Shown: positions 1-64,000 of the stretch, in pieces
How the letters are laid out: every line of letters begins with the position of its first letter
Position numbering within the stretch: position 1 is the stretch's first letter
Notes under the pieces: model-generated
What the model saw: the letters and a program-made list of their open reading frames with translations, nothing else
What the model was told of the DNA's origin: nothing
Databases searched by the model: none
Position numbers and translations under genes: made by a program
DNA from: Felis catus
Lineage: Eukaryota
Reading direction: 5' to 3'
DNA: 64,000 nucleotides
NCBI RefSeq assembly: GCF_018350175.1
Contig: NC_058368.1
Span: 87,670,001 to 87,734,000 of the forward strand

Positions 1-2549
1 CTTCCAGACTCATTCTATGAAGCCAGTATTACTTTGATTCCTAAACCAGACAGATACCCAGTAACAAAAGAGAACTACAGGCCAATATCCCTGATGAATA
101 TGGATGCAAAAATTCTCAATAAGATACTAGCAAATCGAATTCAATGGCATATAAAAAGAATTATTCACCATGATCAAGTGGGATTCATTCCTGGGATGCA
201 GGGCTGGTTCAACATTCGCAAATCAATCAACGTGATACATCACATAAACGAAAAAAAAAAAAAAGAGAAGAACCATATGATCCTGTCAATCGATGCAGAA
301 AAGGCCTTTGACAAAATCCAGCACCCTTTCTTAATAAAAACCCTTGAGAAAGTCGGGATAGAAGGAACATACTTAAAGATCATCAAAGCCATTTATGAAA
401 AGCCCACAGCTAACATCAGCCTCCATGGGGAAAAACTGAGAGCTTTTTCCCTGAGATCAGGAACACGACAGGATGTCCACTCTCACCACTGTTGTTTAAC
501 ATAGTGTTGGAAGTTCTAGCATCAGCAATCAGACAACAAAAGGAAATCAAAGGCATCAAAATTGGCAATGATGAAGTCAAGCTTTCGCTTTTTGCAGATG
601 ACATGATATTATACATGAAAAATCCGATAGACTCCACCAAAAGTCTGCTAGAACTGATACAGGAATTCAGCAAAGTTGCAGGATACAAAATCAATGTACA
701 GAAATCAGTTGCATTCTTATACAACAACAATGAAGCAAGAGAAAGACAAATAAAGAAACTGATCCCATTCACAATTGCACCAAGAAGCATAAAATACCTA
801 GGAACAAATCTAACCAAAGATGTAAAGGATCTGTATGCTGAAAACTATAGAAAGCTCATGAAGGTAATTGAAGAAGATTTAAAGAAATGGAAAGACATTC
901 CCTGCTCATGGATTGGAAAAATAAATATTGTCAAAATGTCAATACTGCCCAAAGCTATCTACACATTCAATGCAATCCCAATCAAAATTGCACCAGCATT
1001 CTTCTCGAAATGAGAACAAGCAATCCTAAAATTCATATGGAACCACAAAAGGCCCCGAATAGCCAAAGGAATTTTGAAGAAGAAGACCAAAGCACGAGGC
1101 ATCACAATCCCAGACTTTAGCCTCTACTACAAAGCTGTCATCATCAAAACAGCATGGTATTGGCACAAAAACAGACACATAGACCAATGGAATAGAATAG
1201 AAACCCCAGAACTAGACCCACAAACGTATGGCCAACTCATCTTTGACAAAGCAGGAAAGAACATCCAATGGAAAAAAGACAGCCTCTTTAACAAATGGTG
1301 CTGGGAGAACTGGACAGCAACATGCAGAAGGTTGAAACTAGACCACTTTCTCACACCATTCACAAAAATAAACTCAAAATGGATAAAGGACCTAAATGTG
1401 AGACAGGAAACCATCAAAACCTTAGAGGAGAAAGCAGGAAAAGACCTCTCTGGCCTCAGCCGTAGCAATCTCTTACTCAACACATCCCCAAAGGCAAGGG
1501 AATTAAAAGCAAAAGTGAATTACTGCGACCTTATGAAGATAAAAAGCTTCTGCACAGTAAAGGAAACAACCAACAAAACTAAAAGGCAACCAACGGAATG
1601 GGAAAAGATATTCGCAAATGACATATCGGACAAAGGGCTAGTATCCAAAATCTATAAAGAGCTCACCAAACTCCACACCCGAAAAACAAATAACCCAGTG
1701 AAGAAATGGGCAGAAAACATGAATAGACACTTCTCTAAAGAAGACATCCGGATGGCCAACAGGCACATGAAAAGATGTTCAGCGTCGCTCCTTATCAGGG
1801 AAATACAAATCAAAACCACACTCAGGTATCACCTCACGCTAGTCAGAGTGGACAAAATGAACAAATCAGGAGACTATAGATGCTGGAGAGGATGTGGAGA
1901 AACGGGAACCCTCTTGCACTGTTGGTGGGAATGCAAATTGGTGCAGCCGCTCTGGAAAGCAGTGTGGAGGTTCCTCAGAAAATTAAAAATAGACCTACCC
2001 TATGACCCAGCAATAGCACTGCTAGGGATTTATCCAAGGGATACAGGAGTACTGATGCATGGGGCCACTTGTACCCCAATGTTCATAGCAGCACTCTCAA
2101 CAATAGCCAAATTATGGAAAGAGCGTAAATGTCCATCAACTGATGAATGGATAAAAAAATTGTGGTTTATATACACAATGGAATTCTACGTGGCAATGAG
2201 AAAAAATGAAATATGGCCTTTTGTAGCAACGTGGATGGAACTGGAGAGTGTGATGCTAAGTGAAATTAGCCATACAGAGAAAGACAGATACCATATGCTT
2301 TCACTCTTATGTGGATCCTGAGAAACTTAACAGGAACCCATGGGGGAGGGGAAGAAAAAAAAAAAGAGGTTAGAGTGGGAGAGAGCCAAAGCATAAGAGA
2401 CTGTTAAAAACTGAGAACAAACTGAGGGTTGATGGGGGGTGGGAGGGAGGAGAGTGTGGGTGATGGGTATTGAGGAGGGCACCTTTTGGGATGAGCACTG
2501 GGTGTTGTATGGAAACCAATTTGTCAATAAATTTCATATGAAAAAAAAG
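1..2549 (+). mobile_element. LINE-1 (young carnivore/felid type), 3' part of ORF2 (RT and C-terminal domain), 3' UTR and poly(A); frameshifted
   Basis: ORFs 34-504, 492-1013 and 1074-2321 give L1 ORF2p motifs ([26 protein letters not shown]). G-rich 3' UTR, AATAAA and A-tail at ~2526-2549. Confidence 0.97.
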
Positions 2550-2951
2550 ATTTTATGTTAATTACAGTTAATACACAGTGTAATAGTAGTTTCAGGTGTA
2601 CAATATACTGAGTCGACACTTGCATACAGTACCCAGTGTTCATCACAAGTGCACTCCTGAATCTCCATCACCTATTTAACCCATCCTGTCACCCATCTCC
2701 CCTCTTGGAATCATCTGTTTTTTCTCTATAGTTGACAGTCTGTTTCCTGGTTTACATCTTTTTCTCTATTTTTCCCCCTTTGCTTGTTTTTTTTTCCATA
2801 AATTACACATATAAGTGAAATCGTATGGTGTTTGTCTTTTTCTGACTTACTTCCCTTAGCATAAAACTCTCTAGTCCATCCAGGTCATTAAAACAGCAAG
2901 ATACCATTCTTTTTTATGGTTAGGTAATATTCCACTGTGTGTGTGCTTGTG

Positions 2952-2995
<44 letters not shown>

Positions 2996-3400
2996 TGTTT
3001 CTGTGTGTATCATATTTTTATTGATTCATCAGTCAATGGACACTTGGGCTGTTCCCATAGTTTGGCTATGGTAGATAATGCTGCTATAAACATTGAGGTG
3101 CATTTATGCCTTTGATTTAGTATTTTTGTATTCTCTGGGTAAATAACTAGTAGTGCAATTGCTGGATTGTATGGTAGTTCTATTTTTATTTTATTTTTTA
3201 ATTTTTTATTTAAATTCCAGTTTTTTACCATACAGTATATTGGTTTCAGATGTAGAATTTAGTGATTCAAACTTTCATATGACATCTAGTGCTCATCACA
3301 AGTGCCCTCCTTAATCCCCATCACCTATTTAATCTATATCCCCACCCACCAGTTCTTTTTTTAATTTTTAGAGAAACTTCCATACTATTTCCACAGCATA
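2550..3400 (-). mobile_element. Older L1 3' end with a nested short L1 3' fragment and a (TG)n microsatellite (~2936-3008)
   Basis: Minus ORF 3010-3231 resembles the L1 ORF2 C-terminus ([24 protein letters not shown]). The L1 3' UTR motif catcacaagtgc..cc occurs twice. Confidence 0.8.
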
Positions 3401-3635
3401 AAGGGACTTCTTTGGAAAATAAAGCATCATAATTTGAGAAAATGATGAGCAAAAATTATAAAATATGACAACACACATAAAACGTGGAGGGAGGTGTAAG
3501 AAAAAGTTCTTTTAGAAAGTGTTTGATTTAAGTGACCATCAATTTAATATAGACTGCTATATAGTGAAGGTACTCTATATGAAGTTCATGGTAACTCCAA
3601 ACCCCAAGCCCCTAATAGAGACATTAAAGAATAAA

Positions 3636-3858
3636 GGGGGGTGCCTGGGTGGCTCAGTCGGTTAATTATCCCACTTTAGCTCAGGTCATGATCTCATGGT
3701 TTGTGAGTTCGAGCCCCACATCGGACTCTGTGCTGACAACTCAGAGCCTGGAGCCTACTTTAGATTCTCTGTCTCCCCCTCTCTCTGCCCTCCCCTGCTC
3801 ATGCTCTGTGTCTCTCTGTCTCTCAATAATAAATAAATGTTAGAAATTTATAAAAAAT
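3636..3858 (+). mobile_element. CAN-SINE
   Basis: tRNA-derived head gggtgcctgggtggctcagtcggtt, CT-rich region, aataaa/A-tail. Confidence 0.95.
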
Positions 3859-3859
3859 A

Positions 3860-4076
3860 GGGGCACCTGGGTGGCTCAGTCGGTTGAGCGGCCGACTTCG
3901 GCTCAGGTCATGATCTCGCGGTCCGTGAGTTCGAGCCTGGCGTCGGGCTCCGTGCTGCCAACTCAGAGCCTGGAGCCCGTTTCAGATTCTGTGTCTCCCT
4001 CTCTCTGACCCTCCCCCATTCATGCTCTGTCTCTCTCTGTCTCAAAAATAAATAAACATTAAAAAAATTTTTTTTT
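3860..4076 (+). mobile_element. CAN-SINE inserted in the tail of the preceding SINE
   Basis: Full SINE consensus flanked by the direct repeat aatttataaaaaat (TSD). Confidence 0.95.
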
Positions 4077-4089
4077 AATTTATAAAAAA

Positions 4090-5260
4090 TGAAGAGAAAG
4101 AAAGTGAAACATAACACTACCGAAAATCATCAATCACAAGGGGAAAAAAGGAAGAGAAGACAAGAACAAAGAAGAACCACAAAAAATTCTAGAAAACAAT
4201 TAACAAAATGGCAATAAGCACCTACTTATCCATAATTACTTTAACCAGAAATGGTCTGAATGCTCCAATCAAAATACAGAGGGCAGTGTAATGGATAAAA
4301 AATAAACTGTGGACAAAGTGGATTTTAAAACACTGACTATAACAAGAGATGAAGAAGGGCATTATATCATAATAAAGGGGTCTATCCAACAACCAGATCT
4401 AACAACTGTGAATATTTATGTCCCCAACGTGGAAGAACACAAATATATGAATCAATGACTAACAAACAGAAAGACACTCATTGACAATAATATAATAGTA
4501 GGTAACTTTAACACCCCACTTACAACAAACATCTAAGAACAGATCATCTAAGCAGAAAATCAAGGAAACCATGGCTCTGAATGACACATTGGACCAGATG
4601 GACTTAACAGATATGTTCAGAACACTTCATGCCAAAGCAGGAGAATACCCATGCTCCTTGAGTTCACCTGGAACATTCTCCAGAATAGATCACATTTTGG
4701 GTTACAAATCAGCCCTCAACAGGTTCAAACAGAGATAATACCATGGATATTTTCAGATCACAGCACTATGAAACGTGAAATCAAGCACAAGAAAAATAAT
4801 TGGAAAGCTCTTCAAATACATGGAGGTTAAGAATATACTGCTAAAAAATGAATGGGTTAACCAGGAAATTGAAGAAGCTTAAAAAGTTCTACATATATGC
4901 ACACAAAGTGACCACACACAATTAGAACCAATAAATGAATTTAGTAAAGTTTCTGGATTCGAGATCAACACCTCAAATCTTATGAAATATCTGAAAAGTA
5001 GACCACAAAACAATCCCATTTTCAACAGCATCAAAAAGAATAAAATACTAGTGAATAAACTTAGTCAAGGAGGAAAAATAACTACAGACTAAAACTTATA
5101 AAACACTGAAGAAATTTAAAGGGACACAAGTAATTGGAAATATATCTTGTGTTTATAAACTGGAAGCATTAATATTGTCAAAATATCCATACTAACAGGG
5201 TAAATTACATATTCAGTGCAATTCCTATCAACATCCCAATGCCTCTTTTTAATGTTTATT

Positions 5261-5314
<54 letters not shown>

Positions 5315-5990
5315 GTGGAGGGGCAGAGAGAGAAGGAGACACAAAATCTGGAGCAGACTCCAGGCTGGGAGCTGTTAGCACAGAGCCCAGCATGGGGCTT
5401 GACCTCATGAACTTGAGATCACGACCTGAGCTAAAGTTGGGTGTTGAACCTACTGAGCCACCCAGGCGCTCCCCCACCCCATGATTTTTGTTTTTACAGA
5501 CATAAATAAATACACTTAAAAGTTATTTGCAACCATCACATATAATGAATATGCAAATAAGCCTCGACAAAAACGAACAAAGTTGGAGGAATCACACTTC
5601 CTCTTTTCAACATATATTACAAGGCTAAAGTGTAACACTGGCATTTAGACATACAGAACAGACCAAAGAGAATCCTGAAATTAATGCACACATATAGAGT
5701 CAACTGATCTTTGACAGGAGGGGTAAGAGTATACAATGGGGAAAGGATAATCTCCTCAACAAATACTGTTTTGGAAATTTAATATCAACATGTAAATGAA
5801 TTAAATTGCACTATATTCTGATACCACAATCAACTGTAAACTAAAACTGACACAAAACACCTAAAATTGTAAATCCTTTAGAACCAAACAAAGGGGAAAA
5901 TCTTCTTGACTTTGGTCATGGAAATTATTTCATAGATATGACCCCAAAAACACATTAGCACAAGACTTCAGTCAATTAAGATGAATAAGC
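4090..5990 (+). mobile_element. Old degraded L1 ORF2 fragments (endonuclease region onward)
   Basis: Recognisable L1 sequence such as ttggaccagatggacttaacagatat and caactgatctttgaca; many stops. Confidence 0.8.
5245..5475 (-). mobile_element. CAN-SINE with expanded (GA)n
   Basis: Reverse-complement SINE ending gagccacccaggcgc. Confidence 0.93.
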
Positions 5991-6008
5991 TCTAGAAAGC
6001 TGCTGTAC

Positions 6009-6220
6009 AGGGGCCCCTGGGTGGCTCAGTTAGTTAAGCATCTGACTTTGGCTCAGGTCATGATCTCACAGTTTGTGATTTCAAGCCCCGTGTCAGGATC
6101 TGTGCTGAAAGCTTGGAGCCTGGAGACTGCTTTGGATTCTGTGTCTCCCTCTCTCTCTGCTCCTCCCCTGCTCATGCTTTCTCTCTCTCTCTTTCTTCTA
6201 AAAAATAAATAAGCATTAAA
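6009..6220 (+). mobile_element. CAN-SINE
   Basis: ggggcccctgggtggctcag head, CT tract, A-tail. Confidence 0.93.
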
Positions 6221-6784
6221 AGAAAGAAATCTTCTCTTCAACATATTACTTATATTCAACAATAATGCACTGTACTCTTAAAATTCTGTTAAGAGGGTTG
6301 GTTTCATGTTAGGTATTCTTTTCACAAAAAACTAAAATCTAAAAAAAGCATAACATAATCAGTTCAATGCCATAAATATACATATAGATTTATTTTAATA
6401 GATATATTACTACATAATTTAAGTACAAATCACAGATGTTAAATACACAATTCAATGCTTTTGAAATTTGTAGTGACTATTACAATCATAACAACATGAT
6501 AAGCTTAGAATATTTTCACTTTCATCCCTAAACAGTCTTTCTTTTTTGAAACAGTGATTTTTTAACGGATCACTTTATTCGGTGAAAATGATATAGGATA
6601 TCTGTATTATTTCAGTTCATATAATACATTTTTGAGGTTCATACATGACACATGAAGTATTATCTCTTTATCTCTTTTCATTGTGGAACACTATTCAATT
6701 GTATGGATGTACTACCTAGTTTTTTTTTTCTGCCTATATATGTCTATTATTATGTGAGTAAACAAAAATCAGTTGCTTTCTGGA

Positions 6785-8290
6785 GGTGAGCTCAGATGAT
6801 GGCATAGCAGGAGGACCCTGGGCTGGCCTCATCCCTCAAACACAGCTGGATAACTATCAAATCATTCTGCATATCCAAGAAATTGACCTGAGGACTGACA
6901 GATCAAACTGCACAACTAGAGGTCACATCAAGGAAGGTAGGAAGTGTGGAGATATGGTTTGGGGGAGAAACAGATCACAGATGCGGTGGAAGGGAGGGAG
7001 CTCTGGTTAGGAGAAAGATAAGAGAGAGTAGAGTGCACAGGGATGTGCACAAAGAGAACACTTCCTCAAAGCCAAGTCCCATGATACAAAATCAGCATAG
7101 AGATCTATTGCATCTCTACATACCATAATGAATCCACAGAAGGGAAACTAGGAATCAATCCCATTTACAATTGCATCAAACACAAAAAGATGTCTAGAAA
7201 TAAACCTAATGAAAGGGGTGAAAGACTTGTACTCTGAAAAGTATACAACACTGATGAAAGACATAAAAGATGATACAAAGATATGGAAAGGCATTCTGTG
7301 ATAATGAATCAGGATAACAAATATTATTACAATGTCTAGACAACCCAAAACAATCTACACATTTAATTCAGTTCCTATCAAAACCACCAGCATTCTTCAC
7401 AGGGTAGAACAAACACTTCTAAAATCTTGGAACAGCAAAAGACCCCAAATGGCCCAAGCAACCTTGAAAAAGAAATGCAGTGTTGGAGGCATCACAATTC
7501 TGGACTTCGAGTCACACTACAAAGCTGTAGTGATCAAAACAGTATGGTACTGGCACAAAAATAGACACACAGAACAATGGACCAAAATACAAAACCCAGA
7601 AATAAACCCACAGCTATATGTACAATTAATCTTTGATAAAGCAAGACAGAATATCAAATGGGAAAATGTTTCTTCATAAATGGTGTTGGGAAAAAATGGA
7701 CAGTTACATGCAAAAGAATGAAACTGGACACTTTCTTACACCATATACAAAAATAAATTCAAAATGGATTAAAGACCTAAATGTGAGGGGCGCTTGGGTG
7801 GCTCAGTCGTGTAAGCAACTGAGACTTCGGCTCAGGTCATGACCTCACAGTTCATGGGTTCCAACCTCTTGTCGGGCTCTGTGCTGACAGCTTAGAGCCT
7901 GGAGCCTGCTTCAGATTCTGTGTCTCCCTCTCTCTCTGCCCCTCTCCTGCTCATTCTCTGTCTCTCTCTGTCTCTCAAAAATAAATAAACGTTAAAAAAA
8001 ATAAGACCTAAATGTAAGACATGATATCATTAAAATCCTAGAGGAGAACACAAGCAGCAACATCTTTGACACCAGCCATAGCAATTTCTGATTAGATATG
8101 TCTCCCGAGACAAGGGAAACAAAAGCAAAAATGAACTATTAGTACTTCATCAAGATAAAATGCTTCTGCTTCTGCACAGTGAAGGAAGCTATCAACAGAA
8201 CTAAAAGGTAACCTACAGAATGGGAGAAGATATGTGCAAATGATATATCTGATAAAGGTTAGTATCTGAAATATATAAAGAACTTATAGA
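6785..8290 (+). mobile_element. L1 5' UTR segment (~6785-7070) joined to mid/3' ORF2
   Basis: Carnivore L1 5' UTR-like start, homologous to 8290-8600 and ~30700-30945. ORF 7332-7679 contains [17 protein letters not shown]. Confidence 0.8.
7786..8002 (+). mobile_element. CAN-SINE within L1
   Basis: SINE consensus with TSD aagacctaaatgt on both sides. Confidence 0.95.
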
Positions 8291-9840
8291 TCAGAGTTAA
8301 GGTGGCAGAGGAGCTGGGAGACTCTAAGCTTGCCTCATTACTTGAACACAGCTAGATAAATCATTTTGAAACCCCAAATATCAAATCATTTGAACACCCA
8401 AGAAATCAATCTGAGGACTGAGAAAGCAAAAATACACAACTATAGGTGAAAAAAGCCACCACATTGTGGAAGGTAGAAGGTGTGCATAGTTTATTGGGGG
8501 AGAGATGACTGAGGGCGCTATGATGGGAAGGGAGCCGTGATTGTGGAGAGAGGAGCAAGAGAGAAAGAAAGAGAGAAAGAGTGAAAGGGAACTGCACAAG
8601 AAAAAACATCTTCCCCAAACCCACCGGGAAAAGGAGAGGGGCTGAACACTACAAGTTTTTACAAACAGCAGAGCGCAGAGTCTTAGGTTTCAGGGATCCA
8701 CACCATTGGAAGGGTCGTGCCTGGTGGGCTTATGGTGCTCTGGTAGAAAAGGACAGGACCAGGAGCAGGCAGTGTGGTCTGAGGATCCCCTGGGTCACAT
8801 GGGAAGAAGCAGTTTCCCGGCTTGGAGTTCATTTGGCAGAGGTGGCACTGCCTGTCAGGTGACAAAGGATCCAGCAGGTGCCATTGGGCTTCCCCGTTCA
8901 CTAACATAGAACAGGGATGCTCGCTGAGGGCAGTGAGTCTTGGTGTCAGATTTCTGCTCTCTTTACCATAAACTCCAAGCCACTGTGTAGTTATGCAACC
9001 AATTTGTGGGACAAGCCAGCAATGGCCACAGTGCCGTGAGAATCTCCCCCAGAAGATCAGAACACCATGAGATCTCTACAATTTGGAGGTTTGAAACCCA
9101 GCCATGTGCCTGAGATAAAACACAGGAGTGCTATGCTGAGACAGGTAGATAGATCAGAAGCAGGCAGGGTGAAAGCAGGGATCTGGCTAAAGTCAGAGAT
9201 ACAAGATAGGTGATTATTTGCTCTTCTGTGAGGGCTTCCTGAAGAGTGGTGGGCACAGACTTTCTGCTCTTGGGGACAAGAGAGCAGGGCGATGCCATGT
9301 TCACCCCACCCATCTGTAATAACCAACTTCAGTGAGAATAATAGCCCCACCAAGTTGAGGCTGGAGTAGCTTACACCAAGGCCCACCACCCTGGGCCCTG
9401 CAGGTGCATCTGCACTATGGCAAGTCTGGCTGAGAATCAGCACACAGCCCCTTCACCAGAGGACCAACACAAAACACTCGCACAGCTCAAGTCTACTGAT
9501 CATAGAGTGCCTCAAAGCTTCAGCTCTAGAGAAAATAGAATTCCGCTGCATTTATGTTTTCTTCCCCATGGGATATAAAAAAAAAGCAAATTTCCCATGG
9601 ATACAGAAAGCAATTGTGTAAATTATTTTACTTTATTTTATTTTATATTTATTTTTTCATCTATCAGACCAAATGATCCTAGGTTCTGGATCCCTGTTTT
9701 TTATATTACCTTGACAATTGGAGAAAACAGAGGAATTCACCTCAAAAGAAAGAACAGGAAGAAATTATGCAGAGAGATTAAATAAATACAGATATAAGTA
9801 AGATGTCTGAACTAAAATTTAAAACAATTATAAGGACATT
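8290..9840 (+). mobile_element. Carnivore L1 5' UTR and start of ORF1 (degraded)
   Basis: Begins gagttaaggtggcagagg. Ends in ORF1-like agaggaattcacctcaaaagaaagaacagg...gatgtctgaactaaaattt. Confidence 0.7.
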
Positions 9841-10357
9841 TAGGCTCTTTCCATAATTTGGCTATTGTTGAAAGTGCTACTATAAACATCAGAGTACAAG
9901 TGCCCCTATGCATCAGCACTCCTGTATCACTTGGGTAAATTCCTAGTAGTGCTATTGCTGGGTCCTAGGGTAGATCTATTTTAAATTTTTTGAGGAACCT
10001 CCACACTGTTTTCCAGAGTGGCTGCACCTGTTTGCATTCCCACCAACAGTGCAAGAGGGTTGCCATTTCTCCACATCCTCCCAGCGTCTATAGTCTCCTG
10101 ATTTGTTCATTTTAGCTACTCTGACTGGCGTGAGGTGGTATCTGAGTGTGGTTTTGATTTCTATTTCCCTGATGAAGAGTGACGTTGAGCATCTTTTCAT
10201 GTGCCTGTTGGCCATCTGGAAGTCTCCTTTAGAGAAATGTCTATTCATGTTTTCTGCCCATTTCTTCACTGGATTATTTGTTTTACAGGTGTGGAGTTTG
10301 GTGAGTTCTTTATAGATTTTGGACACTAGCCCTTTATCCAGTATGTCATTTGTAAAT
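9840..10357 (-). mobile_element. L1 ORF2 3' fragment
   Basis: Minus ORF includes [16 protein letters not shown]...[17 protein letters not shown]. Confidence 0.93.
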
Positions 10358-10814
10358 ATCACAGGCAGGATGGAAGTGGCTTCTGGTGGTGGTTCGAGTA
10401 TTACCTTGCCTCCATGTACATGCCTTGTTTGATTCCATGTCCACACTTGTGTCTAGGCTACTCTCTCTGCCCACATGCCCTGATTTGACTTTGACCAACC
10501 TTAGGGAGCCCTGGAATCTTTGGCTTCGCCTCAGTGTAGTTCTGTCTGCACCGACCTACCATGGGGTGGGAAGACAGAGGCATCCAGGGTAGACCAGATG
10601 ACTAGGACTTTGTGAGTGTTGGAGAGTGGAGGGGAAGGGGAAATGGGTAGGTAGGAGAGGGGGGGTGGACAGGAAGAAGGTGGGAGAGGAGGGAATGAGC
10701 AAGGCTAGTATTTACAGAGCAACTACTTCATGTCTGGCACTAGGCTCAACATTAAACATATGCCCCAAATTCATTTCAGAAAATCACCCCACAGTGTGTA
10801 ATGATATGGTGTAA

Positions 10815-11203
10815 CAGTCAGCTTGGTCTCTGTAACAAATACCACAGACTGGGAGGTTTAAACAACGCATTTATTTTTTTCCCAGTCCTGGGAACTGGAA
10901 GCATGAGATCCAGGTGTGGCAGGGCTGGTTCCTCCTGAGGCCTCTCTCCCCTGGCGTGCACATGCCATCTCCTCCCCATGTCCTTACACGGTTGTCCCCT
11001 GTGTGTGTCTATGCCCTGATCCCCTCTTCTATTAAGGACGCCAGTCACATGGGATCAGATGGGATCAGGGCCTACCCTAGTGACTTCCTTTTACCTGAAC
11101 CACCTCTGTAAAGACCCCATCTCCAAATATAGCCCCATTCTGAGGCCCTGGGGGTTGGAGCTTCAACATGTGAACTGGAGGGGACATGATTCAGCCCATA
11201 ATA
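10815..11203 (-). mobile_element. MaLR (MLT1-like) solo LTR in the 3' region of copy A
   Basis: Reverse complement of 59036-59425 with typical MLT1 motifs. Confidence 0.8.
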
Positions 11204-11340
11204 TTTTGTCAGTATTTTACAGGGAAGGAAAGTGGAGATAACACAGGATCATCCAGAAAGGTGCACCCTTGTATGTGATCTAGCTGGGACTTAGAATGGA
11301 TACATCTCCCCCAAATCGGTGACAGGCTGGAGCAGAGAGA

Positions 11341-11938
11341 TCATGGGTCTTGCTGGAGGAGGGTTCCCACCCTGTCCTGTCCCTCACCCTGAGGAGGCCC
11401 CAAGGCCTCTGGGGGCTGCCATTCTGAACAGATGGTTAGGAGGCTGGGGTCGTGTGTCCAGAGGCAGAAGAATGGCCTCAGGGGTGCCGAGAAGGACAGT
11501 CCAGAGAACGCGTAGACGAAGGATCCATTGCCCATGCTGTAGAAGGAGATTCTGCCTGCATCACAGTCCAGGAAAACGCCCACACGATGCAGGGGCTCCG
11601 AAGGGTGCAGGCGAACTCTTGGGAAGGCAAGTGCCCAGAACCTCTCCTTGTACAGATCCAGGGCCCAGAGTCCGTGCTGGGGGGCCTTGAGGATCCTTCC
11701 CGTCCAATCCAAGCTCTCCAGACACATGCCCAGGTTCCGGGTCTTCCTGTGCCCCACCTGGACCTCCCAGTAATACCCCCCAGCTGAGAACTGCTCCCGA
11801 CCCAGCACACAGGGGTCCCTGTTGAATCTGCTGGGTTGTCGGGCAGCTCTTGTTCAAAGAACAGCCGCCTCACAGTCTTCCTGTCCTCAGAGAGAGCGAG
11901 CTTGGGGCTTGCAGTGTCAGGGTCCAGGGATGGGCTCA
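11341..11938 (-). pseudogene. BTNL10: Copy A B30.2/PRYSPRY exon, frameshifted
   Basis: SLDPDTASPKL in one frame and YYWEVQV...HRVGVFLD...LRPFF in another; gacaacccagc vs aacgcccccagc in copy B. Confidence 0.88.
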
Positions 11939-12367
11939 CTGCGGGAAGAGGAGAGGATCGGCTTTAGGGGTTAGGGTCCCCACCTATGCTCTTGCATGGA
12001 GGTGGGACCATGCCTCCTTGGGAGTCCCTGTGTGTCCCCATTCTGTCCAGGACCCTGTGCACACAGGCCATCCCAGAGCAGTGGAAGTGGCTCCCTGTGT
12101 GTCACCATTCTCTGTCCAGGACCCTGTGCACACGCCCCACACTTCCCACTGAGACAGTGTCCTGGCTCTGCACTCTCTGTGTTAACAGTGTCCCCCACAG
12201 TGACTGTGCCTCAGAAGATCTGGCTCTCTTGCTGCCCAGGCTCTGCAGCCTGTCTGTCCCTCAGGTAGTAAACAGGAGCTAAGGTCCCTCAGGGCAGCTA
12301 AACTTGGTGTTTACAGCCATGGAACCAGCATTTAGCACAGCATTTCTGCACTCTGCAATAGAATGGA

Positions 12368-12715
12368 TCACACATGTGTGCACACACGTGCACATACACA
12401 TGAGTCCATGTGCATACACATGATGTATGTGCACACATACACACAAACACACACATGCACATAGATGTACAACATGCAAACACAGCACCCGTATGCACAT
12501 GCACATACACACAGAAACACGAGTGCATGTGCATACAAGGCACACATGAACACACATGCACAAATGCACATACTTGTACACACTGCATACACACATGAAA
12601 ACACATGCACATATGTGCATAACATGCACACACAGATGAGCACATAAATGTACAACATGCACACGTAACACCCACACATACATGCACTCACACATGCGCC
12701 CATAAACACACATGC
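12368..12715. repeat. Degenerate (CA/TG)n tract between the micro-exons of copy A
   Basis: cacacatgca-type alternating purine-pyrimidine repeats. Confidence 0.9.
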
Positions 12716-13518
12716 AGGGAGCAGGCCCTTCCAGCCCCCAGCATGGTCCTCACCATAGATGATGTCCTCTGGCCAGCCTGAAATGAAACAGAAAGATGTG
12801 AAACTGTAGGGTTTGCACTGACCAGATGGGGCGAAAGCTCATGTTCTGTGAAGCTAAGTCAAAACAGGATGTAATGAGCTCTCGCAGGGACCCTGTAAAG
12901 GAAGAGCAAATATCCCTTCTTCAGTGCCCAAAAAACAATCCAGGTCACTGTATTCCTAGGGAAAGGTTTTGTGGGGCGTAGCCTAATGGCCCAGCCTTCC
13001 CATGTCTGTCATAAAGACACATCTCTGACCTGTTCCCCAGATCGGGGCCTGACAGCTATGAGCAAGGACACAGGAGGCAGGGAGGAGAGCAGACAGGCGA
13101 GTGGAATGATCCATACTGATGATGATCCCCGCGCTCACAACAAGATCCTCTCAGGTGACAGGCTTGCTGCTGTATTTGTTGCTTGAGCATTTTCAGGATG
13201 TTGTCATCACCCTCGACTGATAGACTTTCCCAGGTTCAAGCTCACATCTGTCTCCACAGCAGAGACCCGCCAGTCTTCCCCAAGTCACCCAGTGAAGAGC
13301 AGCCAAGCACCTCTTAGTGATGGAGGATCTCACTGGGCATATGGTAGGTGGGCAGTCCCTGAGCTGGGGCCTGGGCAGGTCTCTCCCATTCCTCCTGGGC
13401 TTGAGGGTACACAAAGGAGGGACTTCATGCTGGGCTCTGCACGAGTGCCCTGGCTGGAAGGAGCACGTCTGTCCCACTGGGGCCTGCTTACCTTGGGACA
13501 GCTGTTCCTCTTCTCTGT

Positions 13519-13682
13519 TCAGTCTCTCTTCTTCCAGCTGCACCCTATTCCTGTTCCTCTGACGTTTCCAGAAAAGACAGGTGGCTCCTGCCACAAGACA
13601 GCTGCTGCAAGCCCCACCACAATGAGGATCACAGGCACCACTGCCCTCCATGCCATTGATGGGAAATTTTTGGGCACCTGGC
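13519..13682 (-). CDS. BTNL10: Copy A TM exon up to the premature stop (GQVPKNFPSMAWRAVVPVILIVVGLAAAVLWQEPPVFSGNVRGTGIGCSWKKRD*)
   Basis: Acceptor ctcttttag. Insertion gtcttgtggca relative to copy B shifts the frame; the original frame (ATCLFWKRQR...EEQLSQG) is still visible. Confidence 0.85.
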
Positions 13683-13849
13683 CTAAAAGAGAGTTTGGGG
13701 AGGCAAGAATACCAGGGTAAGAGAGCACCTGTGTTCTTAGGGCACACAAGCCACAGGGTTCATGGGTCAGGGGGCAGGTGCTTGTGAACTAACCTGACAT
13801 GACCTGAAAACATGTGTGTGCCTTTGTACAGACAGACATGGACACACAG

Positions 13850-14700
13850 GAGAGAGATGGTAGACAAATGGCAAAAGGTTACATACTGAGTGGGTCTGCA
13901 TTCTGTGTATCATTCCTGCAAATTTTCTGAAACTTGAGGTTGTTTAGAAGGAAAATTTTATACAGAGTGAAACTTGGAAGCCCCCAGGTGTCCTTCAGAA
14001 TGTGAATGCATAAACAGGCTGTGGTTCATCCAGACAAGGGAATACTGTTTACTGCCAATACGAAAGGAGCTATCCGTGCAGCCACTGTGGAGAAGATGAT
14101 GGACGTTCCCCCCCAAAATAAAAATAGAACTACCACATCAATCCACTCCTGGGTATTAATCCAAAGAAAATAAAAATATTAACTGAGAAAGATAATGCAC
14201 CCCTACATTTATTGCAGTGTTATTTACAATAGTCAAGATATGGAAACAGCCCAAGTGTCCACCAATGGATGAAAGGATAAAGAAAAAAATATGTATTTGT
14301 ACAACGGGATGCTATTCAGCTATAAACAAGAAGGAAATCCAGGCATTTTCTACAATATGGATGCACCTGAGGGCACTTTGCTAAGTGAAGTTAGACAGGG
14401 GAAAATGTATAGAGTCTCACAGATAAGTGAAATCTAAAATGAAACAAAACACCATCCAAACCTCCAGAAAACCAGAAAGCCTAGTTTATAGATGCAGAGA
14501 ACAGATTGGTGGTTTCCAGAGGTGAAAGATCGGGAAGCTAATGGGTGAAGAGGGTCAAAGGTGCAAACTTCCAGTTTAAAATAAGACCCAGGGAGGTGAC
14601 ATACAGCATGGAAACTATAGTTAACTACTGTGTTGTGTAGTTGGAAGCTGACAGAGACTAGATCTCACAAGGTCTCGTCACAAGGAACTATGCGGAGTAT
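13850..14700 (+). mobile_element. Old L1 3' fragments in the IgC-TM intron of copy A (mirrored at ~51700-52550)
   Basis: ttattgcagtgttatttacaatagtcaagatatggaaacagcccaagtgtcc and L1M-type 3' UTR sequence. Confidence 0.75.
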
Positions 14701-14768
14701 TGGATATTAACTACTGACTGTCTGGGGGTGCTCAGAGATCTTGAGGTCGAATGGAGCAGAACACTCAC

Positions 14769-15050
14769 CAGGTAGGTGGCTCTTGGTCTCCATCCTCTTC
14801 TGGAGGAGGGGGTTGGAGATAGAGCAAGAAAGATTCCCCACGTCCCTGTCCCAGACAATCACATTGGACACCACCGCAAAGAGGCCCGTTGTTGGCGACA
14901 CTGTGAGGTTGGTCGTGGAAGGTAGGGTCTGTCCCCTGAAGTCTCTCCACTCCACCTGGGGCTCTGGGTACCAGCCCTCCGAGGTGCACTCTGCCCTGAT
15001 ACCTTCATCCTGGCCAGCTCGCACTTGGATTCTGGGCTCAGAGCCCAGCC
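14769..15050 (-). CDS. BTNL10: Copy A IgC exon (282 nt)
   Basis: GLGSEPRIQV...AECTSEGWYPEPQVEW...LSCSISNPLL, the butyrophilin IgC signature. Confidence 0.93.
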
Positions 15051-15559
15051 CTGTGGGAAGAGACAGGCTTTGCAGCCTCTGCAACCATTACCATTTCTGA
15101 CAGAAAAGCACAGATCCTGAAAATTTCCAGCAGGTATCAGGGTTTTTCAGACTACTTGCTCTGTGTAATATTTATATGCCATATATGCTACCCTCTTCTG
15201 AGAAACCACAGAACAAAACAGAAAAGGCCCAGGAAGATCAAATACCTTTCCTGTATTGCAAAATCAGTGTCTTTTCCTCTCTGAATCTCTTTCTGCCTCT
15301 GTCCTCCCATCCCTACCTCTGCTACCCCTCTCTCTGGGACAGTGGGGGTAACTTTGAAAAGGAACTAGGTGTCCTGAATGTACCTGTCCTTGTGAAACGC
15401 ATTAGTGCATGCTGTGAGATGCACCCAGGCTGCCACAAACACGTTAGCGCCCGCTGTGGGAAGCGCCCAGGCCAGGGTCATAATGGGACGATCTGCAGCT
15501 GGGGGAAAAGGTCTCAGGCAGACCAGGAGAAGGTCAGGAGCCCCAGCAGCAACCCTCAC

Positions 15560-15913
15560 CTGCCACTCTCAGCCACAGGGTGGCCTCTGCAGACCCTGTG
15601 CTCTCTTTAAACTTGCAGTGGAAGGTCCCATTATCGAACACGGTGACGTTGCGTATGGTCAGCACAGCTTGGTCCTGGGCCAGGCCAGCCGTCCAGAAGG
15701 TCGTCCTGCCCTTATACTGCCACATCTGCTCTTCAGGCATGTCCCTGCCTTTCTTGCGCAGGTGCACGGCTGGGGACGGCTCCTTCCTGTACCACCTCAC
15801 CTCCATGTCCTCCGCACTGATATTGAGGGACAGATGGCATTGCAGCTTCACACTTTCCCCCACCATAGCCAGGACCGGTTGGCCGGGACCAGAGACAGAG
15901 AAATCGGCTTTCC
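15560..15913 (-). CDS. BTNL10: Copy A IgV exon (354 nt)
   Basis: GKADFSVSGP...VKLQCHL...MEVRWYR...YKGRTTF...DNGTFHC; canonical IgV Cys/Trp; AG and gtgagg boundaries. Confidence 0.93.
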
Positions 15914-16200
15914 CTTATGTGGTCATAGCAGAAAGCATGGGTTAGGACAGGTGAGAGGAAACCACGGGCCATCCACCCCACCAGGCACAAGGTCCCCCCC
16001 CCCAACCTGTGCCCAGTGTCTTCCCCTGCCCACGCCCAGGGGACACCCACCCACACCCAGGTTCCCCACCACCACCCCATGCTGGTGCCCAGGGTCCCTA
16101 GGGAAGGACTGCTTGGATCAAGTTCAGCCCTCTACTGTGTTCCTGTCCATGCATGGGGTTCCCTCCTAACATGGGGAAGGGACATGGGGAGCTCTCCTAC

Positions 16201-16294
16201 CCTTTGCAGAGAGGCTGTAGGACAGAAGCTTCAGAAGGAGGAAGATGATGGAGCAGCTGGGTGGAAAGATGTCTCGACCTTGTGTGTTTGCCAT
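16201..16294 (-). CDS. BTNL10: Copy A signal peptide exon (MANTQGRDIFPPSCSIIFLLLKLLSYSLSAK)
   Basis: Kozak cagccATGG, hydrophobic core, gtagga donor. Confidence 0.88.
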
Positions 16295-16356
16295 GGCTGC
16301 TGGAGACAGAGAGGCCTGAGCCCCAGACACTGGAGACAGGGCAGGACTGAGTTAAT

Positions 16357-16495
16357 TTCTGTCTCTCTTGGTTTCTGTCTCTGTCTCTCTCTATTTCTCT
16401 GTTTCTCTCTGTACCTGTCTCTGTCTCTGATTCTCTTTCTGTCTCTGTCTCTCTCGGTTTCTGTCTCTGTCTTTCTCCCTCTGTTTCTATCTTTG

Positions 16496-16526
<31 letters not shown>

Positions 16527-17083
16527 ATCCCTGTCTCTCTGTTTCTATCTCTCTCTGTCTCTGTCTCTATTTCTGTCTTTGTCTCTGTCTGTCTCTGTTT
16601 GTGTGTCTCTTTCTCTGTCCATCTCTGTCTTTCCCTGTCTCTGTCTCTGTCCCTCTGTTTCTGTGTCTGTCTCTCTCTGTATCTCAGCCTCTCTTGGTTT
16701 CTATGTCTCTCTCCAACTATGTTTGTCTCTCTCCTTTTTTTTCTGTCTCTGTCACTCTCTGTCTCTGTCTCCCTTTGTTTCTCTCTGTTTCTGTTTCTGT
16801 CTCTGTCTCTCTCTGTTCCTGTCTCTGTCTCTGTCTATCTCTGTCTGTCACCGTCTCTCTTGGTTTCTATCTCTGTCTCTCTCTGTTTCTGTTTCTGTCT
16901 CTGTCTCTGTTTCTGTCTCTGTCTCTCTCTGTTCCAGTCTGTTTGTCTGCTTCTGTTAGTCTCGGTTTCTATCTTTGTGTTTCCCGGCTTCTCTCCCTGT
17001 CTCTCCCTGTTTCTCTCTCTGTCCCTGTCTGTCTCTGTCTCTCTTTCCCTCTCCTACTCTATCTCTCTCTGTCTCTCTTTCTT

Positions 17084-17120
<37 letters not shown>
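16357..17120. repeat. (CT)n/(CTGT)n low-complexity tract upstream of the copy A signal exon
   Basis: Directly visible; mirrors the GA-rich tract at 48955-49950. Confidence 0.95.
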
Positions 17121-20100
17121 TGGTGGGGGATGAGTCAACACTGGGAGGCTAACGGAAGTGAAGGAAACATGGCTAGGGGAGAGAAAGGTCCCTTTTCACT
17201 ATCTTGGCCCCTCTTACTCCTGCACAAGTTGCTTACCCTAGAGACAGAGACACAACAGTGGCCACCTGATCTTGTGTCCACCTACTTGTGGATGACCTTT
17301 CTCTTGTGGTCATGTGTCTGCAAAACACCATGGACACATCCTCCTGTGAACGGGCTCTGTCTCCTCACCTGTTTGTGTAGGAGCCTTGCCCGACCTCTGG
17401 CTGTGCTCTGTCATGGAACATGAGCACGCTGGGAGAGAAAAACCACCCCCTAGTCAGGTGACTCCAAGGCCAGAAGTACCTCTGTCGACCCCCTTACAGC
17501 CCAAGAAAACTCGCAGTTGGAGGAGGGAGCACTCGAGCCAGAGGGCTCCTATACAGACATGGCCTGAGGCCAGCATGCTCCAAAGATTTATATTTATGAA
17601 CTCAGCTTTGAGAACAAGTGTTCTGAACCACATGTGCTGGTCTGGGCAATTCGGCCCAGCACCTCCTCATGCAGGACTGGCATGAGGAGGTATGTTGGCA
17701 CTTGCCCTCATTCTCTTTCGTGTTTTCCTTCCTTTGGTGAAAGCCTCTGGAGTCTCCCTGTCACTCAAGAATAGGGGAGGAGTGGAGAACACAGACATGT
17801 GGATGAGTACCCTTAAAATAGAAAGTACTCACCTTTCCAAGTAGTAGGGCTGTAGGGCTTCCCAGGGAGATTCTGTGGCTTTGAGGGGATCACTTGACTT
17901 CTCCACAAGTTCCAGGAAGGTGTAGAACAAGTCTTCCAGATGTGATAGGAGAGAGCAGCGGCTGAGCTCCCCAGCTTCTGTAGAATCCTAGGACTTTCTG
18001 GAAAAATGACCAACTGTGCCTTTCTGGAAGGTGCAATAGAAAAAATAAATAAACCAAGGGCTTCTTAAAGGGTGTGTTTGACAGAACTGAACACACTGAG
18101 TGTTGGGGAGCAAGGTCCTGGTAGCAGGAGATAAGGAGAGAGAGAAATACCCAGCAAGGAACCCCCGGGGTAGGGATGGCTGTCTGGGCTGGTGCCAGGA
18201 GCCCCTAGGTGGAGACCTGGCTCTTGAGTGCGAGGATCCAGGCCAAGGGCAGAGGCTGGGATACTCAGATAAAGTTTCTGCATTATCAAAACACCTCCAG
18301 TCCTGGACAGGCTGGGCCTGGTCCCTTTGGGAAAGTTTCTCATGTTCAGGTTGAAGTTGGTCAAATTCTAGCATTCACCCCCCACCCCAGACTCCTGTGC
18401 AGGAATTCAGGCCATCTCCTCCTCCATGTCTGGGGCCATGACAATCTTTCCTCACTGGGGACCTGACTTGGGCTGGGCTCAGAACACTCAGCCCCATTAT
18501 CTCTTGTGTGAGTAAGACACTGGCCTGAACCCTATCTGTTCTTCCCTCCTGTTGACCCAAAAGTCTGCACATTTTCTGGGAGAGTTTTGGAGGGAAAAAA
18601 ACAGTTAGGGAAAGTTTGCGTCCCTCCTGGAGATGGGATATTTGGTTGAATTCAGATTTTTATGGACTGAAGATTTGTGTCCCCTTCCCAAATCTGTGCT
18701 CACACAGGGACTGATGCTGCCAACCCACACCGTCCTCTGTGTTCCTATCAGGAGAGCGAACTATTTGGTAATCAAGCTGCTCCCCTGTTCTATATAAATA
18801 CGAAGAGTTATGCTGCCACTCATTTTCATCTCCCTGTGCATTGCTTTAAGCGGATAATGACATCATCTAAAACCCAGGTTGGGTATACTTCTGAGTCAGG
18901 ATGGAGGACTGGGGATGTGACATTAGAGGAAGCACCTAAGGGGTTTGGCAGCCGTGATGGAATGGATCCTGAAGGTGGGCGCACCTGGACAAGTGGTCCT
19001 TGGTGAGCATGCACATGGTCTGTAGCCTTTTACCTGAGTGGGAAGAGCTCCTGGAGATGGCACCAAGGCCCTCAGGGACAGTGATAAACCCCAGATGGGG
19101 ACGGGCTCCCTGAGTGCAGGTGGAAGGAAGGACACAGGGGGCCCCAGACTTCTACAGTCCCATTGCCATGGCATGTCCAGGACAGGTACATGCAGACAGA
19201 CAGAGAGCAGATTGATGGTTGTCAGGCAGTGGGGATGAGGGGGGAAATATAACCACAAAGCAGTTCGGGGGTTTGTTTTGGCACGAGACCCAGGTGGTGG
19301 CCGTACAAGCCTGTGTCAGTGTGCTGCATGTCACTGGATCGTTCACTTCAATGTGGTTGACTTTGTGTTATGGGAATGTCACCGCAACTGGAAAAAAAGA
19401 AAAAAACAAATGGAAAACACATAAGGTAGAAGGGAAATCTCCAAGTTGCAGGCTCCCGGGCGCCCTCTGCAGGGATGCGTGTGCAGTCCAGCACCCTGCT
19501 CCAGGGATGCACCAAGACCCAGTGAGCTTGCGTGGTCCACCCGCACCTGCACCTGCCTTGAGCCTGGCTCCCTGCAGGATCTGTCCTACAGAGGGCAGAG
19601 GCCCTAGGAGAGCTGAAGGGCCCCTCCCCGTCCCCCCCCCCACCCCGTGCCCACCTGCCCCTGCCACAAGCCAGCCTCTTGCTTCCTGCCCTGGGCTGTG
19701 TTCACAGAGTCTTTTTGGGTCCTCCCAGCATTTAAGCTAGTGTGTGCCCTCCCCCCACCCCATCACGGGTACTTGGCTCAGCTCTCCAAGTACACTGGGA
19801 CTTTATGGCTTGGCCGCAGGCACTGCCTGGGCCACCCCCTTGCAGGACCTACCCCCTCCTCTGGCTCCCTGGCCTCCAGTCCTACAATGGGAGGGTTCCT
19901 TCTGCACATTAGGTCCCTTGTCATGTGATCTCCGAGAGGTCCTTGCGTCTCCTGCACTGACCTCAGTGAACAAGAGGGCAGTGCCTCCACCAGGAAGATC
20001 CTCGGGGACTCCTCCAGGGAAAGAAGCAGTGGGGGGGGGGAGGGGTGGCGTCCCTTAGGCGGACGGTGCAGGTGCCATGTGGTTGGGGCGGGGAGGAAAG

Positions 20101-20139
20101 GTGAGATGTCCTCAGAGAAATACCGCGGTGTCAATGCAA

Positions 20140-20460
20140 TGAAGCGCTTGGGTCATCCAGTTCCTGGTGGTAGTTCTTATCAACATACCTCTGCATGGGG
20201 CCTTTGTGTCCCCGGGAAGGCAAGTGCTTGGGTCATGCAGTGCCCGGTCGTAGTTCTTTCCCACAACCCTCAGCCTGGGGCCTTTGTGGTTCTGGGTAGG
20301 CAAGGGCTTGGGTCATCCAGTGCCTGGTGGTTGTCCTTACCCACACACCTCTGTGTGGGGTCTTTGTGGCCTTGGGAAGGCAAGGACTTGGGTCATCCAG
20401 TGCCTGGTGGTGGTTCTTACCCACAACCCTCTGTGTGGGCCTTTGTGGTCCTGGGAAGGC
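20140..20460. repeat. ~80-bp minisatellite, ~4 units
   Basis: cttgggtcatccagtgcctggtgg... recurs at ~20147, 20228, 20308 and 20387. Confidence 0.85.
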
Positions 20461-20549
20461 TCTCATGAGTATAGGGAGGAAACTCTCCCTTACTTCCTAT
20501 GGAGCCAGGGTGGGGTGGGGGGGTGGAGTGGAGAGGGGCAGTTAATGTC

Positions 20550-20932
20550 TGGCTTCCCTCCCCTTCCCTCGCCCTCCTCCTCCTCCTGGTGCTCACCTCT
20601 CCAACCTCCCCTCCCCCTCCTCCTCTTCATTTCCCAATCCTCCTCTCCTTACTCCTCCACCTCCCCACCCCTACTCCCCTCCCTGTCCTCCTCCCTCATT
20701 CTCTGCCCTCCCCTCCTCCTCCTCTTCTCCCCTCCCTCATGTCTCCTCCCCTCTCATTCCTCCCCTCCCCTCCTACTCTCCATACTCCTTCTCCTCCCTT
20801 CCCTTCCTCCACCTCTTCATTCTACTCCCCCTCTTTCTCCCTATTCTCCCCTCCCCCTCTTCCCTCACTTCCCCCTCCTACCTTCCCTGTCCTCATCTGC
20901 TTCTCTCTCCTCCCTTCACCTCCTCTCTTTCC
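20550..20932. repeat. Polypyrimidine (CCT/CT) tract at the inner edge of the left arm
   Basis: Homologous to the purine tract at 44860-45240. Confidence 0.9.
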
Positions 20933-23390
20933 TTTTTTTTTGATATGAAATTTATTGTCGTATTGGTTTCCATACAACACCCAGTGCTCATCCCAACAGG
21001 TGCTCTCCTCAATATCCATCACCCACCCTCCCCTCACTCCCACCCCCCATCAACCCTCATTTTGTTCTCACTTTTTAAGAGTCTCTTATGGTTTGGCTCC
21101 CTCCTTCTCTAACTTTTTTTTCCTTCCCCTCCCCCATGGTCTTCTGTTAAGTTTCTCAGGATCCACATAACAGTGAAAACTTATGGTATCTTTTTCTCTG
21201 TATGACTTCTTTCACTTAGCATAACATTCTCCAGTTCAATCCACGTTGCTACAAAAGGACATATTTCATTCTTTCTCATTGCCATGTAGTATTCCATTGT
21301 GTATATAAACCACATTTTCTTTATCCACTCATCAGTTGATGGACATTGAGGCTCTATCCATAATTTGGCTATTGTTGAAGATGCTGCTATAAACATTGGG
21401 GTACAAGTGCCTTATGCCTCAGCACTCCTGTATCCCTTGGGTGAATTCCTAGCAGTGCTACTGCTGGGTCATAGGGTAGATCTGTTTTTAATTTTTGGAC
21501 GAACATCCACACTGTTTTCCAGAGCTGCTGCACCAGTTTGCATTCCCACCAAAAATGCAGGAGGGTTCCAATTTCTCCACATCTTTGTCAGGATGTATAG
21601 TCTCCTGATTTTGTTCATTTTAGCCACTCTGACTGGCATGAGGTGATACCTCGGTGTGGTTTTGATTTGTATTTCCCTGATGAGGAGCAACGTTGAGCAT
21701 CTTTTCATGAGCCTGTTGGCCATCTGAATGTCTTCTTTAGAGAAATGTCTATTCGTGTGTTCTACCCATTTCTTCACTGGATTATTTGTTTTTCGGGTGT
21801 GGAGTTTGGTGAGTTCTTTATAGATTTTGGTTGCTAGCCCTTTGTCCGATATGCAAATATCTTTTGCAAATATCTTTTACCATTCCGTCGGTTGCCTTTT
21901 AGTTTTATTGATTGTTTCCTTTGCAGTGCAGAACCTTTTAATCTTCATGAGGTCCCAATCATTCATTTTTGCTTTTAATTCCCTCGCCTTTGGGGATGTG
22001 TAAATAAGAAAGTGCTGCAGCTGAGGTCAGAGAGGTTTTTTCCTGCTTTCTCGTCTAAGGTTTTGATGGTTTCCTGTCTCACATTCAGATCCTTTATCCA
22101 TTTTGAGTTTGTTTTTGTGAATGGTGTAAGAAAGTGGTCTAGTTTCATTCTTCTGCATGTTGCTGTCCAGTTCTCCCAGCACCATTTGTTAAAGAGATTG
22201 TCTTTTTCCATTGGATCTTCTTTCCTGCTTTGTCAAAGATTAGTTGGCCATACTTTTGTGGGTCCAATTATGGGGTCTCTATTCTGTTCCATTGGTCTAT
22301 GTGTCTGTTTTTGTGCCAAAACCATGCTGTCTTGATGGTTACAGCCTTGTAGTAGAGTCTCAAGTCTGGCATTGTGATGCCTCCTGCTTTGGTCTTCTTC
22401 TTCAAAATTACTTTGGCTATTCAGGCTTTTTGTGGTTCCATACAAATTTTAGGATTGCTAGTTCCAGCTTAGAGAAGAATGCTGGTGCAATTTTGATTGG
22501 GATTGCATTGAATGTGTAGATAGCTTTGGGTAGTATTCACATTTTAACAATATTTATTCTTCCAATCCGTGAGCATGGAATGTTTTTTCCATTTCTTTAT
22601 ATCTTCTTCAAGTTCCTTCCTAAGCTTTCTATAGTTTTCAGCAGACAGAACTTCTACATCTTTGGTTAGGTTTATTCCTAGGTATTTTATGATTCTTGTT
22701 GCAATTGTGAATGGAATCGTTTTGTTTTTTTTTTTTTTTTGGCTTTCTGTTGCTTCCTTGTTAGTGTATGAGAATGCAACTGATTTCTGTACATTGATTT
22801 TGTATCCTGCGACTTTGCTGAATTCACATATCAGTTCTAGCAGACTTTTGGTGGAGTCTATCAGTTTTTCCATGTATAATATCATGTCATCTGCAAAAAG
22901 TGAAAGCTTAACTTCATCGTTGTCAATTTTTATGCATTTGATTTCCTTTTGTTGTCTGATTGTTGATGCTAGAACTTCCAACACTATGTTAAACAACAGC
23001 GGTGAGAGTGGATATCCTTGTCATGTTCTGATCTCAGGGAGAAAGCTCTCAGTTTTTCCCCATGGAGGATGATATTAGCTGTGGGCTTTTCATAAATGAC
23101 TTTTATGATGCTTAAGTATGTTCCTTCTATCCCTACTTTCTTGAGGATTTTTATTAAGAGAGGATGCTGAATTTTGTCAAATGCTTTTTCTGCATCGATT
23201 GATAGGATCATATGGTTCTTTTCTTTTGTTTTATTAATGTGATGTATCACACTGATTGATTTGCAAATGTTGAACCAGCCCTGCAGCCCAGGAATGAATC
23301 CCACTTGATCATGGTGAATAATTCTTTTTATATGCTGTTGAATTCGATTTGCTAGTATCTTATGGAGAATTTTTGCATCCATATTCATCT
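20933..23390 (-). mobile_element. 5'-truncated young L1 (ORF2 RT to poly(A))
   Basis: Minus ORFs 22984-23403, 22544-22996 and 21975-22211; T-tail at ~20933-20941. Confidence 0.96.
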
Positions 23391-23399
23391 CAAAGGAAT

Positions 23400-23958
23400 G
23401 CATGCATAATTCTCAAAGAAACTGAATCAGTAATAAAAAATCTCCCAAGACACAAAAATCCAGGGCCAGATGACTTCCTAGTAGAATTACACCAGACATT
23501 TAGAGAAGAGTTAATACTATTCGCAAACAGTTCCAAACAAGTAGAAATGGAAGGAAAAGTTCCAAATTCATTCTATGAGGCCAGGATTACCTTGATTCCA
23601 AAATCAAAGACCCCACTAAAATCCCTGATGAACCTGTATGCAAACCATCTCAACAAGATACTAGCAGATAGAATCCAACAGTACATTAAAAGAAGTATTC
23701 ATCACTATAGAGTGGGATTTATTCCTGGGCTGCAAAGGTGATTCAATATTTGGAAGTCATTCCATGTGAAACATGACATTAATAAAAGAAAGAGTAAAAG
23801 CCATACAGTCCTCTCAGTAGATCCAGAAAAAGCATTTGACAAAATACAGCATCTATCTTGATAAAAACAGCCAACAAAGTAGGGCTAGAGGGAACATACC
23901 TCAACATAATGTGGCCATATATGAAAGACCCATGGCTAATATCATCCTCAATTGAGAA
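23400..23958 (+). mobile_element. Older L1 ORF2 fragment
   Basis: [10 protein letters not shown]...PNSFYEARITLIPK...GFIPGLQ. Confidence 0.85.
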
Positions 23959-23959
23959 A

Positions 23960-26900
23960 AACAAAGCTAACGAATTGATCAAAACCTATTTCAGCAATAT
24001 AACTGAACAAGAATTTACAGTAATAGTCATAAAATTAATGTTGGGCTTGAAAAAAGCATAGAGGACAACAAAGGATCTATTGCTACAGAGATCAAGGGAC
24101 CAAGAAATAGTCATGAGGAGCTAAAAAATGCTATAAATGAGCTGCAAAATAAAATGGGGGAGACCACAGTATGGATTGAAGAGGCAGAGGAGAGAATAGG
24201 TGAATTAGTAGATAAAATTATGGGAAAAAAAGGAAACTGAGAAAAAGAAATAAAACAATTCAGGAGTATGAGGGGAGAATTAGAGAACTAAGTGATGCAA
24301 TTAAATGGAACAATATCCGTATCATAGGAATTCCAGGGGAGGAAGAGAGAGAGAAAGGGGATGAAGGTATACTTGAACAAATCATACCTGAGAACTTACC
24401 TGATCTGGGGAAGGAAAAGGCATTGAAATCCAAGAGGCACAGAAACTCCCTTCAGATGTAACTTGAATCGATCTTCTGCATGACATATTGTATTGAAACT
24501 AGCAAAATACAAGGATAAAGAGAGAATTTTGAAAGCAGCCAGGGATAAACAGGCTCTAACTTACAAAGGAAGACCCATAAGACTAGTGGCAGACATATCC
24601 ACTGAAACTTGACAGGCCAGAAAGGAATGGCAGAAAACCTTCAATGTGATGAACAGAAAAAATATGCAGCCAAGAATCTTTTATCCAGCAAGTCTGTCAT
24701 TCAGAATAGGAGAGATAAAGGTTTTCCCAAACAAACAAAAACTAAAGGAATTCATCAGCATTAAACCAGCCCTGCAAGAGATCCTAAGGGGGATTCTGTG
24801 AGTGAAATGTGGCAAGGACTTCAAACTACAAGACACCACTACAAGCATGAAACCTACAGACATCACAATAACTCTAAACCCATATCTTTCAATAATATAA
24901 CTGAATGTAAATGGACTAAATACTCCAACCAAAAGACATAGGGTATCACAATGGATAAAAAAAACAAGACCCATCTATTTGCTGTCTACAAGAGACTCTT
25001 TTACACCTGAGGACACCTTCAGATTGAAAGTGAGGGGATGGAGAACTATCTATCATGCTACTAGAAGCCAAAAGAAAGCTGGAGTACCATACTTATATCA
25101 GACAAAATGGACTTTAAATTAAAGGCTGTAACAAGAGATGAAGAAGGGCATTATAGAATAATTACATGATCTATCCATCAGGAAGAGCCAACAATTATAA
25201 ATGTCTATGTGCCAAATACGGGAGCCCCCAAATATATAAAACAATTAATCACAAACATAAGCAACCTTATTGATAAGAATGTGGTAATTGCAGGGGACTC
25301 TAATACCCCACTTACAGTAATGGATAGATCATCTAGACACAGGATCAATAAAGAAACAAGGGCCCTGAATGATACATTGGATCAGATGGACTTGACAGAT
25401 ATATTTAGAATTCTGCATCCCAAAGCAACAGAATATACTTTCTTCTCAAGTACACATGGAACATTCCTCAAGAGAGATCACATACTGGGTCACAAAACAG
25501 CCCTTCATAAGTATACAAGAATTGAGATCATACCATGCACCCATGCACACTTTCAGACAACAATGCTATGAAGCTCGAAATCAACCACAAGAAAAAGTCT
25601 GGAAAACCTTCAAAACCATGGAGGTTAAAGAATACACTACTAAAGAATGAATGGGTCAACCAGGCAATTAGAGAAGAAATTTAAAAAATATATGGAAACA
25701 AATGAAAATGAAAATACAACAATCCAAATGCTTTGGGATGCAGCAAAAGCAGTCCTGAGAGGAAAATACATTACAATCCAGGCCTATCTCAAGAAAGAAG
25801 AAAAATCCCAAACACAAAATCTAACAGCACACCTAAAGGAAATAGAAGCAGAACAACAAAAACACGCCACACCCAGCAGAAGAAGAGAAATAATAAAGAT
25901 CAGAGCAGGAATAAACAATATAGAATCTAAAAAAACCTGTAGAGCATATCAATGAAACAAAGAGTTGGTTTTTTGAAAAAAGTAAACAAAATTGATAAAC
26001 CTCTAGCCAGGCTTCTCAAAAAGAAAAGTGAGAAGACCCAAATAGATAAAATCATTGAATGAAAATGGAATTATCATAACCAATCCCTCAGAAATACAAG
26101 CAATTATCAGGGAATATTATGAAAAATTATATGCCAACAAACTGGACAACCTGGAAGAAATGGACAAATTCCTAAACACCCATACACTTCCAAACTCAAA
26201 CAGGAAGAAATAGAAAGCTTGAACAGACCCATAAACAATGAAGAAATTGAATCAGTTATCAAAAATCTCCCAACAAAGCAGAGTCCAGGACCAGATGGCT
26301 TCCCAGAGGAATTCTACCAGACATTTAAAGCAGAGATAATACCTACCCTTCTCAAGCTATTCCAAAAAATAGAAAGGGAGGGAATACATCCAGACTCATT
26401 CTATAAAGCCAGCATGACTTTGATTCCTAAACCAGACAGAGACCCAGCAAAAAAGAGAACTACAGGCCAATATCCCTGATGAATATGGATGCAAAAATTC
26501 TCCATAAGATACTAGCAAATCGAATTCAACAGCATATAAAAAGAATTATTCACCATGATCAAGTGGGATTCATTCCTGGGATTCAGGCCTGGTTCAACAT
26601 TTGCAAATCAATCAACGTGATACATCACATTAATAAAAGAAAAGATGAGAACCATATGATCCTGTCAATCGATGCAGAAAAAGCATTTGACAAAATTCAA
26701 CATCCTTTCTTAATAAAAACCCTCAAGAAAGTAGGGATAGAAGGAACATACTTAAACATCATAAAAGTCATTTATGAAAAGTCCACAGCTAATATCATCC
26801 TCCATGGGGAAAAACTGAGAGCTTTCTCCCTGAGATCAGGAACACGACAGGGATGTTCACTCTCACCACTGTTGTTTAACATAGTGTTGGAAGTTCTAGC

Positions 26901-28945
26901 ATCAACAATCAGACAACAAAAGGAAATCAAATGCATAAAAATTGACAACGATGAAGTTAAGCTTTCACTTTTTGCAGATGACATGATATTATACATGGAA
27001 AAACTGATAGACTCCACCAAAAGTCTGCTAGAACTGATATGTGAATTCAGCAAAGTCGCAGGATACAAAATCAATGTACAGAAATCAGTTGCATTCTTAT
27101 ACACTAATAATGAAGCAAGAGAAAGACAAATCAAGAATCTGATCCCATTTACAATTGCACCAGGAAGCATAAAATACCTAGGAATAAACCTAACCAAAGA
27201 TGTAGAAGTTCTGTCTGCTGAAAACTATAGAAAGCTTAGGAAGGAACTTGAAGAAGATATAAAGAAATGGAAAAACATCCCATGCTCACGGATTGGAAGA
27301 ATAAATATTGTTAAAATGTGAATACTACCCAAAGCTATCTACACATTCAATGCAATCCCAATCAAAATTGCACCAGCATTCTTCTCTAAGCTGGAACTAG
27401 CAATCCTAAAATTTGTATGGAACCACAAAAAGCCTGAATAACCAAAGTAATTTTGAAGAAGAAGACCAAAGCAGGGGGCATCACAATGCCAGACTTGAGA
27501 CTCTACTACAAAGCTGTAATCATCAAGACAGCATGGTTTTGGCACAAAAACAGACATATAGACCAATGGAATAGAATAGAGATCCCAGAATTGGACCCAC
27601 AAAAGTATGGCCAACTAATCTTTGACAAAGCAGGAAAGAAGATCCAATGGAAAAAAAGACAATCTCTTTAACAAATGGTGCTGGGAGAACTGGACAGCAA
27701 CATGCAGAAGAATGAAACTAGACCACTTTCTTACACCATTCACAAAAACAAACTCAAAATGGATAAAGGATCTGAATGTGAGACAGGAAACCATCAAAAC
27801 CCTACAGGAGAAAGCAGGAAAAAACCTCTCTGACCTCAGCCGCAGCACTTTCTTATTGACACATCCCCAAAGGCGAGGGAATTAAAAGTAAAAATGAATG
27901 ATTGGGACCTCATGAAGATAAAAAAGCTTCTGTGCAGCAAAAGAAACAATCAACAAAACTAAAAGGCAACCAACGGAATGGGAAAAGATATTTGCAAATG
28001 ACATATCGGACAAAGGGCTAGTATCCAAAATCTATAAAGAACTCACTCAACTCCACACCCGACAAACAAATAATCCAGTGAAGAAATGGGCAGAAAACAT
28101 GAGTAGACACTTCTTTAAAGAAGACATTCAGGTGGCCAACAGGCACATGAAAAGATGCTCAACATTGCTCCTCATCAGGGAAATACAAATCAAAACTACA
28201 CTCAGATATCACCTCACACCAGTCAGAGTGGTTAAAATGAACAAAACAGAAGACTATAGATGCTGGCGAGGATGTGGAGAAACGGGAACCCTCTTGCACT
28301 GTTGGTGGGAATGCAAACTGGTGCAGCAGCTCTGGAAAACAGTGTGGATGTTAGTCCAAAAATTAAAAACAGATCTACCCTAAGACCCAGCAGTAGCACT
28401 GCTAGGAATTTACCCAAGGGATTCAGGAGTGCTGAGGCATAAGGCACTTGTACCCCAATGTTTATAGCAGCACTCTCAACAATAGCTAAATTATGGATAG
28501 AGCCTCAATGTCCATCAACTGATGAATGGATAAAGAAATTGTGGTTTATATACACAATGAAATACTACATGGCAATGAGAAAGAATGAAATATGGTCTTT
28601 TGTAGAAACGTGGATGGAATTGGAGAGTGTTATGTTGAGTTAAATAAGTCATACAGAGAAGGACAGATTCCATATGTTTTCACTGTTATGTGGATCCTGA
28701 GAAACTTAACAGAAGACCATGGGGGAGGTGAAGGAAAGAAAAAATGGTTAGAGAGGGAGGGAGCCAAAACATAAGAGACTCCTACAAACTGAGAAAAAAC
28801 TGAGGGTTTGTGGTGGGTAGGAGGGAGGGGTGGGTGGGTGATGAGCATTGAGGAGGGCACCTGTTGGGATGAGCATGGGTGTTGTATGGAAATCAATTTG
28901 ACAATAAGTTTCATTAAAAAAAAAAGAAAAAGAAAAAAGAAAAAT
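23960..28945 (+). mobile_element. ~5 kb L1: partial ORF1, full-span disrupted ORF2, 3' UTR, poly(A)
   Basis: ORF1 C-terminal sequence to ~24800. ORF2 endonuclease (IAGDSNTPL) and RT (26479-27321, LFADDM). A-tail at 28916-28944. Confidence 0.96.
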
Positions 28946-28964
28946 TCTACGTATTAAACGATAA

Positions 28965-29005
28965 AAAAAGGCAAGATTTCATTTTTTTCATTGAGAAGTA
29001 GTATT

Positions 29006-29038
<33 letters not shown>

Positions 29039-30945
29039 ACGTGCGCTCACGTGTATATATATCTATATATATATCTATATATATATCTCATATCTCTTTA
29101 TCCACTATTCAGTCGATGGGCATACGGGCTCTTTCTACAGTTTGGCTGTTGTTGATAGCGCTGTTATAAACATTGGGGGTACATGTGCCCCTTTGAATCA
29201 GCATTTTTGTGTCTTTTGGACAAGTTCCTAGTAGAGGCATTTGCTGGGTCATAAGGTTGTTCTATTTTTAATTTTTTCATGAACCTCTATATTGTTTTCC
29301 AGAGTGGCTGCACCAGTTTGCATTCCCATCAACTGTACAAGAGGGTTCCCTTTCTCCACATCCTCACCAATATCTGTTGTTTCCTGAGTTGTTCATTTTA
29401 ACCATTCTGACTAGTATGAGGTGGTATCTCATTGTGGTTTTGATTTGTATCTCCCCGATGATGAGTAATGTTAGCCATCTGGATGTCTTTGGAAAAGCGT
29501 CTATTCATGTCCTCTGCCCATATCGTCACTTGATTATTTGCTTTTTTGGGTGTTGAGTTTGTTAAGTTCTTTATAGATTTTGGATATTAACCCTTTACCT
29601 GGTATGTGATTTGTAAGTATCTTCTCCCGTTTCATTGGTTGCCTAATAGTTTTGTTGAATTGTTTCCTTCACTGTGAAGAAGTTTTTATCTTGATGACGT
29701 CCCAATCGTTTATTTTTGCTTTTGTTTCCCTTGCCTCTAGAGACATGCCAAGTAAGAAGTTGCTGAAGCCTAGGTCAAAGACGTTGATACCTGTTTATCC
29801 TCCAGGATTTTGATTATTTTCTGTCTCACATTTAGGACTTTCCTCCATTTTGAATTTATTTTTGTGTATGGCATAAGTGTACATTCTTCTGCATTCCTCT
29901 GTACAGTTCTGTCAGCACAATTTGTTGAAAAAAAAAAACCTGTCTTTTTTCCATTGGATACTGTTTCCTGCTTTGTCAAAGATTAATTGGCTATATATTT
30001 GTGGGTCCATTTCTGAATTCTCTTTTCTATTCCATTGATCTATGTGTCTGTTGTTGTGCCAGTAACCATACTGTCTTGATGATTACAACTTTGTAATATA
30101 GCTTAAAGTCTGAAATTGTGATACTTGCAGCTTTGGTTTTCTTTTTCAACATTACTTTGCTATGCAGGGTCTTTTCTGGTCCCATAAAAATTTTAGGATT
30201 GTTTCAGATATTTTAGGACTTTAGGATATTTAGGAAATTTTAGGATATTTTACCTCTTTGGTTAGATTTATTCCTAGGTATCTGATGGTTTTTGTGAAAC
30301 TGTAAGTGGGATTGATTCCTTGATATCTCTCTTTCTGTGTCATTATTGGGGTATTGAAATGCAACCGATTTCTGTACATTGAACTTATATCCTTTGACTT
30401 TGCTGAATTCATGTATCAGCTCTAGCAGTTTCTTGGTGAAGACTTTCAGGTTTTGAATGTGAAATATCATGTCATCTGTGAAGAGTGAAAATGTGCCTGC
30501 TTTCCTTCTCTGCAGGAGCACTGCTACACCTGGCAGAGTCGACTTCAGTTGATGTTGTAGACTTCTAAAACTTAAGACTTTGAGCTCTGCTACTTGTAAA
30601 AACTTGTGATAATCAGTCCTTCTCATTTCCCCAGTTGATGATTTTGGGAGAGAGTTTTTCTTATGCAATCATCTGCACACTGTGTTCTCTCTCTCTCTCT
30701 GTCTGGTTCTGATCAGGGCTCCTTCCCCTCCGCAGCACCTGCAATTCTTTCCTCCCCCAATTCACCTCTGTGCAGCTCCTACTTTCCATGATGTGGCCTC
30801 TTTTGTCCCTCCAGTTGTGCAGCTTGTTCTCTCAGTCCTCAGATGGATTTCTTGGGTATTCAGAAGTATTTGATGATTTTCTGTTTTCAAGACACAGAGG
30901 AAGCATAGGGCCCCTCTAATATTCCACCATCTTAACTCCCCTCTC
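28965..30945 (-). mobile_element. Internally deleted L1: 5' UTR (~30495-30945) fused to ORF2 RT/3' region
   Basis: Minus ORF 30240-30668 switches from UTR-derived sequence to [10 protein letters not shown]...[13 protein letters not shown]. Confidence 0.8.
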
Positions 30946-31494
30946 TTGCAGACAATATTTTTATTTCATCCTTCCATCCAGTATGTATCTGTGGTATGAA
31001 GTGAGTCTCTTGAAAACAGCATATAGATGGTTCTCATTTTTTTTTATCCATTATACTACCCTCTGTATTTTGATTGGAGCAGCATTCAGACTATTTCCAT
31101 TTGTAATTACTGATAATTAGGTGCTTATTGCCATTTTGTTAATTGTTTTATGGAATTTTTTGTGGTTCTTCTTTGTTATTTTCTTCTTTTCCTTTTTTTC
31201 CTTGTGATTGATGACTGTCTGTGGTGTTATGTTTGACTTTCTTTCTCTTTATTTTTTGTTATGTCTCTATTATAGGTTTTGGGTTTGGGGTTACCACGAG
31301 GTTCATATAGGGCATCTTCACTATATAGCAGTCTATATTAAGTTGATGGTCACTTAAGTCAAACATTTTGTAAAAGAACTTTTTCTTACACCTCCCTCCA
31401 GATTTTGTGTATGTTACCACATTTTATACCTTTTTATTCATCATTTTCTTCTAATTATGATGTTTAATTTTCCACTTAAAGAAGTCCCTTTATA

Positions 31495-31834
31495 CTGTGG
31501 AAACAATATGAAGGAAACACTGTGGAAACAATAGAACTACCCTGGTGGGTGGGGGAATGGGTTAAATAGGTGATGGGGGCTAAGGAGGGCACTTGTGATG
31601 AGCACTGGATGTTGTATGTACATTTTGAATCACTAAATTCTACACCTGAAACTAACATTATACTGTATGTTAACTAACTATAATTTGAATAAAAACTTAA
31701 AAAAATAAAAATAGAAGTATAATTTAGAAATTGCACTACTAGTTATTTACCCAAATAATATAAAAATACTAATTCATAACCAAATTATGGAAACAGCCCA
31801 AATGTCCATTGACTGATGAATGGATAAACATGTG

Positions 31835-31880
<46 letters not shown>

Positions 31881-32500
31881 GAATATTACTCAACCATTAA
31901 AAAGAATGGTATCTTGCCATTTGCAATGACATGGATGAAGCTAGAGAGTAGTATGCTAAGTGAAATAAGTCAGAGAAAGACAAATACCATATGCTTTCAC
32001 TCCCATGTGTAATTTAAGGAAAAAAAAAACAAGCAAAGGGAGAAAAAGAGAGAGAGAGGTAAACCAGGAAACAGACTCTTAACTATAGAGAACAAATGAT
32101 GATTCCCAAAGGTGGGTGTGGGGTTGGGTTAAACAGGTGATGGGGATTAAGGAGGGCACTTGTGATGAGGGTATTGTATGAAAGTGTTGAATCGGGGCGC
32201 CTGGGTGGCGCAGTCGGTTAAGCATCCGACTTCAGCCAGGTCACGATCTCACACTCCGTGAGTTCGAGCCCCGCATCAGGCTCTGGGCTGATGGCTCAGA
32301 GCCTGGAGCCTGTTTCCGATTCTGTGTCTCCCTCTCTCTCTCTGCCCCTCCCCCGTTCATGCTCTGTCTCTCTCTGTCCCCCCCCCCCAAAAAATAAATA
32401 AAAAAATAAACGTTGAGAAAGTGTTGAATCAATATATTGTACACCCAAATCTAATATTACGCTCTATGTTAAATAATTGGAATTAACATAAAATCTTTTT
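31495..32500 (+). mobile_element. L1 3' end with nested short L1 3' fragment and (CA)n
   Basis: atgtccattgactgatgaatggataaa and atgctaagtgaaataagtcag; mirrors 2550-3400. Confidence 0.8.
32194..32416 (+). mobile_element. CAN-SINE (Felis-type SINEC_Fc-like)
   Basis: ggggcgcctgggtggcgcagtcggttaag head; 14-bp TSD gaaagtgttgaatc at 32180-32193 and 32417-32430. Confidence 0.96.
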
Positions 32501-32607
32501 TAAAAAAAGGAAGTCTGTGTAACTTTTCTTGGAAGACTGGCTTAGTGGTGATGAAATCCTTTATTTTTGTTTGTCTGGGAAACTTTTTCTCTCTCCTTCA
32601 ATTCTAA

Positions 32608-33013
32608 CTTTTAAAAAAATGTTTTTGTAAGTTTATTTATTTTTGACAGAGAGAGAGTGTGAGTGTGAGCTAGGGAGGGGCAGAGAGAGGAAGACACAGA
32701 ATCCAAAGCAGGCTCCAGGCTCTGAGCTGTCAGCACAGAGCCTGACATGGGGCTCAAACTCATAACCACGAGATCATGACCTGGGATGAAGTTAGACGCC
32801 CAGCCAACTGAGCCACCCAGGCGCCCCTCTAATTCTTTTAATGTTTATTTAGTTTTGGTGGGGGCAGAGAGAGAAGGAGACACAGAATGTGAAGCAGGCT
32901 CCAGGATCTAAGCTGTCAGCACAGAGCTCAATGCCGGGCTCAACTCACGAACTGTTGAGATCATGACCTGAGCCAAAGTCAGATGCTTAACTGACTGAGC
33001 CATCCAACTGTCC
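32608..33013 (-). mobile_element. Two tandem/nested CAN-SINEs
   Basis: Two reverse SINE bodies; 19-bp direct repeat ctctctccttcaattctaa at 32589-32607 and 33014-33032. Confidence 0.93.
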
Positions 33014-33720
33014 CTCTCTCCTTCAATTCTAAATGATAACCTTTCCAAGTAAAATATTCCTCATTATATGTTTTTTTTCCCTTTCAACTCTGAATATATT
33101 ATGCCATTTCTCTCTTGTCTGCAAAGTTCCTAGTAAAAATCAGCTCATGGCCTTATGAGGTTTCCCTTGTACGTAATCTGCTACCTCTCTCCTGCTACTT
33201 TTAATAATCTCTTTTTCCTTAACTGTAGACATTGTTATTATTATATTTTGGTGTGAAACTCATTGAGTTCATCTTGTTTGGAACTCTTTGTGATTCCTGA
33301 ACCTGAATGTTTCCTTACATAGATTAGGGAATTTTACAGCTATTATATCTTTAAATAATTTTTCTGTCCCTTTATTTCTCTGTCTCTCTTCTCCAGCTGA
33401 TGCACAATACAAATGTTTGTTCACTTAATGTTGTCCAAGAGTTCCCTTAGCCTATCCTCATTTTTTAAAAATTCTTTTTCATTTTTGTTACTCATCTTGT
33501 GTACTTTCCATTACTCTTTCTTCCACATTGTTGACCCATTTTTTGCATCTACTAATCTATTGTTTATTCCCTGGAGTGTATTTTTTATTCCAGTTATTGT
33601 ATTCTTCAACTCTGTTTTGTTGTTTTTTTAAATCTTTTATATCTTGTATGAAGCTCTCCGTGAGTTCTCCCACTGTTCTATTCAGTTCACTGAGCATCTT
33701 TATAATCATTACATTGTCAA

Positions 33721-34790
33721 CAATGTTCTGGTCTCAAGGCTACTGAATGCAATAGCATTATGAGAAACCAAAAGGTTTCTAGGCATTTGTTGATGTCTAT
33801 TTTAACCACTACAGCACTTGCAGCAACAGCAGCTACAGCAGTTTCCTCCTTAGCTATCTCCTTACAGACTGCACACCAAATAAATCAATATATGCAAAAC
33901 ACAACGTTAGATTTAGAAAAAACAAGAATTGATCAACAAATGCTTTCCTGACTTCAGGCATTAGAGGTCATTGTTTGCCAGGCTAGGAGAACATCAACAG
34001 GCCTTATGGACCTTATCACAACTTATATGGGACTCAGGTTTCACAACTTACTGCATCACTTCCACTTTACACAATGAGTCCTGGAATCAAACGTATAGAC
34101 ATTCTAATCGGACATTTGACTCGCCCCTGAATGTCCCCATTGACAATTAAAAATAGATTGCAAAAGCAATTACAACAGCCTCAGCAAGAAGGCCAACAGG
34201 CCTCATTAACATTCTCCATGACATTTCTAACTGGAAAAACTAAAAAAACTGGTTCTCCAGGTTCAAACTATACTCCTGGTTTAACACTATTATAATACTG
34301 CTAATAATCCTGTTTTTTTGTTGCAGTTGTTCAAAATGATGATGTCTATTTGCTCCTCTAACAAGTCACCCAAGGTGGTCTTACCAATACTCAGATGCTC
34401 ACCACTTCCATGACAACTTCTGGTCCTGCTAATGAAAAACAAAAGGGGTGAGATTTGGAGTTATTTTTACTGACTGTATTGTAAGCCCTGGGAAAGTGAA
34501 TGGGGTAATTGCTGAAAGGTCAGCAATGTTCTGGTCTCAAGGCTGTTGAAGGTGATAGTATAAGAAGAGAGACCCAAAATCTTCCAGGAGCCAGTGAGGG
34601 AACAGACCCACTATAATCACCTGGCAGACCTTGAAACTGCACATCCACCTGTTTCACATATATAACAGATGTATGTGTGGTCTATGTCTGGAAGCTCTTT
34701 GTGTTTTCCTCCCATTCTTTGACATGCTTTGATGTTTATTCCTGGAGAACATGAAATAAAGGGTATGTGCCATTTGCCTCTGCTGCTGTT
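33721..34790 (+). mobile_element. Endogenous retrovirus relic: betaretrovirus-type env TM remnant, PPT and 3' LTR
   Basis: Fusion-peptide/heptad-like LMSILTTTALAATAATAVSSLAISLQTAHQIN...IDQQMLS, then LGEHQQAL...DSGFTTYCITSTLHNESW. Polypurine tract aaaaacaaaaggggtgaga at ~34435-34453; AATAAA at ~34755. Confidence 0.75.
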
Positions 34791-37095
34791 TGGTTGGCAG
34801 GGGCAGCCTTGCACATCTACTCAGTATAAGTGTCTGAGAACTTTTTCATCAGGGTGTGGTTACAGTGGGGTGTCTGCACCTGATGCAGGGCAGTGGCGGG
34901 GTGGTCGCAGGTGCTCTGCACAGGGGGCATTCTGAGGATTGGCCGAAGATGAGGTGGGGCAGATGCAGGCTTCCTGTGCTGCTCCTTGCAGACGGAACCC
35001 TAGAAGGGCAGCAGCAGCTGAACTGGGCATGACTGGTTGTCCTGAGGTGTTCAATGCTGGAGACAACTGGAGCCAAGACCAGCATGGGCCAGAATGTCCT
35101 AGGGTGCTCCTGGTATGGTGGTTGGAGCTGAAGCAGGGTGTGGGCTGGAGGTTGCTGAGGTGCTTCATTCAGTCAGTCCCCTGACAGGGCGGCTGGAGCT
35201 GACACAGACATGACCCAAGTGGATCTGGATCACTGTTCCCCCTGGCATGTTGTAGCAAGCCTTCTGCAGCCTAAGTGGTGTGGGCTTGGAGTGTTCTGGG
35301 TGCTTTGTGCACGTGTCACCTTGGCATGACAGTTGGAGATGTACTGAGCACCGATCAGGATTGTCTCCATTGGTGCCGTGCGGGCACCACCTTGGTGGGA
35401 TGGCTGGGACTGGTGTGGGCTACAGCCTCAGGCCACTGACAGCCCCTGGATCCTGCTTCCATCCATGCCATGAAGGTGGAGGGAGAATGTAAACCATGGT
35501 GCTCACCAGCTGCTCCACACAGAGAGAGTTCCAGTAGGTCCCTGCTGTTTGGCAGGACTCAAAGGCTTGCCCTTCTACATTCTAAGGGCTCCTTAAACCA
35601 TGGATTTCTTTTCTGTGCCCCAAGACAAACAAGTCTGCTCATGTGCTATCACTCCTCACTGCAGTACACAGTGTCAGGGGTGGGGGTTCTCTTCATTACC
35701 ATGTCTCTCTCTCATACTCTGTGTGTCTCTGTATGTTTTGTTGTGACGAAGCTGTTCAGTTAGCCCTCAGGTCTTCTTCAGGAGGAATTGCTCTATAAGT
35801 AGGTGGAGATTTGGTGTCTCCATGCAGGACGTGAATTCAAAGTCTTCCTACATTGCCATCTTGGACTGGACCTCAAACACAAAGACTTTTGAACACCATG
35901 TAAGATTCAGGTAGTTTTTAATGGTTGAAACTCTAGGGTTCTCCAACCAGCACATACTTTTCATGAAATAACATTTTAAGTCTAATATTTACCTAGAGAG
36001 TCCAAAGTGAACCCCCTAGAGGATCAAGAAGTGAACATATTTGATGATGGATGAAGGGCCATGCACTGTTTGGTAGGAAAAGTGTCAAATTAGTGGCCAG
36101 ATATCCCCAACCCAATGAGTGTAAAAATAAACATGAGAAGAAGAAATGTGTGTTCAATGTTAAGGGAAACTGATGAAAATCCCAGATGAAAACCGTTTTC
36201 GGCTCTCAGAGAGCATTCAGCTTCTAATCAGGTTTTAGCTCCATTGGACATGGCATTATAGGAAAGAACTGAAGGAGGGGGGAAAAGAGAAACATCAGGA
36301 GTTAGGGTCCTTCAAGAAAAAAACTTAGATAAGACCTTTTTAAGAATAATAAAAATGGTGTTCTCAGATGATGATCAATGTCCACTTTTCATATAATGTA
36401 GAATCCCTGGGTTAATAATAAGAAGAAGACATAAGTAAGTGGAGAAACAGAAAGGAACAGTAAGTTGTAGAAATAAGGTGACTTTTTCATTTAACTTATC
36501 ATAAATCAGAACAGAATGTGCATGAAAATTTTAACACCCAACCCTGTCATGTGGTGCTGAGATTTCAGGAAACTGTGACTTATAGTGTCACCTCCGACCT
36601 CCAAAGCACTGGGGTTGAATTAGGGCACAGTGGTCACTAAACGCAAACTGGCCATCAGTGAAACATGTAAGTTTGCATCTTTCTCATGAATAGGAGAGCC
36701 AAGATCTTTGCCTTTGTCCCTCACTGTTCTGACAGAAAGCCTACCCCAGTAAAGACTTAGAACATGAATTTCAATGTCGTCTCCTATTAGGGTAATGACA
36801 GCAATGAGTGAGAAGTGAAATATACTTGGGAAATGAAAAGCAGCATTTTACACAAATAGAATAGATTAAAAAATAAGAATAGACTAAATGCATCTCATAT
36901 AATCCTGGTGACCCTGGTTTCATGAAGTTAGATGTATTAACGAAAAGTCACGATACCAAGCATGTTTCCTACCGTATGCTCTGGCCAACAGAGCGTGAAT
37001 AAGTACTCTTATTCTTTACAGGTACTTTGAAGGTATTTTGAAGATGGCAAACATCACCATTATTGTAAATGAAACACACACAAAAAGAGCCAAGG

Positions 37096-37310
37096 CGGGG
37101 CACCTGGGTGGCTCAGTTGGTTAAGCATCCAACTCTTGGTTTTGGTTCAGGTCATGATCTCACAGCTGGTGGGTTGAAGCCTGCATCGGGCTTCATGCTG
37201 ATGGTGCAGAGCCTGCTTGGGATTCTCTGTCTCCCTCTCTCGGCCCCTCCCCTGCTCAGGCTTTCTCTCAATCTCTCAAATAAAATAATTAAATAAGCAT
37301 TTTTAAAAAA
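37096..37310 (+). mobile_element. CAN-SINE (older subfamily)
   Basis: ggggcacctgggtggctcagttggttaagc head and A-rich tail. Confidence 0.92.
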
Positions 37311-37999
37311 TAGCCAATGAAAGCCCAGAGAACACAGAAATTTTGGGTTTCCTAGTATTGGTTCTGAGACCACCTCCCCCAGCCCTGAATGAGGGGGGCA
37401 CTTACATCTCCAAGAACTAGGAATATCACCAGTGGGAAGTGTTTCCAGCCATGCCCACAGCACATCCATTCCTTGTACCCCGCCACCTCACCCTTCCTTT
37501 ATGTCAGAAGAGCCACTGGTCCCCAGGAACCAGTGCTCTCAGCAGCACTGAGGAACCACTGCTCCTCAGCAGCCCCCAACTCACAGTCACTTGACCCAGA
37601 GATGTGGGACCATCTGTCCAGCATCTAGTGTCTATAAGGCCAAATTTGGGATCTTTCTGGATCCTTCCTGAAGGGGGAGTGGGGACCTGGGAGGCCCTGT
37701 TCCATCAGGATCTGAACACTGATGCTTCCACTGATCTTCTCCCCAAAACCCCATGCCAGAAATCCCCAACCTCTGACATTCCATTTGGAAGAGATTCACT
37801 TGGCTGTAAGACCTCTTTTTTGGAAAGATTTCTCTTTCCCTAAACTCTATCCTCTCCTGAAGTAATTCCCTAATTCTTTCCCCAAGCCTTGCCCTAAGGC
37901 AACAGAAATAACCCCCCATTTACAAGTTTCCAGAGAAGCTCAGGGGTTACAGGTGGTATTCTTTTCTCAGCTATGTAACAGTTCGTTGTGTTATCATCT

Positions 38000-38345
38000 G
38001 AAGGATCAACCTAGGATGACTCTGCTTCCACTGTCACTTGGCTTCTTAGCAGAATTCATTTCCTTGTGGCTGCATGACTGAGAGCCCCAGCTTCTTACTG
38101 AATTTCATATGGGTCCACTGTAGATCTGAGAGGGCACCTGAAGTCTCCTGACGTGGCATGTTTCCTAGTCCAGCAAAGGGTCTATCTCTCCAGTGTACTA
38201 AGTCCTTCCTTATATGATGAATTGTAATCACAGGGGTGCCTTCCTATGGCCTTTGTCATATTAAATTGTCTAGAACAAGTCACAGGTCCCTCCACACTCA
38301 AGAAAACTGACAGTAGAAGCCACCAACTGGGGCAATCCCATACAT
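38000..38345 (-). mobile_element. MaLR (MLT1-like) LTR fragment
   Basis: gcagaattcatttccttgtggctgcatgactgag and tagaacaagtcacaggtcc motifs. Confidence 0.5.
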
Positions 38346-39794
38346 TTCCAGACACTGACAAAAGTCCCGGGAAGACAAATTTACCACTGCCCTACTCCAT
38401 AGATGTCCATACACACAGTCACAGGCAGCCTTTCTTTGTAACATAGTTTGGGAAGGTCAAAACTCCTGCACCTTTCTACTTTTTGGCATGTTACATAAAA
38501 CGGAGTGAGCATCTTTTCTATGCCTTGGAAAATTGTCATTTTTCTCCTAGTTTTGAATCAGCATCCAACCTTTTATCCTTTGCATTTTAAATGTTGTGAC
38601 ATATCTCTGAAAATTACTTTAATGTGAATACTTTTGGTCGCATCAATTACTTCAGGATATCTCCACCTTTTTGTCAAAACTGCTTTCCTTCATTATTTTG
38701 AACGTGCTATTTACACTGAGTTCTTCTGGATGGATGTCTGGAGACAACTGAACATAGGTTATGTCCACATTCCCATGAACAACTGTGTTTGTATGAGTCC
38801 ACTTACATTGGATTTTAATCTAAACTCTCTTTTCGTGTCTTCACTGCACTTGAATCTCTGTTGACCAATTTCCTCTTTGGAAAATCCATTTTGCAAAAAT
38901 TTTGTGGACTCATCACTAAGCATCAAAGGGGGCAACACAACTACAAGCTTTTCTGGCTATGTGTGAATTTAATAACAGATGCGCAGTGACCAATCCCCAA
39001 CAGACTTTGAAAGAAGCGACATGATACGTCAGGGAGAGTGATGCTCATGTTATTTACATACTGTGGTAAGTTATGTTTCTACTGTTGTGTGGTAGGGGCA
39101 CCAGTGTTTTTCAACAGAACAATCATGAAAGAAAAGTTTATATAGTACAATTATATACTCACCGCATCTATATTTTCAGAATGCACAAAGGCAAAATGCT
39201 GAAACCAGTAGAAAATATATGTGCAAATGGATGAAAATAAGAAAAAAAATTACCACAGACAACAAATGAACCAGAAATTTTTCCTATGAGAATATCCTCA
39301 GAAAGACTCTACAGGAGAATACATGAAGCTCTGCATCACTGCCTTCACTAGGAAGGATGTGTGATGACAGGAAAGTAGAAATAGCATTAATGTCCAAGTG
39401 TCACAAAATGAAATAGGATAATTGCAAAATATGTTCATTGATAAAGCACTGTCTCAACGTTAAATGCAACTAAATTAATGTGTGTTCCTAGGAAATTACT
39501 CTGAATATCAGAAATAGTGAAGAACAAGAAGGTTTATAAAAACTATACATATAATAAAATGTATAATTTTAAATTATAGTTTAAAAAATAATAGGGATTG
39601 GAAGGACACCTTGAAATGATTACAAATTTCCCCCATGGAGATAATGAGGATGACCTAGGATGACAGATAAAGAGGACACTAATTTCTACCTATAGATGCA
39701 TTTCTTATTAAAACTGAAAAGAATCTATGTTATGATACTACTTGTAAAATTATTTCTGGATTGTGACTATGTGGGTAATTGACTTTCATTTTGA

Positions 39795-40024
39795 TTTTTT
39801 TTTTAAACTTTTTTTTCCCAACGTTTTTTATTTATTTTTGGGACAGAGAGAGACAGAGCATGAACGGGAGAGGGGCAGAGAGAGAGGGAGACACAGACTC
39901 GGAAACAGGCTCCAGGCCCTGAGCCATCAGCCCAGAGCCCGACGCGGGGCTCGAACCCACGGACCGCGAGATCGTGACCTGGCTGAAGTCGGACGCTTAA
40001 CCAACTGCGCCATCCAGGCGCCCC
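39795..40024 (-). mobile_element. CAN-SINE (Felis-type)
   Basis: Reverse complement of the SINEC_Fc-like consensus. Confidence 0.95.
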
Positions 40025-40319
40025 TGATTTTTATGAAATTTATTTTATTTATTAAATTTAGAAAGTGGAAATGCTAGAAGTAGGGAGAAAATAACTGTAG
40101 AAATATATCCAAGCAATAATCAGTTATTAAACATCTGTATGAAAACAATTTCTTCCCCAATTTTTTTTTCTGTTCATTGTACACTAACATTTTCTTTCGT
40201 TACCAGTAACAAAATCAGTATGTCAGCATAAATCTAAATTACTTTTTTTTTCGGGGGGGAGGAGGTGGAATCTAACCCTTTATTTCACTTCGAAAGTTCA
40301 GCTTTGTTTTGTTTTGTCT

Positions 40320-40530
40320 TTTAAATATGAAATTTATTGTCAAATTGGTTTCCATACAACACCCAGTGCTCGTCCCAACAGGTGCCCTCCTCAATACCCA
40401 TCACCCACCTTCCCCTCCCTCCCACCCCCCATCAACCCTCAGTTTGTTCTCAGTTTTTAAGTGTGTCTTATGTTTTGGCTCCCTCCCTCTCTAATCTTTC
40501 TTTTTTCCTTCCCCTCCCCCATGGTCTTCT
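40320..40530 (-). mobile_element. Short L1 3' UTR fragment
   Basis: atatgaaatttattgtcaaattggtttccatacaacacccag matches the reverse of the L1 3' end at ~2500-2540. Confidence 0.9.
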
Positions 40531-41431
40531 GTATCAGCAGGTGGAGAATTTCCTTTAGTGCCTGAGCCTGTGGACAGTGTGGAGGCCACAGTTATGACTA
40601 GTGCCTCCCAGCATCTCAGTGTTTTGTCCAAACATCAGGTGATGATGTACTTGTGCCTAGGGGCAGTCTGGTAAAGAAACGCAGTATAGAGGTGAGAGTT
40701 GGGAGGGCCCCCAAGGATTTCCAATGGCATAGGGAAAAAGGAGAAAAATGCAATAAAATGGAACAGCCTGAGATAATAATGTTAAAGTTCAAAGCTCCTC
40801 ATAAGGCTAAGGATGCTGTTTTTTTCTGCATGTGTGTGTGTGTGTCTATGCATTGGCCTCATTCATTATTTTTTTAAGGTTTTAAAAATCATTAAAATGA
40901 ATTGTAAGCATGCAGGTGCTATAACACAGGCATCTTTGGAAAGTCCTGTAGGTAGAGCTGACTCAATGTTCCTTTTTCTCACTGGTTGGTTGATGCCCAA
41001 TAGGATTATCCAATTAGCATGCATAATCCTTCTTATCGAATCAGAAGAGGCTTCCAGGAGTTCTCATTTGACTACAATGAATATTACTGGGCTGCTCTTG
41101 CCTGGACCAGAGGCTTTGTTTTCTCCAGTGCCTGGCTGGTTTGCTCTGAGTACTGCGATCTGCTACTTCTGGCGGGTGCTCAGAGCTTCTGCCCTAATCC
41201 TGAGGAGAGCAAGGTGAGGAGCACGGAGAGGCAGCAGGAAGGGCAGCCCTGAAAGTGCATGAGGTACAGGAGCAGTTTCCCTTACATGGAGAACTTTCCT
41301 GGGTCCACGTGCTTCTAAGTGCCCTGAACCCTCGACTCCCAGAGCCCCTTTGTCAACATCTGTGAGCACAAAGCCTGGACAGGATCCCCTGGAGGGCAGA
41401 AGGCAGGAAGAATACATTATGACATGATGTG

Positions 41432-41433
<2 letters not shown>

Positions 41434-41466
<33 letters not shown>

Positions 41467-41519
41467 CGCGCGCGTGCGTGCGTGTGTGTGTGTGTGTGTG
41501 TGTGTATGTGAGTGTGTGT
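41434..41519. repeat. (TG)n/(CG)n microsatellite
   Basis: Directly visible. Confidence 0.9.
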
Positions 41520-42637
41520 CTCCCTGGAATGGCTGTTGCTGTGGGAGGCCCCCTGCAGATACTGCCTGGTTCTGGTAGGTCCTTCCTGCAGGTGCTGCTG
41601 GTTCTAGTGGTCCCTCCTGCAGATGCTTCCTGGGTGTGCTGGTGCTTTCTCCAGGTGCTGTCTGGTGCCTCAGCATCTCTCAACAGGAAGGGACACCTGA
41701 GTTCCCACAGGGAAGAAGGCAGCTCCAGTGGTGCTCATCATTTCCAGGATCCAGGTCTATCCCATCCAGACTGAACTGGGCTGGGGGTCCCCTTCGGTGT
41801 CAGCGGTTCTCCAGTCAATCCAGAGAAGAATGAGGCTACATGGCTGTCTTGTGCTTCTAGATTGAGAGAAACGCCAGATGAATCCCTTCGTAGGATGGGT
41901 GCGAAGAATAAGACACCCTGCCATTCCATTGTTCCTTCTCACTGCTTTCCAGAGTTCTACTTTGGGTGATCCCCATGTTACTTCCAGGGTTTATATTGGT
42001 GCTTACTGGAGAGACCAGAGAAAGTGTGTCTACACCATCTTGTCCAGACAGGAAGTTCCCATTCACAGCGTTTTTGCTGACCCCGGATTCTTCTCCCATT
42101 CTGAGCCTATTTATGTACGTTGGTTTTGAGGGTCCTCCAACACAACAGTCACAACATATACTTCCTATACCCTTTGTCGTTTTGAACTGTATTTGGTTGC
42201 CATGGTCTCCAAGTTACACGGTGCTGGAAATAAAGAAGCTGTGCTTGCTACCTTCATCAAAATATAGCAACGTCAGCACATTACTGACAACACCCCATTT
42301 TATTTGACAGGAAAATTAGGGTTCCAAAAAGAAATCTCCACTTTCTTTGATGCAGCTTATGAATGATTCAAAAAGCTACATCTCTCACTCCCATCTCTGG
42401 ATTCTCTTTCAGCCCCTCAGATTCCACCTGGACTGTTGGCTGGAGTCCAGCTTCCTTCCTCAGCAGCGATGTTCTCCTTACTTATCGCTATGCCTGGTGT
42501 CGGCTTTTTCTTTTTTCACGACTCCTGCTCTGAACTCCCTTATTCCAATGAGTGATGGGGTGTGTAGCATTTGTCCACGTTTCACAGGAAGGTTGGGAAA
42601 ATTTTAAATGTCACAACACTTAGCTTTAAACCTCCTA

Positions 42638-42880
42638 GGGGCGCCTGGGTGGCGCAGTCGGTTAAGCGTCCGACTTCAGCCAGGTCAAGGTCTCGCGGTC
42701 CGTGAGGTCGAGCTCAAGGTCTCGCGGTCCGTGAGTTCGAGCCCCGCGTCGGCCTCTGGGCTGATGGCTCAGAGCCTGGAGCCTGTTTCCGATTCTGTGT
42801 CTTCCTCTCTCTCTGCCCCTCCCCCGTTCATGCTCTGTCTCTCTCTGTCCCAAAAATAAATAAACGTTGAAAAAAAAATT
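42638..42880 (+). mobile_element. CAN-SINE (Felis-type) with an internal ~30-bp tandem duplication
   Basis: tcaaggtctcgcggtccgtgag.tcgagc repeated; TSD aaacctccta. Confidence 0.94.
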
Positions 42881-43306
42881 AAACCTCCTAAAATTAAAAA
42901 AAAAAAAAAACCTCCTAAAATTTTAGAAAAGATCAAAACTTAGGCCTGTATTATTTTTCCCAGAAGCCAATCTTAGAGGGATTTCAGGATCTTAGAAATG
43001 TATGAATAAAGCTGGGAAACAGATGAGGGATAGACAAAAAAGTATTGTTGCTGTGACTTTCTCCAGAGTGTTAGATGGCCTCTGTGTGAACCTTGACTTC
43101 CTCATCAGTTAGTGTGGTTAGTCAGTCACTAACCATGGGCTGTTTCCTGTCGTTATAGGGCAGGTTGTATTTCCTAATCTATCATGACAAAAAGCAGGTC
43201 AGTGGGCCCTGGAAATCAGCAGCAGGGACCGGAGGGATAGATCACAAAGGGAGACAAGGAAAATTTGGGAGAGATGGATGCTCATTTTGTTGACACTTTC
43301 ACAGAA

Positions 43307-43340
<34 letters not shown>

Positions 43341-44759
43341 ACACATGATATATGTTTCAACCAAGCAGTTTTGAAACCCAGAACAAAATGTATCAAGCAG
43401 CTTATTTACAAGATAATTACTAGATAGAGACCTGAGATTTTTATGAGATAGTAGAGTAGGAAACATGTACATCATCTCTGAAAATATGCCCAAGACTTAG
43501 ATCCATATACAGTATGGGTGAACAAGATGAGACAAACCCCACAAGGGCATTCTAAGGATGGTCTGTGTAAGCCAAAGCAGGAAGGACCGCCAGGACCAAA
43601 GCCAGATTTCCCCAACCTGTACAGTGAGGGAGGGTGTCTTGAGTGTTGTGGGTGTGCACTTGGCAAAAGGGGGCGGTGAACCTTCCTGGTCAGGTGTAGG
43701 TTCCCACTGAAGGATTCTGAGGAGGGTCCAGGGATGTGAAGGCCACTTGGGGGCAGACGCTGTGTCTGAGGCAAGACTGGGAACAGCAGTGACTAAACAT
43801 GGCCTGTGGTCACGAGGCAAGGGTAGATGAGTAGTAGATCATCCCAGGTAATGGACTGCAGGAAAGGGGATACGAGGCCTCACTTGTATGAAACAGGAGT
43901 TATTAAAATGGGGGTTGTTTCTGGCCCTTTCACACCTGCTGCATGACCATGGGCTACATGAGGTTTCCTATTAACTTTGCAGCTGGATTTATCTGTATTT
44001 ATCCTCTTACTTTGATTATCAGCTGAGATGATTTTTGTTTCTTGGTTTTTATTTTCCAGTCCTTGCTGATTTCATATCTCACACGTGGGAAGCTGTAGGA
44101 GGGCAAAGTGTCAGCTGGTCAGGGAACACTGACATACTGCCTTGCTGGTGCAGGGAAAGCAGAGAAGGCCCCAGGCTGCTAGGAAAAGGAACTGACGCTG
44201 GATAAAGCCAGAAAGGTCAACGTGCCATAAACCATTAAAACTGCAGATTAGAGGCAATCGACACAGTGTCAGGAGATGAGAAAGAAAGCAGCTCAGGAGG
44301 GCCCAGTCTAAGACAGAGATGAGAAGGACCCGGAACTCAGCTCTTCCAGGGACACGCAGAATCCACGCCTACTCATACAGCAATGTCTCCGGAGGAACTG
44401 AGCATCAGGACAGACAGACTCTGGTAGTGCGGGGACCCCACTCCTGGCTCTGGGAACTGCATGGGGAGGGACAGCAGGGAGGGGCTGTGTGTAGATCCAC
44501 CTGTGCAGGACACAGAAACAAAGCCACAGTTTAAAATGGCAACTAGAAGGTAAAGGAGCTCACCCTTCACCAGATATTGGGGGACATGCTGGAACTGTCC
44601 CTGAGTCCTGTTTCTCCTGCAACTCAGTAGCGCTGAGTCCTAGCCCACACCAGGCCCACATGCCCTGGAGGCCAGAGAAGGATCAGCAGAGCAACTAGGC
44701 TGTAAAGGAAGCAGAATTCTAAGTCTGCCAAGTCGCGCGGGAGCCACAGAGTGTATTGG

Positions 44760-45500
44760 GGAGCAGGTGGAGGAGGGGAGGGGAGGATGTAGAGGGGAGC
44801 TGGAGAATGAGGGAGGAAGACAAGGAGGGGAGAAAGGGGAGGGGAGGAGGAGTGGGAAGGAGAGGAGGGGAAGGGAGAAGAAGCAGATGAGGACAGGGAA
44901 GGTAAGAGGGGGAAGTGAGAGAAGATGGGAAGGGGAGGATGGGGAGAAAGAGGGGGAGTAGGAAGAAGAGGTAGAGGAGGGGAAGGGAAGAGAGGGAGTA
45001 TGGGGAGGAGGAGGGGAGGAATCAGAAGGGAGGAGGAGAAGTGGGAGAGGGGAGAAGAGGAGGAGAGGTGAGGAGAGACAATGAGGGATGAGGATGGGGG
45101 GAGGAGGGGTGGGCAGGAGGAGTAATAAGGGGAGGAGGATTTGGATATGAAGAGGAGGAGGGGGAGGGGAGGAAGGAGAGTTGAGCACCAGCAGGAGGCA
45201 GAGGAAAGGAGGGAGAATGAGGGAGGAGGAGAGGGAGGGGAGGAGAGGAAGTGGGGAAAAGGGGAAGGGGAGGAGGGGAGGAGGAGGCGGAGGAGGGGAG
45301 GGGAGTAGTGAGAGGGGAAGAGAAGTGGGAAACAGGATTGAGGGGAAGGAGAAGGTGAGGAGTGGGAGGAGATCATGGAACGGAAGAGGGTGGGGAGGAG
45401 AGATGAGCATGCGGAGGGCAGGGTAGGAGGGGAGAGGACGAAGTGGGGGGAGGAGGAGGGGTAGGGAGACTGATGGGGAGGGGAGAAGGTCGGAGGAGCC
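44760..45500. repeat. Polypurine (GGA/GA) tract at the inner edge of the right arm
   Basis: Directly visible, G-rich. Confidence 0.92.
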
Positions 45501-45554
45501 AGAACATAAACTCCCCTGGAGGAGGGAAAAGAGTTTCCTCCCTATTTCACTAGA

Positions 45555-45950
45555 GCCTTCCCAGGGCCACAAAGGCCCCACTCAGAGGTTTCGGGGTACG
45601 AAATACCATCAGACACTGGATGACCCAAGCCCTTCCCTTCCCAGGGCCACAAAGGCCCACACAGAGGTTTGTGGGTAAGCACTACCACCAGGCACTAGAT
45701 GACCCAAGCCCTTGCCTTCCCAGGACCACAAAGGCCCACAGACAGGTTTGTGGATAAGAACTAGCACCAGGCACTGGATGACTCAAGCCCTTGCCTTCCC
45801 AGGACCACAAAGGCCCACACAGAGGTTTGTGGGTAAGAACTACCACCAGGCACTGGGTGAGCCAAGCGCTTGCTTTCCCAGGGACACAAAGGACCCATGC
45901 AGAGATATGTGTATAAGAACAACCACCAGGAATTGGATGACCCAAGCACG
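45555..45950. repeat. ~80-bp minisatellite, ~5 units
   Basis: ccttcccagg.ccacaaaggccc...ggatgacccaagc recurs; reverse of 20140-20460. Confidence 0.85.
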
Positions 45951-48089
45951 TCATTGCATTGACACCACGGTGTTTCTCTGAGGACATCTCACCTTTCCTA
46001 CCCACCCCAACCACATGGCACCTGTGCCATCTGTCTAAGGGACGCGACCCCCCCCCCCAGCTGCTCCTTCCCTTGGGGAGCTCCTGATGATCTTTTGGTG
46101 GAGGTACTACCCCCTTGTTCACTGAGGCCAGTGCACGACACAGAGGGCCTCTCAGAGATCACGTGACAGGGGACCTACGGTGCAGAAGGAGCCCTCCCAT
46201 TGTAGGACTGGAGGCCAGGGAGCCAGAGGAGGGGGTAGGTCCTGCAAGGGGGTGGCCCAGGCGGTGCCTTCGGCCAAGCCCTAAAGTCCCAGTGTACTTG
46301 GAGAGCTGAGCCAAGTACCCGTGATGGGGTGGGGGGAGGGCACACACCAGCTTAAATGCTGGGAGGACCCAAAAAGACTCTGTGAGCACAGCCCAGGGCA
46401 GGAAACAAGAGGCTGGCATGTGGCAGGGGCAGATGGGCGCGGGGGGGGGGGGGGACGGGGAGGGGCCTTTCAGCTCTCCTAGGGCCTCTGCCCTCTGTAG
46501 GACAGACCCTGCAGGGAGCCAGGCTCAAGGCAGGTGCAGGTGCCTGTGGACCACACAAGCTCACTGGGTCCTGGTGCATCCCTGGAGCAGGGTGCTGGAC
46601 TGCACACGCATCCCTGCAGGGGGCGCCCAGGAGCCTGCAACTTGGAGATTTCCCTTCTACCTTATGTGTTTTCCATTTGTTTTTTTCTTTTTTTCCAGTT
46701 GCGGTGACATTCCCATAACACAAAGTCAACCACATTGAAGTGAACGATCCAGTGACATGCAGCACACTGACACAAGCTTGTACGGCCACCACCTGGATCT
46801 CGTGCCAGAACAAACCCCCGAACTGCTTTGTGGTTATATTTCCCCCCTCATCCCCACTGCCTGACAACCATCAATCTGCTCTCTGTCTGTCTGCATGTAC
46901 CTGTCCTGGACATGCCATGGCAATGGGACTGTAGAAGTCTGGGGCCCCCTGTGTCCTTCCTTCCACCTGCACTCAGGGAGCCCGTCCCCATCTGGGGTTT
47001 ATCCCTGCCCCTGAGGGCCTTGGTTGCTCTCTCCAGGAGCTCTTCCCACTAAGGTAAAAGGCTACAGACCATGTGCATGCTCACCAAGGACCACTTGTCC
47101 AGGTGCGCCCACCTTCAGGATCCATTCCATCACGGCTGCCAAACCCCTTAGGTGCTTCCTCTAATGTCACATCCCCAGTCCTCCATCCTGACTCAGAAGT
47201 ATACCCAACCTGGGTTTTAGATGATGTCATTATCCGCTTAAAGCAATGCACAGGGAGATGAAAATGAGTGGCAGCATAACTCTTCGTATTTATATAGAAC
47301 AGGGGAGCAGCTTGATTACCAAATAGTTCGCTCTCCTGATAGGAACACAGAGGACGGTGTGGGTTGGCAGCATCAGTCCCTGTGTGAGCACAGATTTGGG
47401 AAGGGGACACAAATCTTCAGTCCATAAAAATCTGAATTCAACCAAATATCCCATCTCCAGGAGGGACGCAAACTTTCCCTAACTGTTTTTTTCCCTCCAA
47501 AACTCTCCCAGAAAATGTGCAGACTTTTGGGTCAACAGGAGGGAAGAACAGATAGGGTTCAGGCCAGTGTCTTACTCACACAAAGGGTAATGGGGCTGAG
47601 TGTTCTGAGCCCAGCCCAAGTCAGGTCCCCAATGAGGAAAGACTGTCATGGCCCCAGACATGGAGGAGGAGATGGCCTGAATTCCTGCACAGGAGTCTGG
47701 GGTGGGGGGTGAATGCTAGAATTTGACCAACTTCAACCTGAACATGAGAAACTTTCCCAAAGGGACCAGGCCCAGCCTGTCCAGGACTGGAGGTGTTTTG
47801 ATAATGCAGAAACTTTATCTGAGTATCCCAGCCTCTGCCCTTGGCCTGGATCCTCGCACTCAAGAGCCAGGTCTCCACCTAGGATCCTGGCCCAGCCCAG
47901 ACAGCCATCCTCACCCCAGGGGTTCCTTGCTGGGTATTTCTCTCTCTCCTTATCTCCTGCTACCAGGACCTTGCTCCCCAACACTCAGTGTGTTCAGTTC
48001 TGTCAAACACACCCTTTAAGAAGCCCTTGGTTTATTTATTTTTTCTATTGCACCTTCCAGAAAGGCACAGTTGGTCATTTTTCCAGAAA

Positions 48090-48257
48090 GTCCTAGGATT
48101 CTACAGAAGCTGGGGAGCTCAGCCGCTGCTCTCTCCTATCACATCTGGAAGACTTGTTCTACACCTTCCTGGAACTTGTGGAGAAGTCAAGTGATCCCCT
48201 CAAAGCCACAGAATCTCCCTGGGAAGCCCTACAGCCCTACTACTTGGAAAGGTGAGT
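48090..48257 (+). promoter_or_regulatory. Candidate non-coding first exon / proximal promoter of copy B ending at a consensus donor (mirrored at ~17827-17990 for copy A)
   Basis: AAG|gtgagt donor at 48251/48252; acceptor ctctctgtctccag just before the ATG exon (50005); TTCCTGGAA at 48166-48174 and TTCTACAGAA at 48099-48108. TSS not visible. Confidence 0.4.
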
Positions 48258-48954
48258 ACTTTCTATTTTAAGGGCACTCATCCACATGTCTGTGTTCTCC
48301 ACTCCTCCCCTATTCTTGAGTGACAGGGAGACCCCAGAGGCTTTCACCAAAGGAAGACAAGCATGGAAGAGAATGAGGGCAAGTGCCAACATACCTTCTC
48401 ATGCCAGTCCTGCATGAGGAGGTGCTGGGCGGAGTTGCCTAGACCAGCACATGTGGTTCAGAACACTTGTTCTCAAAGCTGAGTTCATAAATAATAAATC
48501 TTCGGAGTATGCTGGCCTCAGGCCATGTCTGTCTAGGAGCCCTCTGGCTCGAGTGCTCCCTCCTCCAACTGCAAGTTTACTTGGGCTGTAAGGGGGTTGA
48601 CTCTGGCCTTCGAGTCGCTTGACCAGGGGGTGGCTTTTCTCTCCCAGCGTGCTCATGTTCCATGACAGAGCACAGCCAGAGGTCGGGCAAGGCTCCTACA
48701 CAAACAGGTGAGGAGACAGAGCCCGTTCACAGGAGGATGTGTCCATGGTGTTTTGCAGACACATGACCACAAGAGAAAGGTCATCCACAAGTAGGTGGAC
48801 ACAAGATCAGGTGGCCACTGTTGTGTCTCTGTCTCTAGGGTAAGCAACTTGTGCAGGAGTAAGAGGGGCCAAGATAGTGAAAAGGGACCTTTCTCTCCCC
48901 TAGCCATGTTTTCTTCACTTCCGTTAGCCTCCCAGTGTTGACTCATCCCCCACC

Positions 48955-49950
48955 AAGACAGAGAGAGAGAGAACAAGAAAGAGAGACAGAGAGAGATAGA
49001 GTAGGAGAGGGAAAGAGACAGAGACAGACAGGGACGAAGAAAGAAAGAGGACAGAAACTGACAGACAGAGGCAGAGACAGAGATATAAACAGAGACAGAC
49101 AGACAGAACCTGAGAAAGAGACAGAAACTGAGACAGAGACAGATGGAGGCAGAGAGAGACAGAGAGATACAGAAACAGGCAGAGAGAGACAGAGAGACAC
49201 AGAGACAGACAGAGAGAGACAGAGACAGACAGCAACAGAGAGACAAAAAAACTGACAGACAGGTACAGAGAGAAAGAGACAGAGAGAGACAGAGAGAGAA
49301 ACTGAGAGAGACATACATAGACAGAGAGAGAGATAGAAACAGAGAGACACACAGACAGAGACAGAGAGAGATGGGACACAAATAGAGACAGAGATAGAAA
49401 CCTAGAGAGACAGAGACAGACAGAGACAGACAGAGACAGAGACAGGAACAGAGACACACAGAGACAAAAACAGAGAGAGACACACACAGAGACAGAGAGA
49501 GATGAGACACAAACAGAGTGAGACAGATAGAAACCAAGAGAGACAGAGACAGAGAGGGATAGAGAGAGACAGAGACAGGAACAGAGACAGACAGAGAGAG
49601 ACAGAGACAGAAACAAAAAGACACAGAGAGAGACAGAGACAGAGAGATACACATAGAGACATAGATAGCCAGGTACAGAAACAGAGAGACAGAGAGAGAG
49701 ACAGAAACAGAGAGATAGAGAGAAAAAGATAGAGACAGAGACAGAGACAGAAACAGAGAGAGACAGGACAGACACAGACAGAGAGAGACAAAGACAGAAA
49801 GAGACATAAACAGAGAGAGACAGAGGCAACATACAGAGACAGAGAAACAGGCAGAGAAACCGAGACAGAGACAGGCAGAGATAGAGAGAGACAGAGACAG
49901 AAAGACAGAAACAGGGGGAGACAGAGACAGAAACTGAGAGAGACAGAAAT
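48955..49950. repeat. (GA)n/(GACA)n low-complexity tract
   Basis: Directly visible. Confidence 0.95.
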
Positions 49951-50010
49951 TAACTCAGTCCTGCCCTGTCTCCAATATCTGGGGCTCAGGCCTCTCTGTC
50001 TCCAGCAGCC

Positions 50011-50104
50011 ATGGCAAACACACAAGGTCGAGACATCTTTCCACCCAGCTGCTCCATCATCTTCCTCCTCCTGCAGCTTCTGTCCTGCAGCCTCTCTGCA
50101 AACG
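50011..50104 (+). CDS. BTNL10: Copy B signal exon (MANTQGRDIFPPSCSIIFLLLQLLSCSLSAN)
   Basis: cagccATGG Kozak; donor gtagga. Confidence 0.9.
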
Positions 50105-53100
50105 GTAGGAGAACTCTCCCCGCCCTCCCATGAGCCATGTTAGGAGGGAGCCTGTGCATGGACAGGAACACAGTAGGGGGCTAAACTTGATCCAAGCAGT
50201 CCTTCCCTGGGGACCCTGGACAAGGGCATGGGGTGTTGTTGAAGAACCTGCGTGTGGGTGGGTGTCCCCTGGGCGTGGGCAGGGGAAGACACTGGGCACA
50301 GGCTGGGGGGGGGCGGGGCGGGGACCCTGTGCCCAGTGGGGGGGGGGGGATGGCCCATGGTCTCCTCTCACCTGGCCTAACCCATGCTTTCTGCTATGAC
50401 CTCATAAGGGAAAGCCGATTTCTCTGTCTCTGGTCCTGGCCAACGGGTCCTGGCTATGGTGGGGGAAAGTGTGAAGCTGCGATGCCATCTGTCCCTCAAT
50501 ATCAGTGTGAAGGACATGGAGGTGAGGTGGTACAGGGAGGAGCTGTCCCCAGCTGTGCACCTGCGCAAGAAAGGCAAAGATGTGCCAGAAGAGCAGATGT
50601 GGCAGTACGAGGGCAGGACGACCTTCCTGATGTCCGGGCTGGCCCAAGACCAAGCTGTTCTGACCATACACAATGTCACGGTGTTCGATAACGGGACCTT
50701 CCACTGCAAGTTCAAAGATGGCATGGCGTCTGCGGAGACCACCCTGTGGCTAAGGGTGGCAGGTAAGGGTCGCCACTAGGACCTCTGGTCTCCCCTAGCA
50801 CTTATCGTCCAGCTGCAGATCGTCTGATCATGGCCCAAGCCTGAACGCATCCCACGGCATGCACTAACACATATGCAGTGGCCTGGGCCTGTCCCACAGC
50901 TTGCGCTAACATGTTTGGGCCTGGCCTGAGTGCGTCCCACAGCGTGCTCTAATGTGTTTGTGTCGGTCTACACGTGTCCCACAAAATGCGATAATGCACT
51001 AGAACAAGCAGGTTCTGGGCGCCTGGCTCATTTTCTAAGTCGGCTTCTGTTACCCACACTGACCCCAGAAAGAAAGGAAAGGAGGTATGGAGAGAAGGAA
51101 AGAGGCAGAAAGAGATACAGAGAGAAACAGGAAAAGACACCAATTTTGCAATACAGGAAAGGTATTTGATCTTCCTGGGCCTTTTCTGTTTTGTTCTGTG
51201 GTTTCTCAGAAGAGGGTAGCATATATGGCATATAAATATTACACAGAGCAAGTAGTCTGAAAAACCCTGATACCTGCTGGAAATTTTCAGGATCTGTGCT
51301 TTTCTGTCAGAAATGGTAATGGTTGCAGAGGCTGCAAAGCCTGTCTCTTCCCACAGGGCTGGGCTCTGAGCCCAGAATCCAAGTGCGAGCTGGCCAGGAT
51401 GAAGGTATCAGGGCAGAGTGCACCTCGGAGGGCTGGTACCCAGAGCCCCAGGTGGAGTGGAGAGACTTCAGGGGACAGACCCTACCTTCCACGACCAACC
51501 TCACAGTGTCGCCAACAACGGGCCTCTTTGCGGTGGTGTCCAATGTGACTGTCTGGGACAGGGACGTGGGGAACCTCTCTTGCTCTCTCTCCAACCCCCT
51601 CCTCCAGGAGAGGATGGAGGCCAAGATCTGCCTACCTGGTGAGTGTTCTGCTCCATCCAGGCCTCAAGAGCTCTGAGCACCCCAGACAGTCAGTAGTTAA
51701 TATCCAATACTCCGCATAGTTCCTTGTGACGAGACCTTGTGAGATCTAGTCTCTGTCAGCTTCCAACTATACAACACAGTAGTTAACTATAGTTTCCATG
51801 CTGTATGTCACCTCCCTGGGTCTTATTTTAAACTGGAAGTTTGCACCTTTGACCCTCTTCACCCATTAGCTTCCCGATCTTTCACCTCTGGAAACCACCA
51901 ATCTGTTCTCTGCATCTATAAACTAGGCTTTCTGGTTTTCTGGAGGTTTGGATGGTGTTTTGTTTCATTTTAGATTTCACTTATCTGTGAGACTCTATAC
52001 ATTTTCCCCTGTCTAACTTCACTTAGCAAAGTGCCCTCAGGTGCATCCATATTGTAGAAAATGCCTGGATTTCCTTCTTGTTTATAGCTGAATAGCATCC
52101 CGTTGTACAAATACATATTTTTTTCTTTATCCTTTCATCCATTGGTGGACACTTGGGCTGTTTCCATATCTTGACTATTGTAAATAACACTGCAATAAAT
52201 GTAGGGGTGCATTATCTTTCTCAGTTAATATTTTTATTTTCTTTGGATTAATACCCAGGAGTGGATTGATGTGGTAGTTCTATTTTTATTTTGGGGGGGA
52301 ACGTCCATCATCTTCTCCACAGTGGCTGCACGGATAGCTCCTTTCGTATTGGCAGTAAACAGTATTCCCTTGTCTGGATGAACCACAGCCTGTTTATGCA
52401 TTCACATTCTGAAGGACACCTGGGGGCTTCCAAGTTTCACTCTGTATAAAATTTTCCTTCTAAACAACCTCAAGTTTCAGAAAATTTGCAGGAATGATAC
52501 ACAGAATGCAGACCCACTCAGTATGTAACCTTTTGCCATTTGTCTACCATCTCTCTCCTGTGTGTCCATGTCTGTCTGTACAAAGGCACACACATGTTTT
52601 CAGGTCATGTCAGGTTAGTTCACAAGCACCTGCCCCCTGACCCATGAACCCTGTGGCTTGTGTGCCCTAAGAACACAGGCGCTCTCTTACCTTGGCTTTC
52701 TCGCCTCCCCAGACCCTCTTTTAGCTCAGTTGTCCAGAAGTTTCCCATCAATGGCGTGGAGGACAGTGCTGCCTGTGATCCTCATTGTAGTGGGACTTGT
52801 AGCAACTGGAGCCACCTGTCTTTTCTGGAAACGTCAGAGGGACAGGGATAGGGTACAGCTGGAAGAAGAGAAACTGTACAGAGAAGAGGAGCAGCTGTCC
52901 CAAGGTAAGCAGGCCCCAGTGGGACAGACGTGCTCCTTCCAGCCAGGGCACTCGTGCAGAGCCCAGCATGAAGTCCCTCCTTTGTGTACCCTCAAGCACA
53001 GGAGGAATGGGAGAGACCTGCCCAGGCCCCAGCTCAGGGACTGCCCACCTACCATATGCCCAGTGAGATCCTCCATCACTAAGAGGTGCTTGGCTGCTCT

Positions 53101-56100
53101 TCACTGGGTGACTTGGGGAAGACTGGCGGGTCTCTGCTGTGGAGACAGATGTGAGCTTGAACCTGGGAAAGTCTATCAGTCGAGGGCGATGACAACATCC
53201 TGAAAATGCTCAAGCAACAAATACAGCAGCAAGCCTGTCACCTGAGAGGATCTTGTTGTGAGCGCGGGGATCATCATCAGTATGGATCATTCCACTCGCC
53301 TGTCTGCTCTCCTCCCTGCCTCCTGTGTCCTTGCTCATAGCTGTCAGGCCCCGATCTGGGGAACAGGTCAGAGATGTGTCTTTATGACAGACATGGGAAG
53401 GCTGGGCCATCAGGCTACGCCCCACAAAACCTTTCCCTAGGAATACAGTGACCTGGATTGTTTTTTGGGCACTGAAGAAGGGATATTTGCTCTTCCTTTA
53501 CAGGGTCCCTGCGAGAGCTCATTACATCCTGTTTTGACTTAGCTTCACAGAACATGAGCTTTCGCCCCATCTGGTCAGTGCAACCCTACAGTTTCACATC
53601 TTTCTGTTTCATTTCAGGCTGGCCAGAAGACGTCATCTATGGTGAGGACTATGTAAGGGCTGGAAGCGTCTGCTCCCTGAATGTTTGTTTATGTGTGCAC
53701 ACGTGTGTGTGCAGTGTGCATGTATGTGTGTATGTGTGAGTGCTGTGTGTGCATGGTATACATTTATGTGTTCACCTGTGTGCCATATGCACATTTGTTA
53801 GTGTGTGCACATGCACATGTGTGGTGCTTTGTGCACATAAGTACACATGTGTTCTCGTGTGTGCAGTGTGTGCATGTGTATTTATGTGTGCATGTGTATG
53901 CACATGCACTTGTGTCTGTGCATATATGTGCATGTGTGTGCACGCATGTGTTTGTATGTGCACGTGCACTTGTGGACACGTATTGCACACATGTGTGCAC
54001 ATGTACTTGTGTGTGTATGCATTGCACACATGTACTTGTGTGTGTGCCCACGTGCACATGTGTATTTGTGTGTGCACATGTACTCATGTGTGTGTGTATG
54101 CATGTGCATGTATGTGTGTGTTCTCCTTTCTATTCCAGGGTGCAGAAATGCTGTGCTAAATGCTGGTTCTATGGCTGTAAACACCAAGTTTTGCTGCCCT
54201 GAGAGACCTTAGCTCCTGTTTACTGCCTGAGGGACAGACAGGCTGCAGAGCGCGGGCAGCGAGAGAGCTAGCTCTTCCAAGGAACAGCCACTGTGGGGGA
54301 CACTGTTAGCACAGAGAGTGCAGAGCCAGTGCCTTTCTGCCCCAGGGCACCATATAGGTGGGAAGCATGGGGGGAGAGTCTGGCTGTGGAGAGGGACCCC
54401 CAAGGACAGGAGGGGCAGTACTGCGAGCCACGAGCTGGGCAGATGAAAGCAGGAAGGGGATCTGGGAACACCTGTCCCACCACAGCCACATGGTGAGGGC
54501 CCAGGAAGAGACAGACAGAAGCCAGTCTCCATTCATTCATGCAGTTACAACCATGACCAGATATCTTCTGTGCAAGCAACTGGCCTCCATTAGTTAATGT
54601 ACAGCTTCCTCCTGTCCTCATGGAGCATAGAGTCTATATGGGGATGTGAGCCACAAGTCAGCATTTGTTTTTTTAATTATTAAATCTGGAATAACTGTGA
54701 TAGGAAAGAGCCAGAATACTAGGAGGATGGCCAGGAGCATGTTCAAGTGGGATGTCCAGACCCCTGGGAATGGTGGGGTGATGGGGTGGGTGATGGCAAG
54801 ACCACAGCTATACGAGGAGGGGAGAACTCGCCCCTGTGGCAGGGAGAGTGGGGTCTGTGATGTGTGACAGCTTGGCATGTGGAAGAGGTACCAACAGGGC
54901 AGGAAGGCTTGTGTGTGTCCCTGCAGAGCCTGGGAGGCTGAGGTAGAGGCCTGGACTTTACATGAAGCACCGTGCAATGTGAGTGAGAACCTGTAAGCAG
55001 GGGAGCAGCACTGATGGAGGAGAGGATACAGCCCCGAGATGGGTCCTGGGGCCACAAGTAGCACAGTCCAGAAGGGGCAAGGCAGAGGGAGCAGCCCAAG
55101 GTGACCCCCAGCTGCATAAGTCTCTGGCCCTTCGGGCTCCATCTAACAGAAGGTTTGGGGCAGATTTGGGCCAAATAAGTGAAAATCACCATGGACCTCC
55201 TAAGACTGAGCTGTTCTCACACATCCTGCTAAGGACGTCAGATGAATCATTGGATATGCGAGTCTGGAACTCTCAGGAGAAATCGGGACTAGAGACAGGA
55301 ATTGGGGTCCATGGCAAATATCTGGTATAACTGAACGCGTGAGTGCTACATTTTTTGCTACACCTAAAATTATTCTTTAAAAATTTCTCTTTGGAAAAGA
55401 ATTAAGATTTTTTAAAAAGGGAAGATACAGGGAAACAAGAAAGATCCAAGATCTAGCGTTGGAGAACCCTGGTATTTGAAGGTTAGAGCAGTGGTTGTGG
55501 GAGGGCCAAGGGAGACTTCACCATGGAAATGTGCAGGTGCAGTGTGTTGAAGGAGCATCAACTTTCGTGCACCTGAGAAGTAGAGTCAGGTCAACCCGGG
55601 AAAATGGCCCAGAAAAACTGGCAAGCATGGTACAAAGAGAGGCGTCTCCTGTGGAGAGAACTGGGAGGGAGGTCTCAAATTTATTGCCTGTGTAGTTGAG
55701 CTAAGACTTGGTGAGTGGGGAATGGGAAGGTTCTGTTTGTGTTTGCTGTGGTTTTACTTTGAGGTCCGTGGCAGGAGAGCATGCCTGTTGCCTAAAAGGA
55801 ACCATGTGGTGTGAAGATGCCTGAAGCCTGAAGGGAGGAAGAAAACCAGTAAGAGAATGATGATGCAGAGAAGATAGTCAGCAGCTGTGGATGGGATGGA
55901 CCACAGGTCTACACTGTGGCCAGGTGGGGGGTGGTGTGCAAGGGTCCAGCACATACGTGATGGACAGCACAGGAGAAGATTCACAGCCAGGTGTGGGTGG
56001 TGTGCAAGAGGAATCAGTGTACACAGGACACAGACTGAGATCCAGGGACAGGTGTGGGTGGTGTTCAAGAGAAGCCAGTGTACCAGGACACAGGATGAGC

Positions 56101-58957
56101 TCCAGGGACAGGTGTCAGTGTGTGCAAGAGGAGTCAGTGCACAAGGACACAGGATGAGCCCCAGGGACAGGTGCGGGTGGTGTGCAAGAGGAGTCAGCGC
56201 AGAAGGACACAGGATGAGCCCCAGATACAGGTATGGGTGGTGTGCAAGAGGAATCAGTGGACAAGGACACAGGATGAGCTCTAGGGACAGGTATGGGTGT
56301 GTACAAGAGGAGTTAGCACACAAGGACACAGGCAGTGCTCCAGGGACAGGTGTGGGTGGTGTACAAGAGGAATCAGTGGACAAGGACACAGGGTGAGCTC
56401 CAGGGACAGGTGTGAGTGTGTACAAGAGGAGTTAACACACAAGGACACAGGCAGTGCTCCAGGGACAGGTGTGGGTGGTGTGCAAGAGGAGTCAGCACAC
56501 AGAACACAGGATGAGTTCCAGGGACAGGTGTGGGTGGTGTGCCAAAGGAATCAGTTCAGAAGGACACAGGATGAGCCCCAGGGACAGGTGTGGGTGGTGT
56601 ACAAGAGGAGTCAGCACACAAGGACACAGGATGAGCTCCAGGGACAGGTGTGGGTGTGTACAAGAGGAGTCAGCACACAAGGACACAGGATGAGCTCCAG
56701 TGACAGGTGTGGGTGACAGGTGTGCAAGAGGAATCAGTGCCCAAGGGCACAGGTGGTTCTCCACAGTCAGGTGTGCTGTGGTGTGCAAGAAGTCACTATA
56801 GAATATTTTTGTATCAATGTCAATTGTATGGTTTTGATCCTATTACTGTGGGTTATATGAGATGCTATCATGGGCATATTGTGTATGGTATTTTGCAACC
56901 TCTTTGTAAGTCTCAAACTGTTTTTTGACATGAATATTTTTTAATTATGAGGGAATTTGGAATAGAAGGAGCCGGGCCCATTGTTCAGCTAGTGAGTCCA
57001 TGTTTGGCCATCATAGATATGAACATGGGTGGGCTCAATCTGCATGGCCCAGACTCTACAGGGAAAGGGTTTGCATGGAGCAGAGGGAGAAGACTTCAGG
57101 AAGCAGCAATGAGAAATCGGGGAGAACATTTAGTCTTTGCTGGAAAGTGAAAGGGAGCAGGGTTCCTTCCAGAAGGAAGTAGAGACCGGGGAGAAAGTTG
57201 TGGTTCTGTTAGGAGGAGAGCGTGTGTGCTGTCCAGCTGACAGGGATGGATGGTCAGGAAACATGAGTGTCTGCGGCATCGTATGCAGACCCCAGCAACC
57301 AGCAGCATGCCTACTGAATGGGCAAGGGTGGACACCAGCCAGGAGGTTTCTGTTGTCGTGAAGGTGCCTGCACAGGCAGCTGGGGCTCCCAGCTGATCCC
57401 CACCTTCCCTGCCTCTCAGGTGTAGACAGACCCTCCCCCAGGTGACATGATGAGGGCCTGAGGGCTCTGAGAAGGATGGTGGGACAGGAGAGAAGGGATC
57501 TGTTTTGGAAGGTGTTCATCTCAGTTTGTGAGGCTGCTAAGGTGTCTCTCAGGGTTTTCCAGATGGGATCTTCCCTTCAGTGGTTGACCCCAGAGCTGTC
57601 CAATGGCATCAATGCACCTGTGACCTCATCTCATGTCACCCTGTCTCTTCACGTGTCCTCCTATGTCTTTCTCTCTATCTCTGTCTCCCTGTGTCTTTCT
57701 CTGTGTCTCTCTTCCTCTGTCTCTGTCTGTGTCCATACCTTTCTCAATCTCCCTCTATCTCTCTTCCTGTGTCTCCCTATGTGTATCTCTCCTTGTTCTC
57801 CTTGTCTCTCTGTCTCTGTCTCTCTCTTTCCTTGCCTCTCTCTGTCTCTGTCTCTCTATCTCTCTCTCTATGTCTACCTGTGTCTGTCTGTCCCTGTCTC
57901 TGTCTCTCACGTGCACGCCCACATAGCCCCCCCACACACAAGTGCATATGCACACACACATGCACATCCACATCCATCCTGACACACGGGGCCCTGGGAG
58001 CAATGCCTATCTCACAGTGTGCCCCCCTGTCCCCTCATAGGAATCCCCCCTGGCTCTCCCTGGCTCCCCCTGGAGCCGCCTCTGCTGCCTTGGGATGGCC
58101 TGTTTGCACAGGATCCTGGACAGAGAAAGGGACTCACAGGGAGCCGCCTCCGCTGCTCTGGGATGGCCTGTGTGCACAGGGTCCTGGACAGAGAACGGGG
58201 ACGCACAGGGATTCCCAGGGAGACATGGTTCCACCTCCATTCAGGAGCACAGGTTGGGGACCCCAACCCCTAAACCTGATCCTCTCCTCTTCCCGCAGTG
58301 AGCCCATCCCTGGACCCTGACACTGCAAGCCCCAAGCTCGCTCTCTCTGAGGACAGGAAGACTGTGAGGCGGCTGTTCTTTGAACAAGAGCTGCCCAACG
58401 CCCCCAGCAGATTCGACCGGGACCCCTGTGTGCTGGGCCTGGAGCAGTTCTCAGCTGGGAGGTATTACTGGGAGGTCCAGGTGGGGCACAGGAAGGCCTG
58501 GAACCTGGGCGTGTGTCTGGAGAGCTTGGATCGGAAGGGAAGGATCCCCAAGTCCCCTCAGCACGGACTCTGGGCCCTGGAGCTGTACAAGGAGGGGTTC
58601 TGGGCACTTGCCTTCCCAAGAGTTCGCCTGCACCTTTCGGAGCCCCTGCATCGTGTGGGCGTTTTCCTGGACTGTGATGCAGGCAGAATCTCCTTCTACA
58701 GCGTGAGCAATGGATCCCTCATCTACGCGTTCTCTGGACTGTCCTTCTCGGCACCCCTGAGGCCATTCTTCTGCCTCTGGACACATGACCCCAGCCCCCT
58801 GACCATCTGCTCAGAACGGCAGCCCCCAGAGGCCTTGGGGCCTCCTCAGGGTGAGGGACAGGACAGGTGGGAACCCTCCTCCAGCAAGACCCATGATCTC
58901 TCTGCTCCAGCCTGTCACCAATTTGGGGGAGATGTATCCATTCTAAGTCCCAGCTAG
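50011..58957 (+). CDS. BTNL10: Butyrophilin-like protein copy B (BTNL10-like), intact; 7 coding exons, 1620 nt, 539 aa: signal-IgV-IgC-TM-juxtamembrane-B30.2
   Basis: join(50011-50104,50409-50762,51357-51638,52725-52904,53618-53641,54139-54165,58299-58957). All introns GT-AG and phase 1; frame open. Motifs KADF, WQY.GRTTF, EPRIQV, DFRGQ and FWKRQR match human BTNL10 as I recall it. Confidence 0.9.
50409..50762 (+). CDS. BTNL10: Copy B IgV exon
   Basis: GKADFSVSGPGQRVLAMVGESVKLRCHL...DNGTFHCKF...LWLRVA; donor gtaagg. Confidence 0.94.
51357..51638 (+). CDS. BTNL10: Copy B IgC exon
   Basis: GLGSEPRIQV...CTSEGWYPEPQVEW...LSCSLSNPLL; acceptor cccacag, donor gtgagt. Confidence 0.94.
52725..52904 (+). 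CDS. BTNL10: Copy B transmembrane exon
   Basis: AWRTVLPVILIVVGLVATGATCLFWKRQRDRDRVQLEEEKLYREEEQLSQ; donor gtaagc. Confidence 0.92.
53618..53641 (+). CDS. BTNL10: Copy B 24-nt micro-exon (GWPEDVIY)
   Basis: tttctgtttcatttcag acceptor, gtgagg donor, phase 1-1; present in copy A at 12754-12777. Confidence 0.65.
53680..54120. repeat. Degenerate (TG/CA)n tract between the micro-exons of copy B
   Basis: Directly visible. Confidence 0.9.
54139..54165 (+). CDS. BTNL10: Copy B 27-nt pre-B30.2 micro-exon (GCRNAVLNA)
   Basis: Acceptor tattccag, weak gttcta donor; a 27-nt phase 1-1 exon is typical of BTN genes; present in copy A at 12326-12352. Confidence 0.7.
55985..56790. repeat. ~60-bp minisatellite, ~13 units, in the last intron of copy B
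   Basis: Unit caggtgtgggtggtgtgcaagaggagtcagcacacaaggacacaggatgagctccaggga. Confidence 0.93.
57640..57910. repeat. CT-rich low-complexity tract
   Basis: Directly visible. Confidence 0.85.
58299..58957 (+). CDS. BTNL10: Copy B B30.2/PRYSPRY exon plus C-terminal tail
   Basis: LDPDTA, RFDRDPCVLG, GRYYWEV, WNLGVC, RVGVFLD, ISFY and LRPFF motifs; acceptor tcccgcag; TAG at 58955-58957. Confidence 0.95.
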
Positions 58958-59035
58958 ATCACATACAAGGGTGCACCTTTCTGGATGATCCTGTGTTATC
59001 TCCACTTTCCTTCCCTGTAAAATACTGACAAAATA

Positions 59036-59425
59036 TTATGGGCTGAATCATGTCCCCTCCAGTTCACATGTTGAAGCTCCAACCCCCAGGGCCTCAGAAT
59101 GGGGCTATATTTGGAGATGGGGTCTTTACAGAGGTGGTTCAGGTAAAAGGAAGTCACTAGGGTAGGCCCTGATCCCATCTGATCCCATGTGACTGGGGTC
59201 CTTAATAGAAGAGGGGATCAGGGCATAGACACACACAGGGGACAACCGTGTAAGGACATGGGGAGGAGATGGCATGTGCATGCCAGGGAGAGAGGCCTCA
59301 GGAGGAACCAGCCCTGCCACACCTGGATCTCATGCTTCCAGTTCCCAGGACTGGGAAAAAATAAATGTGTTGTTTAAACCTCTCAGTCTGTGGTATTTGT
59401 TACAGAGACCAAGCTGACTGTTACA
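59036..59425 (+). mobile_element. MaLR (MLT1-like) solo LTR just 3' of the copy B stop; contains AATAAA at 59360-59365
   Basis: tatgggctgaatcatgtccc...tatttggagatggggtcttta...ataaatgtgttgtttaaacc...tctgtggtatttgttacag. Confidence 0.82.
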
Positions 59426-60641
59426 CCATATCATTACATGCTGTGGGGTGATCTTCTGAAATGAATTTGGGGCATATGTTTAATGTTGAGCCTAGTGCCA
59501 GACATGATGTAGTTGCTCCGTAAATGCAACTACTGGTCTACCTTGGATACCTCTGTCTTCCCACCTCACCATGGCAGGTCGGTGCAGACAGAGCTACATT
59601 GAGGCCAAGCCAAAGATTCCAGGGCTCCCTGAGGTTGGTCAGGGTTGAATCAGGGCATGTGGGCAGAGAGAGTAGCCTAGACACAAGTGTGGATGTAGAA
59701 TCAAACAAGGCATGAGCATGGAGGGAAGATGAGACTCAAACCACTGCCAGAAGCTGCTTCCACCCTACTTACGGGTATGATGATCGAGGGAAGCTGGAAG
59801 GAGCCCGGGAGCTCCTGGAGAGAGCGCTCAGGCCTCCCCAGTGAGGCTGGTCCCCTGAGTGCTAGGAGAGGCCAATGGGGGCATGAGCAGGATTGGGATG
59901 GTCCATCATGTGCCTCCCCTGGCTGCAGCTGCCAGATCTGATGTAGAGTGAAGGCTTGCCCCCCAGACATGGAAGGGGTCTTTCTCCCAAGGAGGGTCCC
60001 TGGGCTGTGACCCCATGTGACCTTGAGGGTAACTCAACACTCACTCTGTGCACATTCTGTTGGTTAGTGTGTGTGCTCACACCCAGACATGAAAGAGAGA
60101 TTCTACCTTAAGCAAGTTGTGTGCATTTGCACATAACATGGGAATGTCTCATTTCATCCCAATGCCCCCCACCCCAGAGGGCTGTGTTGCTGCTCCCTAG
60201 AGATGGGGGCCCAGGATGTGCACAGTAAGGGCCCCATGGTGGCCATGATGCACCTGCATCCACTGCTGTACTGGGAATGCCCTCCAATTTCTCCCAAGCC
60301 TACCCGTGGTCCCATGATGCCCTTCTGCCATGGGGCACAGGCCTCCCAGTGCCCACCTACAGGGCTCATGGGGGCAGAAGGGTGCCCTACAGAGGGGTCA
60401 CAAAGTGGAGAGGCAGCTGTGGGGGTCCACGTGGGCCTCCAGCTCCTCCTGGGTTCAAAGGGCATCAGGCAGTCACAGGTCAACATCATAATGTAGGGAC
60501 AACATGGGTCATGGTGAAGGATGCACTTGTGTTGGAAAAGAAGAAGGAAGGAAGAAAACTTGGGGAAACTTGGAGCAGATGTCTGCAGAGCAGATGTCCA
60601 GGCAAACACTTGCAGCTCCTGAGAAACTGCAGTGAGTTCAG

Positions 60642-61010
60642 TTGTAGCCCCCAGAGGATTTGCCCACCCAGGACCTCAGAATGTGGCCTCATGTGAAAAC
60701 GGGGTCTTTGCAAAGGTGATAAGGTGGGGGATGGATCTTGAGGTGAGAGCATCCTGGATCAGGGAGGATCTTTATGAGACAAGGGAGGGGGTTTGAGACA
60801 GCCATGTGGTGATGGAGGCCACAAACCCACAACGCCTGGGAGCTCGGCAGCTGGGAGAGGCAGAAGGGACCCTCCTGAGCCTTCAGAGGGAGCACAACCC
60901 TGTAACATCTTGACTTCAGACTCCTGGCCTCCACAGCCCTGAGAAAACGCATCTCTGTCATTATAAACCACTGGTTTAAGGTAGTCTCAGGGCAGCCAGA
61001 GAGGCTAATA
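60642..61010 (+). mobile_element. MaLR (MLT1-like) LTR
   Basis: ggacctcagaatgtggcc, tcttgacttcagactcctggcctccacag motifs. Confidence 0.7.
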
Positions 61011-61204
61011 CTTATACCTTTGAGCCCAAATTATGCAGGAGGAATGGGACCTGTCCACAGCAGGGACTGTCCTTTGAGCACAAGACACACAGAGTGGAAC
61101 CCAGGTTCCTGCTAGCCTGAGAAGGTTTTTTGAAGCTGTTCCCTTTCCAAATAAAGTCATTGTGGTGGTTTCTCCTATGTCCACTAGATGGGGCCCTGGA
61201 GTGA

Positions 61205-61475
61205 GCATGATTCTGGGTGTGTCCATGAGGTGGTTCTGCATGACATTCACAGCGAATCTGCAGACTGAGAGAAGATGGCACTCCCTAATGTGGGTGGGCC
61301 TGATCCAATCAGGCTGACTACCCAAAGAGGGCGTTCTGAAGAGGACATCAGCTTCCTTCCTCCCCTTGGATATGAACAGACACACGACAGATCCACTCTT
61401 CTGGGTCTCCAGCCAGCAGACACCCTGTAAACCTTGGGATTTTCCAGCTTCCATAATCATGTGCACCATTCTTTA
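61205..61475 (+). mobile_element. ERVL-type (MLT2-like) LTR fragment
   Basis: ttctgggtgtgtccatgagg, gtgggtgggcctgatccaatc, cagcttccataatcatgtg. Confidence 0.6.
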
Positions 61476-61494
61476 AAAATGTATAAGGAATTTT

Positions 61495-61600
61495 GGGAGC
61501 GCCTGGGTGGCTCAGTCTGTTAGCATCCAACTTTTGATCTCAGGGATGTGAGTTAGAGCTTTGTGTTGGGCTTTCCACGGGGAATGGAGCCTGCTTTTAA
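61495..61600 (+). mobile_element. Short/old CAN-SINE
   Basis: gggagcgcctgggtggctcagtc head. Confidence 0.75.
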
Positions 61601-61619
61601 AAAAACAAAATGCTTAAGG

Positions 61620-62157
61620 AATTTTTATAAATATTTATAAAATGTTTCATCTATCTAAATAAGAAGTGCTATAAAATGTGTATATTTCTACACATATATA
61701 AATATAAATATGTTAAAATTTATTAAAATGTTTAGATTTATAAATATAAATATGGAATATTCATGAAGTATTTTAAAATATTTTGTATCTATATAAATAA
61801 ATAAGATATATTATACAATGTGTATATTTCTATACATATATAAATATAAATAAATATTTACATTATTTATTAAATGTTAATTTTATAAATATAAAGATGG
61901 AATATATATACAGTATTTATAAAAGTTTTATATCTATGTAAGTATAAGTAAATAAGAAATGCTACAAGATATGCATACTTCTGTAAATATATAAATGGAA
62001 AACAATTACTGAAATGCTTATATTTATATATATGAATAAAATGGACTATTTATAAATATTTTGTAGCTATATAAATATAAGTAAATAAGAAATGGTATAA
62101 AATGTGTATATTTCTATAAACATATAAATACAAATAATAATAAATAATAAATAAAAA
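61620..62157. repeat. AT-rich degenerate tandem repeat
   Basis: Recurrent ataaaatgtgtatatttcta...atatataaatataaata units. Confidence 0.8.
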
Positions 62158-62269
62158 GTCGAGGCCAAGTCGAGAAGGGGGTTCAGAGAAGCCTGACCAG
62201 AGTCTGGTCCAGGAGAGAGCATTTGTCAGAGGGAGGAAGGCCCAGTGCTCCATGCAGCCAGCCCCTGAC

Positions 62270-62552
62270 CAGCCCAGTGGGCTCCTCGTGGAAGGTCATG
62301 TCCACTTCCATAACCCAGTGGGCTCCTCCTAGAAGTTCGTGTCCACTTCCCGACCCAGTGGGCTCCTCCTGGAAGATCATGTCCACCTCTCCAACCCAGT
62401 GGGCTCCTCCCGGAAGGTCGTGTTCATTCTCCAACCCAGTGGGCTCCTCTTGGAAGGTCGTGTCCACTTCCCAACCCAGTGGGCTCCTCCTGTAAGGTCG
62501 GGTCCACCTCCCCAGCACAGTGGGTTCCTCCTGGAAGTTCGGGTCCACCTCC
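62270..62552. repeat. ~40-bp minisatellite, ~7 units
   Basis: cccagtgggctcctcctggaaggtcgtgtccacttcc recurs every ~40 nt. Confidence 0.9.
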
Positions 62553-64000
62553 ATGTGGGATAGACGAGGCCCTGCATGTGGAAGGGTTGGATGTGAGCTC
62601 TGCATACACATGCAGTTAGAGCCAAGATGTGTACCCTGCCTCCTTGTCCCACACTGCTTCCCGGGAAGACACACCTTCCCATGCCACATTTTACCTGTCA
62701 ACAGGAAGCAAGGTGAGGCAGTCAGTTCCTTGGGCCACGTTTATTCTCCTACTTATGGAAAGAGTGTTTTTTAGGCTTGACACAGATTTGCATCATAAGG
62801 TCAAAGCCAGGCCCAGAGCCTGGAAATGTTTGTTTCAAGGATGACCCCAGAAATGCAGCAAGGAAGGTAACACTGGGAGAGGAGGAAGACTGTTTTCCCT
62901 GTAAATATGACTAACCAGAGACACAACAGGAGAAAAACAAACAGAAACTGATTAGCATGTGCATGATGCATACACGTGGGGGACTTGCAGGACTGCTTGG
63001 AACTTGGGTCTAAAAACTCACTTAAGACAGGAAAGTGGGAGTAGGTAGGGAGCTTATGGAAAAGCAAATGTCTTTTTGGAAAGATGAATGAGCCCTCAGG
63101 AAATAGACCAGAGATGTGCCCGTTTGGGACCAAGTTCATCTGGGACTGAGGCTGGCTTCCCTCCTCCAAGAAGAGATTAGGATTGTTCTTGGGGCATATT
63201 TAGGACCCCTGAAGTTTCTTTTTTTCAGGCGGCCCTGCCTTAGGCTGATGTAGGATTTCAGGATCTCAAAGGCCTTAAACTGAAAATAATTATGTCGCAG
63301 TCCCATATTTTAGGGTGGCATGCCCCATCTCATCTCCAAGAAGCATACAAGTCTTATTCCAGCTGTGATATGATTCAAAACCACACCTCCAGTAATAGAG
63401 AAAATTAGCAATTTTGTCCTGAAAGAGTGAATGTAACAGTGTCTATAAGATATACAGAGGCTTTTACTAACTGAAAGAAATCTGAAGAGGACTTTTGCTT
63501 TTACTAAAAAGGTGAAAAGCAAAGATAGGATTCAGCATTTGATTGCAGCAATCTGTCCAGAGGCAGCGCACAGCAGACCAGTGAGAGTGGCGCCACCCAG
63601 CTCCTTCCCCGGGAACCACACTTAGCATCTCAGCATCCAGCCGCCAGAAATTTGAACTATCTATGAGCATCTGTGCTTTATCTTGATTTATATTGTGCAT
63701 CTGTTAGCAAGGGGTCAACATGGTGGAGAAGTAGGGGGATCTATACTTCCCACATCTGTCAAACAAAGAAGTTCAGAAGCCAAAGGACTTTGAAAACCAG
63801 AGCCTGGGAGGAAAAAAGACAGAATCTACTAGGAAGAAAATGGGAAAGCTGGAAAAAAGATACGACTACTCCAAGGAACAAATCAAAGCACACCTGGTGG
63901 AGGGTCCAAAATATCACTATGAGTAGGGTAATAAAATAATCAAAGTCACAACAATAGACAGCATGTAACAATCTCCAAAAAAACACCTCCTGAAGGGCCA

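What the first reader, a model, noticed from the sequence alone, without database searches (positions are those of the whole stretch)
10358..59770. Head-to-head BTNL10-like gene pair in a ~49-kb palindrome: one full-length, one B30.2-less
Seen: two inverted arms each carry the same exon set. Copy B encodes 539 aa with B30.2; copy A encodes a 297-aa IgV-IgC-TM product. Established: butyrophilins often act as heteromers (BTNL3/BTNL8, Btnl1/Btnl6, BTN2A1/BTN3A), BTN3A2 is a B30.2-less partner of BTN3A1, and these complexes engage gamma-delta TCRs. As I recall, human BTNL10 is single-copy, truncated after the TM and treated as a pseudogene. Inference: this may be a lineage-specific paired BTNL10 system, with near-identical upstream regions that would favour co-expression.
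Basis: partly seen in the sequence, partly recalled or inferred. Interest (0 to 1): 0.85.

Follow-up and report, generated by a model that had tools for sequence, protein, structure and literature searches.

The report
Co-expressed full and tailless cat BTNL10
Cats carry two inverted copies of the immune surface-protein gene BTNL10, both spliced into mRNA at similar levels in the same samples; one is complete, while the other is cut short by an old frameshift yet keeps a conserved outer domain, and it likely acts as a non-signalling partner that would regulate the complete one.

Summary
The pair is real, but the description needs correcting. Two inverted BTNL10 copies lie about 24 kb apart, with patchy 76-100% identity: an old duplicate under gene conversion, not a 49-kb palindrome. 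Copy B is intact (530-534 aa, not 539). Copy A keeps every exon, B30.2 included. An 11-nt insertion in its TM exon ends the protein at 297 aa in ...WKKRD, removing the juxtamembrane coiled coil and B30.2.

Cat RNA contigs (3 of 4 runs laid) show A spliced at 1.2-1.6 times B's depth; its stop lies 51-54 nt before the last junction, so NMD escape is predicted. Database models carry the insertion in 6 of 6 named felid species whose A model reaches that exon. A's IgV changes as fast as untranslated sequence, yet 0 of 21 changes hit mammal-conserved sites. Long-plus-short BTNL10 pairs also appear in wolf, bear and horse records, so the arrangement is not felid-specific.

Best reading (0.4): a maintained non-signalling partner that likely holds B back in the ER. 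Rivals: decaying duplicate (0.3) or BTN3A2-like surface subunit (0.2). Binding and trafficking are untested.

The parts
10367..20932 (-). Arm A of the inverted duplication, L1 fragments on both sides
44855..59766 (+). Arm B of the inverted duplication
17833..19500 (-). Copy A upstream region and upstream exon (donor after 17833; 5' end not mapped), 97-100% identical to B 46580-48251
   Evidence: loose ends join this exon to the signal-peptide exon and, in 2 of 3 positive runs, directly to IgV
16201..16294 (-). Copy A signal-peptide coding exon (ATG at 16294)
15560..15913 (-). Copy A IgV exon; 10.5% nucleotide divergence from B, dN/dS 0.29
14769..15050 (-). Copy A IgC exon, homogenised with B by gene conversion
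13492..13682 (-). Copy A TM/juxtamembrane exon (191 nt) with an 11-nt insertion; shifted frame ends ...WKKRD, TGA at 13521-13519
   Evidence: spliced form fits contig lengths
12754..12777 (-). Copy A 24-nt penultimate exon, behind the stop
11341..11938 (-). Copy A B30.2 (PRY-SPRY) exon, untranslated, with a 1-nt deletion near 11835
50011..50104 (+). Copy B signal-peptide exon
50409..50762 (+). Copy B IgV exon
51357..51638 (+). Copy B IgC exon
52713..52904 (+). Copy B TM/juxtamembrane exon (acceptors 52713 or 52725)
53618..53641 (+). Copy B 24-nt exon
58299..58957 (+). Copy B B30.2 exon, intact
54340..58100 (+). Last-intron sequence present in B, absent from A (approximate ends; holds a minisatellite)
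20933..44854 (.). Spacer, L1- and SINE-rich
34982..45134 (.). One arm of a second, 10.1-kb, 99.4-99.5% identical inverted repeat; the other arm lies 5.2-15.4 kb left of the window, so the pair brackets a 40-kb block holding copy A

Best explanation
Cat BTNL10 is a duplicated pair in which copy B encodes a complete butyrophilin and copy A is a spliced, equally abundant mRNA for a 297-aa protein lacking the coiled coil and B30.2, which likely serves as a non-signalling partner that would pair with B through their near-identical IgC domains and hold it back in the ER.

Shown: the gene structures; the frameshift; splicing and co-expression; the insertion in all felid A models that reach the TM exon; IgC homogenised between copies while IgV stays copy-specific; A's IgV core spared from change.

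Inferred: NMD escape (stop 51-54 nt before the last junction); translation; membrane anchoring by a shortened 17-18-residue helix; COPI retrieval through the terminal KKRD; IgC-IgC contact with B; the effect on B's surface level. Gene conversion between the arms keeps promoter and IgC matched, which would keep the two chains co-expressed and compatible.
For:: in 3 of 4 runs laid (three studies), A-specific contigs join upstream exon, signal exon, IgV, IgC and TM exon. IgV depth A:B is 137.4:86.2, 71.2:60.4 and 39.8:32.5, with introns at 0-16; the loose-end lengths 235 and 123 match those predicted for TM exon with insertion > 24-nt exon > last exon; four other splice routes do not give 235; the inserted residues, with a frame-corrected or shifted-frame model, appear in fishing cat, Geoffroy's cat, lion, jaguar, clouded leopard and an unnamed record in the tiger cluster. 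The A-specific EEERLN, whose codons give the stop in cat, is in 8 of 8 such records, against EEEKLY in 9 of 9 B records; 0 of 21 IgV changes among 7 felid A proteins fall on 38 of 115 sites conserved in 16 other mammals (33% expected, P=2e-4; P=0.016 calibrated on A's untranslated B30.2, 6 of 26; Fisher 0.026). A-B IgV dN/dS 0.29. IgC groups by lineage (0-6 differences of 93-94 within species), IgV by copy (14-17 of 84). KKxx definition: PMC3521961 (abstract and passages).
Against: Overall, A's IgV changes as fast as its untranslated B30.2 exon (13 of 84 vs 26 of 180, P=0.86) and about four times faster than B's IgV (3 of 84, P=0.02). Promoter conversion alone explains expression. The control exon also shows a mild deficit at conserved sites (P=0.05-0.13), and it too is a divergence island beside homogenised flanks (28 of 601 vs 3 of 465), so the TM island (20 of 192 vs 11 of 1774) does not by itself prove selection on A. 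The jaguar A model skips the signal exon and first third of IgV, which may mean a lesion there. 'LOW QUALITY' models can hide frameshifts. The shifted frame is lysine-rich: 1 of 18 stop-accessible positions gives KKxx or KxKxx, a modest chance level. KKRD is read from cat DNA only, and the short forms in wolf, bear and horse do not end in KKxx. Whether an acidic last residue weakens retrieval was not found in the passages read. One raw-read run had no reads on the stretch (about 2% of it read).
Confidence: 0.4

Rival explanations
1. Birth-and-death leftover: A is a once-functional duplicate that lost its tail before the felid radiation. It stays expressed because conversion copies B's promoter and its stop escapes NMD; any protein is ER-retained and idle, with at most weak selection against misfolding.
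For: IgV rate equals the untranslated exon's rate. Extra lesions in A's B30.2: cat and Geoffroy's cat share one, the tiger-cluster model skips part of it. Possible ectodomain lesion in jaguar. Different truncations in wolf, bear and horse copies. Human BTNL10 is listed as a pseudogene (PMC11969061, passages).
Against: 0 of 21 changes at conserved IgV sites. No stop in 7 complete A IgV models, though only about 1 was expected. The frameshift is unrepaired in every A model that reaches it, although conversion has overwritten A's B30.2 in fishing cat (4 of 182 differences).
Confidence: 0.3
2. BTN3A2-like surface subunit: A heterodimerises with B, the dimer masks the KKRD signal, and A supplies a distinct IgV for a gamma-delta TCR while B supplies B30.2.
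For: Co-expression near 1:1. Seven of 18 cat A-B IgV differences (positions 75, 77, 135-138, 142) fall in the loops that align to BTNL3's TCR-contact motifs NQFHA and DEEAT and the FG loop (PMC6868513 passages; mapped through BTN2A1, post hoc, not tested statistically). BTN3A1 itself is ER-retained until partnered (PMC10665462).
Against: A lacks the juxtamembrane coiled coil that governs BTN3A pairing. A's IgV surface is less conserved than B's, the opposite of what a germline TCR-contact subunit would show. No TCR link for BTNL10 appeared in the listings.
Confidence: 0.2
3. A works alone as a fast-evolving B7-like ligand or pathogen decoy, independent of B.
For: Core conserved while variable sites change at or above the neutral rate; short copies recur in other mammals.
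Against: Terminal KKxx and a short TM argue against free surface display (inference); no codon test for positive selection was possible.
Confidence: 0.08
4. Assembly or haplotype artefact.
For: Identical tracts of up to 909 nt between arms; a 99.5%-identical 10-kb repeat nearby.
Against: 10% exon divergence, both versions in three independent RNA data sets, both annotated in five felid species.
Confidence: 0.02

Closest known systems
Mammalian BTNL10 (mouse Btnl10; human BTNL10, listed as pseudogene)
   Same: B is NCBI's cat 'butyrophilin-like protein 10' (P0002, IgV 100%). Best non-felid hits are mostly named BTNL10 (58-74% in IgV). RING, histone H2A and two TRIM-type genes lie to the right, the RNF187-histone-TRIM17/11 neighbourhood recalled for human BTNL10.
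   Different: Two genes. A is truncated by a TM-exon frameshift. NCBI's cat A model (P0059, 457 aa) bypasses the stop with a junction the RNA contig length does not support.
Human BTN3A1/BTN3A2 pair
   Same: Paralogues with near-identical ectodomains, one with and one without B30.2, co-expressed; partner controls trafficking (PMC11969061, PMC10665462, passages).
   Different: BTN3A2 keeps the juxtamembrane coiled coil and has an IgV identical to BTN3A1's (PMC6868513, passage). A has lost the coil, ends in KKxx, and has a diverged IgV with a homogenised IgC.
BTNL3/BTNL8 and Btnl1/Btnl6 heteromers
   Same: Neighbouring paralogues; A-B differences partly sit on the CFG face that binds TCR in BTNL3.
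   Different: Human BTNL3 and BTNL8 are both long chains (466 and 500 residues in entry 22kk, matching B up to its B30.2). No binding or TCR evidence here.
Long and short BTNL10 gene models in wolf, black bear and horse
   Same: A long form with B30.2 beside a 275-302-aa form with intact IgV-IgC on the same contig.
   Different: Different lesions (no TM exon in the wolf model; juxtamembrane frameshift in bear; stop just after TM in horse), no KKxx, and near-identical IgV in wolf and bear. Judged from protein records only.

Membership tests
Butyrophilin family (copy B) | Signal-IgV-IgC-TM-juxtamembrane-B30.2 architecture | tested here: met
   Pfam V-set, C2-set_3, PRY, SPRY; best PDB matches BTN2A1 and BTN3A
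BTNL10 orthologue | Closest relatives are BTNL10 proteins | tested here: met
   other cat butyrophilin IgVs are at most 46% identical. Human BTNL10 itself was not returned, and no tree with all human paralogues was built.
BTNL10 orthologue | Synteny with RNF187, histone genes, TRIM17/TRIM11 | tested here: met
   Searches show RING, H2A and two TRIM-type ORFs 19-100 kb beyond B; the gene names and the human order are recalled
BTN3A2-like heteromer partner (copy A) | Lacks B30.2 with intact ectodomain | tested here: met
BTN3A2-like heteromer partner (copy A) | Co-expressed with the full-length paralogue | tested here: met
   same samples; cell type and tissue unknown
BTN3A2-like heteromer partner (copy A) | Keeps the juxtamembrane coiled coil that drives pairing | tested here: not met
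   frameshift replaces it; requirement from PMC10665462
BTN3A2-like heteromer partner (copy A) | Physical heteromer at the surface engaging a gamma-delta TCR | not testable with these tools
   needs co-IP, surface staining and TCR reporter assays
KKxx ER-retrieved type I membrane protein (copy A) | Lysines at -4 and -3 of a cytosolic C-terminus | tested here: met
   ...WKKRD-stop; definition PMC3521961
KKxx ER-retrieved type I membrane protein (copy A) | Actual ER/Golgi residence, COPI dependence | not testable with these tools
   motif only
Transcribed unprocessed pseudogene (copy A) | Disabling lesion relative to the parent gene | tested here: met
   two frameshifts
Transcribed unprocessed pseudogene (copy A) | Neutral evolution of the remaining ORF | tested here: inconclusive
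   overall rate neutral-like but conserved sites spared; protein-level only
Large genomic palindrome | Near-identical arms with a short spacer | tested here: not met
   arms 76-100%, unequal, 24-kb spacer

The most novel reading that the evidence does not exclude
BTNL10, dismissed as a pseudogene in humans, works in cats, and convergently in canids, bears and horses, as a two-chain system: a full-length B30.2 chain plus a tailless paralogue. In felids the tailless chain gained an NMD-proof stop that creates a KKxx signal, making it an ER gate or obligate assembly partner that sets which IgV face reaches the surface for gamma-delta T cells.
Probability: 0.2. Interest if true: 0.8.

Novelty: new variant of a known kind. 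Interest (0 to 1): 0.5.

Why it matters
Butyrophilin heteromers are the main known ligands of gamma-delta TCRs, and BTNL10 is the family's orphan. A conserved, co-expressed long and short pair gives a directly testable handle on its function and suggests that short BTNL10 forms, the human one included, may be more than decay. Both cat genes are in databases, but the A model there looks wrong. No paper on a BTNL10 duplication in felids or carnivores appeared in the listings (open-access library only; subscription papers and supplements not seen). If A is only a decaying duplicate, the locus is still a clear case of conversion keeping a broken paralogue expressed.

Tried and rejected
Complex prediction of B(32-310) with A, single sequences: no answer (score 0.04, mark 0.34), used neither for nor against binding. 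A search with A's C-terminal 53 residues found only the cat record and a partial clouded-leopard match, 2 of 4 candidates, so KKRD could not be confirmed outside cat; DNA of other felids was not available. Raw-read run X24 gave 0 reads. Spacer ORFs at 34849-35172 and 41163-41734 and the ORF at 60137-60496 had no Pfam match. Reading the TM-exon divergence island as proof of selection was rejected because the untranslated B30.2 exon behaves alike. Dating the duplication to the felid stem from the IgV tree was downgraded: conversion resets such dates and other carnivores have pairs. A paper on KKxx strength recalled by id was not held. Earlier-findings look-ups returned nothing. Two rows (lemur, manatee) were dropped from the tree because the domain pattern did not match; fishing cat was left out of the B30.2 control because its A exon is converted.

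Full report
Identity. The window lies on a 239-Mb contig. The IgV exon at 50411-50761 is 100% identical to NCBI's cat butyrophilin-like protein 10 (P0002). The genome holds two such exons; the other 19 of 21 hits are at most 46% identical. A RING gene, histone H2A and two TRIM-type genes lie to the right of copy B, the neighbourhood I recall for human BTNL10.

Structure. Self-comparison gives two inverted arms, 10367-20932 and 44855-59766, around a 24-kb L1-rich spacer. Identity per window runs from 76 to 100%, with identical tracts up to 909 nt, and B has about 3.6 kb of extra intron. This is an old duplicate under patchy gene conversion, not a palindrome in the strict sense. B has six coding exons and gives 530 or 534 aa with V-set, C2, PRY and SPRY domains. 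A has the same exons. An 11-nt insertion in the TM exon shifts the frame after an 17-18-residue hydrophobic stretch and ends the protein at 297 aa with ...WKKRD. B read in the same shifted frame has no stop at that place, so the stop is an A-specific change. A's B30.2 exon is present, untranslated, and has a second 1-nt deletion.

Expression. One search listed 24 runs; four were laid on A's signal-IgV-IgC region. Three contig sets from three studies show exon depth far above intron depth and canonical joints, so they are RNA although listed as a guess. A and B separate as equal-length IgV contigs with depths 137.4:86.2, 71.2:60.4 and 39.8:32.5. The tool warns that contig depth is a poor expression measure; I use it only as a within-run ratio. 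A-type contigs run from IgC into A's TM exon. Their loose ends of 235 nt (two runs) and 123 nt (one run) equal the lengths predicted from shared 31-mers for the route TM exon with insertion, 24-nt exon, last exon; four other routes do not give 235. The stop is then 54 nt (first base) or 51 nt (last base) before the final junction, at the edge of the 50-55-nt rule for NMD escape (PMC1854916, abstract in listing). The fourth run, raw reads of unknown tissue with about 2% read, had none. Tissue is unknown.

Other felids (protein records only). Both copies are annotated in cat, fishing cat, tiger, clouded leopard and jaguar; A also in Geoffroy's cat, Canada lynx and lion. Every A model that reaches the TM exon carries the inserted residues and is frame-corrected, shifted or truncated: 6 of 6 named species plus an unnamed record in the tiger cluster. 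The Canada lynx, NCBI tiger and P0003 models avoid the exon. The lesion therefore predates the Pantherinae-Felinae split (roughly 11-15 Ma, recalled). The B30.2 deletion is shared by cat and Geoffroy's cat only; fishing cat's A exon has been overwritten from B. IgC groups by lineage and IgV by copy.

Selection on A, both ways. Between cat A and B, IgV dN/dS is 0.29 (18 synonymous, 19 non-synonymous), which includes time before the lesion. Among crown felids A's IgV changes as fast as its untranslated B30.2 (13 of 84 vs 26 of 180) and faster than B's IgV (3 of 84). Yet 0 of 21 changes in seven A proteins hit the 38 of 115 sites conserved in 16 non-felid orthologues, where a codon-based null expects 33% (P=2e-4). 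The untranslated control has 6 of 26 at such sites; calibrating on it gives P=0.016. So the fold looks maintained while the surface drifts or is driven. Caveats: frame-corrected models can hide lesions, the jaguar model skips the signal exon, and no DNA-level test across species was possible.

Beyond felids. Wolf, black bear and horse each have long and short BTNL10 records on one contig that differ in sequence, so they look like separate genes. Lesions differ and none of these short forms ends in KKxx. This removes 'lineage-specific' and fits either repeated decay of duplicates or repeated use of a tailless chain. Copies with broken ectodomains would be missing from protein databases, which biases the pattern.

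Orientation. The jaguar A model begins in sequence that in cat lies 3' of B (60203-60493), implying tandem order there. In cat a 10.1-kb, 99.4-99.5% inverted repeat brackets a 40-kb block holding A; flipping it would make the genes tandem. Head-to-head order is therefore unlikely to be essential, and the two 5' ends are about 30 kb apart, so there is no shared bidirectional promoter.

Mechanism. BTN3A pairing is governed by juxtamembrane coiled coils (PMC10665462, abstract and passages), and BTN3A2 lacks B30.2 but helps BTN3A1 reach the surface (PMC11969061, passages). A fails the coiled-coil criterion and gains a terminal KKxx, the COPI retrieval pattern (PMC3521961, abstract and passages). 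IgC domains form the V-shaped BTN3A dimer, and IgC is the domain kept alike in A and B. I therefore favour a non-signalling partner that limits B's ER exit (0.4), over decay (0.3), a surface TCR-binding subunit (0.2) or a stand-alone ligand (0.08). Seven of 18 IgV differences sit in loops matching BTNL3's TCR-contact motifs (PMC6868513, passages), which keeps the surface rival alive. All protein-level steps are inference.

Novelty and score. The genes are annotated; no paper on the pair appeared in the listings, of which I read passages only in PMC11969061 and PMC6017450. It is a new variant of the known long-plus-short butyrophilin theme.

Noticed in passing
window 34982-45134 and G000:C1 about 87,654,650-87,664,780: 10.1-kb inverted segmental duplication at 99.4-99.5% identity bracketing a 40-kb block with copy A: a candidate recurrent inversion, or an assembly duplication.
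   Followed up: partly
window 58866-58957 (+): Cat B reads 21 residues further than several relatives because of a 1-nt deletion near its C-terminus (...WEPSSS... vs ...VGTLLQQDP). Both endings occur in A or B of different felids, a sign of conversion.
   Followed up: partly
window 15913-17833 (-): An isoform joins the upstream exon directly to IgV, skipping the signal-peptide exon, in 2 of 3 positive runs; copy not assignable.
   Followed up: no
G000:C14:29744-230199: Four butyrophilin-type IgV exons in tandem near the start of another contig (38-39% to BTNL10 IgV): a further cat butyrophilin expansion.
   Followed up: no
G000:C1:85.8-86.3 Mb and 89.15 Mb: Four more butyrophilin-type IgV exons on the same contig, one with a TGA.
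   Followed up: no
P0121 (red fox), P0055, window ~11835: The short red fox BTNL10 model goes out of frame at about the same B30.2 position as cat and Geoffroy's cat copy A: a hot spot or a shared old lesion.
   Followed up: no
   Followed up: no
window 1-2550, 20930-23390, 23960-28930; flank about 47-48.4 kb left of the window: Young L1 copies at 87-93% identity in both orientations; a 1.4-kb L1 3' end in the left flank is 99.4% identical to window 1161-2547.
   Followed up: no
window 55900-56800, 61600-62550: Minisatellite-like tandem arrays, the first inside B's last intron.
   Followed up: no

Follow-up and report, generated by a model that had tools for sequence, protein, structure and literature searches.

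The window analysed here, a 64,000-nucleotide stretch of Felis catus contig NC_058368.1, was compared with itself and revealed a large inverted duplication, with one arm at approximately 10.4-20.9 kb (minus strand, hereafter copy A) and the other at 45.2-59.8 kb (plus strand, hereafter copy B). A butyrophilin gene is present on each arm, and both genes correspond to cat BTNL10. The IgV domain of copy B shares 100% identity with Felis catus BTNL10 XP_006927521.4, and domain search recognised IgV, IgC, PRY and SPRY domains in this copy. Residues 1-296 of copy A are identical to RefSeq XP_044918081.1 (P0065); its ectodomain gave V-set and C2-set_3 matches above the cut-off and its best matches are named BTNL10, which identifies it as a BTNL10 butyrophilin. 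The PRY and SPRY domains (B30.2, the signalling domain) found in copy B are missing from the copy A product that ends in KKRD (P0005), and the coiled region is also missing from the canonical reading of copy A. Judged by its predicted domains, copy A is a truncated paralogue and a non-canonical member of BTNL10. The features of the two copies are the following:

16201..16294, minus strand: exon 1 of copy A, with the ATG and the leader peptide, 94 nt; the start matches XP_044918081.1
15560..15913, minus strand: IgV exon of copy A, 354 nt, 10.5% diverged from copy B, A-versus-B dN/dS 0.28, invariant sites avoided since the felids radiated
14769..15050, minus strand: IgC exon of copy A, 282 nt, 3.2% diverged, homogenised with copy B
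13492..13682, minus strand: transmembrane (TM) exon of copy A, 191 nt, acceptor TTTTAG/G and donor AAG/GTAAGC
13591..13644, minus strand: hydrophobic stretch AVVPVILIVVGLAAAVLW, 18 residues, membrane helix predicted by hydropathy
13589..13599, minus strand: 11-nt frame-shifting insertion of copy A, from the A/B alignment and felid copy A models
13522..13533, minus strand: KKRD, with lysines at positions -4 and -3, on the old-frame Glu-Glu-Glu-Arg codons
13519..13521, minus strand: stop codon TGA of copy A, whose A (13519) is a T in copy B
13505..13727, no strand: A/B divergence island, 26 substitutions and the indel in 223 nt
12754..12777, minus strand: small exon 5 of copy A, 24 nt, 3' UTR in the KKRD isoform
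10875..11938, minus strand: last exon of copy A, the former B30.2, up to the first AATAAA at 10875, with a second frameshift and an old-frame dN/dS of 1.05
50011..58957, plus strand: copy B, intact BTNL10 and inverted partner, with exons 50011-50104, 50409-50762, 51357-51638, 52725-52904, 53618-53641 and 58299 to the stop

The second break of copy A is a 1-nt deletion near 11837, within B30.2, and cat copy A thus carries two mutations that break the open reading frame, the 11-nt insertion and this deletion, as pseudogenes do.

Other differences between the arms were observed. Approximately 3.8 kb (54330-58101) of the last intron of copy B are unique to this copy and include a tandem array of ~60-bp units at 55918-56795. 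One G is missing near the end of B30.2 in cat copy B (~58866, against ~11371 in copy A), giving a longer C-terminus (QDRWEPSS... versus QDRVGTLL...), and each of the two ends is found among felid models of either copy. An N-glycosylation sequon of IgC present in copy B is lost in cat copy A (NVT to NVI, residue 212, in the exon at 14769-15050, minus strand). An interspersed repeat, presumably a LINE-1, is present beside and between the arms in three copies of ~2.5 kb that are 89-93% alike (3-2550, 20934-23389 and 26389-28930).

A preliminary description of this DNA had proposed that an insertion in the TM exon of copy A shifts the frame, keeps a membrane helix and creates a KKxx C-terminus. 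The exon is indeed 191 nt long in copy A (13682-13492) and 180 nt in copy B (52725-52904), the 11 inserted nucleotides occupy 13599-13589 (the placement is ambiguous by one base), and the shifted frame reads AVVPVILIVVGLAAAVLW-QEPPVFSGNVRGTGIGCSWKKRD up to the stop at 13521-13519, in a product of 297 residues. Both splice sites of the exon are canonical, and the product of the canonical copy A splice agrees in its KKRD tail with the UniRef cat model A0ABI7ZPW4 (P0005). As to the predicted helix, on the Kyte-Doolittle scale the best 17-residue mean is 2.99 in copy A and 2.58 in copy B, and the best 19-residue mean 2.44 and 2.50, respectively, but the stretch comprises ~18 residues against 22 in copy B, being ~4 shorter. 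The basic residues that follow the stretch in copy B (KRQR) are missing in copy A, where QEPP is found, and the tail behind the predicted helix has 23 residues and ends in KKRD. In the 5' part of this exon, dN/dS between copies A and B is 0.96.

Two other origins of the length difference were rejected. The insertion recurs in the models of other species, which argues against a sequencing or assembly error; we also counted against such an error the presence of the words of this stretch at 0.96-0.97 in 12 DNA runs that carry no flag as a possible source, a measure that is not site-level. In six RNA-labelled metatranscriptome runs the words were present at 0.09-0.81, and these runs, which may be DNA, were not used as evidence of expression. 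A 1-nt deletion from an ancestral exon of 192 nt was rejected as well: copy A gained bases, since non-felid orthologues have the exon length of copy B.

The C-terminal KKRD has its lysines at -3 and -4, the positions that define a KKxx motif, and lysine position was described as the main determinant of KKxx retrieval (PMC2120234). These lysines are the glutamate codons GAA-GAA-GAG read in the shifted frame, in which copy B would encode SWKKRNC..., and the dilysine, as read from the codons, is therefore a latent by-product of glutamate codons that copy B also has. The stop, in turn, depends on a single T to A change at 13519, a Tyr to Asn replacement in the old frame (TAC to AAC), without which the shifted frame would run on into the last exon, as far as its first codon. 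When the shifted frame of copy B was taken as a stand-in for the sequence before the stop, 1 of 19 single-base changes that create a stop exposed KKxx or KxKxx (5%, or 3.6% when weighted), suggesting a chance of ~5% for a KKxx per stop event, a figure that is post hoc and covers one motif class only.

According to the preliminary description, the stop lies 78 nt upstream of the last junction and makes the spliced mRNA a predicted target of nonsense-mediated decay (NMD). The distance is not borne out, as it needs a 27-nt exon (12352-12326) with the donor GTTCCA. We rejected this exon, which is present in none of the 31 BTNL10-type models that have the small exon and B30.2 (28 join the two directly and 3 have other inserts). 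Because it is absent from the orthologue models, the end of the stop lies 27+24 = 51 nt from the last junction, or 27 nt when the transcript omits exon 5. In a stop-codon scan of LMNA, NMD was reported to peak ~71 nt upstream of the last junction, with a smooth fall from there towards it (PMC12776119). With the exon set of the orthologues the stop of copy A sits on the 50-55 nt boundary, a borderline position with no clear escape, and the NMD caveat is weaker than had been claimed. Since NMD is graded around ~50 nt and the stop lies at 51 nt, a partial escape of the copy A mRNA seems plausible. Intronic polyadenylation just after the TM exon was rejected, since introns 4-5 of copy A contain neither AATAAA nor ATTAAA.

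Other forms of the transcript can be read from the locus. An AATAAA is present inside intron 3 of both copies (14213 in copy A, minus strand; 52194 in copy B, plus strand) and could end a soluble IgV-IgC transcript, resembling several database models: those of cat, tiger and Lynx canadensis (P0004, P0006 and P0063) read through after IgC. The TM exon is skipped in P0002 and in dog P0015. A second AG, 5 nt into the TM exon (13677, minus strand), opens the whole old frame, with no real TM; P0061, P0030 and P0066 use the frame of this +5 acceptor, and the 26 residues that precede the insertion in it are identical in cat, P0061, P0066 and P0030. Skipping and the +5 acceptor each lead in frame into the last exon, where in cat both forms meet the second frameshift in B30.2. 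XP_044918081.1 avoids the stop by leaving the TM exon 32 nt before the canonical donor (13524/13523, minus strand), at a site that starts with ACTGAA and not GT, which could reflect either an annotation work-around or genuine non-canonical splicing.

The insertion is not private to one cat. Other felids were viewed through protein models (for the main cluster, 15 of its 30 members), in which the insertion is visible as CLVAG in copy A models that are frame-corrected or spliced around the frameshift. CLVAG in the old frame, together with EEERLN, is present in copy A models of Prionailurus viverrinus, Leopardus geoffroyi, Panthera leo, P. onca and Neofelis nebulosa, five named felids that represent both subfamilies, and in P0066, which clusters with the tiger model. 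Among the models listed, the insertion and the stop-making change were thus found in 6/6 non-cat copy A lineages whose models include the TM exon; three further copy A models end before this exon or skip it and are uninformative. EEERLN occurs in at least eight copy A models, versus EEEKLY in at least 15 copy B models. Whether the tail has lysine or arginine is set by synonymous (third) positions of the old frame, invisible in protein models, and EEERLN alone cannot show KK. The new-frame tail was not found in short proteins, a search at longer lengths gave only cat and Neofelis models, and the finding of no non-cat protein with this tail in these searches is weak evidence. Since the insertion and the Tyr to Asn change are found on both sides of the Felinae/Pantherinae divide, they predate the split between cat and tiger, placed at ~10.8 My (PMC3778509), and the duplication would be older than crown felids. 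No break of the ectodomain is seen in eight of the nine copy A models, although corrected models could conceal one; the jaguar model (P0030) lacks a normal IgV start.

The two copies differ at 26 sites and by the indel between 13727 and 13505, which comprise the TM exon plus its acceptor, whereas the flanks differ at 0 of 909 nt before and at 4 of 737 nt after this island. Both IgC domains share species-specific residues, which points to repeated gene conversion, and patches of A type and B type cross in both directions near the TM exon. A-type residues were noticed in IgV of Neofelis copy B and in TM of Prionailurus and Lynx rufus copy B (in the set of models P0050, P0045, P0056, P0047, P0061 and P0030), and B-type stretches in B30.2 of Prionailurus and Leopardus copy A and in exon 5 of jaguar copy A. 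Because these B-type stretches sit in copy A models, conversion from B to A occurs nearby. As judged by this comparison of the copies, the TM exon resisted gene conversion. In exon 5 of the red and green opsins, a peak of divergence amid conversion was taken as a mark of selection (PMC3924837). We ran a toy simulation of conversion with assumed parameters, starting from the observed island and leaving copy A free to be overwritten, and report the 40 of 48 parameter cells that had at least eight runs with clean flanks. With symmetric conversion and no selection on copy A, 15 of the 20 usable cells had no run in which the island was still intact at 11 My, and the best cell had 7 such runs of 14. 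With conversion biased from A to B (10% B-to-A), also without selection on copy A, the island survived in up to 22/32 and 7/9 runs. The island favours selection on both copies without proving it.

Selection on copy A was examined by parsimony on a felid tree, with P0002 placed by assumption and after masking residues 1-64 of jaguar and two short stretches of misannotation. On matched trees of seven taxa, IgV underwent 21 changes in copy A versus 8 in copy B, a ~2.6-fold faster change (p 0.024) that fits relaxation as well as diversification. Nevertheless, in nine copy A sequences only 1 of 25 IgV changes fell on invariant sites (36 of 117, set by 15 non-felid orthologues), where ~30% were expected. 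This avoidance has p 0.001-0.002 when CpG and transition mutability are weighted, and five definitions of invariance give p values between <0.0001 and 0.023 when events are counted and between 0.0005 and 0.046 when sites are counted. The doubly frameshifted B30.2 of cat copy A, used as negative control, behaved as if neutral, with four of nine changes at invariant sites and 39% expected, and differs from IgV with a Fisher p of 0.012, or 0.034 when the pantherine changes are pooled. In pantherine copy A, changes at invariant sites of B30.2 are also rare (2 of 11-14, p 0.05-0.2), so that either the test leans to avoidance or other isoforms matter. The A-versus-B dN/dS is 0.28 for IgV and 1.05 for B30.2 in the old frame, and neutral evolution, as expected of a pseudogene, was found in copy A for B30.2 only and not for IgV. 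Over the 28 codons from the insertion to the stop, one change is visible in seven lineages, and it alters the old frame and is silent in the new one; 5.5-7.5 changes would be expected (p 0.005-0.03, with dates and tree lengths of 40-55 My; p 0.16, not significant, without dates). Because IgV avoids invariant sites, unlike the dead B30.2, copy A is probably a live paralogue lacking B30.2 and built like BTN3A2. The earlier suggestion that it is not a dead gene gains real support from the sharing among felids, the IgV avoidance relative to the B30.2 control and the island; the ER-decoy or dominant-negative role proposed along with it is a putative one.

Three readings of copy A have to be weighed. 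That copy A is a pseudogene, or nearly one, with copy B shielded against taking up the frameshift, the repair of copy A prevented by heterology or by one-way conversion, and KKRD a product of chance, seems rather unlikely to us. It accounts for the two frameshifts in cat, for the faster change of IgV and for the abnormal IgV start of jaguar P0030, it agrees with the ~5% post hoc chance of a KKxx per stop event and with the description of human BTNL10 as a pseudogene (PMC11969061), and the island can persist with no selection on copy A if conversion is biased from A to B or blocked by mismatch. It does not, however, explain why IgV changes avoid invariant sites when those of the dead B30.2 do not, the B-type stretches in copy A of Prionailurus, Leopardus and jaguar speak for B-to-A conversion nearby, and the ectodomain is visibly unbroken in eight of nine models, subject to what correction of the models could conceal.

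These observations on IgV fit equally well a copy A that is alive with a soluble working product (an IgV-IgC form ended in intron 3, a TM-skipped form or the +5 form), in which the frameshift would just disable the membrane form and KKRD would be incidental. We consider this unlikely too. The polyadenylation signal at 14213, the in-frame entry of the skipped and +5 forms into the last exon, the database models that use read-through, skipping and the +5 frame, and the partly spared B30.2 of pantherine copy A all speak in its favour, but annotation may have produced these models to get round the frameshift, and in cat the skipped and +5 forms run into the second frameshift. In addition, models that show a TM have an unchanged TM core, both splice sites of the exon are canonical, and the sole change seen from the insertion to the stop affects the old-frame reading and leaves the new one unaltered.

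The reading that we tentatively prefer, with a probability we would put somewhat short of even, is that copy A is a live membrane-anchored BTNL10 with no B30.2, whose IgV is divergent, whose IgC is nearly identical to that of copy B and whose KKRD tail is predicted to be ER-biased. BTNL10 would have undergone inverted duplication before crown felids, the 11-nt insertion and the frame-closing TAC to AAC change would have been fixed before Felinae and Pantherinae separated, and B30.2 would then have turned into 3' UTR and decayed. Conversion would have kept introns and IgC homogenised and selection on both copies would have kept the IgV and TM exons distinct, and the mRNA, its stop lying at the 50-55 nt boundary, would likely escape NMD in part. 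If it works like BTN3A2, the product would use its IgC to influence how copy B or another butyrophilin is trafficked, or else would present a different IgV. Binding of copy A to copy B is suggested by this BTN3A2 analogy only; prediction of a complex between copy B (33-300) and copy A (60-324), run without alignments or controls, gave a score of 0.05 and a mark of 0.34 and is no evidence either way. The fuller proposal, in which a frameshift that became fixed before the living cats diverged exposed a latent dilysine ER-retrieval signal in glutamate codons and produced a regulator lacking B30.2 that is kept apart by selection against conversion, controls the surface delivery of its parent and constitutes an independent, frameshift-born counterpart of primate BTN3A2, we hold to be quite improbable.

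The cat BTNL10 entries (XP_006927521.4 for copy B; XP_044918081.1 and A0ABI7ZPW4 for copy A) have a common leader-IgV-IgC-TM layout, and those for copy A give conflicting products and no function, the felid frameshift being masked in 'LOW QUALITY' corrected models. Human BTN3A2 is described as lacking B30.2, pairing with BTN3A1 through IgC and needing lysine ER motifs (PMC5798315), and by sequence copy A resembles it in being a paralogue that lacks B30.2, has nearly the same IgC as its partner and a short tail, and carries a lysine motif of ER type. The motif of BTN3A2 is nevertheless internal (KRKKIQ, 313-318 of 334), and for BTN3A2 both the heteromer and a function were demonstrated (PMC5798315), whereas copy A is known from its sequence, its motif is C-terminal and born of a frameshift, its IgV is unlike that of its partner and it belongs to a different gene lineage. 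KKxx cargo of COPI, such as yeast Wbp1, has like copy A lysines at -3 and -4 on a short tail behind a hydrophobic stretch (PMC2120234), but in copy A the membrane topology, COPI binding and conservation of the lysines across species are putative. The opsins share with BTNL10 one exon far more diverged than the flanking introns in nearby duplicates (PMC3924837); both opsin copies are known to work, whereas the BTNL10 peak can be mimicked by one-sided purging in copy B with biased conversion.

Among the matches listed by a full-text search of the BTNL10 and butyrophilin literature, which covered titles and abstract openings and had subscription papers and supplements outside its range, no felid BTNL10 duplicate was reported, and nothing on BTNL10 function was found among the matches listed (PMC11969061 and PMC6017450 included). 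The frameshift is real, old and felid-wide and lies in a paralogue that is probably alive, a KKxx function of its tail is a possibility, and annotation pipelines, which 'repair' it or splice around it in several cat genomes, hide a common felid feature. Human BTNL10 is reported to be a pseudogene (PMC11969061); cats retain two copies. If copy A is expressed, the felid pair of a full-length and a B30.2-less protein would be a natural system for BTNL10 function, would test whether the division of labour between BTN3A1 and BTN3A2 evolved more than once, and would provide a clear example, open to dating, of a frameshift that created a trafficking signal. In horse (Equus caballus), which has several copies, the BTNL10 paralogue P0026 (283 residues) ends a few residues after TM, without B30.2, a possible parallel truncation.

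Follow-up and report, generated by a model that had tools for sequence, protein, structure and literature searches.

Background

Interlocus gene conversion has been described for the human red/green opsins and for RHCE/RHD (PMC3924837), which, in the part of that account drawn on here, are old duplicates with converted introns and with peaks of exon divergence that are read as selection against conversion. The pair of BTNL10 genes of the cat family is like them in these respects, with the difference that both opsins are functional and their selected sites known, whereas one felid copy is truncated and its divergence islands span introns and indels. The Leptodactylus ATP1A1 R and S genes also go back to one ancestral duplication and carry clade-wide fixed differences (12, against 11 here; 10.1101/2020.08.04.234435); in the sections of that report used here these are scattered and functionally tested, whereas those of felid BTNL10 are confined to a single domain within a diverged block of 1 kb. 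Among the bovine CEACAM32 and CEACAM1 paralogs, as excerpted, the leader and introns are converted and the Ig exons spared (PMC7042247); felid BTNL10 differs in belonging to the butyrophilin family, and in that IgC is converted and IgV alone escapes.

A further comparison is human BTN3A2, which lacks the B30.2 domain, pairs through IgC and has candidate KxK/KKxx ER motifs (PMC5798315, PMC6790196, PMC11969061). Like the felid pair, BTN3A1 and BTN3A2 are butyrophilins in concerted evolution, one of which is without B30.2. So far as the excerpts of these sources extend, the IgV is the homogenised part in hominoid BTN3A, whereas in felid BTNL10 it is the part kept distinct; BTN3A2 retains its juxtamembrane region, whereas that of felid copy A is frameshifted; and copy A belongs to another subfamily and is of independent origin, the likeness resting on a predicted product.

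Results

Two inverted BTNL10 genes

The window, a stretch of 64,000 nucleotides from Felis catus (NC_058368.1, positions 87,670,001 to 87,734,000), contains two BTNL10 genes in inverted orientation, copy B at 50011-58957 on the plus strand and copy A at 16294-11280 on the minus strand. Self-BLAST and alignment place A in the left arm (10367-20930, minus strand) and the intact B in the right arm (44770-59766, plus strand) of an inverted duplication. There are only two IgV copies in the whole genome, and a Pfam scan of the eleven long ORFs outside A and B gave one match, a reverse transcriptase in the spacer.

Copy B has an intact 534-aa frame with the domain order IgV, IgC, TM, B30.2, encoded on the plus strand by exons for the signal peptide (50011-50104), IgV (50409-50762, by homologue search and Pfam), IgC (51357-51638, by Pfam), the TM segment (52713-52904), a 24-nt juxtamembrane stretch (53618-53641) and an intact PRY-SPRY B30.2 domain (58299-58957, by Pfam); the Pfam domains found are V-set, C2-set_3, PRY and SPRY. 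The spliced product is 100% identical to cat BTNL10 P0001, and the names of the remaining matches are BTNL10 or BTN1A1-like. That B is the BTNL10 orthologue is indicated by its database name, its domain order and the tree. Among the matches, canids, mustelids, seals, bears, meerkat and hyena have one copy type of BTNL10 and felids two, and the horse family has several forms. To our knowledge BTNL10 is without established function. The human copy has been termed a pseudogene (PMC11969061, in excerpt).

The minus-strand exons of copy A encode the signal peptide (16201-16294, by gene-model reading), an IgV that trees and fixed differences show to be paralog-specific across felids (15560-15913), an IgC (14769-15050) whose first 64 codons equal those of B in the arm alignment, a TM segment (13492-13682), a 24-nt juxtamembrane stretch lying beyond the stop (12754-12777) and an out-of-frame B30.2 with an additional 1-nt deletion near 11836 (11280-11938). 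The AG acceptor used by the TM exon of B is AA in A (13695-13696), and A's TM exon is predicted from an in-frame downstream acceptor, giving the same product as UniRef model P0005. An 11-nt insertion (13589-13599, minus strand) causes a frameshift where the TM helix ends, and an A-specific TGA (13519-13521, minus strand) closes the shifted frame after KKRD. By the usual rule for nonsense-mediated decay this stop, 51 nt before the last exon junction, sits at the edge. All 8 informative A proteins carry the insertion, which is found in 0 of 10 B TM exons. Intron 5 has a 3.7-kb segment found only in B in the arm alignment (54340-58090, plus strand).

The predicted product of A would thus be a membrane-anchored protein without B30.2, with C-terminus KKRD, resembling BTN3A2. 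It retains a 19-residue hydrophobic helix (2.44, against 2.50). A KKxx motif arises in 1 of 23 one-step stop gains of A's shifted tail, and KKRD was spotted post hoc. Among 29 candidate proteins this tail was matched only by the cat model and, in part, by one from clouded leopard. The A models P0006, P0080, P0055 and P0004, from tiger, jaguar, lynx and cat, stop just past IgC, and several A models in other species are flagged as low quality. No A protein of leopard, snow leopard, bobcat or Iberian lynx is among the matches listed, which cover 18 of 30 cluster members, so that broken A copies may be hidden; and because protein databases would omit such copies, intactness of the A reading frame across species was not counted as evidence. 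As a hint only, four runs contain 0.90 of the words of A's IgV, in agreement with the exon-only share of 0.898; just 2.5% of A's IgV words also occur in B.

A mosaic of identity and divergence between the arms

The original prediction described nearly identical introns and diverged exons, and most of the particulars it gave are borne out by the alignment. Over the 1073 aligned bases of intron 3, between IgC and TM, there are 10 mismatches (0.9%), and the intron includes a 909-bp perfect conversion tract (13728-14636, partner 51771-52679); intron 4, after the TM exon, has 3 in 713 (0.4%); and the upstream region (17104-19460, partner about 46630-48972) is mostly identical with small islands, the perfect runs measuring 532, 356, 277, 240 and 195 bp. 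A 406-bp perfect tract takes in the final stretch of intron 2 together with the leading two thirds of IgC (14859-15264, partner 51143-51548). The exon differences also lie where they had been placed, with 17 amino-acid differences from Met48 to the end of the IgV exon, 6 in IgC beyond the 64 identical codons, 20 of 192 bases plus the 11-nt indel in the TM exon, and 21 of 27 counted B30.2 differences in the 5' part. The outer flank (10367-10597, partner 59533-59766), bounded by a 105-bp indel, is more diverged as claimed (28/234), and its 12% sets only a minimum age, given the divergence of about 30% in the IgV core and at the start of intron 2.

As a general rule the contrast fails. Taken together, exons have 101 differences in 1604 bases (6.3%), against 175 in 3007 for non-repeat introns (5.8%; p 0.52), the corresponding values within 12754-16294 being 7.6% and 5.1%. 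Divergence in the 5' part of intron 2 reaches 29.9% (85 of 284 positions), above every exon; in intron 1 it is 11.5% (33 of 286), and over the last part of intron 5 there are 20 differences in 195 positions. Divergence is patchy, not inverted between exons and introns. The main island (15265-16235, partner 50070-51142) runs from the end of the signal-peptide exon through intron 1 and IgV into the 5' part of intron 2, where there is an indel of ~80 bp; a 212-bp TM island is centred on the 11-nt insertion (13505-13727, partner 52680-52891), and further islands lie at the end of IgC (14728-14858, partner 51549-51679; missing in big cats) and in the 5' part of B30.2 (11603-11840, partner 58397-58635). 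The peaks of divergence extend to introns 1, 2 and 5 and have indels within them, and upstream DNA outside the six coding exons has five islands of its own. Islands touch all six coding exons and hold 67% of exon bases against 39% of intron bases, a link that is suggestive only, since circular shifts of the exon mask gave p 0.11 for base overlap and p 0.06 for all six being touched. The IgV and TM islands centre on indels as well as on exons, and most islands have an indel inside or a simple repeat at the border.

Conversion across the cat family

The proposal of ongoing gene conversion in an old duplicate holds up across felids, IgC grouping by lineage and IgV by paralog. In the IgV core tree the copies separate as predicted (A 96/93, B 94/89), on opposite sides of a branch with stems of 0.088 and 0.085, and A plus B are set apart from the outgroups at 96/95. 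In the IgC protein tree the grouping is by lineage: 4-5 label changes are required, and A and B come out as a pair in tiger and again in clouded leopard. Fixed differences between 10 A and 9 B proteins number 11 in IgV and 0 in IgC. In IgC both copies have residues in common by lineage, for example R181 and G219 throughout the big cats, L201/I223 in clouded leopard and tiger, and Q160 in clouded leopard only. P0030, which serves as jaguar A in the IgV/IgC trees, is a model without the 5' IgV and was replaced by P0080 in the IgV counts; P0056 (a 49-aa fragment) and redundant isoforms were left out.

The remaining islands behave differently from IgV. That at the end of IgC, proposed as a difference preserved by selection, is reduced to 0-1 differences in clouded leopard and tiger. 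The B30.2 island is a poor candidate for two-sided selection, being out of frame in A and replaced by B-type patches in A of fishing cat, Iriomote cat and Geoffroy's cat. The TM island is permeable, as A-type residues have entered B in 2 of 10 cases, always without the insertion. The TM insertion and the IgV core of A were overwritten in no lineage seen.

Selection on IgV and possible constraint on copy A

Over IgV codons 64-149, A and B differ at 17 of 56 synonymous and 17 of 202 non-synonymous sites (p 8e-5). The resulting pN/pS of 0.28 in the IgV core indicates purifying, not positive, selection, and a dN/dS above 1 in IgV is not seen between A and B. In the 5' part of B30.2 the ratio is 1.86, not significant (p 0.43).

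The original prediction also argued from the exon pattern that copy A is not neutral; this part receives some support, from other evidence, namely the low pN/pS and the placing of crown changes. A model in which A was neutral from the start expects about 36 non-synonymous IgV differences where 17 are seen (p 1e-4), although with pS set to its lower confidence limit (0.19) it is not rejected (p 0.24). Crown changes in IgV number 24 in A and 8 in B. None of the 24 in A falls at the 35 positions invariant in 18 outgroups, against 30% expected (p 2e-4, which holds with CpG weighting); with a carnivore-only definition of invariance 4 of the 24 fall at such positions (p 0.016). The out-of-frame B30.2, taken as control, under-hits invariant sites as well (4/31, p 0.05-0.11), and in the direct contrast at invariant sites A's IgV does not differ significantly from this control (p 0.12). 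A's IgV is 6.8-11.1% diverged between cat and big cats, and A's out-of-frame B30.2 8.1-11.8%; for B's IgV the range is 2.6-4.3%, A's changing about three times faster.

In BTN2A1 the essential TCR contacts reported in the excerpted source are R65, R124, Y126 and E135 (PMC7083227). A gapless alignment places no fixed A/B difference at the four equivalent positions; the FG loop and G strand contain fixed differences adjoining them, three at 136-138 and a fourth at 142. Positions 132 and 141, equivalent to BTN2A1 Y126 and E135, vary between species in A and are invariant in 9 of 9 B proteins.

The comparison with paired immune receptors does not carry over. In such pairs one member has a charged TM residue or an ITAM and the other an ITIM, and the ligand-binding domains are homogenised. 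In the felid pair, by contrast, the helix of A is uncharged and its tail without tyrosine, B signals through B30.2, and IgV is the least converted exon, the part kept different.

Discussion

We favour, at about even confidence, a reading in which selection and indel barriers maintain the islands and A is still constrained. At protein level the evidence shows that BTNL10 duplicated head to head on the cat-family stem, after the hyena/meerkat split, and the arms still exchange patches through non-allelic gene conversion. In introns 3 and 4, the upstream DNA and most of IgC copying would be harmless, and the arms remain identical. In IgV, with two different sequences each under purifying selection, converted alleles would be removed, and accumulated divergence and indels probably now slow conversion too. 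In the TM exon, copying the frameshift from A to B would destroy B and should be rejected, which is the stronger half of the argument; repair from B to A was seen in no lineage, which would fit, less strongly, A's truncation being retained. B30.2 is protected on the B side only, A's copy decaying and at times being overwritten. Going by its predicted product, A most likely yields a folded, membrane-anchored IgV-IgC protein without B30.2, whose surface would be fast-changing and its core conserved.

A possible reading, clearly less probable, is that A has been a pseudogene, perhaps a transcribed one, since the TM frameshift, which preceded the felid radiation; the islands would then be relics of two-sided selection, held now only by selection on B together with indels and mismatches that block pairing. 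It accords with the equal rates of A's IgV and its out-of-frame B30.2, with the lost acceptor AG, the B30.2 frameshift, the 3.7-kb gap relative to B and the low-quality flags on several A models in other species. Conversion slows with duplicate divergence, according to the part of 10.1101/135152 drawn on here, and across the 3' two thirds of IgV the copies share no identical stretch longer than 20 nt. Within B, change is fast in IgC (8-11/93) but not in IgV or B30.2 (p 0.004), a pattern that conversion from a relaxed donor into IgC would produce. What such a pseudogene leaves unexplained is that crown changes avoid the invariant IgV sites, given that gene-model filters select against stops and not against missense of this kind, and that B sequence replaced the B30.2 island of A, where constraint is weaker, in some lineages but replaced neither the TM insertion nor the IgV core in any. 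It is unlikely that A matters not as a membrane partner but as a secreted IgV-IgC form made by intron 3 read-through, or by donating an alternative IgV to full-length hybrid alleles. The four A models that end right after IgC would suit secretion, but B has an equal read-through model (P0078), so that this may be a prediction habit; the records P0064 and P0076 are A-then-B hybrids, P0064 entering B's intron-2 frame where the copies are without an identical run of at least 8 nt and P0076 changing from A to B within IgV, but a single short contig lies behind each, the P0076 switch adjoins a 20-nt shared run as in an assembly chimera, a metagenome scan for P0064-like loci gave 63 pattern matches with none confirmed, and an A-type IgV core occurs in 0 of 9 B proteins.

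Slightly less likely again is an account without selection, in which repeats and indels suffice to stop conversion locally and the islands coincide with exons by chance. The overall equality of exon and intron divergence, the shift test and the indels or simple repeats at most islands are what it would predict; a frameshift copied from A to B must nonetheless harm B, the low pN/pS is found among interleaved sites, and short tracts cross the TM island, never with the insertion. That the identical tracts are a collapsed or mis-polished assembly is very improbable: intron identity was measured in a single genome, but fixed differences interleave with the tracts every few hundred bases, and independent assemblies of other felids share lineage-specific residues in A and B with other differences remaining.

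Within the favoured reading of a constrained A, we advance more tentatively, with somewhat less confidence than we give to the pseudogene, that felids independently evolved a BTN3A2-like arrangement. By analogy, A would be a membrane protein under selection, lacking B30.2 and carrying a KKxx signal at its C-terminus, co-expressed with B from the near-identical upstream region and pairing with it through the conversion-matched IgC, and might hold B in the ER or add a second IgV surface. A prediction of the A/B ectodomain complex in which alignments were not used scored 0.00, without an answer either way.

Conclusions

The felid BTNL10 pair is a new case of the process known from opsins, ATP1A1 and CEACAM32. 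In cats, tracts as similar as these will mislead short-read mapping and gene models. The felid-wide conversion mosaic points to the parts protected by selection, namely the IgV core, the FG loop and a membrane-proximal switch, and BTNL10 function thereby becomes testable. If A is dead, the locus would be a clean case of a pseudogene speeding change in its parent's IgC through conversion; if A works as a B30.2-less partner, the division of labour seen in BTN3A1 and BTN3A2 would have arisen twice in mammals.

Results

Self-comparison resolves an inverted duplication whose left (~10367-20930) and right (~44770-59766) arms each carry one butyrophilin gene with its 5' end pointing inward, BTNL10 copy A (left, minus strand) and copy B (right, plus strand). 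The six exons of copy B splice into a 534-residue frame whose product coincides with the printed sequence of domestic-cat BTNL10 (protein record P0001), and Pfam identifies V-set, C2-set_3, PRY and SPRY domains in it. The frame of copy A is open across the signal peptide, IgV, IgC and transmembrane (TM) helix; the B-type acceptor AG is lost, with an in-frame AG 12 nt downstream, an 11-nt insertion sits at the end of the TM helix, a stop occurs at 13519-13521, and the B30.2 exon, besides being out of frame, carries its own 1-nt deletion. The predicted product of copy A matches UniRef model P0005. These are the only two IgV matches in the cat genome, and with both genes already present in RefSeq or UniRef models the pair had been annotated previously.

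The AG that P0005 implies before the signal-peptide exon of A (16329-16334) is AA in B (49971-49976), which obliges B to use another AG close by, and 5' splicing may differ between the copies. Likely upstream 5' exons of models P0005 and P0030 (A: 17284-17340 and ~17835; B: 48740-48795 and ~48250) fall in or beside tracts where the arms match perfectly, so A and B probably have common promoters. Inverted L1-like segments, 89-93% identical, occupy the left arm's inner end and the spacer (20928-23389 and 26478-28930; also 3-2550), with a reverse-transcriptase frame at 26431-27321, and may be tied to the origin of the duplication. A minisatellite with ~60 bp units (55918-56795) lies in the B-only part of intron 5.

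Between the arms, 10/1073 bases differ in intron 3 and 3/713 in intron 4, compared with 37/354 in the IgV exon, 9/282 in IgC (all within its last third), 20/192 in TM, 29/658 in B30.2 and 28/234 (12%) in the outer flank, in agreement with the local counts of the original prediction. Its headline, that introns are nearly identical and exons diverged, fails: divergence reaches 11.5% in intron 1, 29.9% in the 5' part of intron 2 and 10.3% at the end of intron 5, and exons (101/1604) show no overall difference from non-repeat introns (175/3007; p 0.52). The exon/intron inversion was overstated; what the arms show instead is islands of divergence interspersed with perfect tracts (909, 532, 406, 356, 277 and 276 bp, plus others). 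Islands touch all coding exons and five lie upstream, with shift tests of exon-island association giving p 0.11 and 0.06. In the main island, divergence is highest across IgV's 3' two thirds and the beginning of intron 2, between FG-loop codons on one side and an ~80-bp indel on the other; the TM island has the 11-nt insertion at its centre.

Databases yielded 10 A-type and 9 B-type felid proteins; 18 of the main cluster's 30 members were covered. In the IgV core tree A (96/93) and B (94/89) fall on opposite sides of a branch and are jointly set apart from hyena and meerkat (96/95), and 11 differences between A and B are fixed in IgV, as the predicted grouping by paralog would have it. None is fixed in IgC, where A and B intermix across felids, the copies are identical in clouded leopard and one residue apart in tiger, and lineage-specific residues occur in both, bearing out the proposed gene conversion. 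IgV is thus paralog-specific and IgC lineage-specific, from which, on these protein sequences, the duplication is older than the divergence between big and small cats, ~11 million years ago. The 909-bp tract was homogenised within ~0.4-1.7 million years (assumed rates 4 to 1 x 10^-9/site/year). Because 17/56 IgV-core synonymous sites (95% range 0.19-0.44) and 20/64 of the first bases of intron 2 differ between A and B, the flank's 12% is only a lower bound on age. The duplication is old and patchy conversion has continued.

Between cat and big cats, 8-11/93 residues of copy B IgC (51357-51638) differ, against 1-4% in its IgV and B30.2 (contrast p 0.004) and ~0-5% in mustelid domains; this speed may be a conversion load from a relaxed copy A. 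Copy B IgV (50409-50762) took on several new residues along the stem of the felids (branch 0.085), then came near to a standstill (0-0.012), which suggests acquisition of a new fixed ligand. Two unnamed records, P0064 and P0076, are A-then-B hybrid proteins, one contig each. P0064 joins A's IgV to B's intron-2 frame (50780-50826) with no A-B identical run of at least 8 nt at the switch point, and P0076 switches within IgV; the hybrids could be genuine recombinant alleles or could have arisen as chimeras during assembly.

The 11-nt insertion is present in 8/8 informative A sequences and 0/10 B TM exons, the frameshift being read directly in cat and via protein models in other felids; no loss is seen among those 8 A sequences, a small count. 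Models P0053, P0058, P0030 and P0077 read the TM exon start in the shifted frame, with an in-frame join after the insertion, three further A models are flagged low quality with net +3 residues, and two omit the TM exon. The stop-creating substitution (Y299N in B's frame) occurs in 8/8 A sequences, and the stop lies 51 nt upstream of the last junction. Truncation is common to felid A copies, and their B30.2 decays. Copy B of fishing cat and bobcat has acquired A-type TM-island residues without the insertion, which shows the island to be permeable; parts of A's B30.2 are replaced by B-type patches in fishing cat, Iriomote cat and Geoffroy's cat. The predicted tail of cat copy A ends in KKRD; of the 23 one-step stop gains available to the shifted tail, 1 would give KKxx, an observation made post hoc.

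Half or more of 38 sampled copy A IgV words were present in 18/24 listed runs, with 0.90 present in four runs and 0.84 and 0.68 in two recorded as RNA; the exon-only share of the query was 0.898, and copy B contains 2.5% of the query's words. These shares fit spliced A RNA, but for most of the runs the RNA label is a guess, and splice junctions were not seen.

Discussion

The evidence on neutrality of copy A is mixed. The prediction that it is not neutral draws support from the IgV core, where pN/pS between A and B is 0.28 (p 8e-5), the A and B stems are equal, and a copy neutral from the start would give ~36 non-synonymous differences against 17 observed (p 1e-4), a model that survives if pS is set to its lower limit. 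Since the felid radiation, 0/24 changes in copy A IgV hit any of the 35 sites at which 18 outgroups do not vary (p 2e-4, the same under CpG weighting), or 4/24 under a carnivores-only definition (p 0.016); the B30.2 control also under-hits such sites (4/31), and its contrast with IgV is not significant (p 0.12). Against the prediction stands the rate: between cat and big cats copy A IgV diverges by 6.8-11.1%, three times copy B IgV and like its own out-of-frame B30.2 (8.1-11.8%). These numbers are best matched by a conserved core under a rapidly changing surface; alternatively, copy A may be a recently relaxed gene. The analogy to paired immune receptors, in the general sense of that term, is wrong for A and B.

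Selection on copy B would reject both the frameshift and the degenerate B30.2 sites of A, the IgV island would have been built by selection acting on A and B alike, with heterology now helping to hold it, and copy A would still yield a folded membrane protein lacking B30.2; we give this joint account a roughly even chance. A pseudogene A, with one-sided selection plus barriers holding the islands, would suit the IgV rate and sits poorly with the spared invariant sites; we consider it rather unlikely. That copy A supplies a secreted form or an IgV donor is improbable. Barriers alone, set beside the IgV pN/pS, are quite improbable as a full explanation. An assembly artefact behind the identical tracts is very improbable, lineage-specific IgC residues recurring in both copies across felids.

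Opsins and RH genes (PMC3924837), frog ATP1A1 (10.1101/2020.08.04.234435) and bovine CEACAM32 (PMC7042247) are established cases in which divergence peaks persist in the face of conversion. Conversion tracts are reported to average ~250 bp, and conversion to slow as divergence grows (10.1101/135152). As reported for hominoid BTN3A genes, IgV is homogenised (PMC6790196), the reverse of the cat pair, where it is kept distinct. At the four TCR-contact positions given as essential in BTN2A1 mutagenesis (PMC7083227), a gapless alignment finds no fixed A/B difference, and two of the equivalents vary in copy A only. Several BTNL10-like forms among the horse-family matches (P0024, P0026-P0029) suggest an independent expansion there. 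Among the open-access papers listed, as judged by titles, term counts and abstract openings, none was found on a felid BTNL10 duplication.

The cat BTNL10 pair is real, and the evolutionary process it shows is already known; what makes it interesting is that copy A is truncated felid-wide and may, though we think this unlikely, have converged on BTN3A2, a protein described as having no B30.2, binding to BTN3A1 by way of IgC and carrying candidate KKxx/KxK motifs (PMC5798315).
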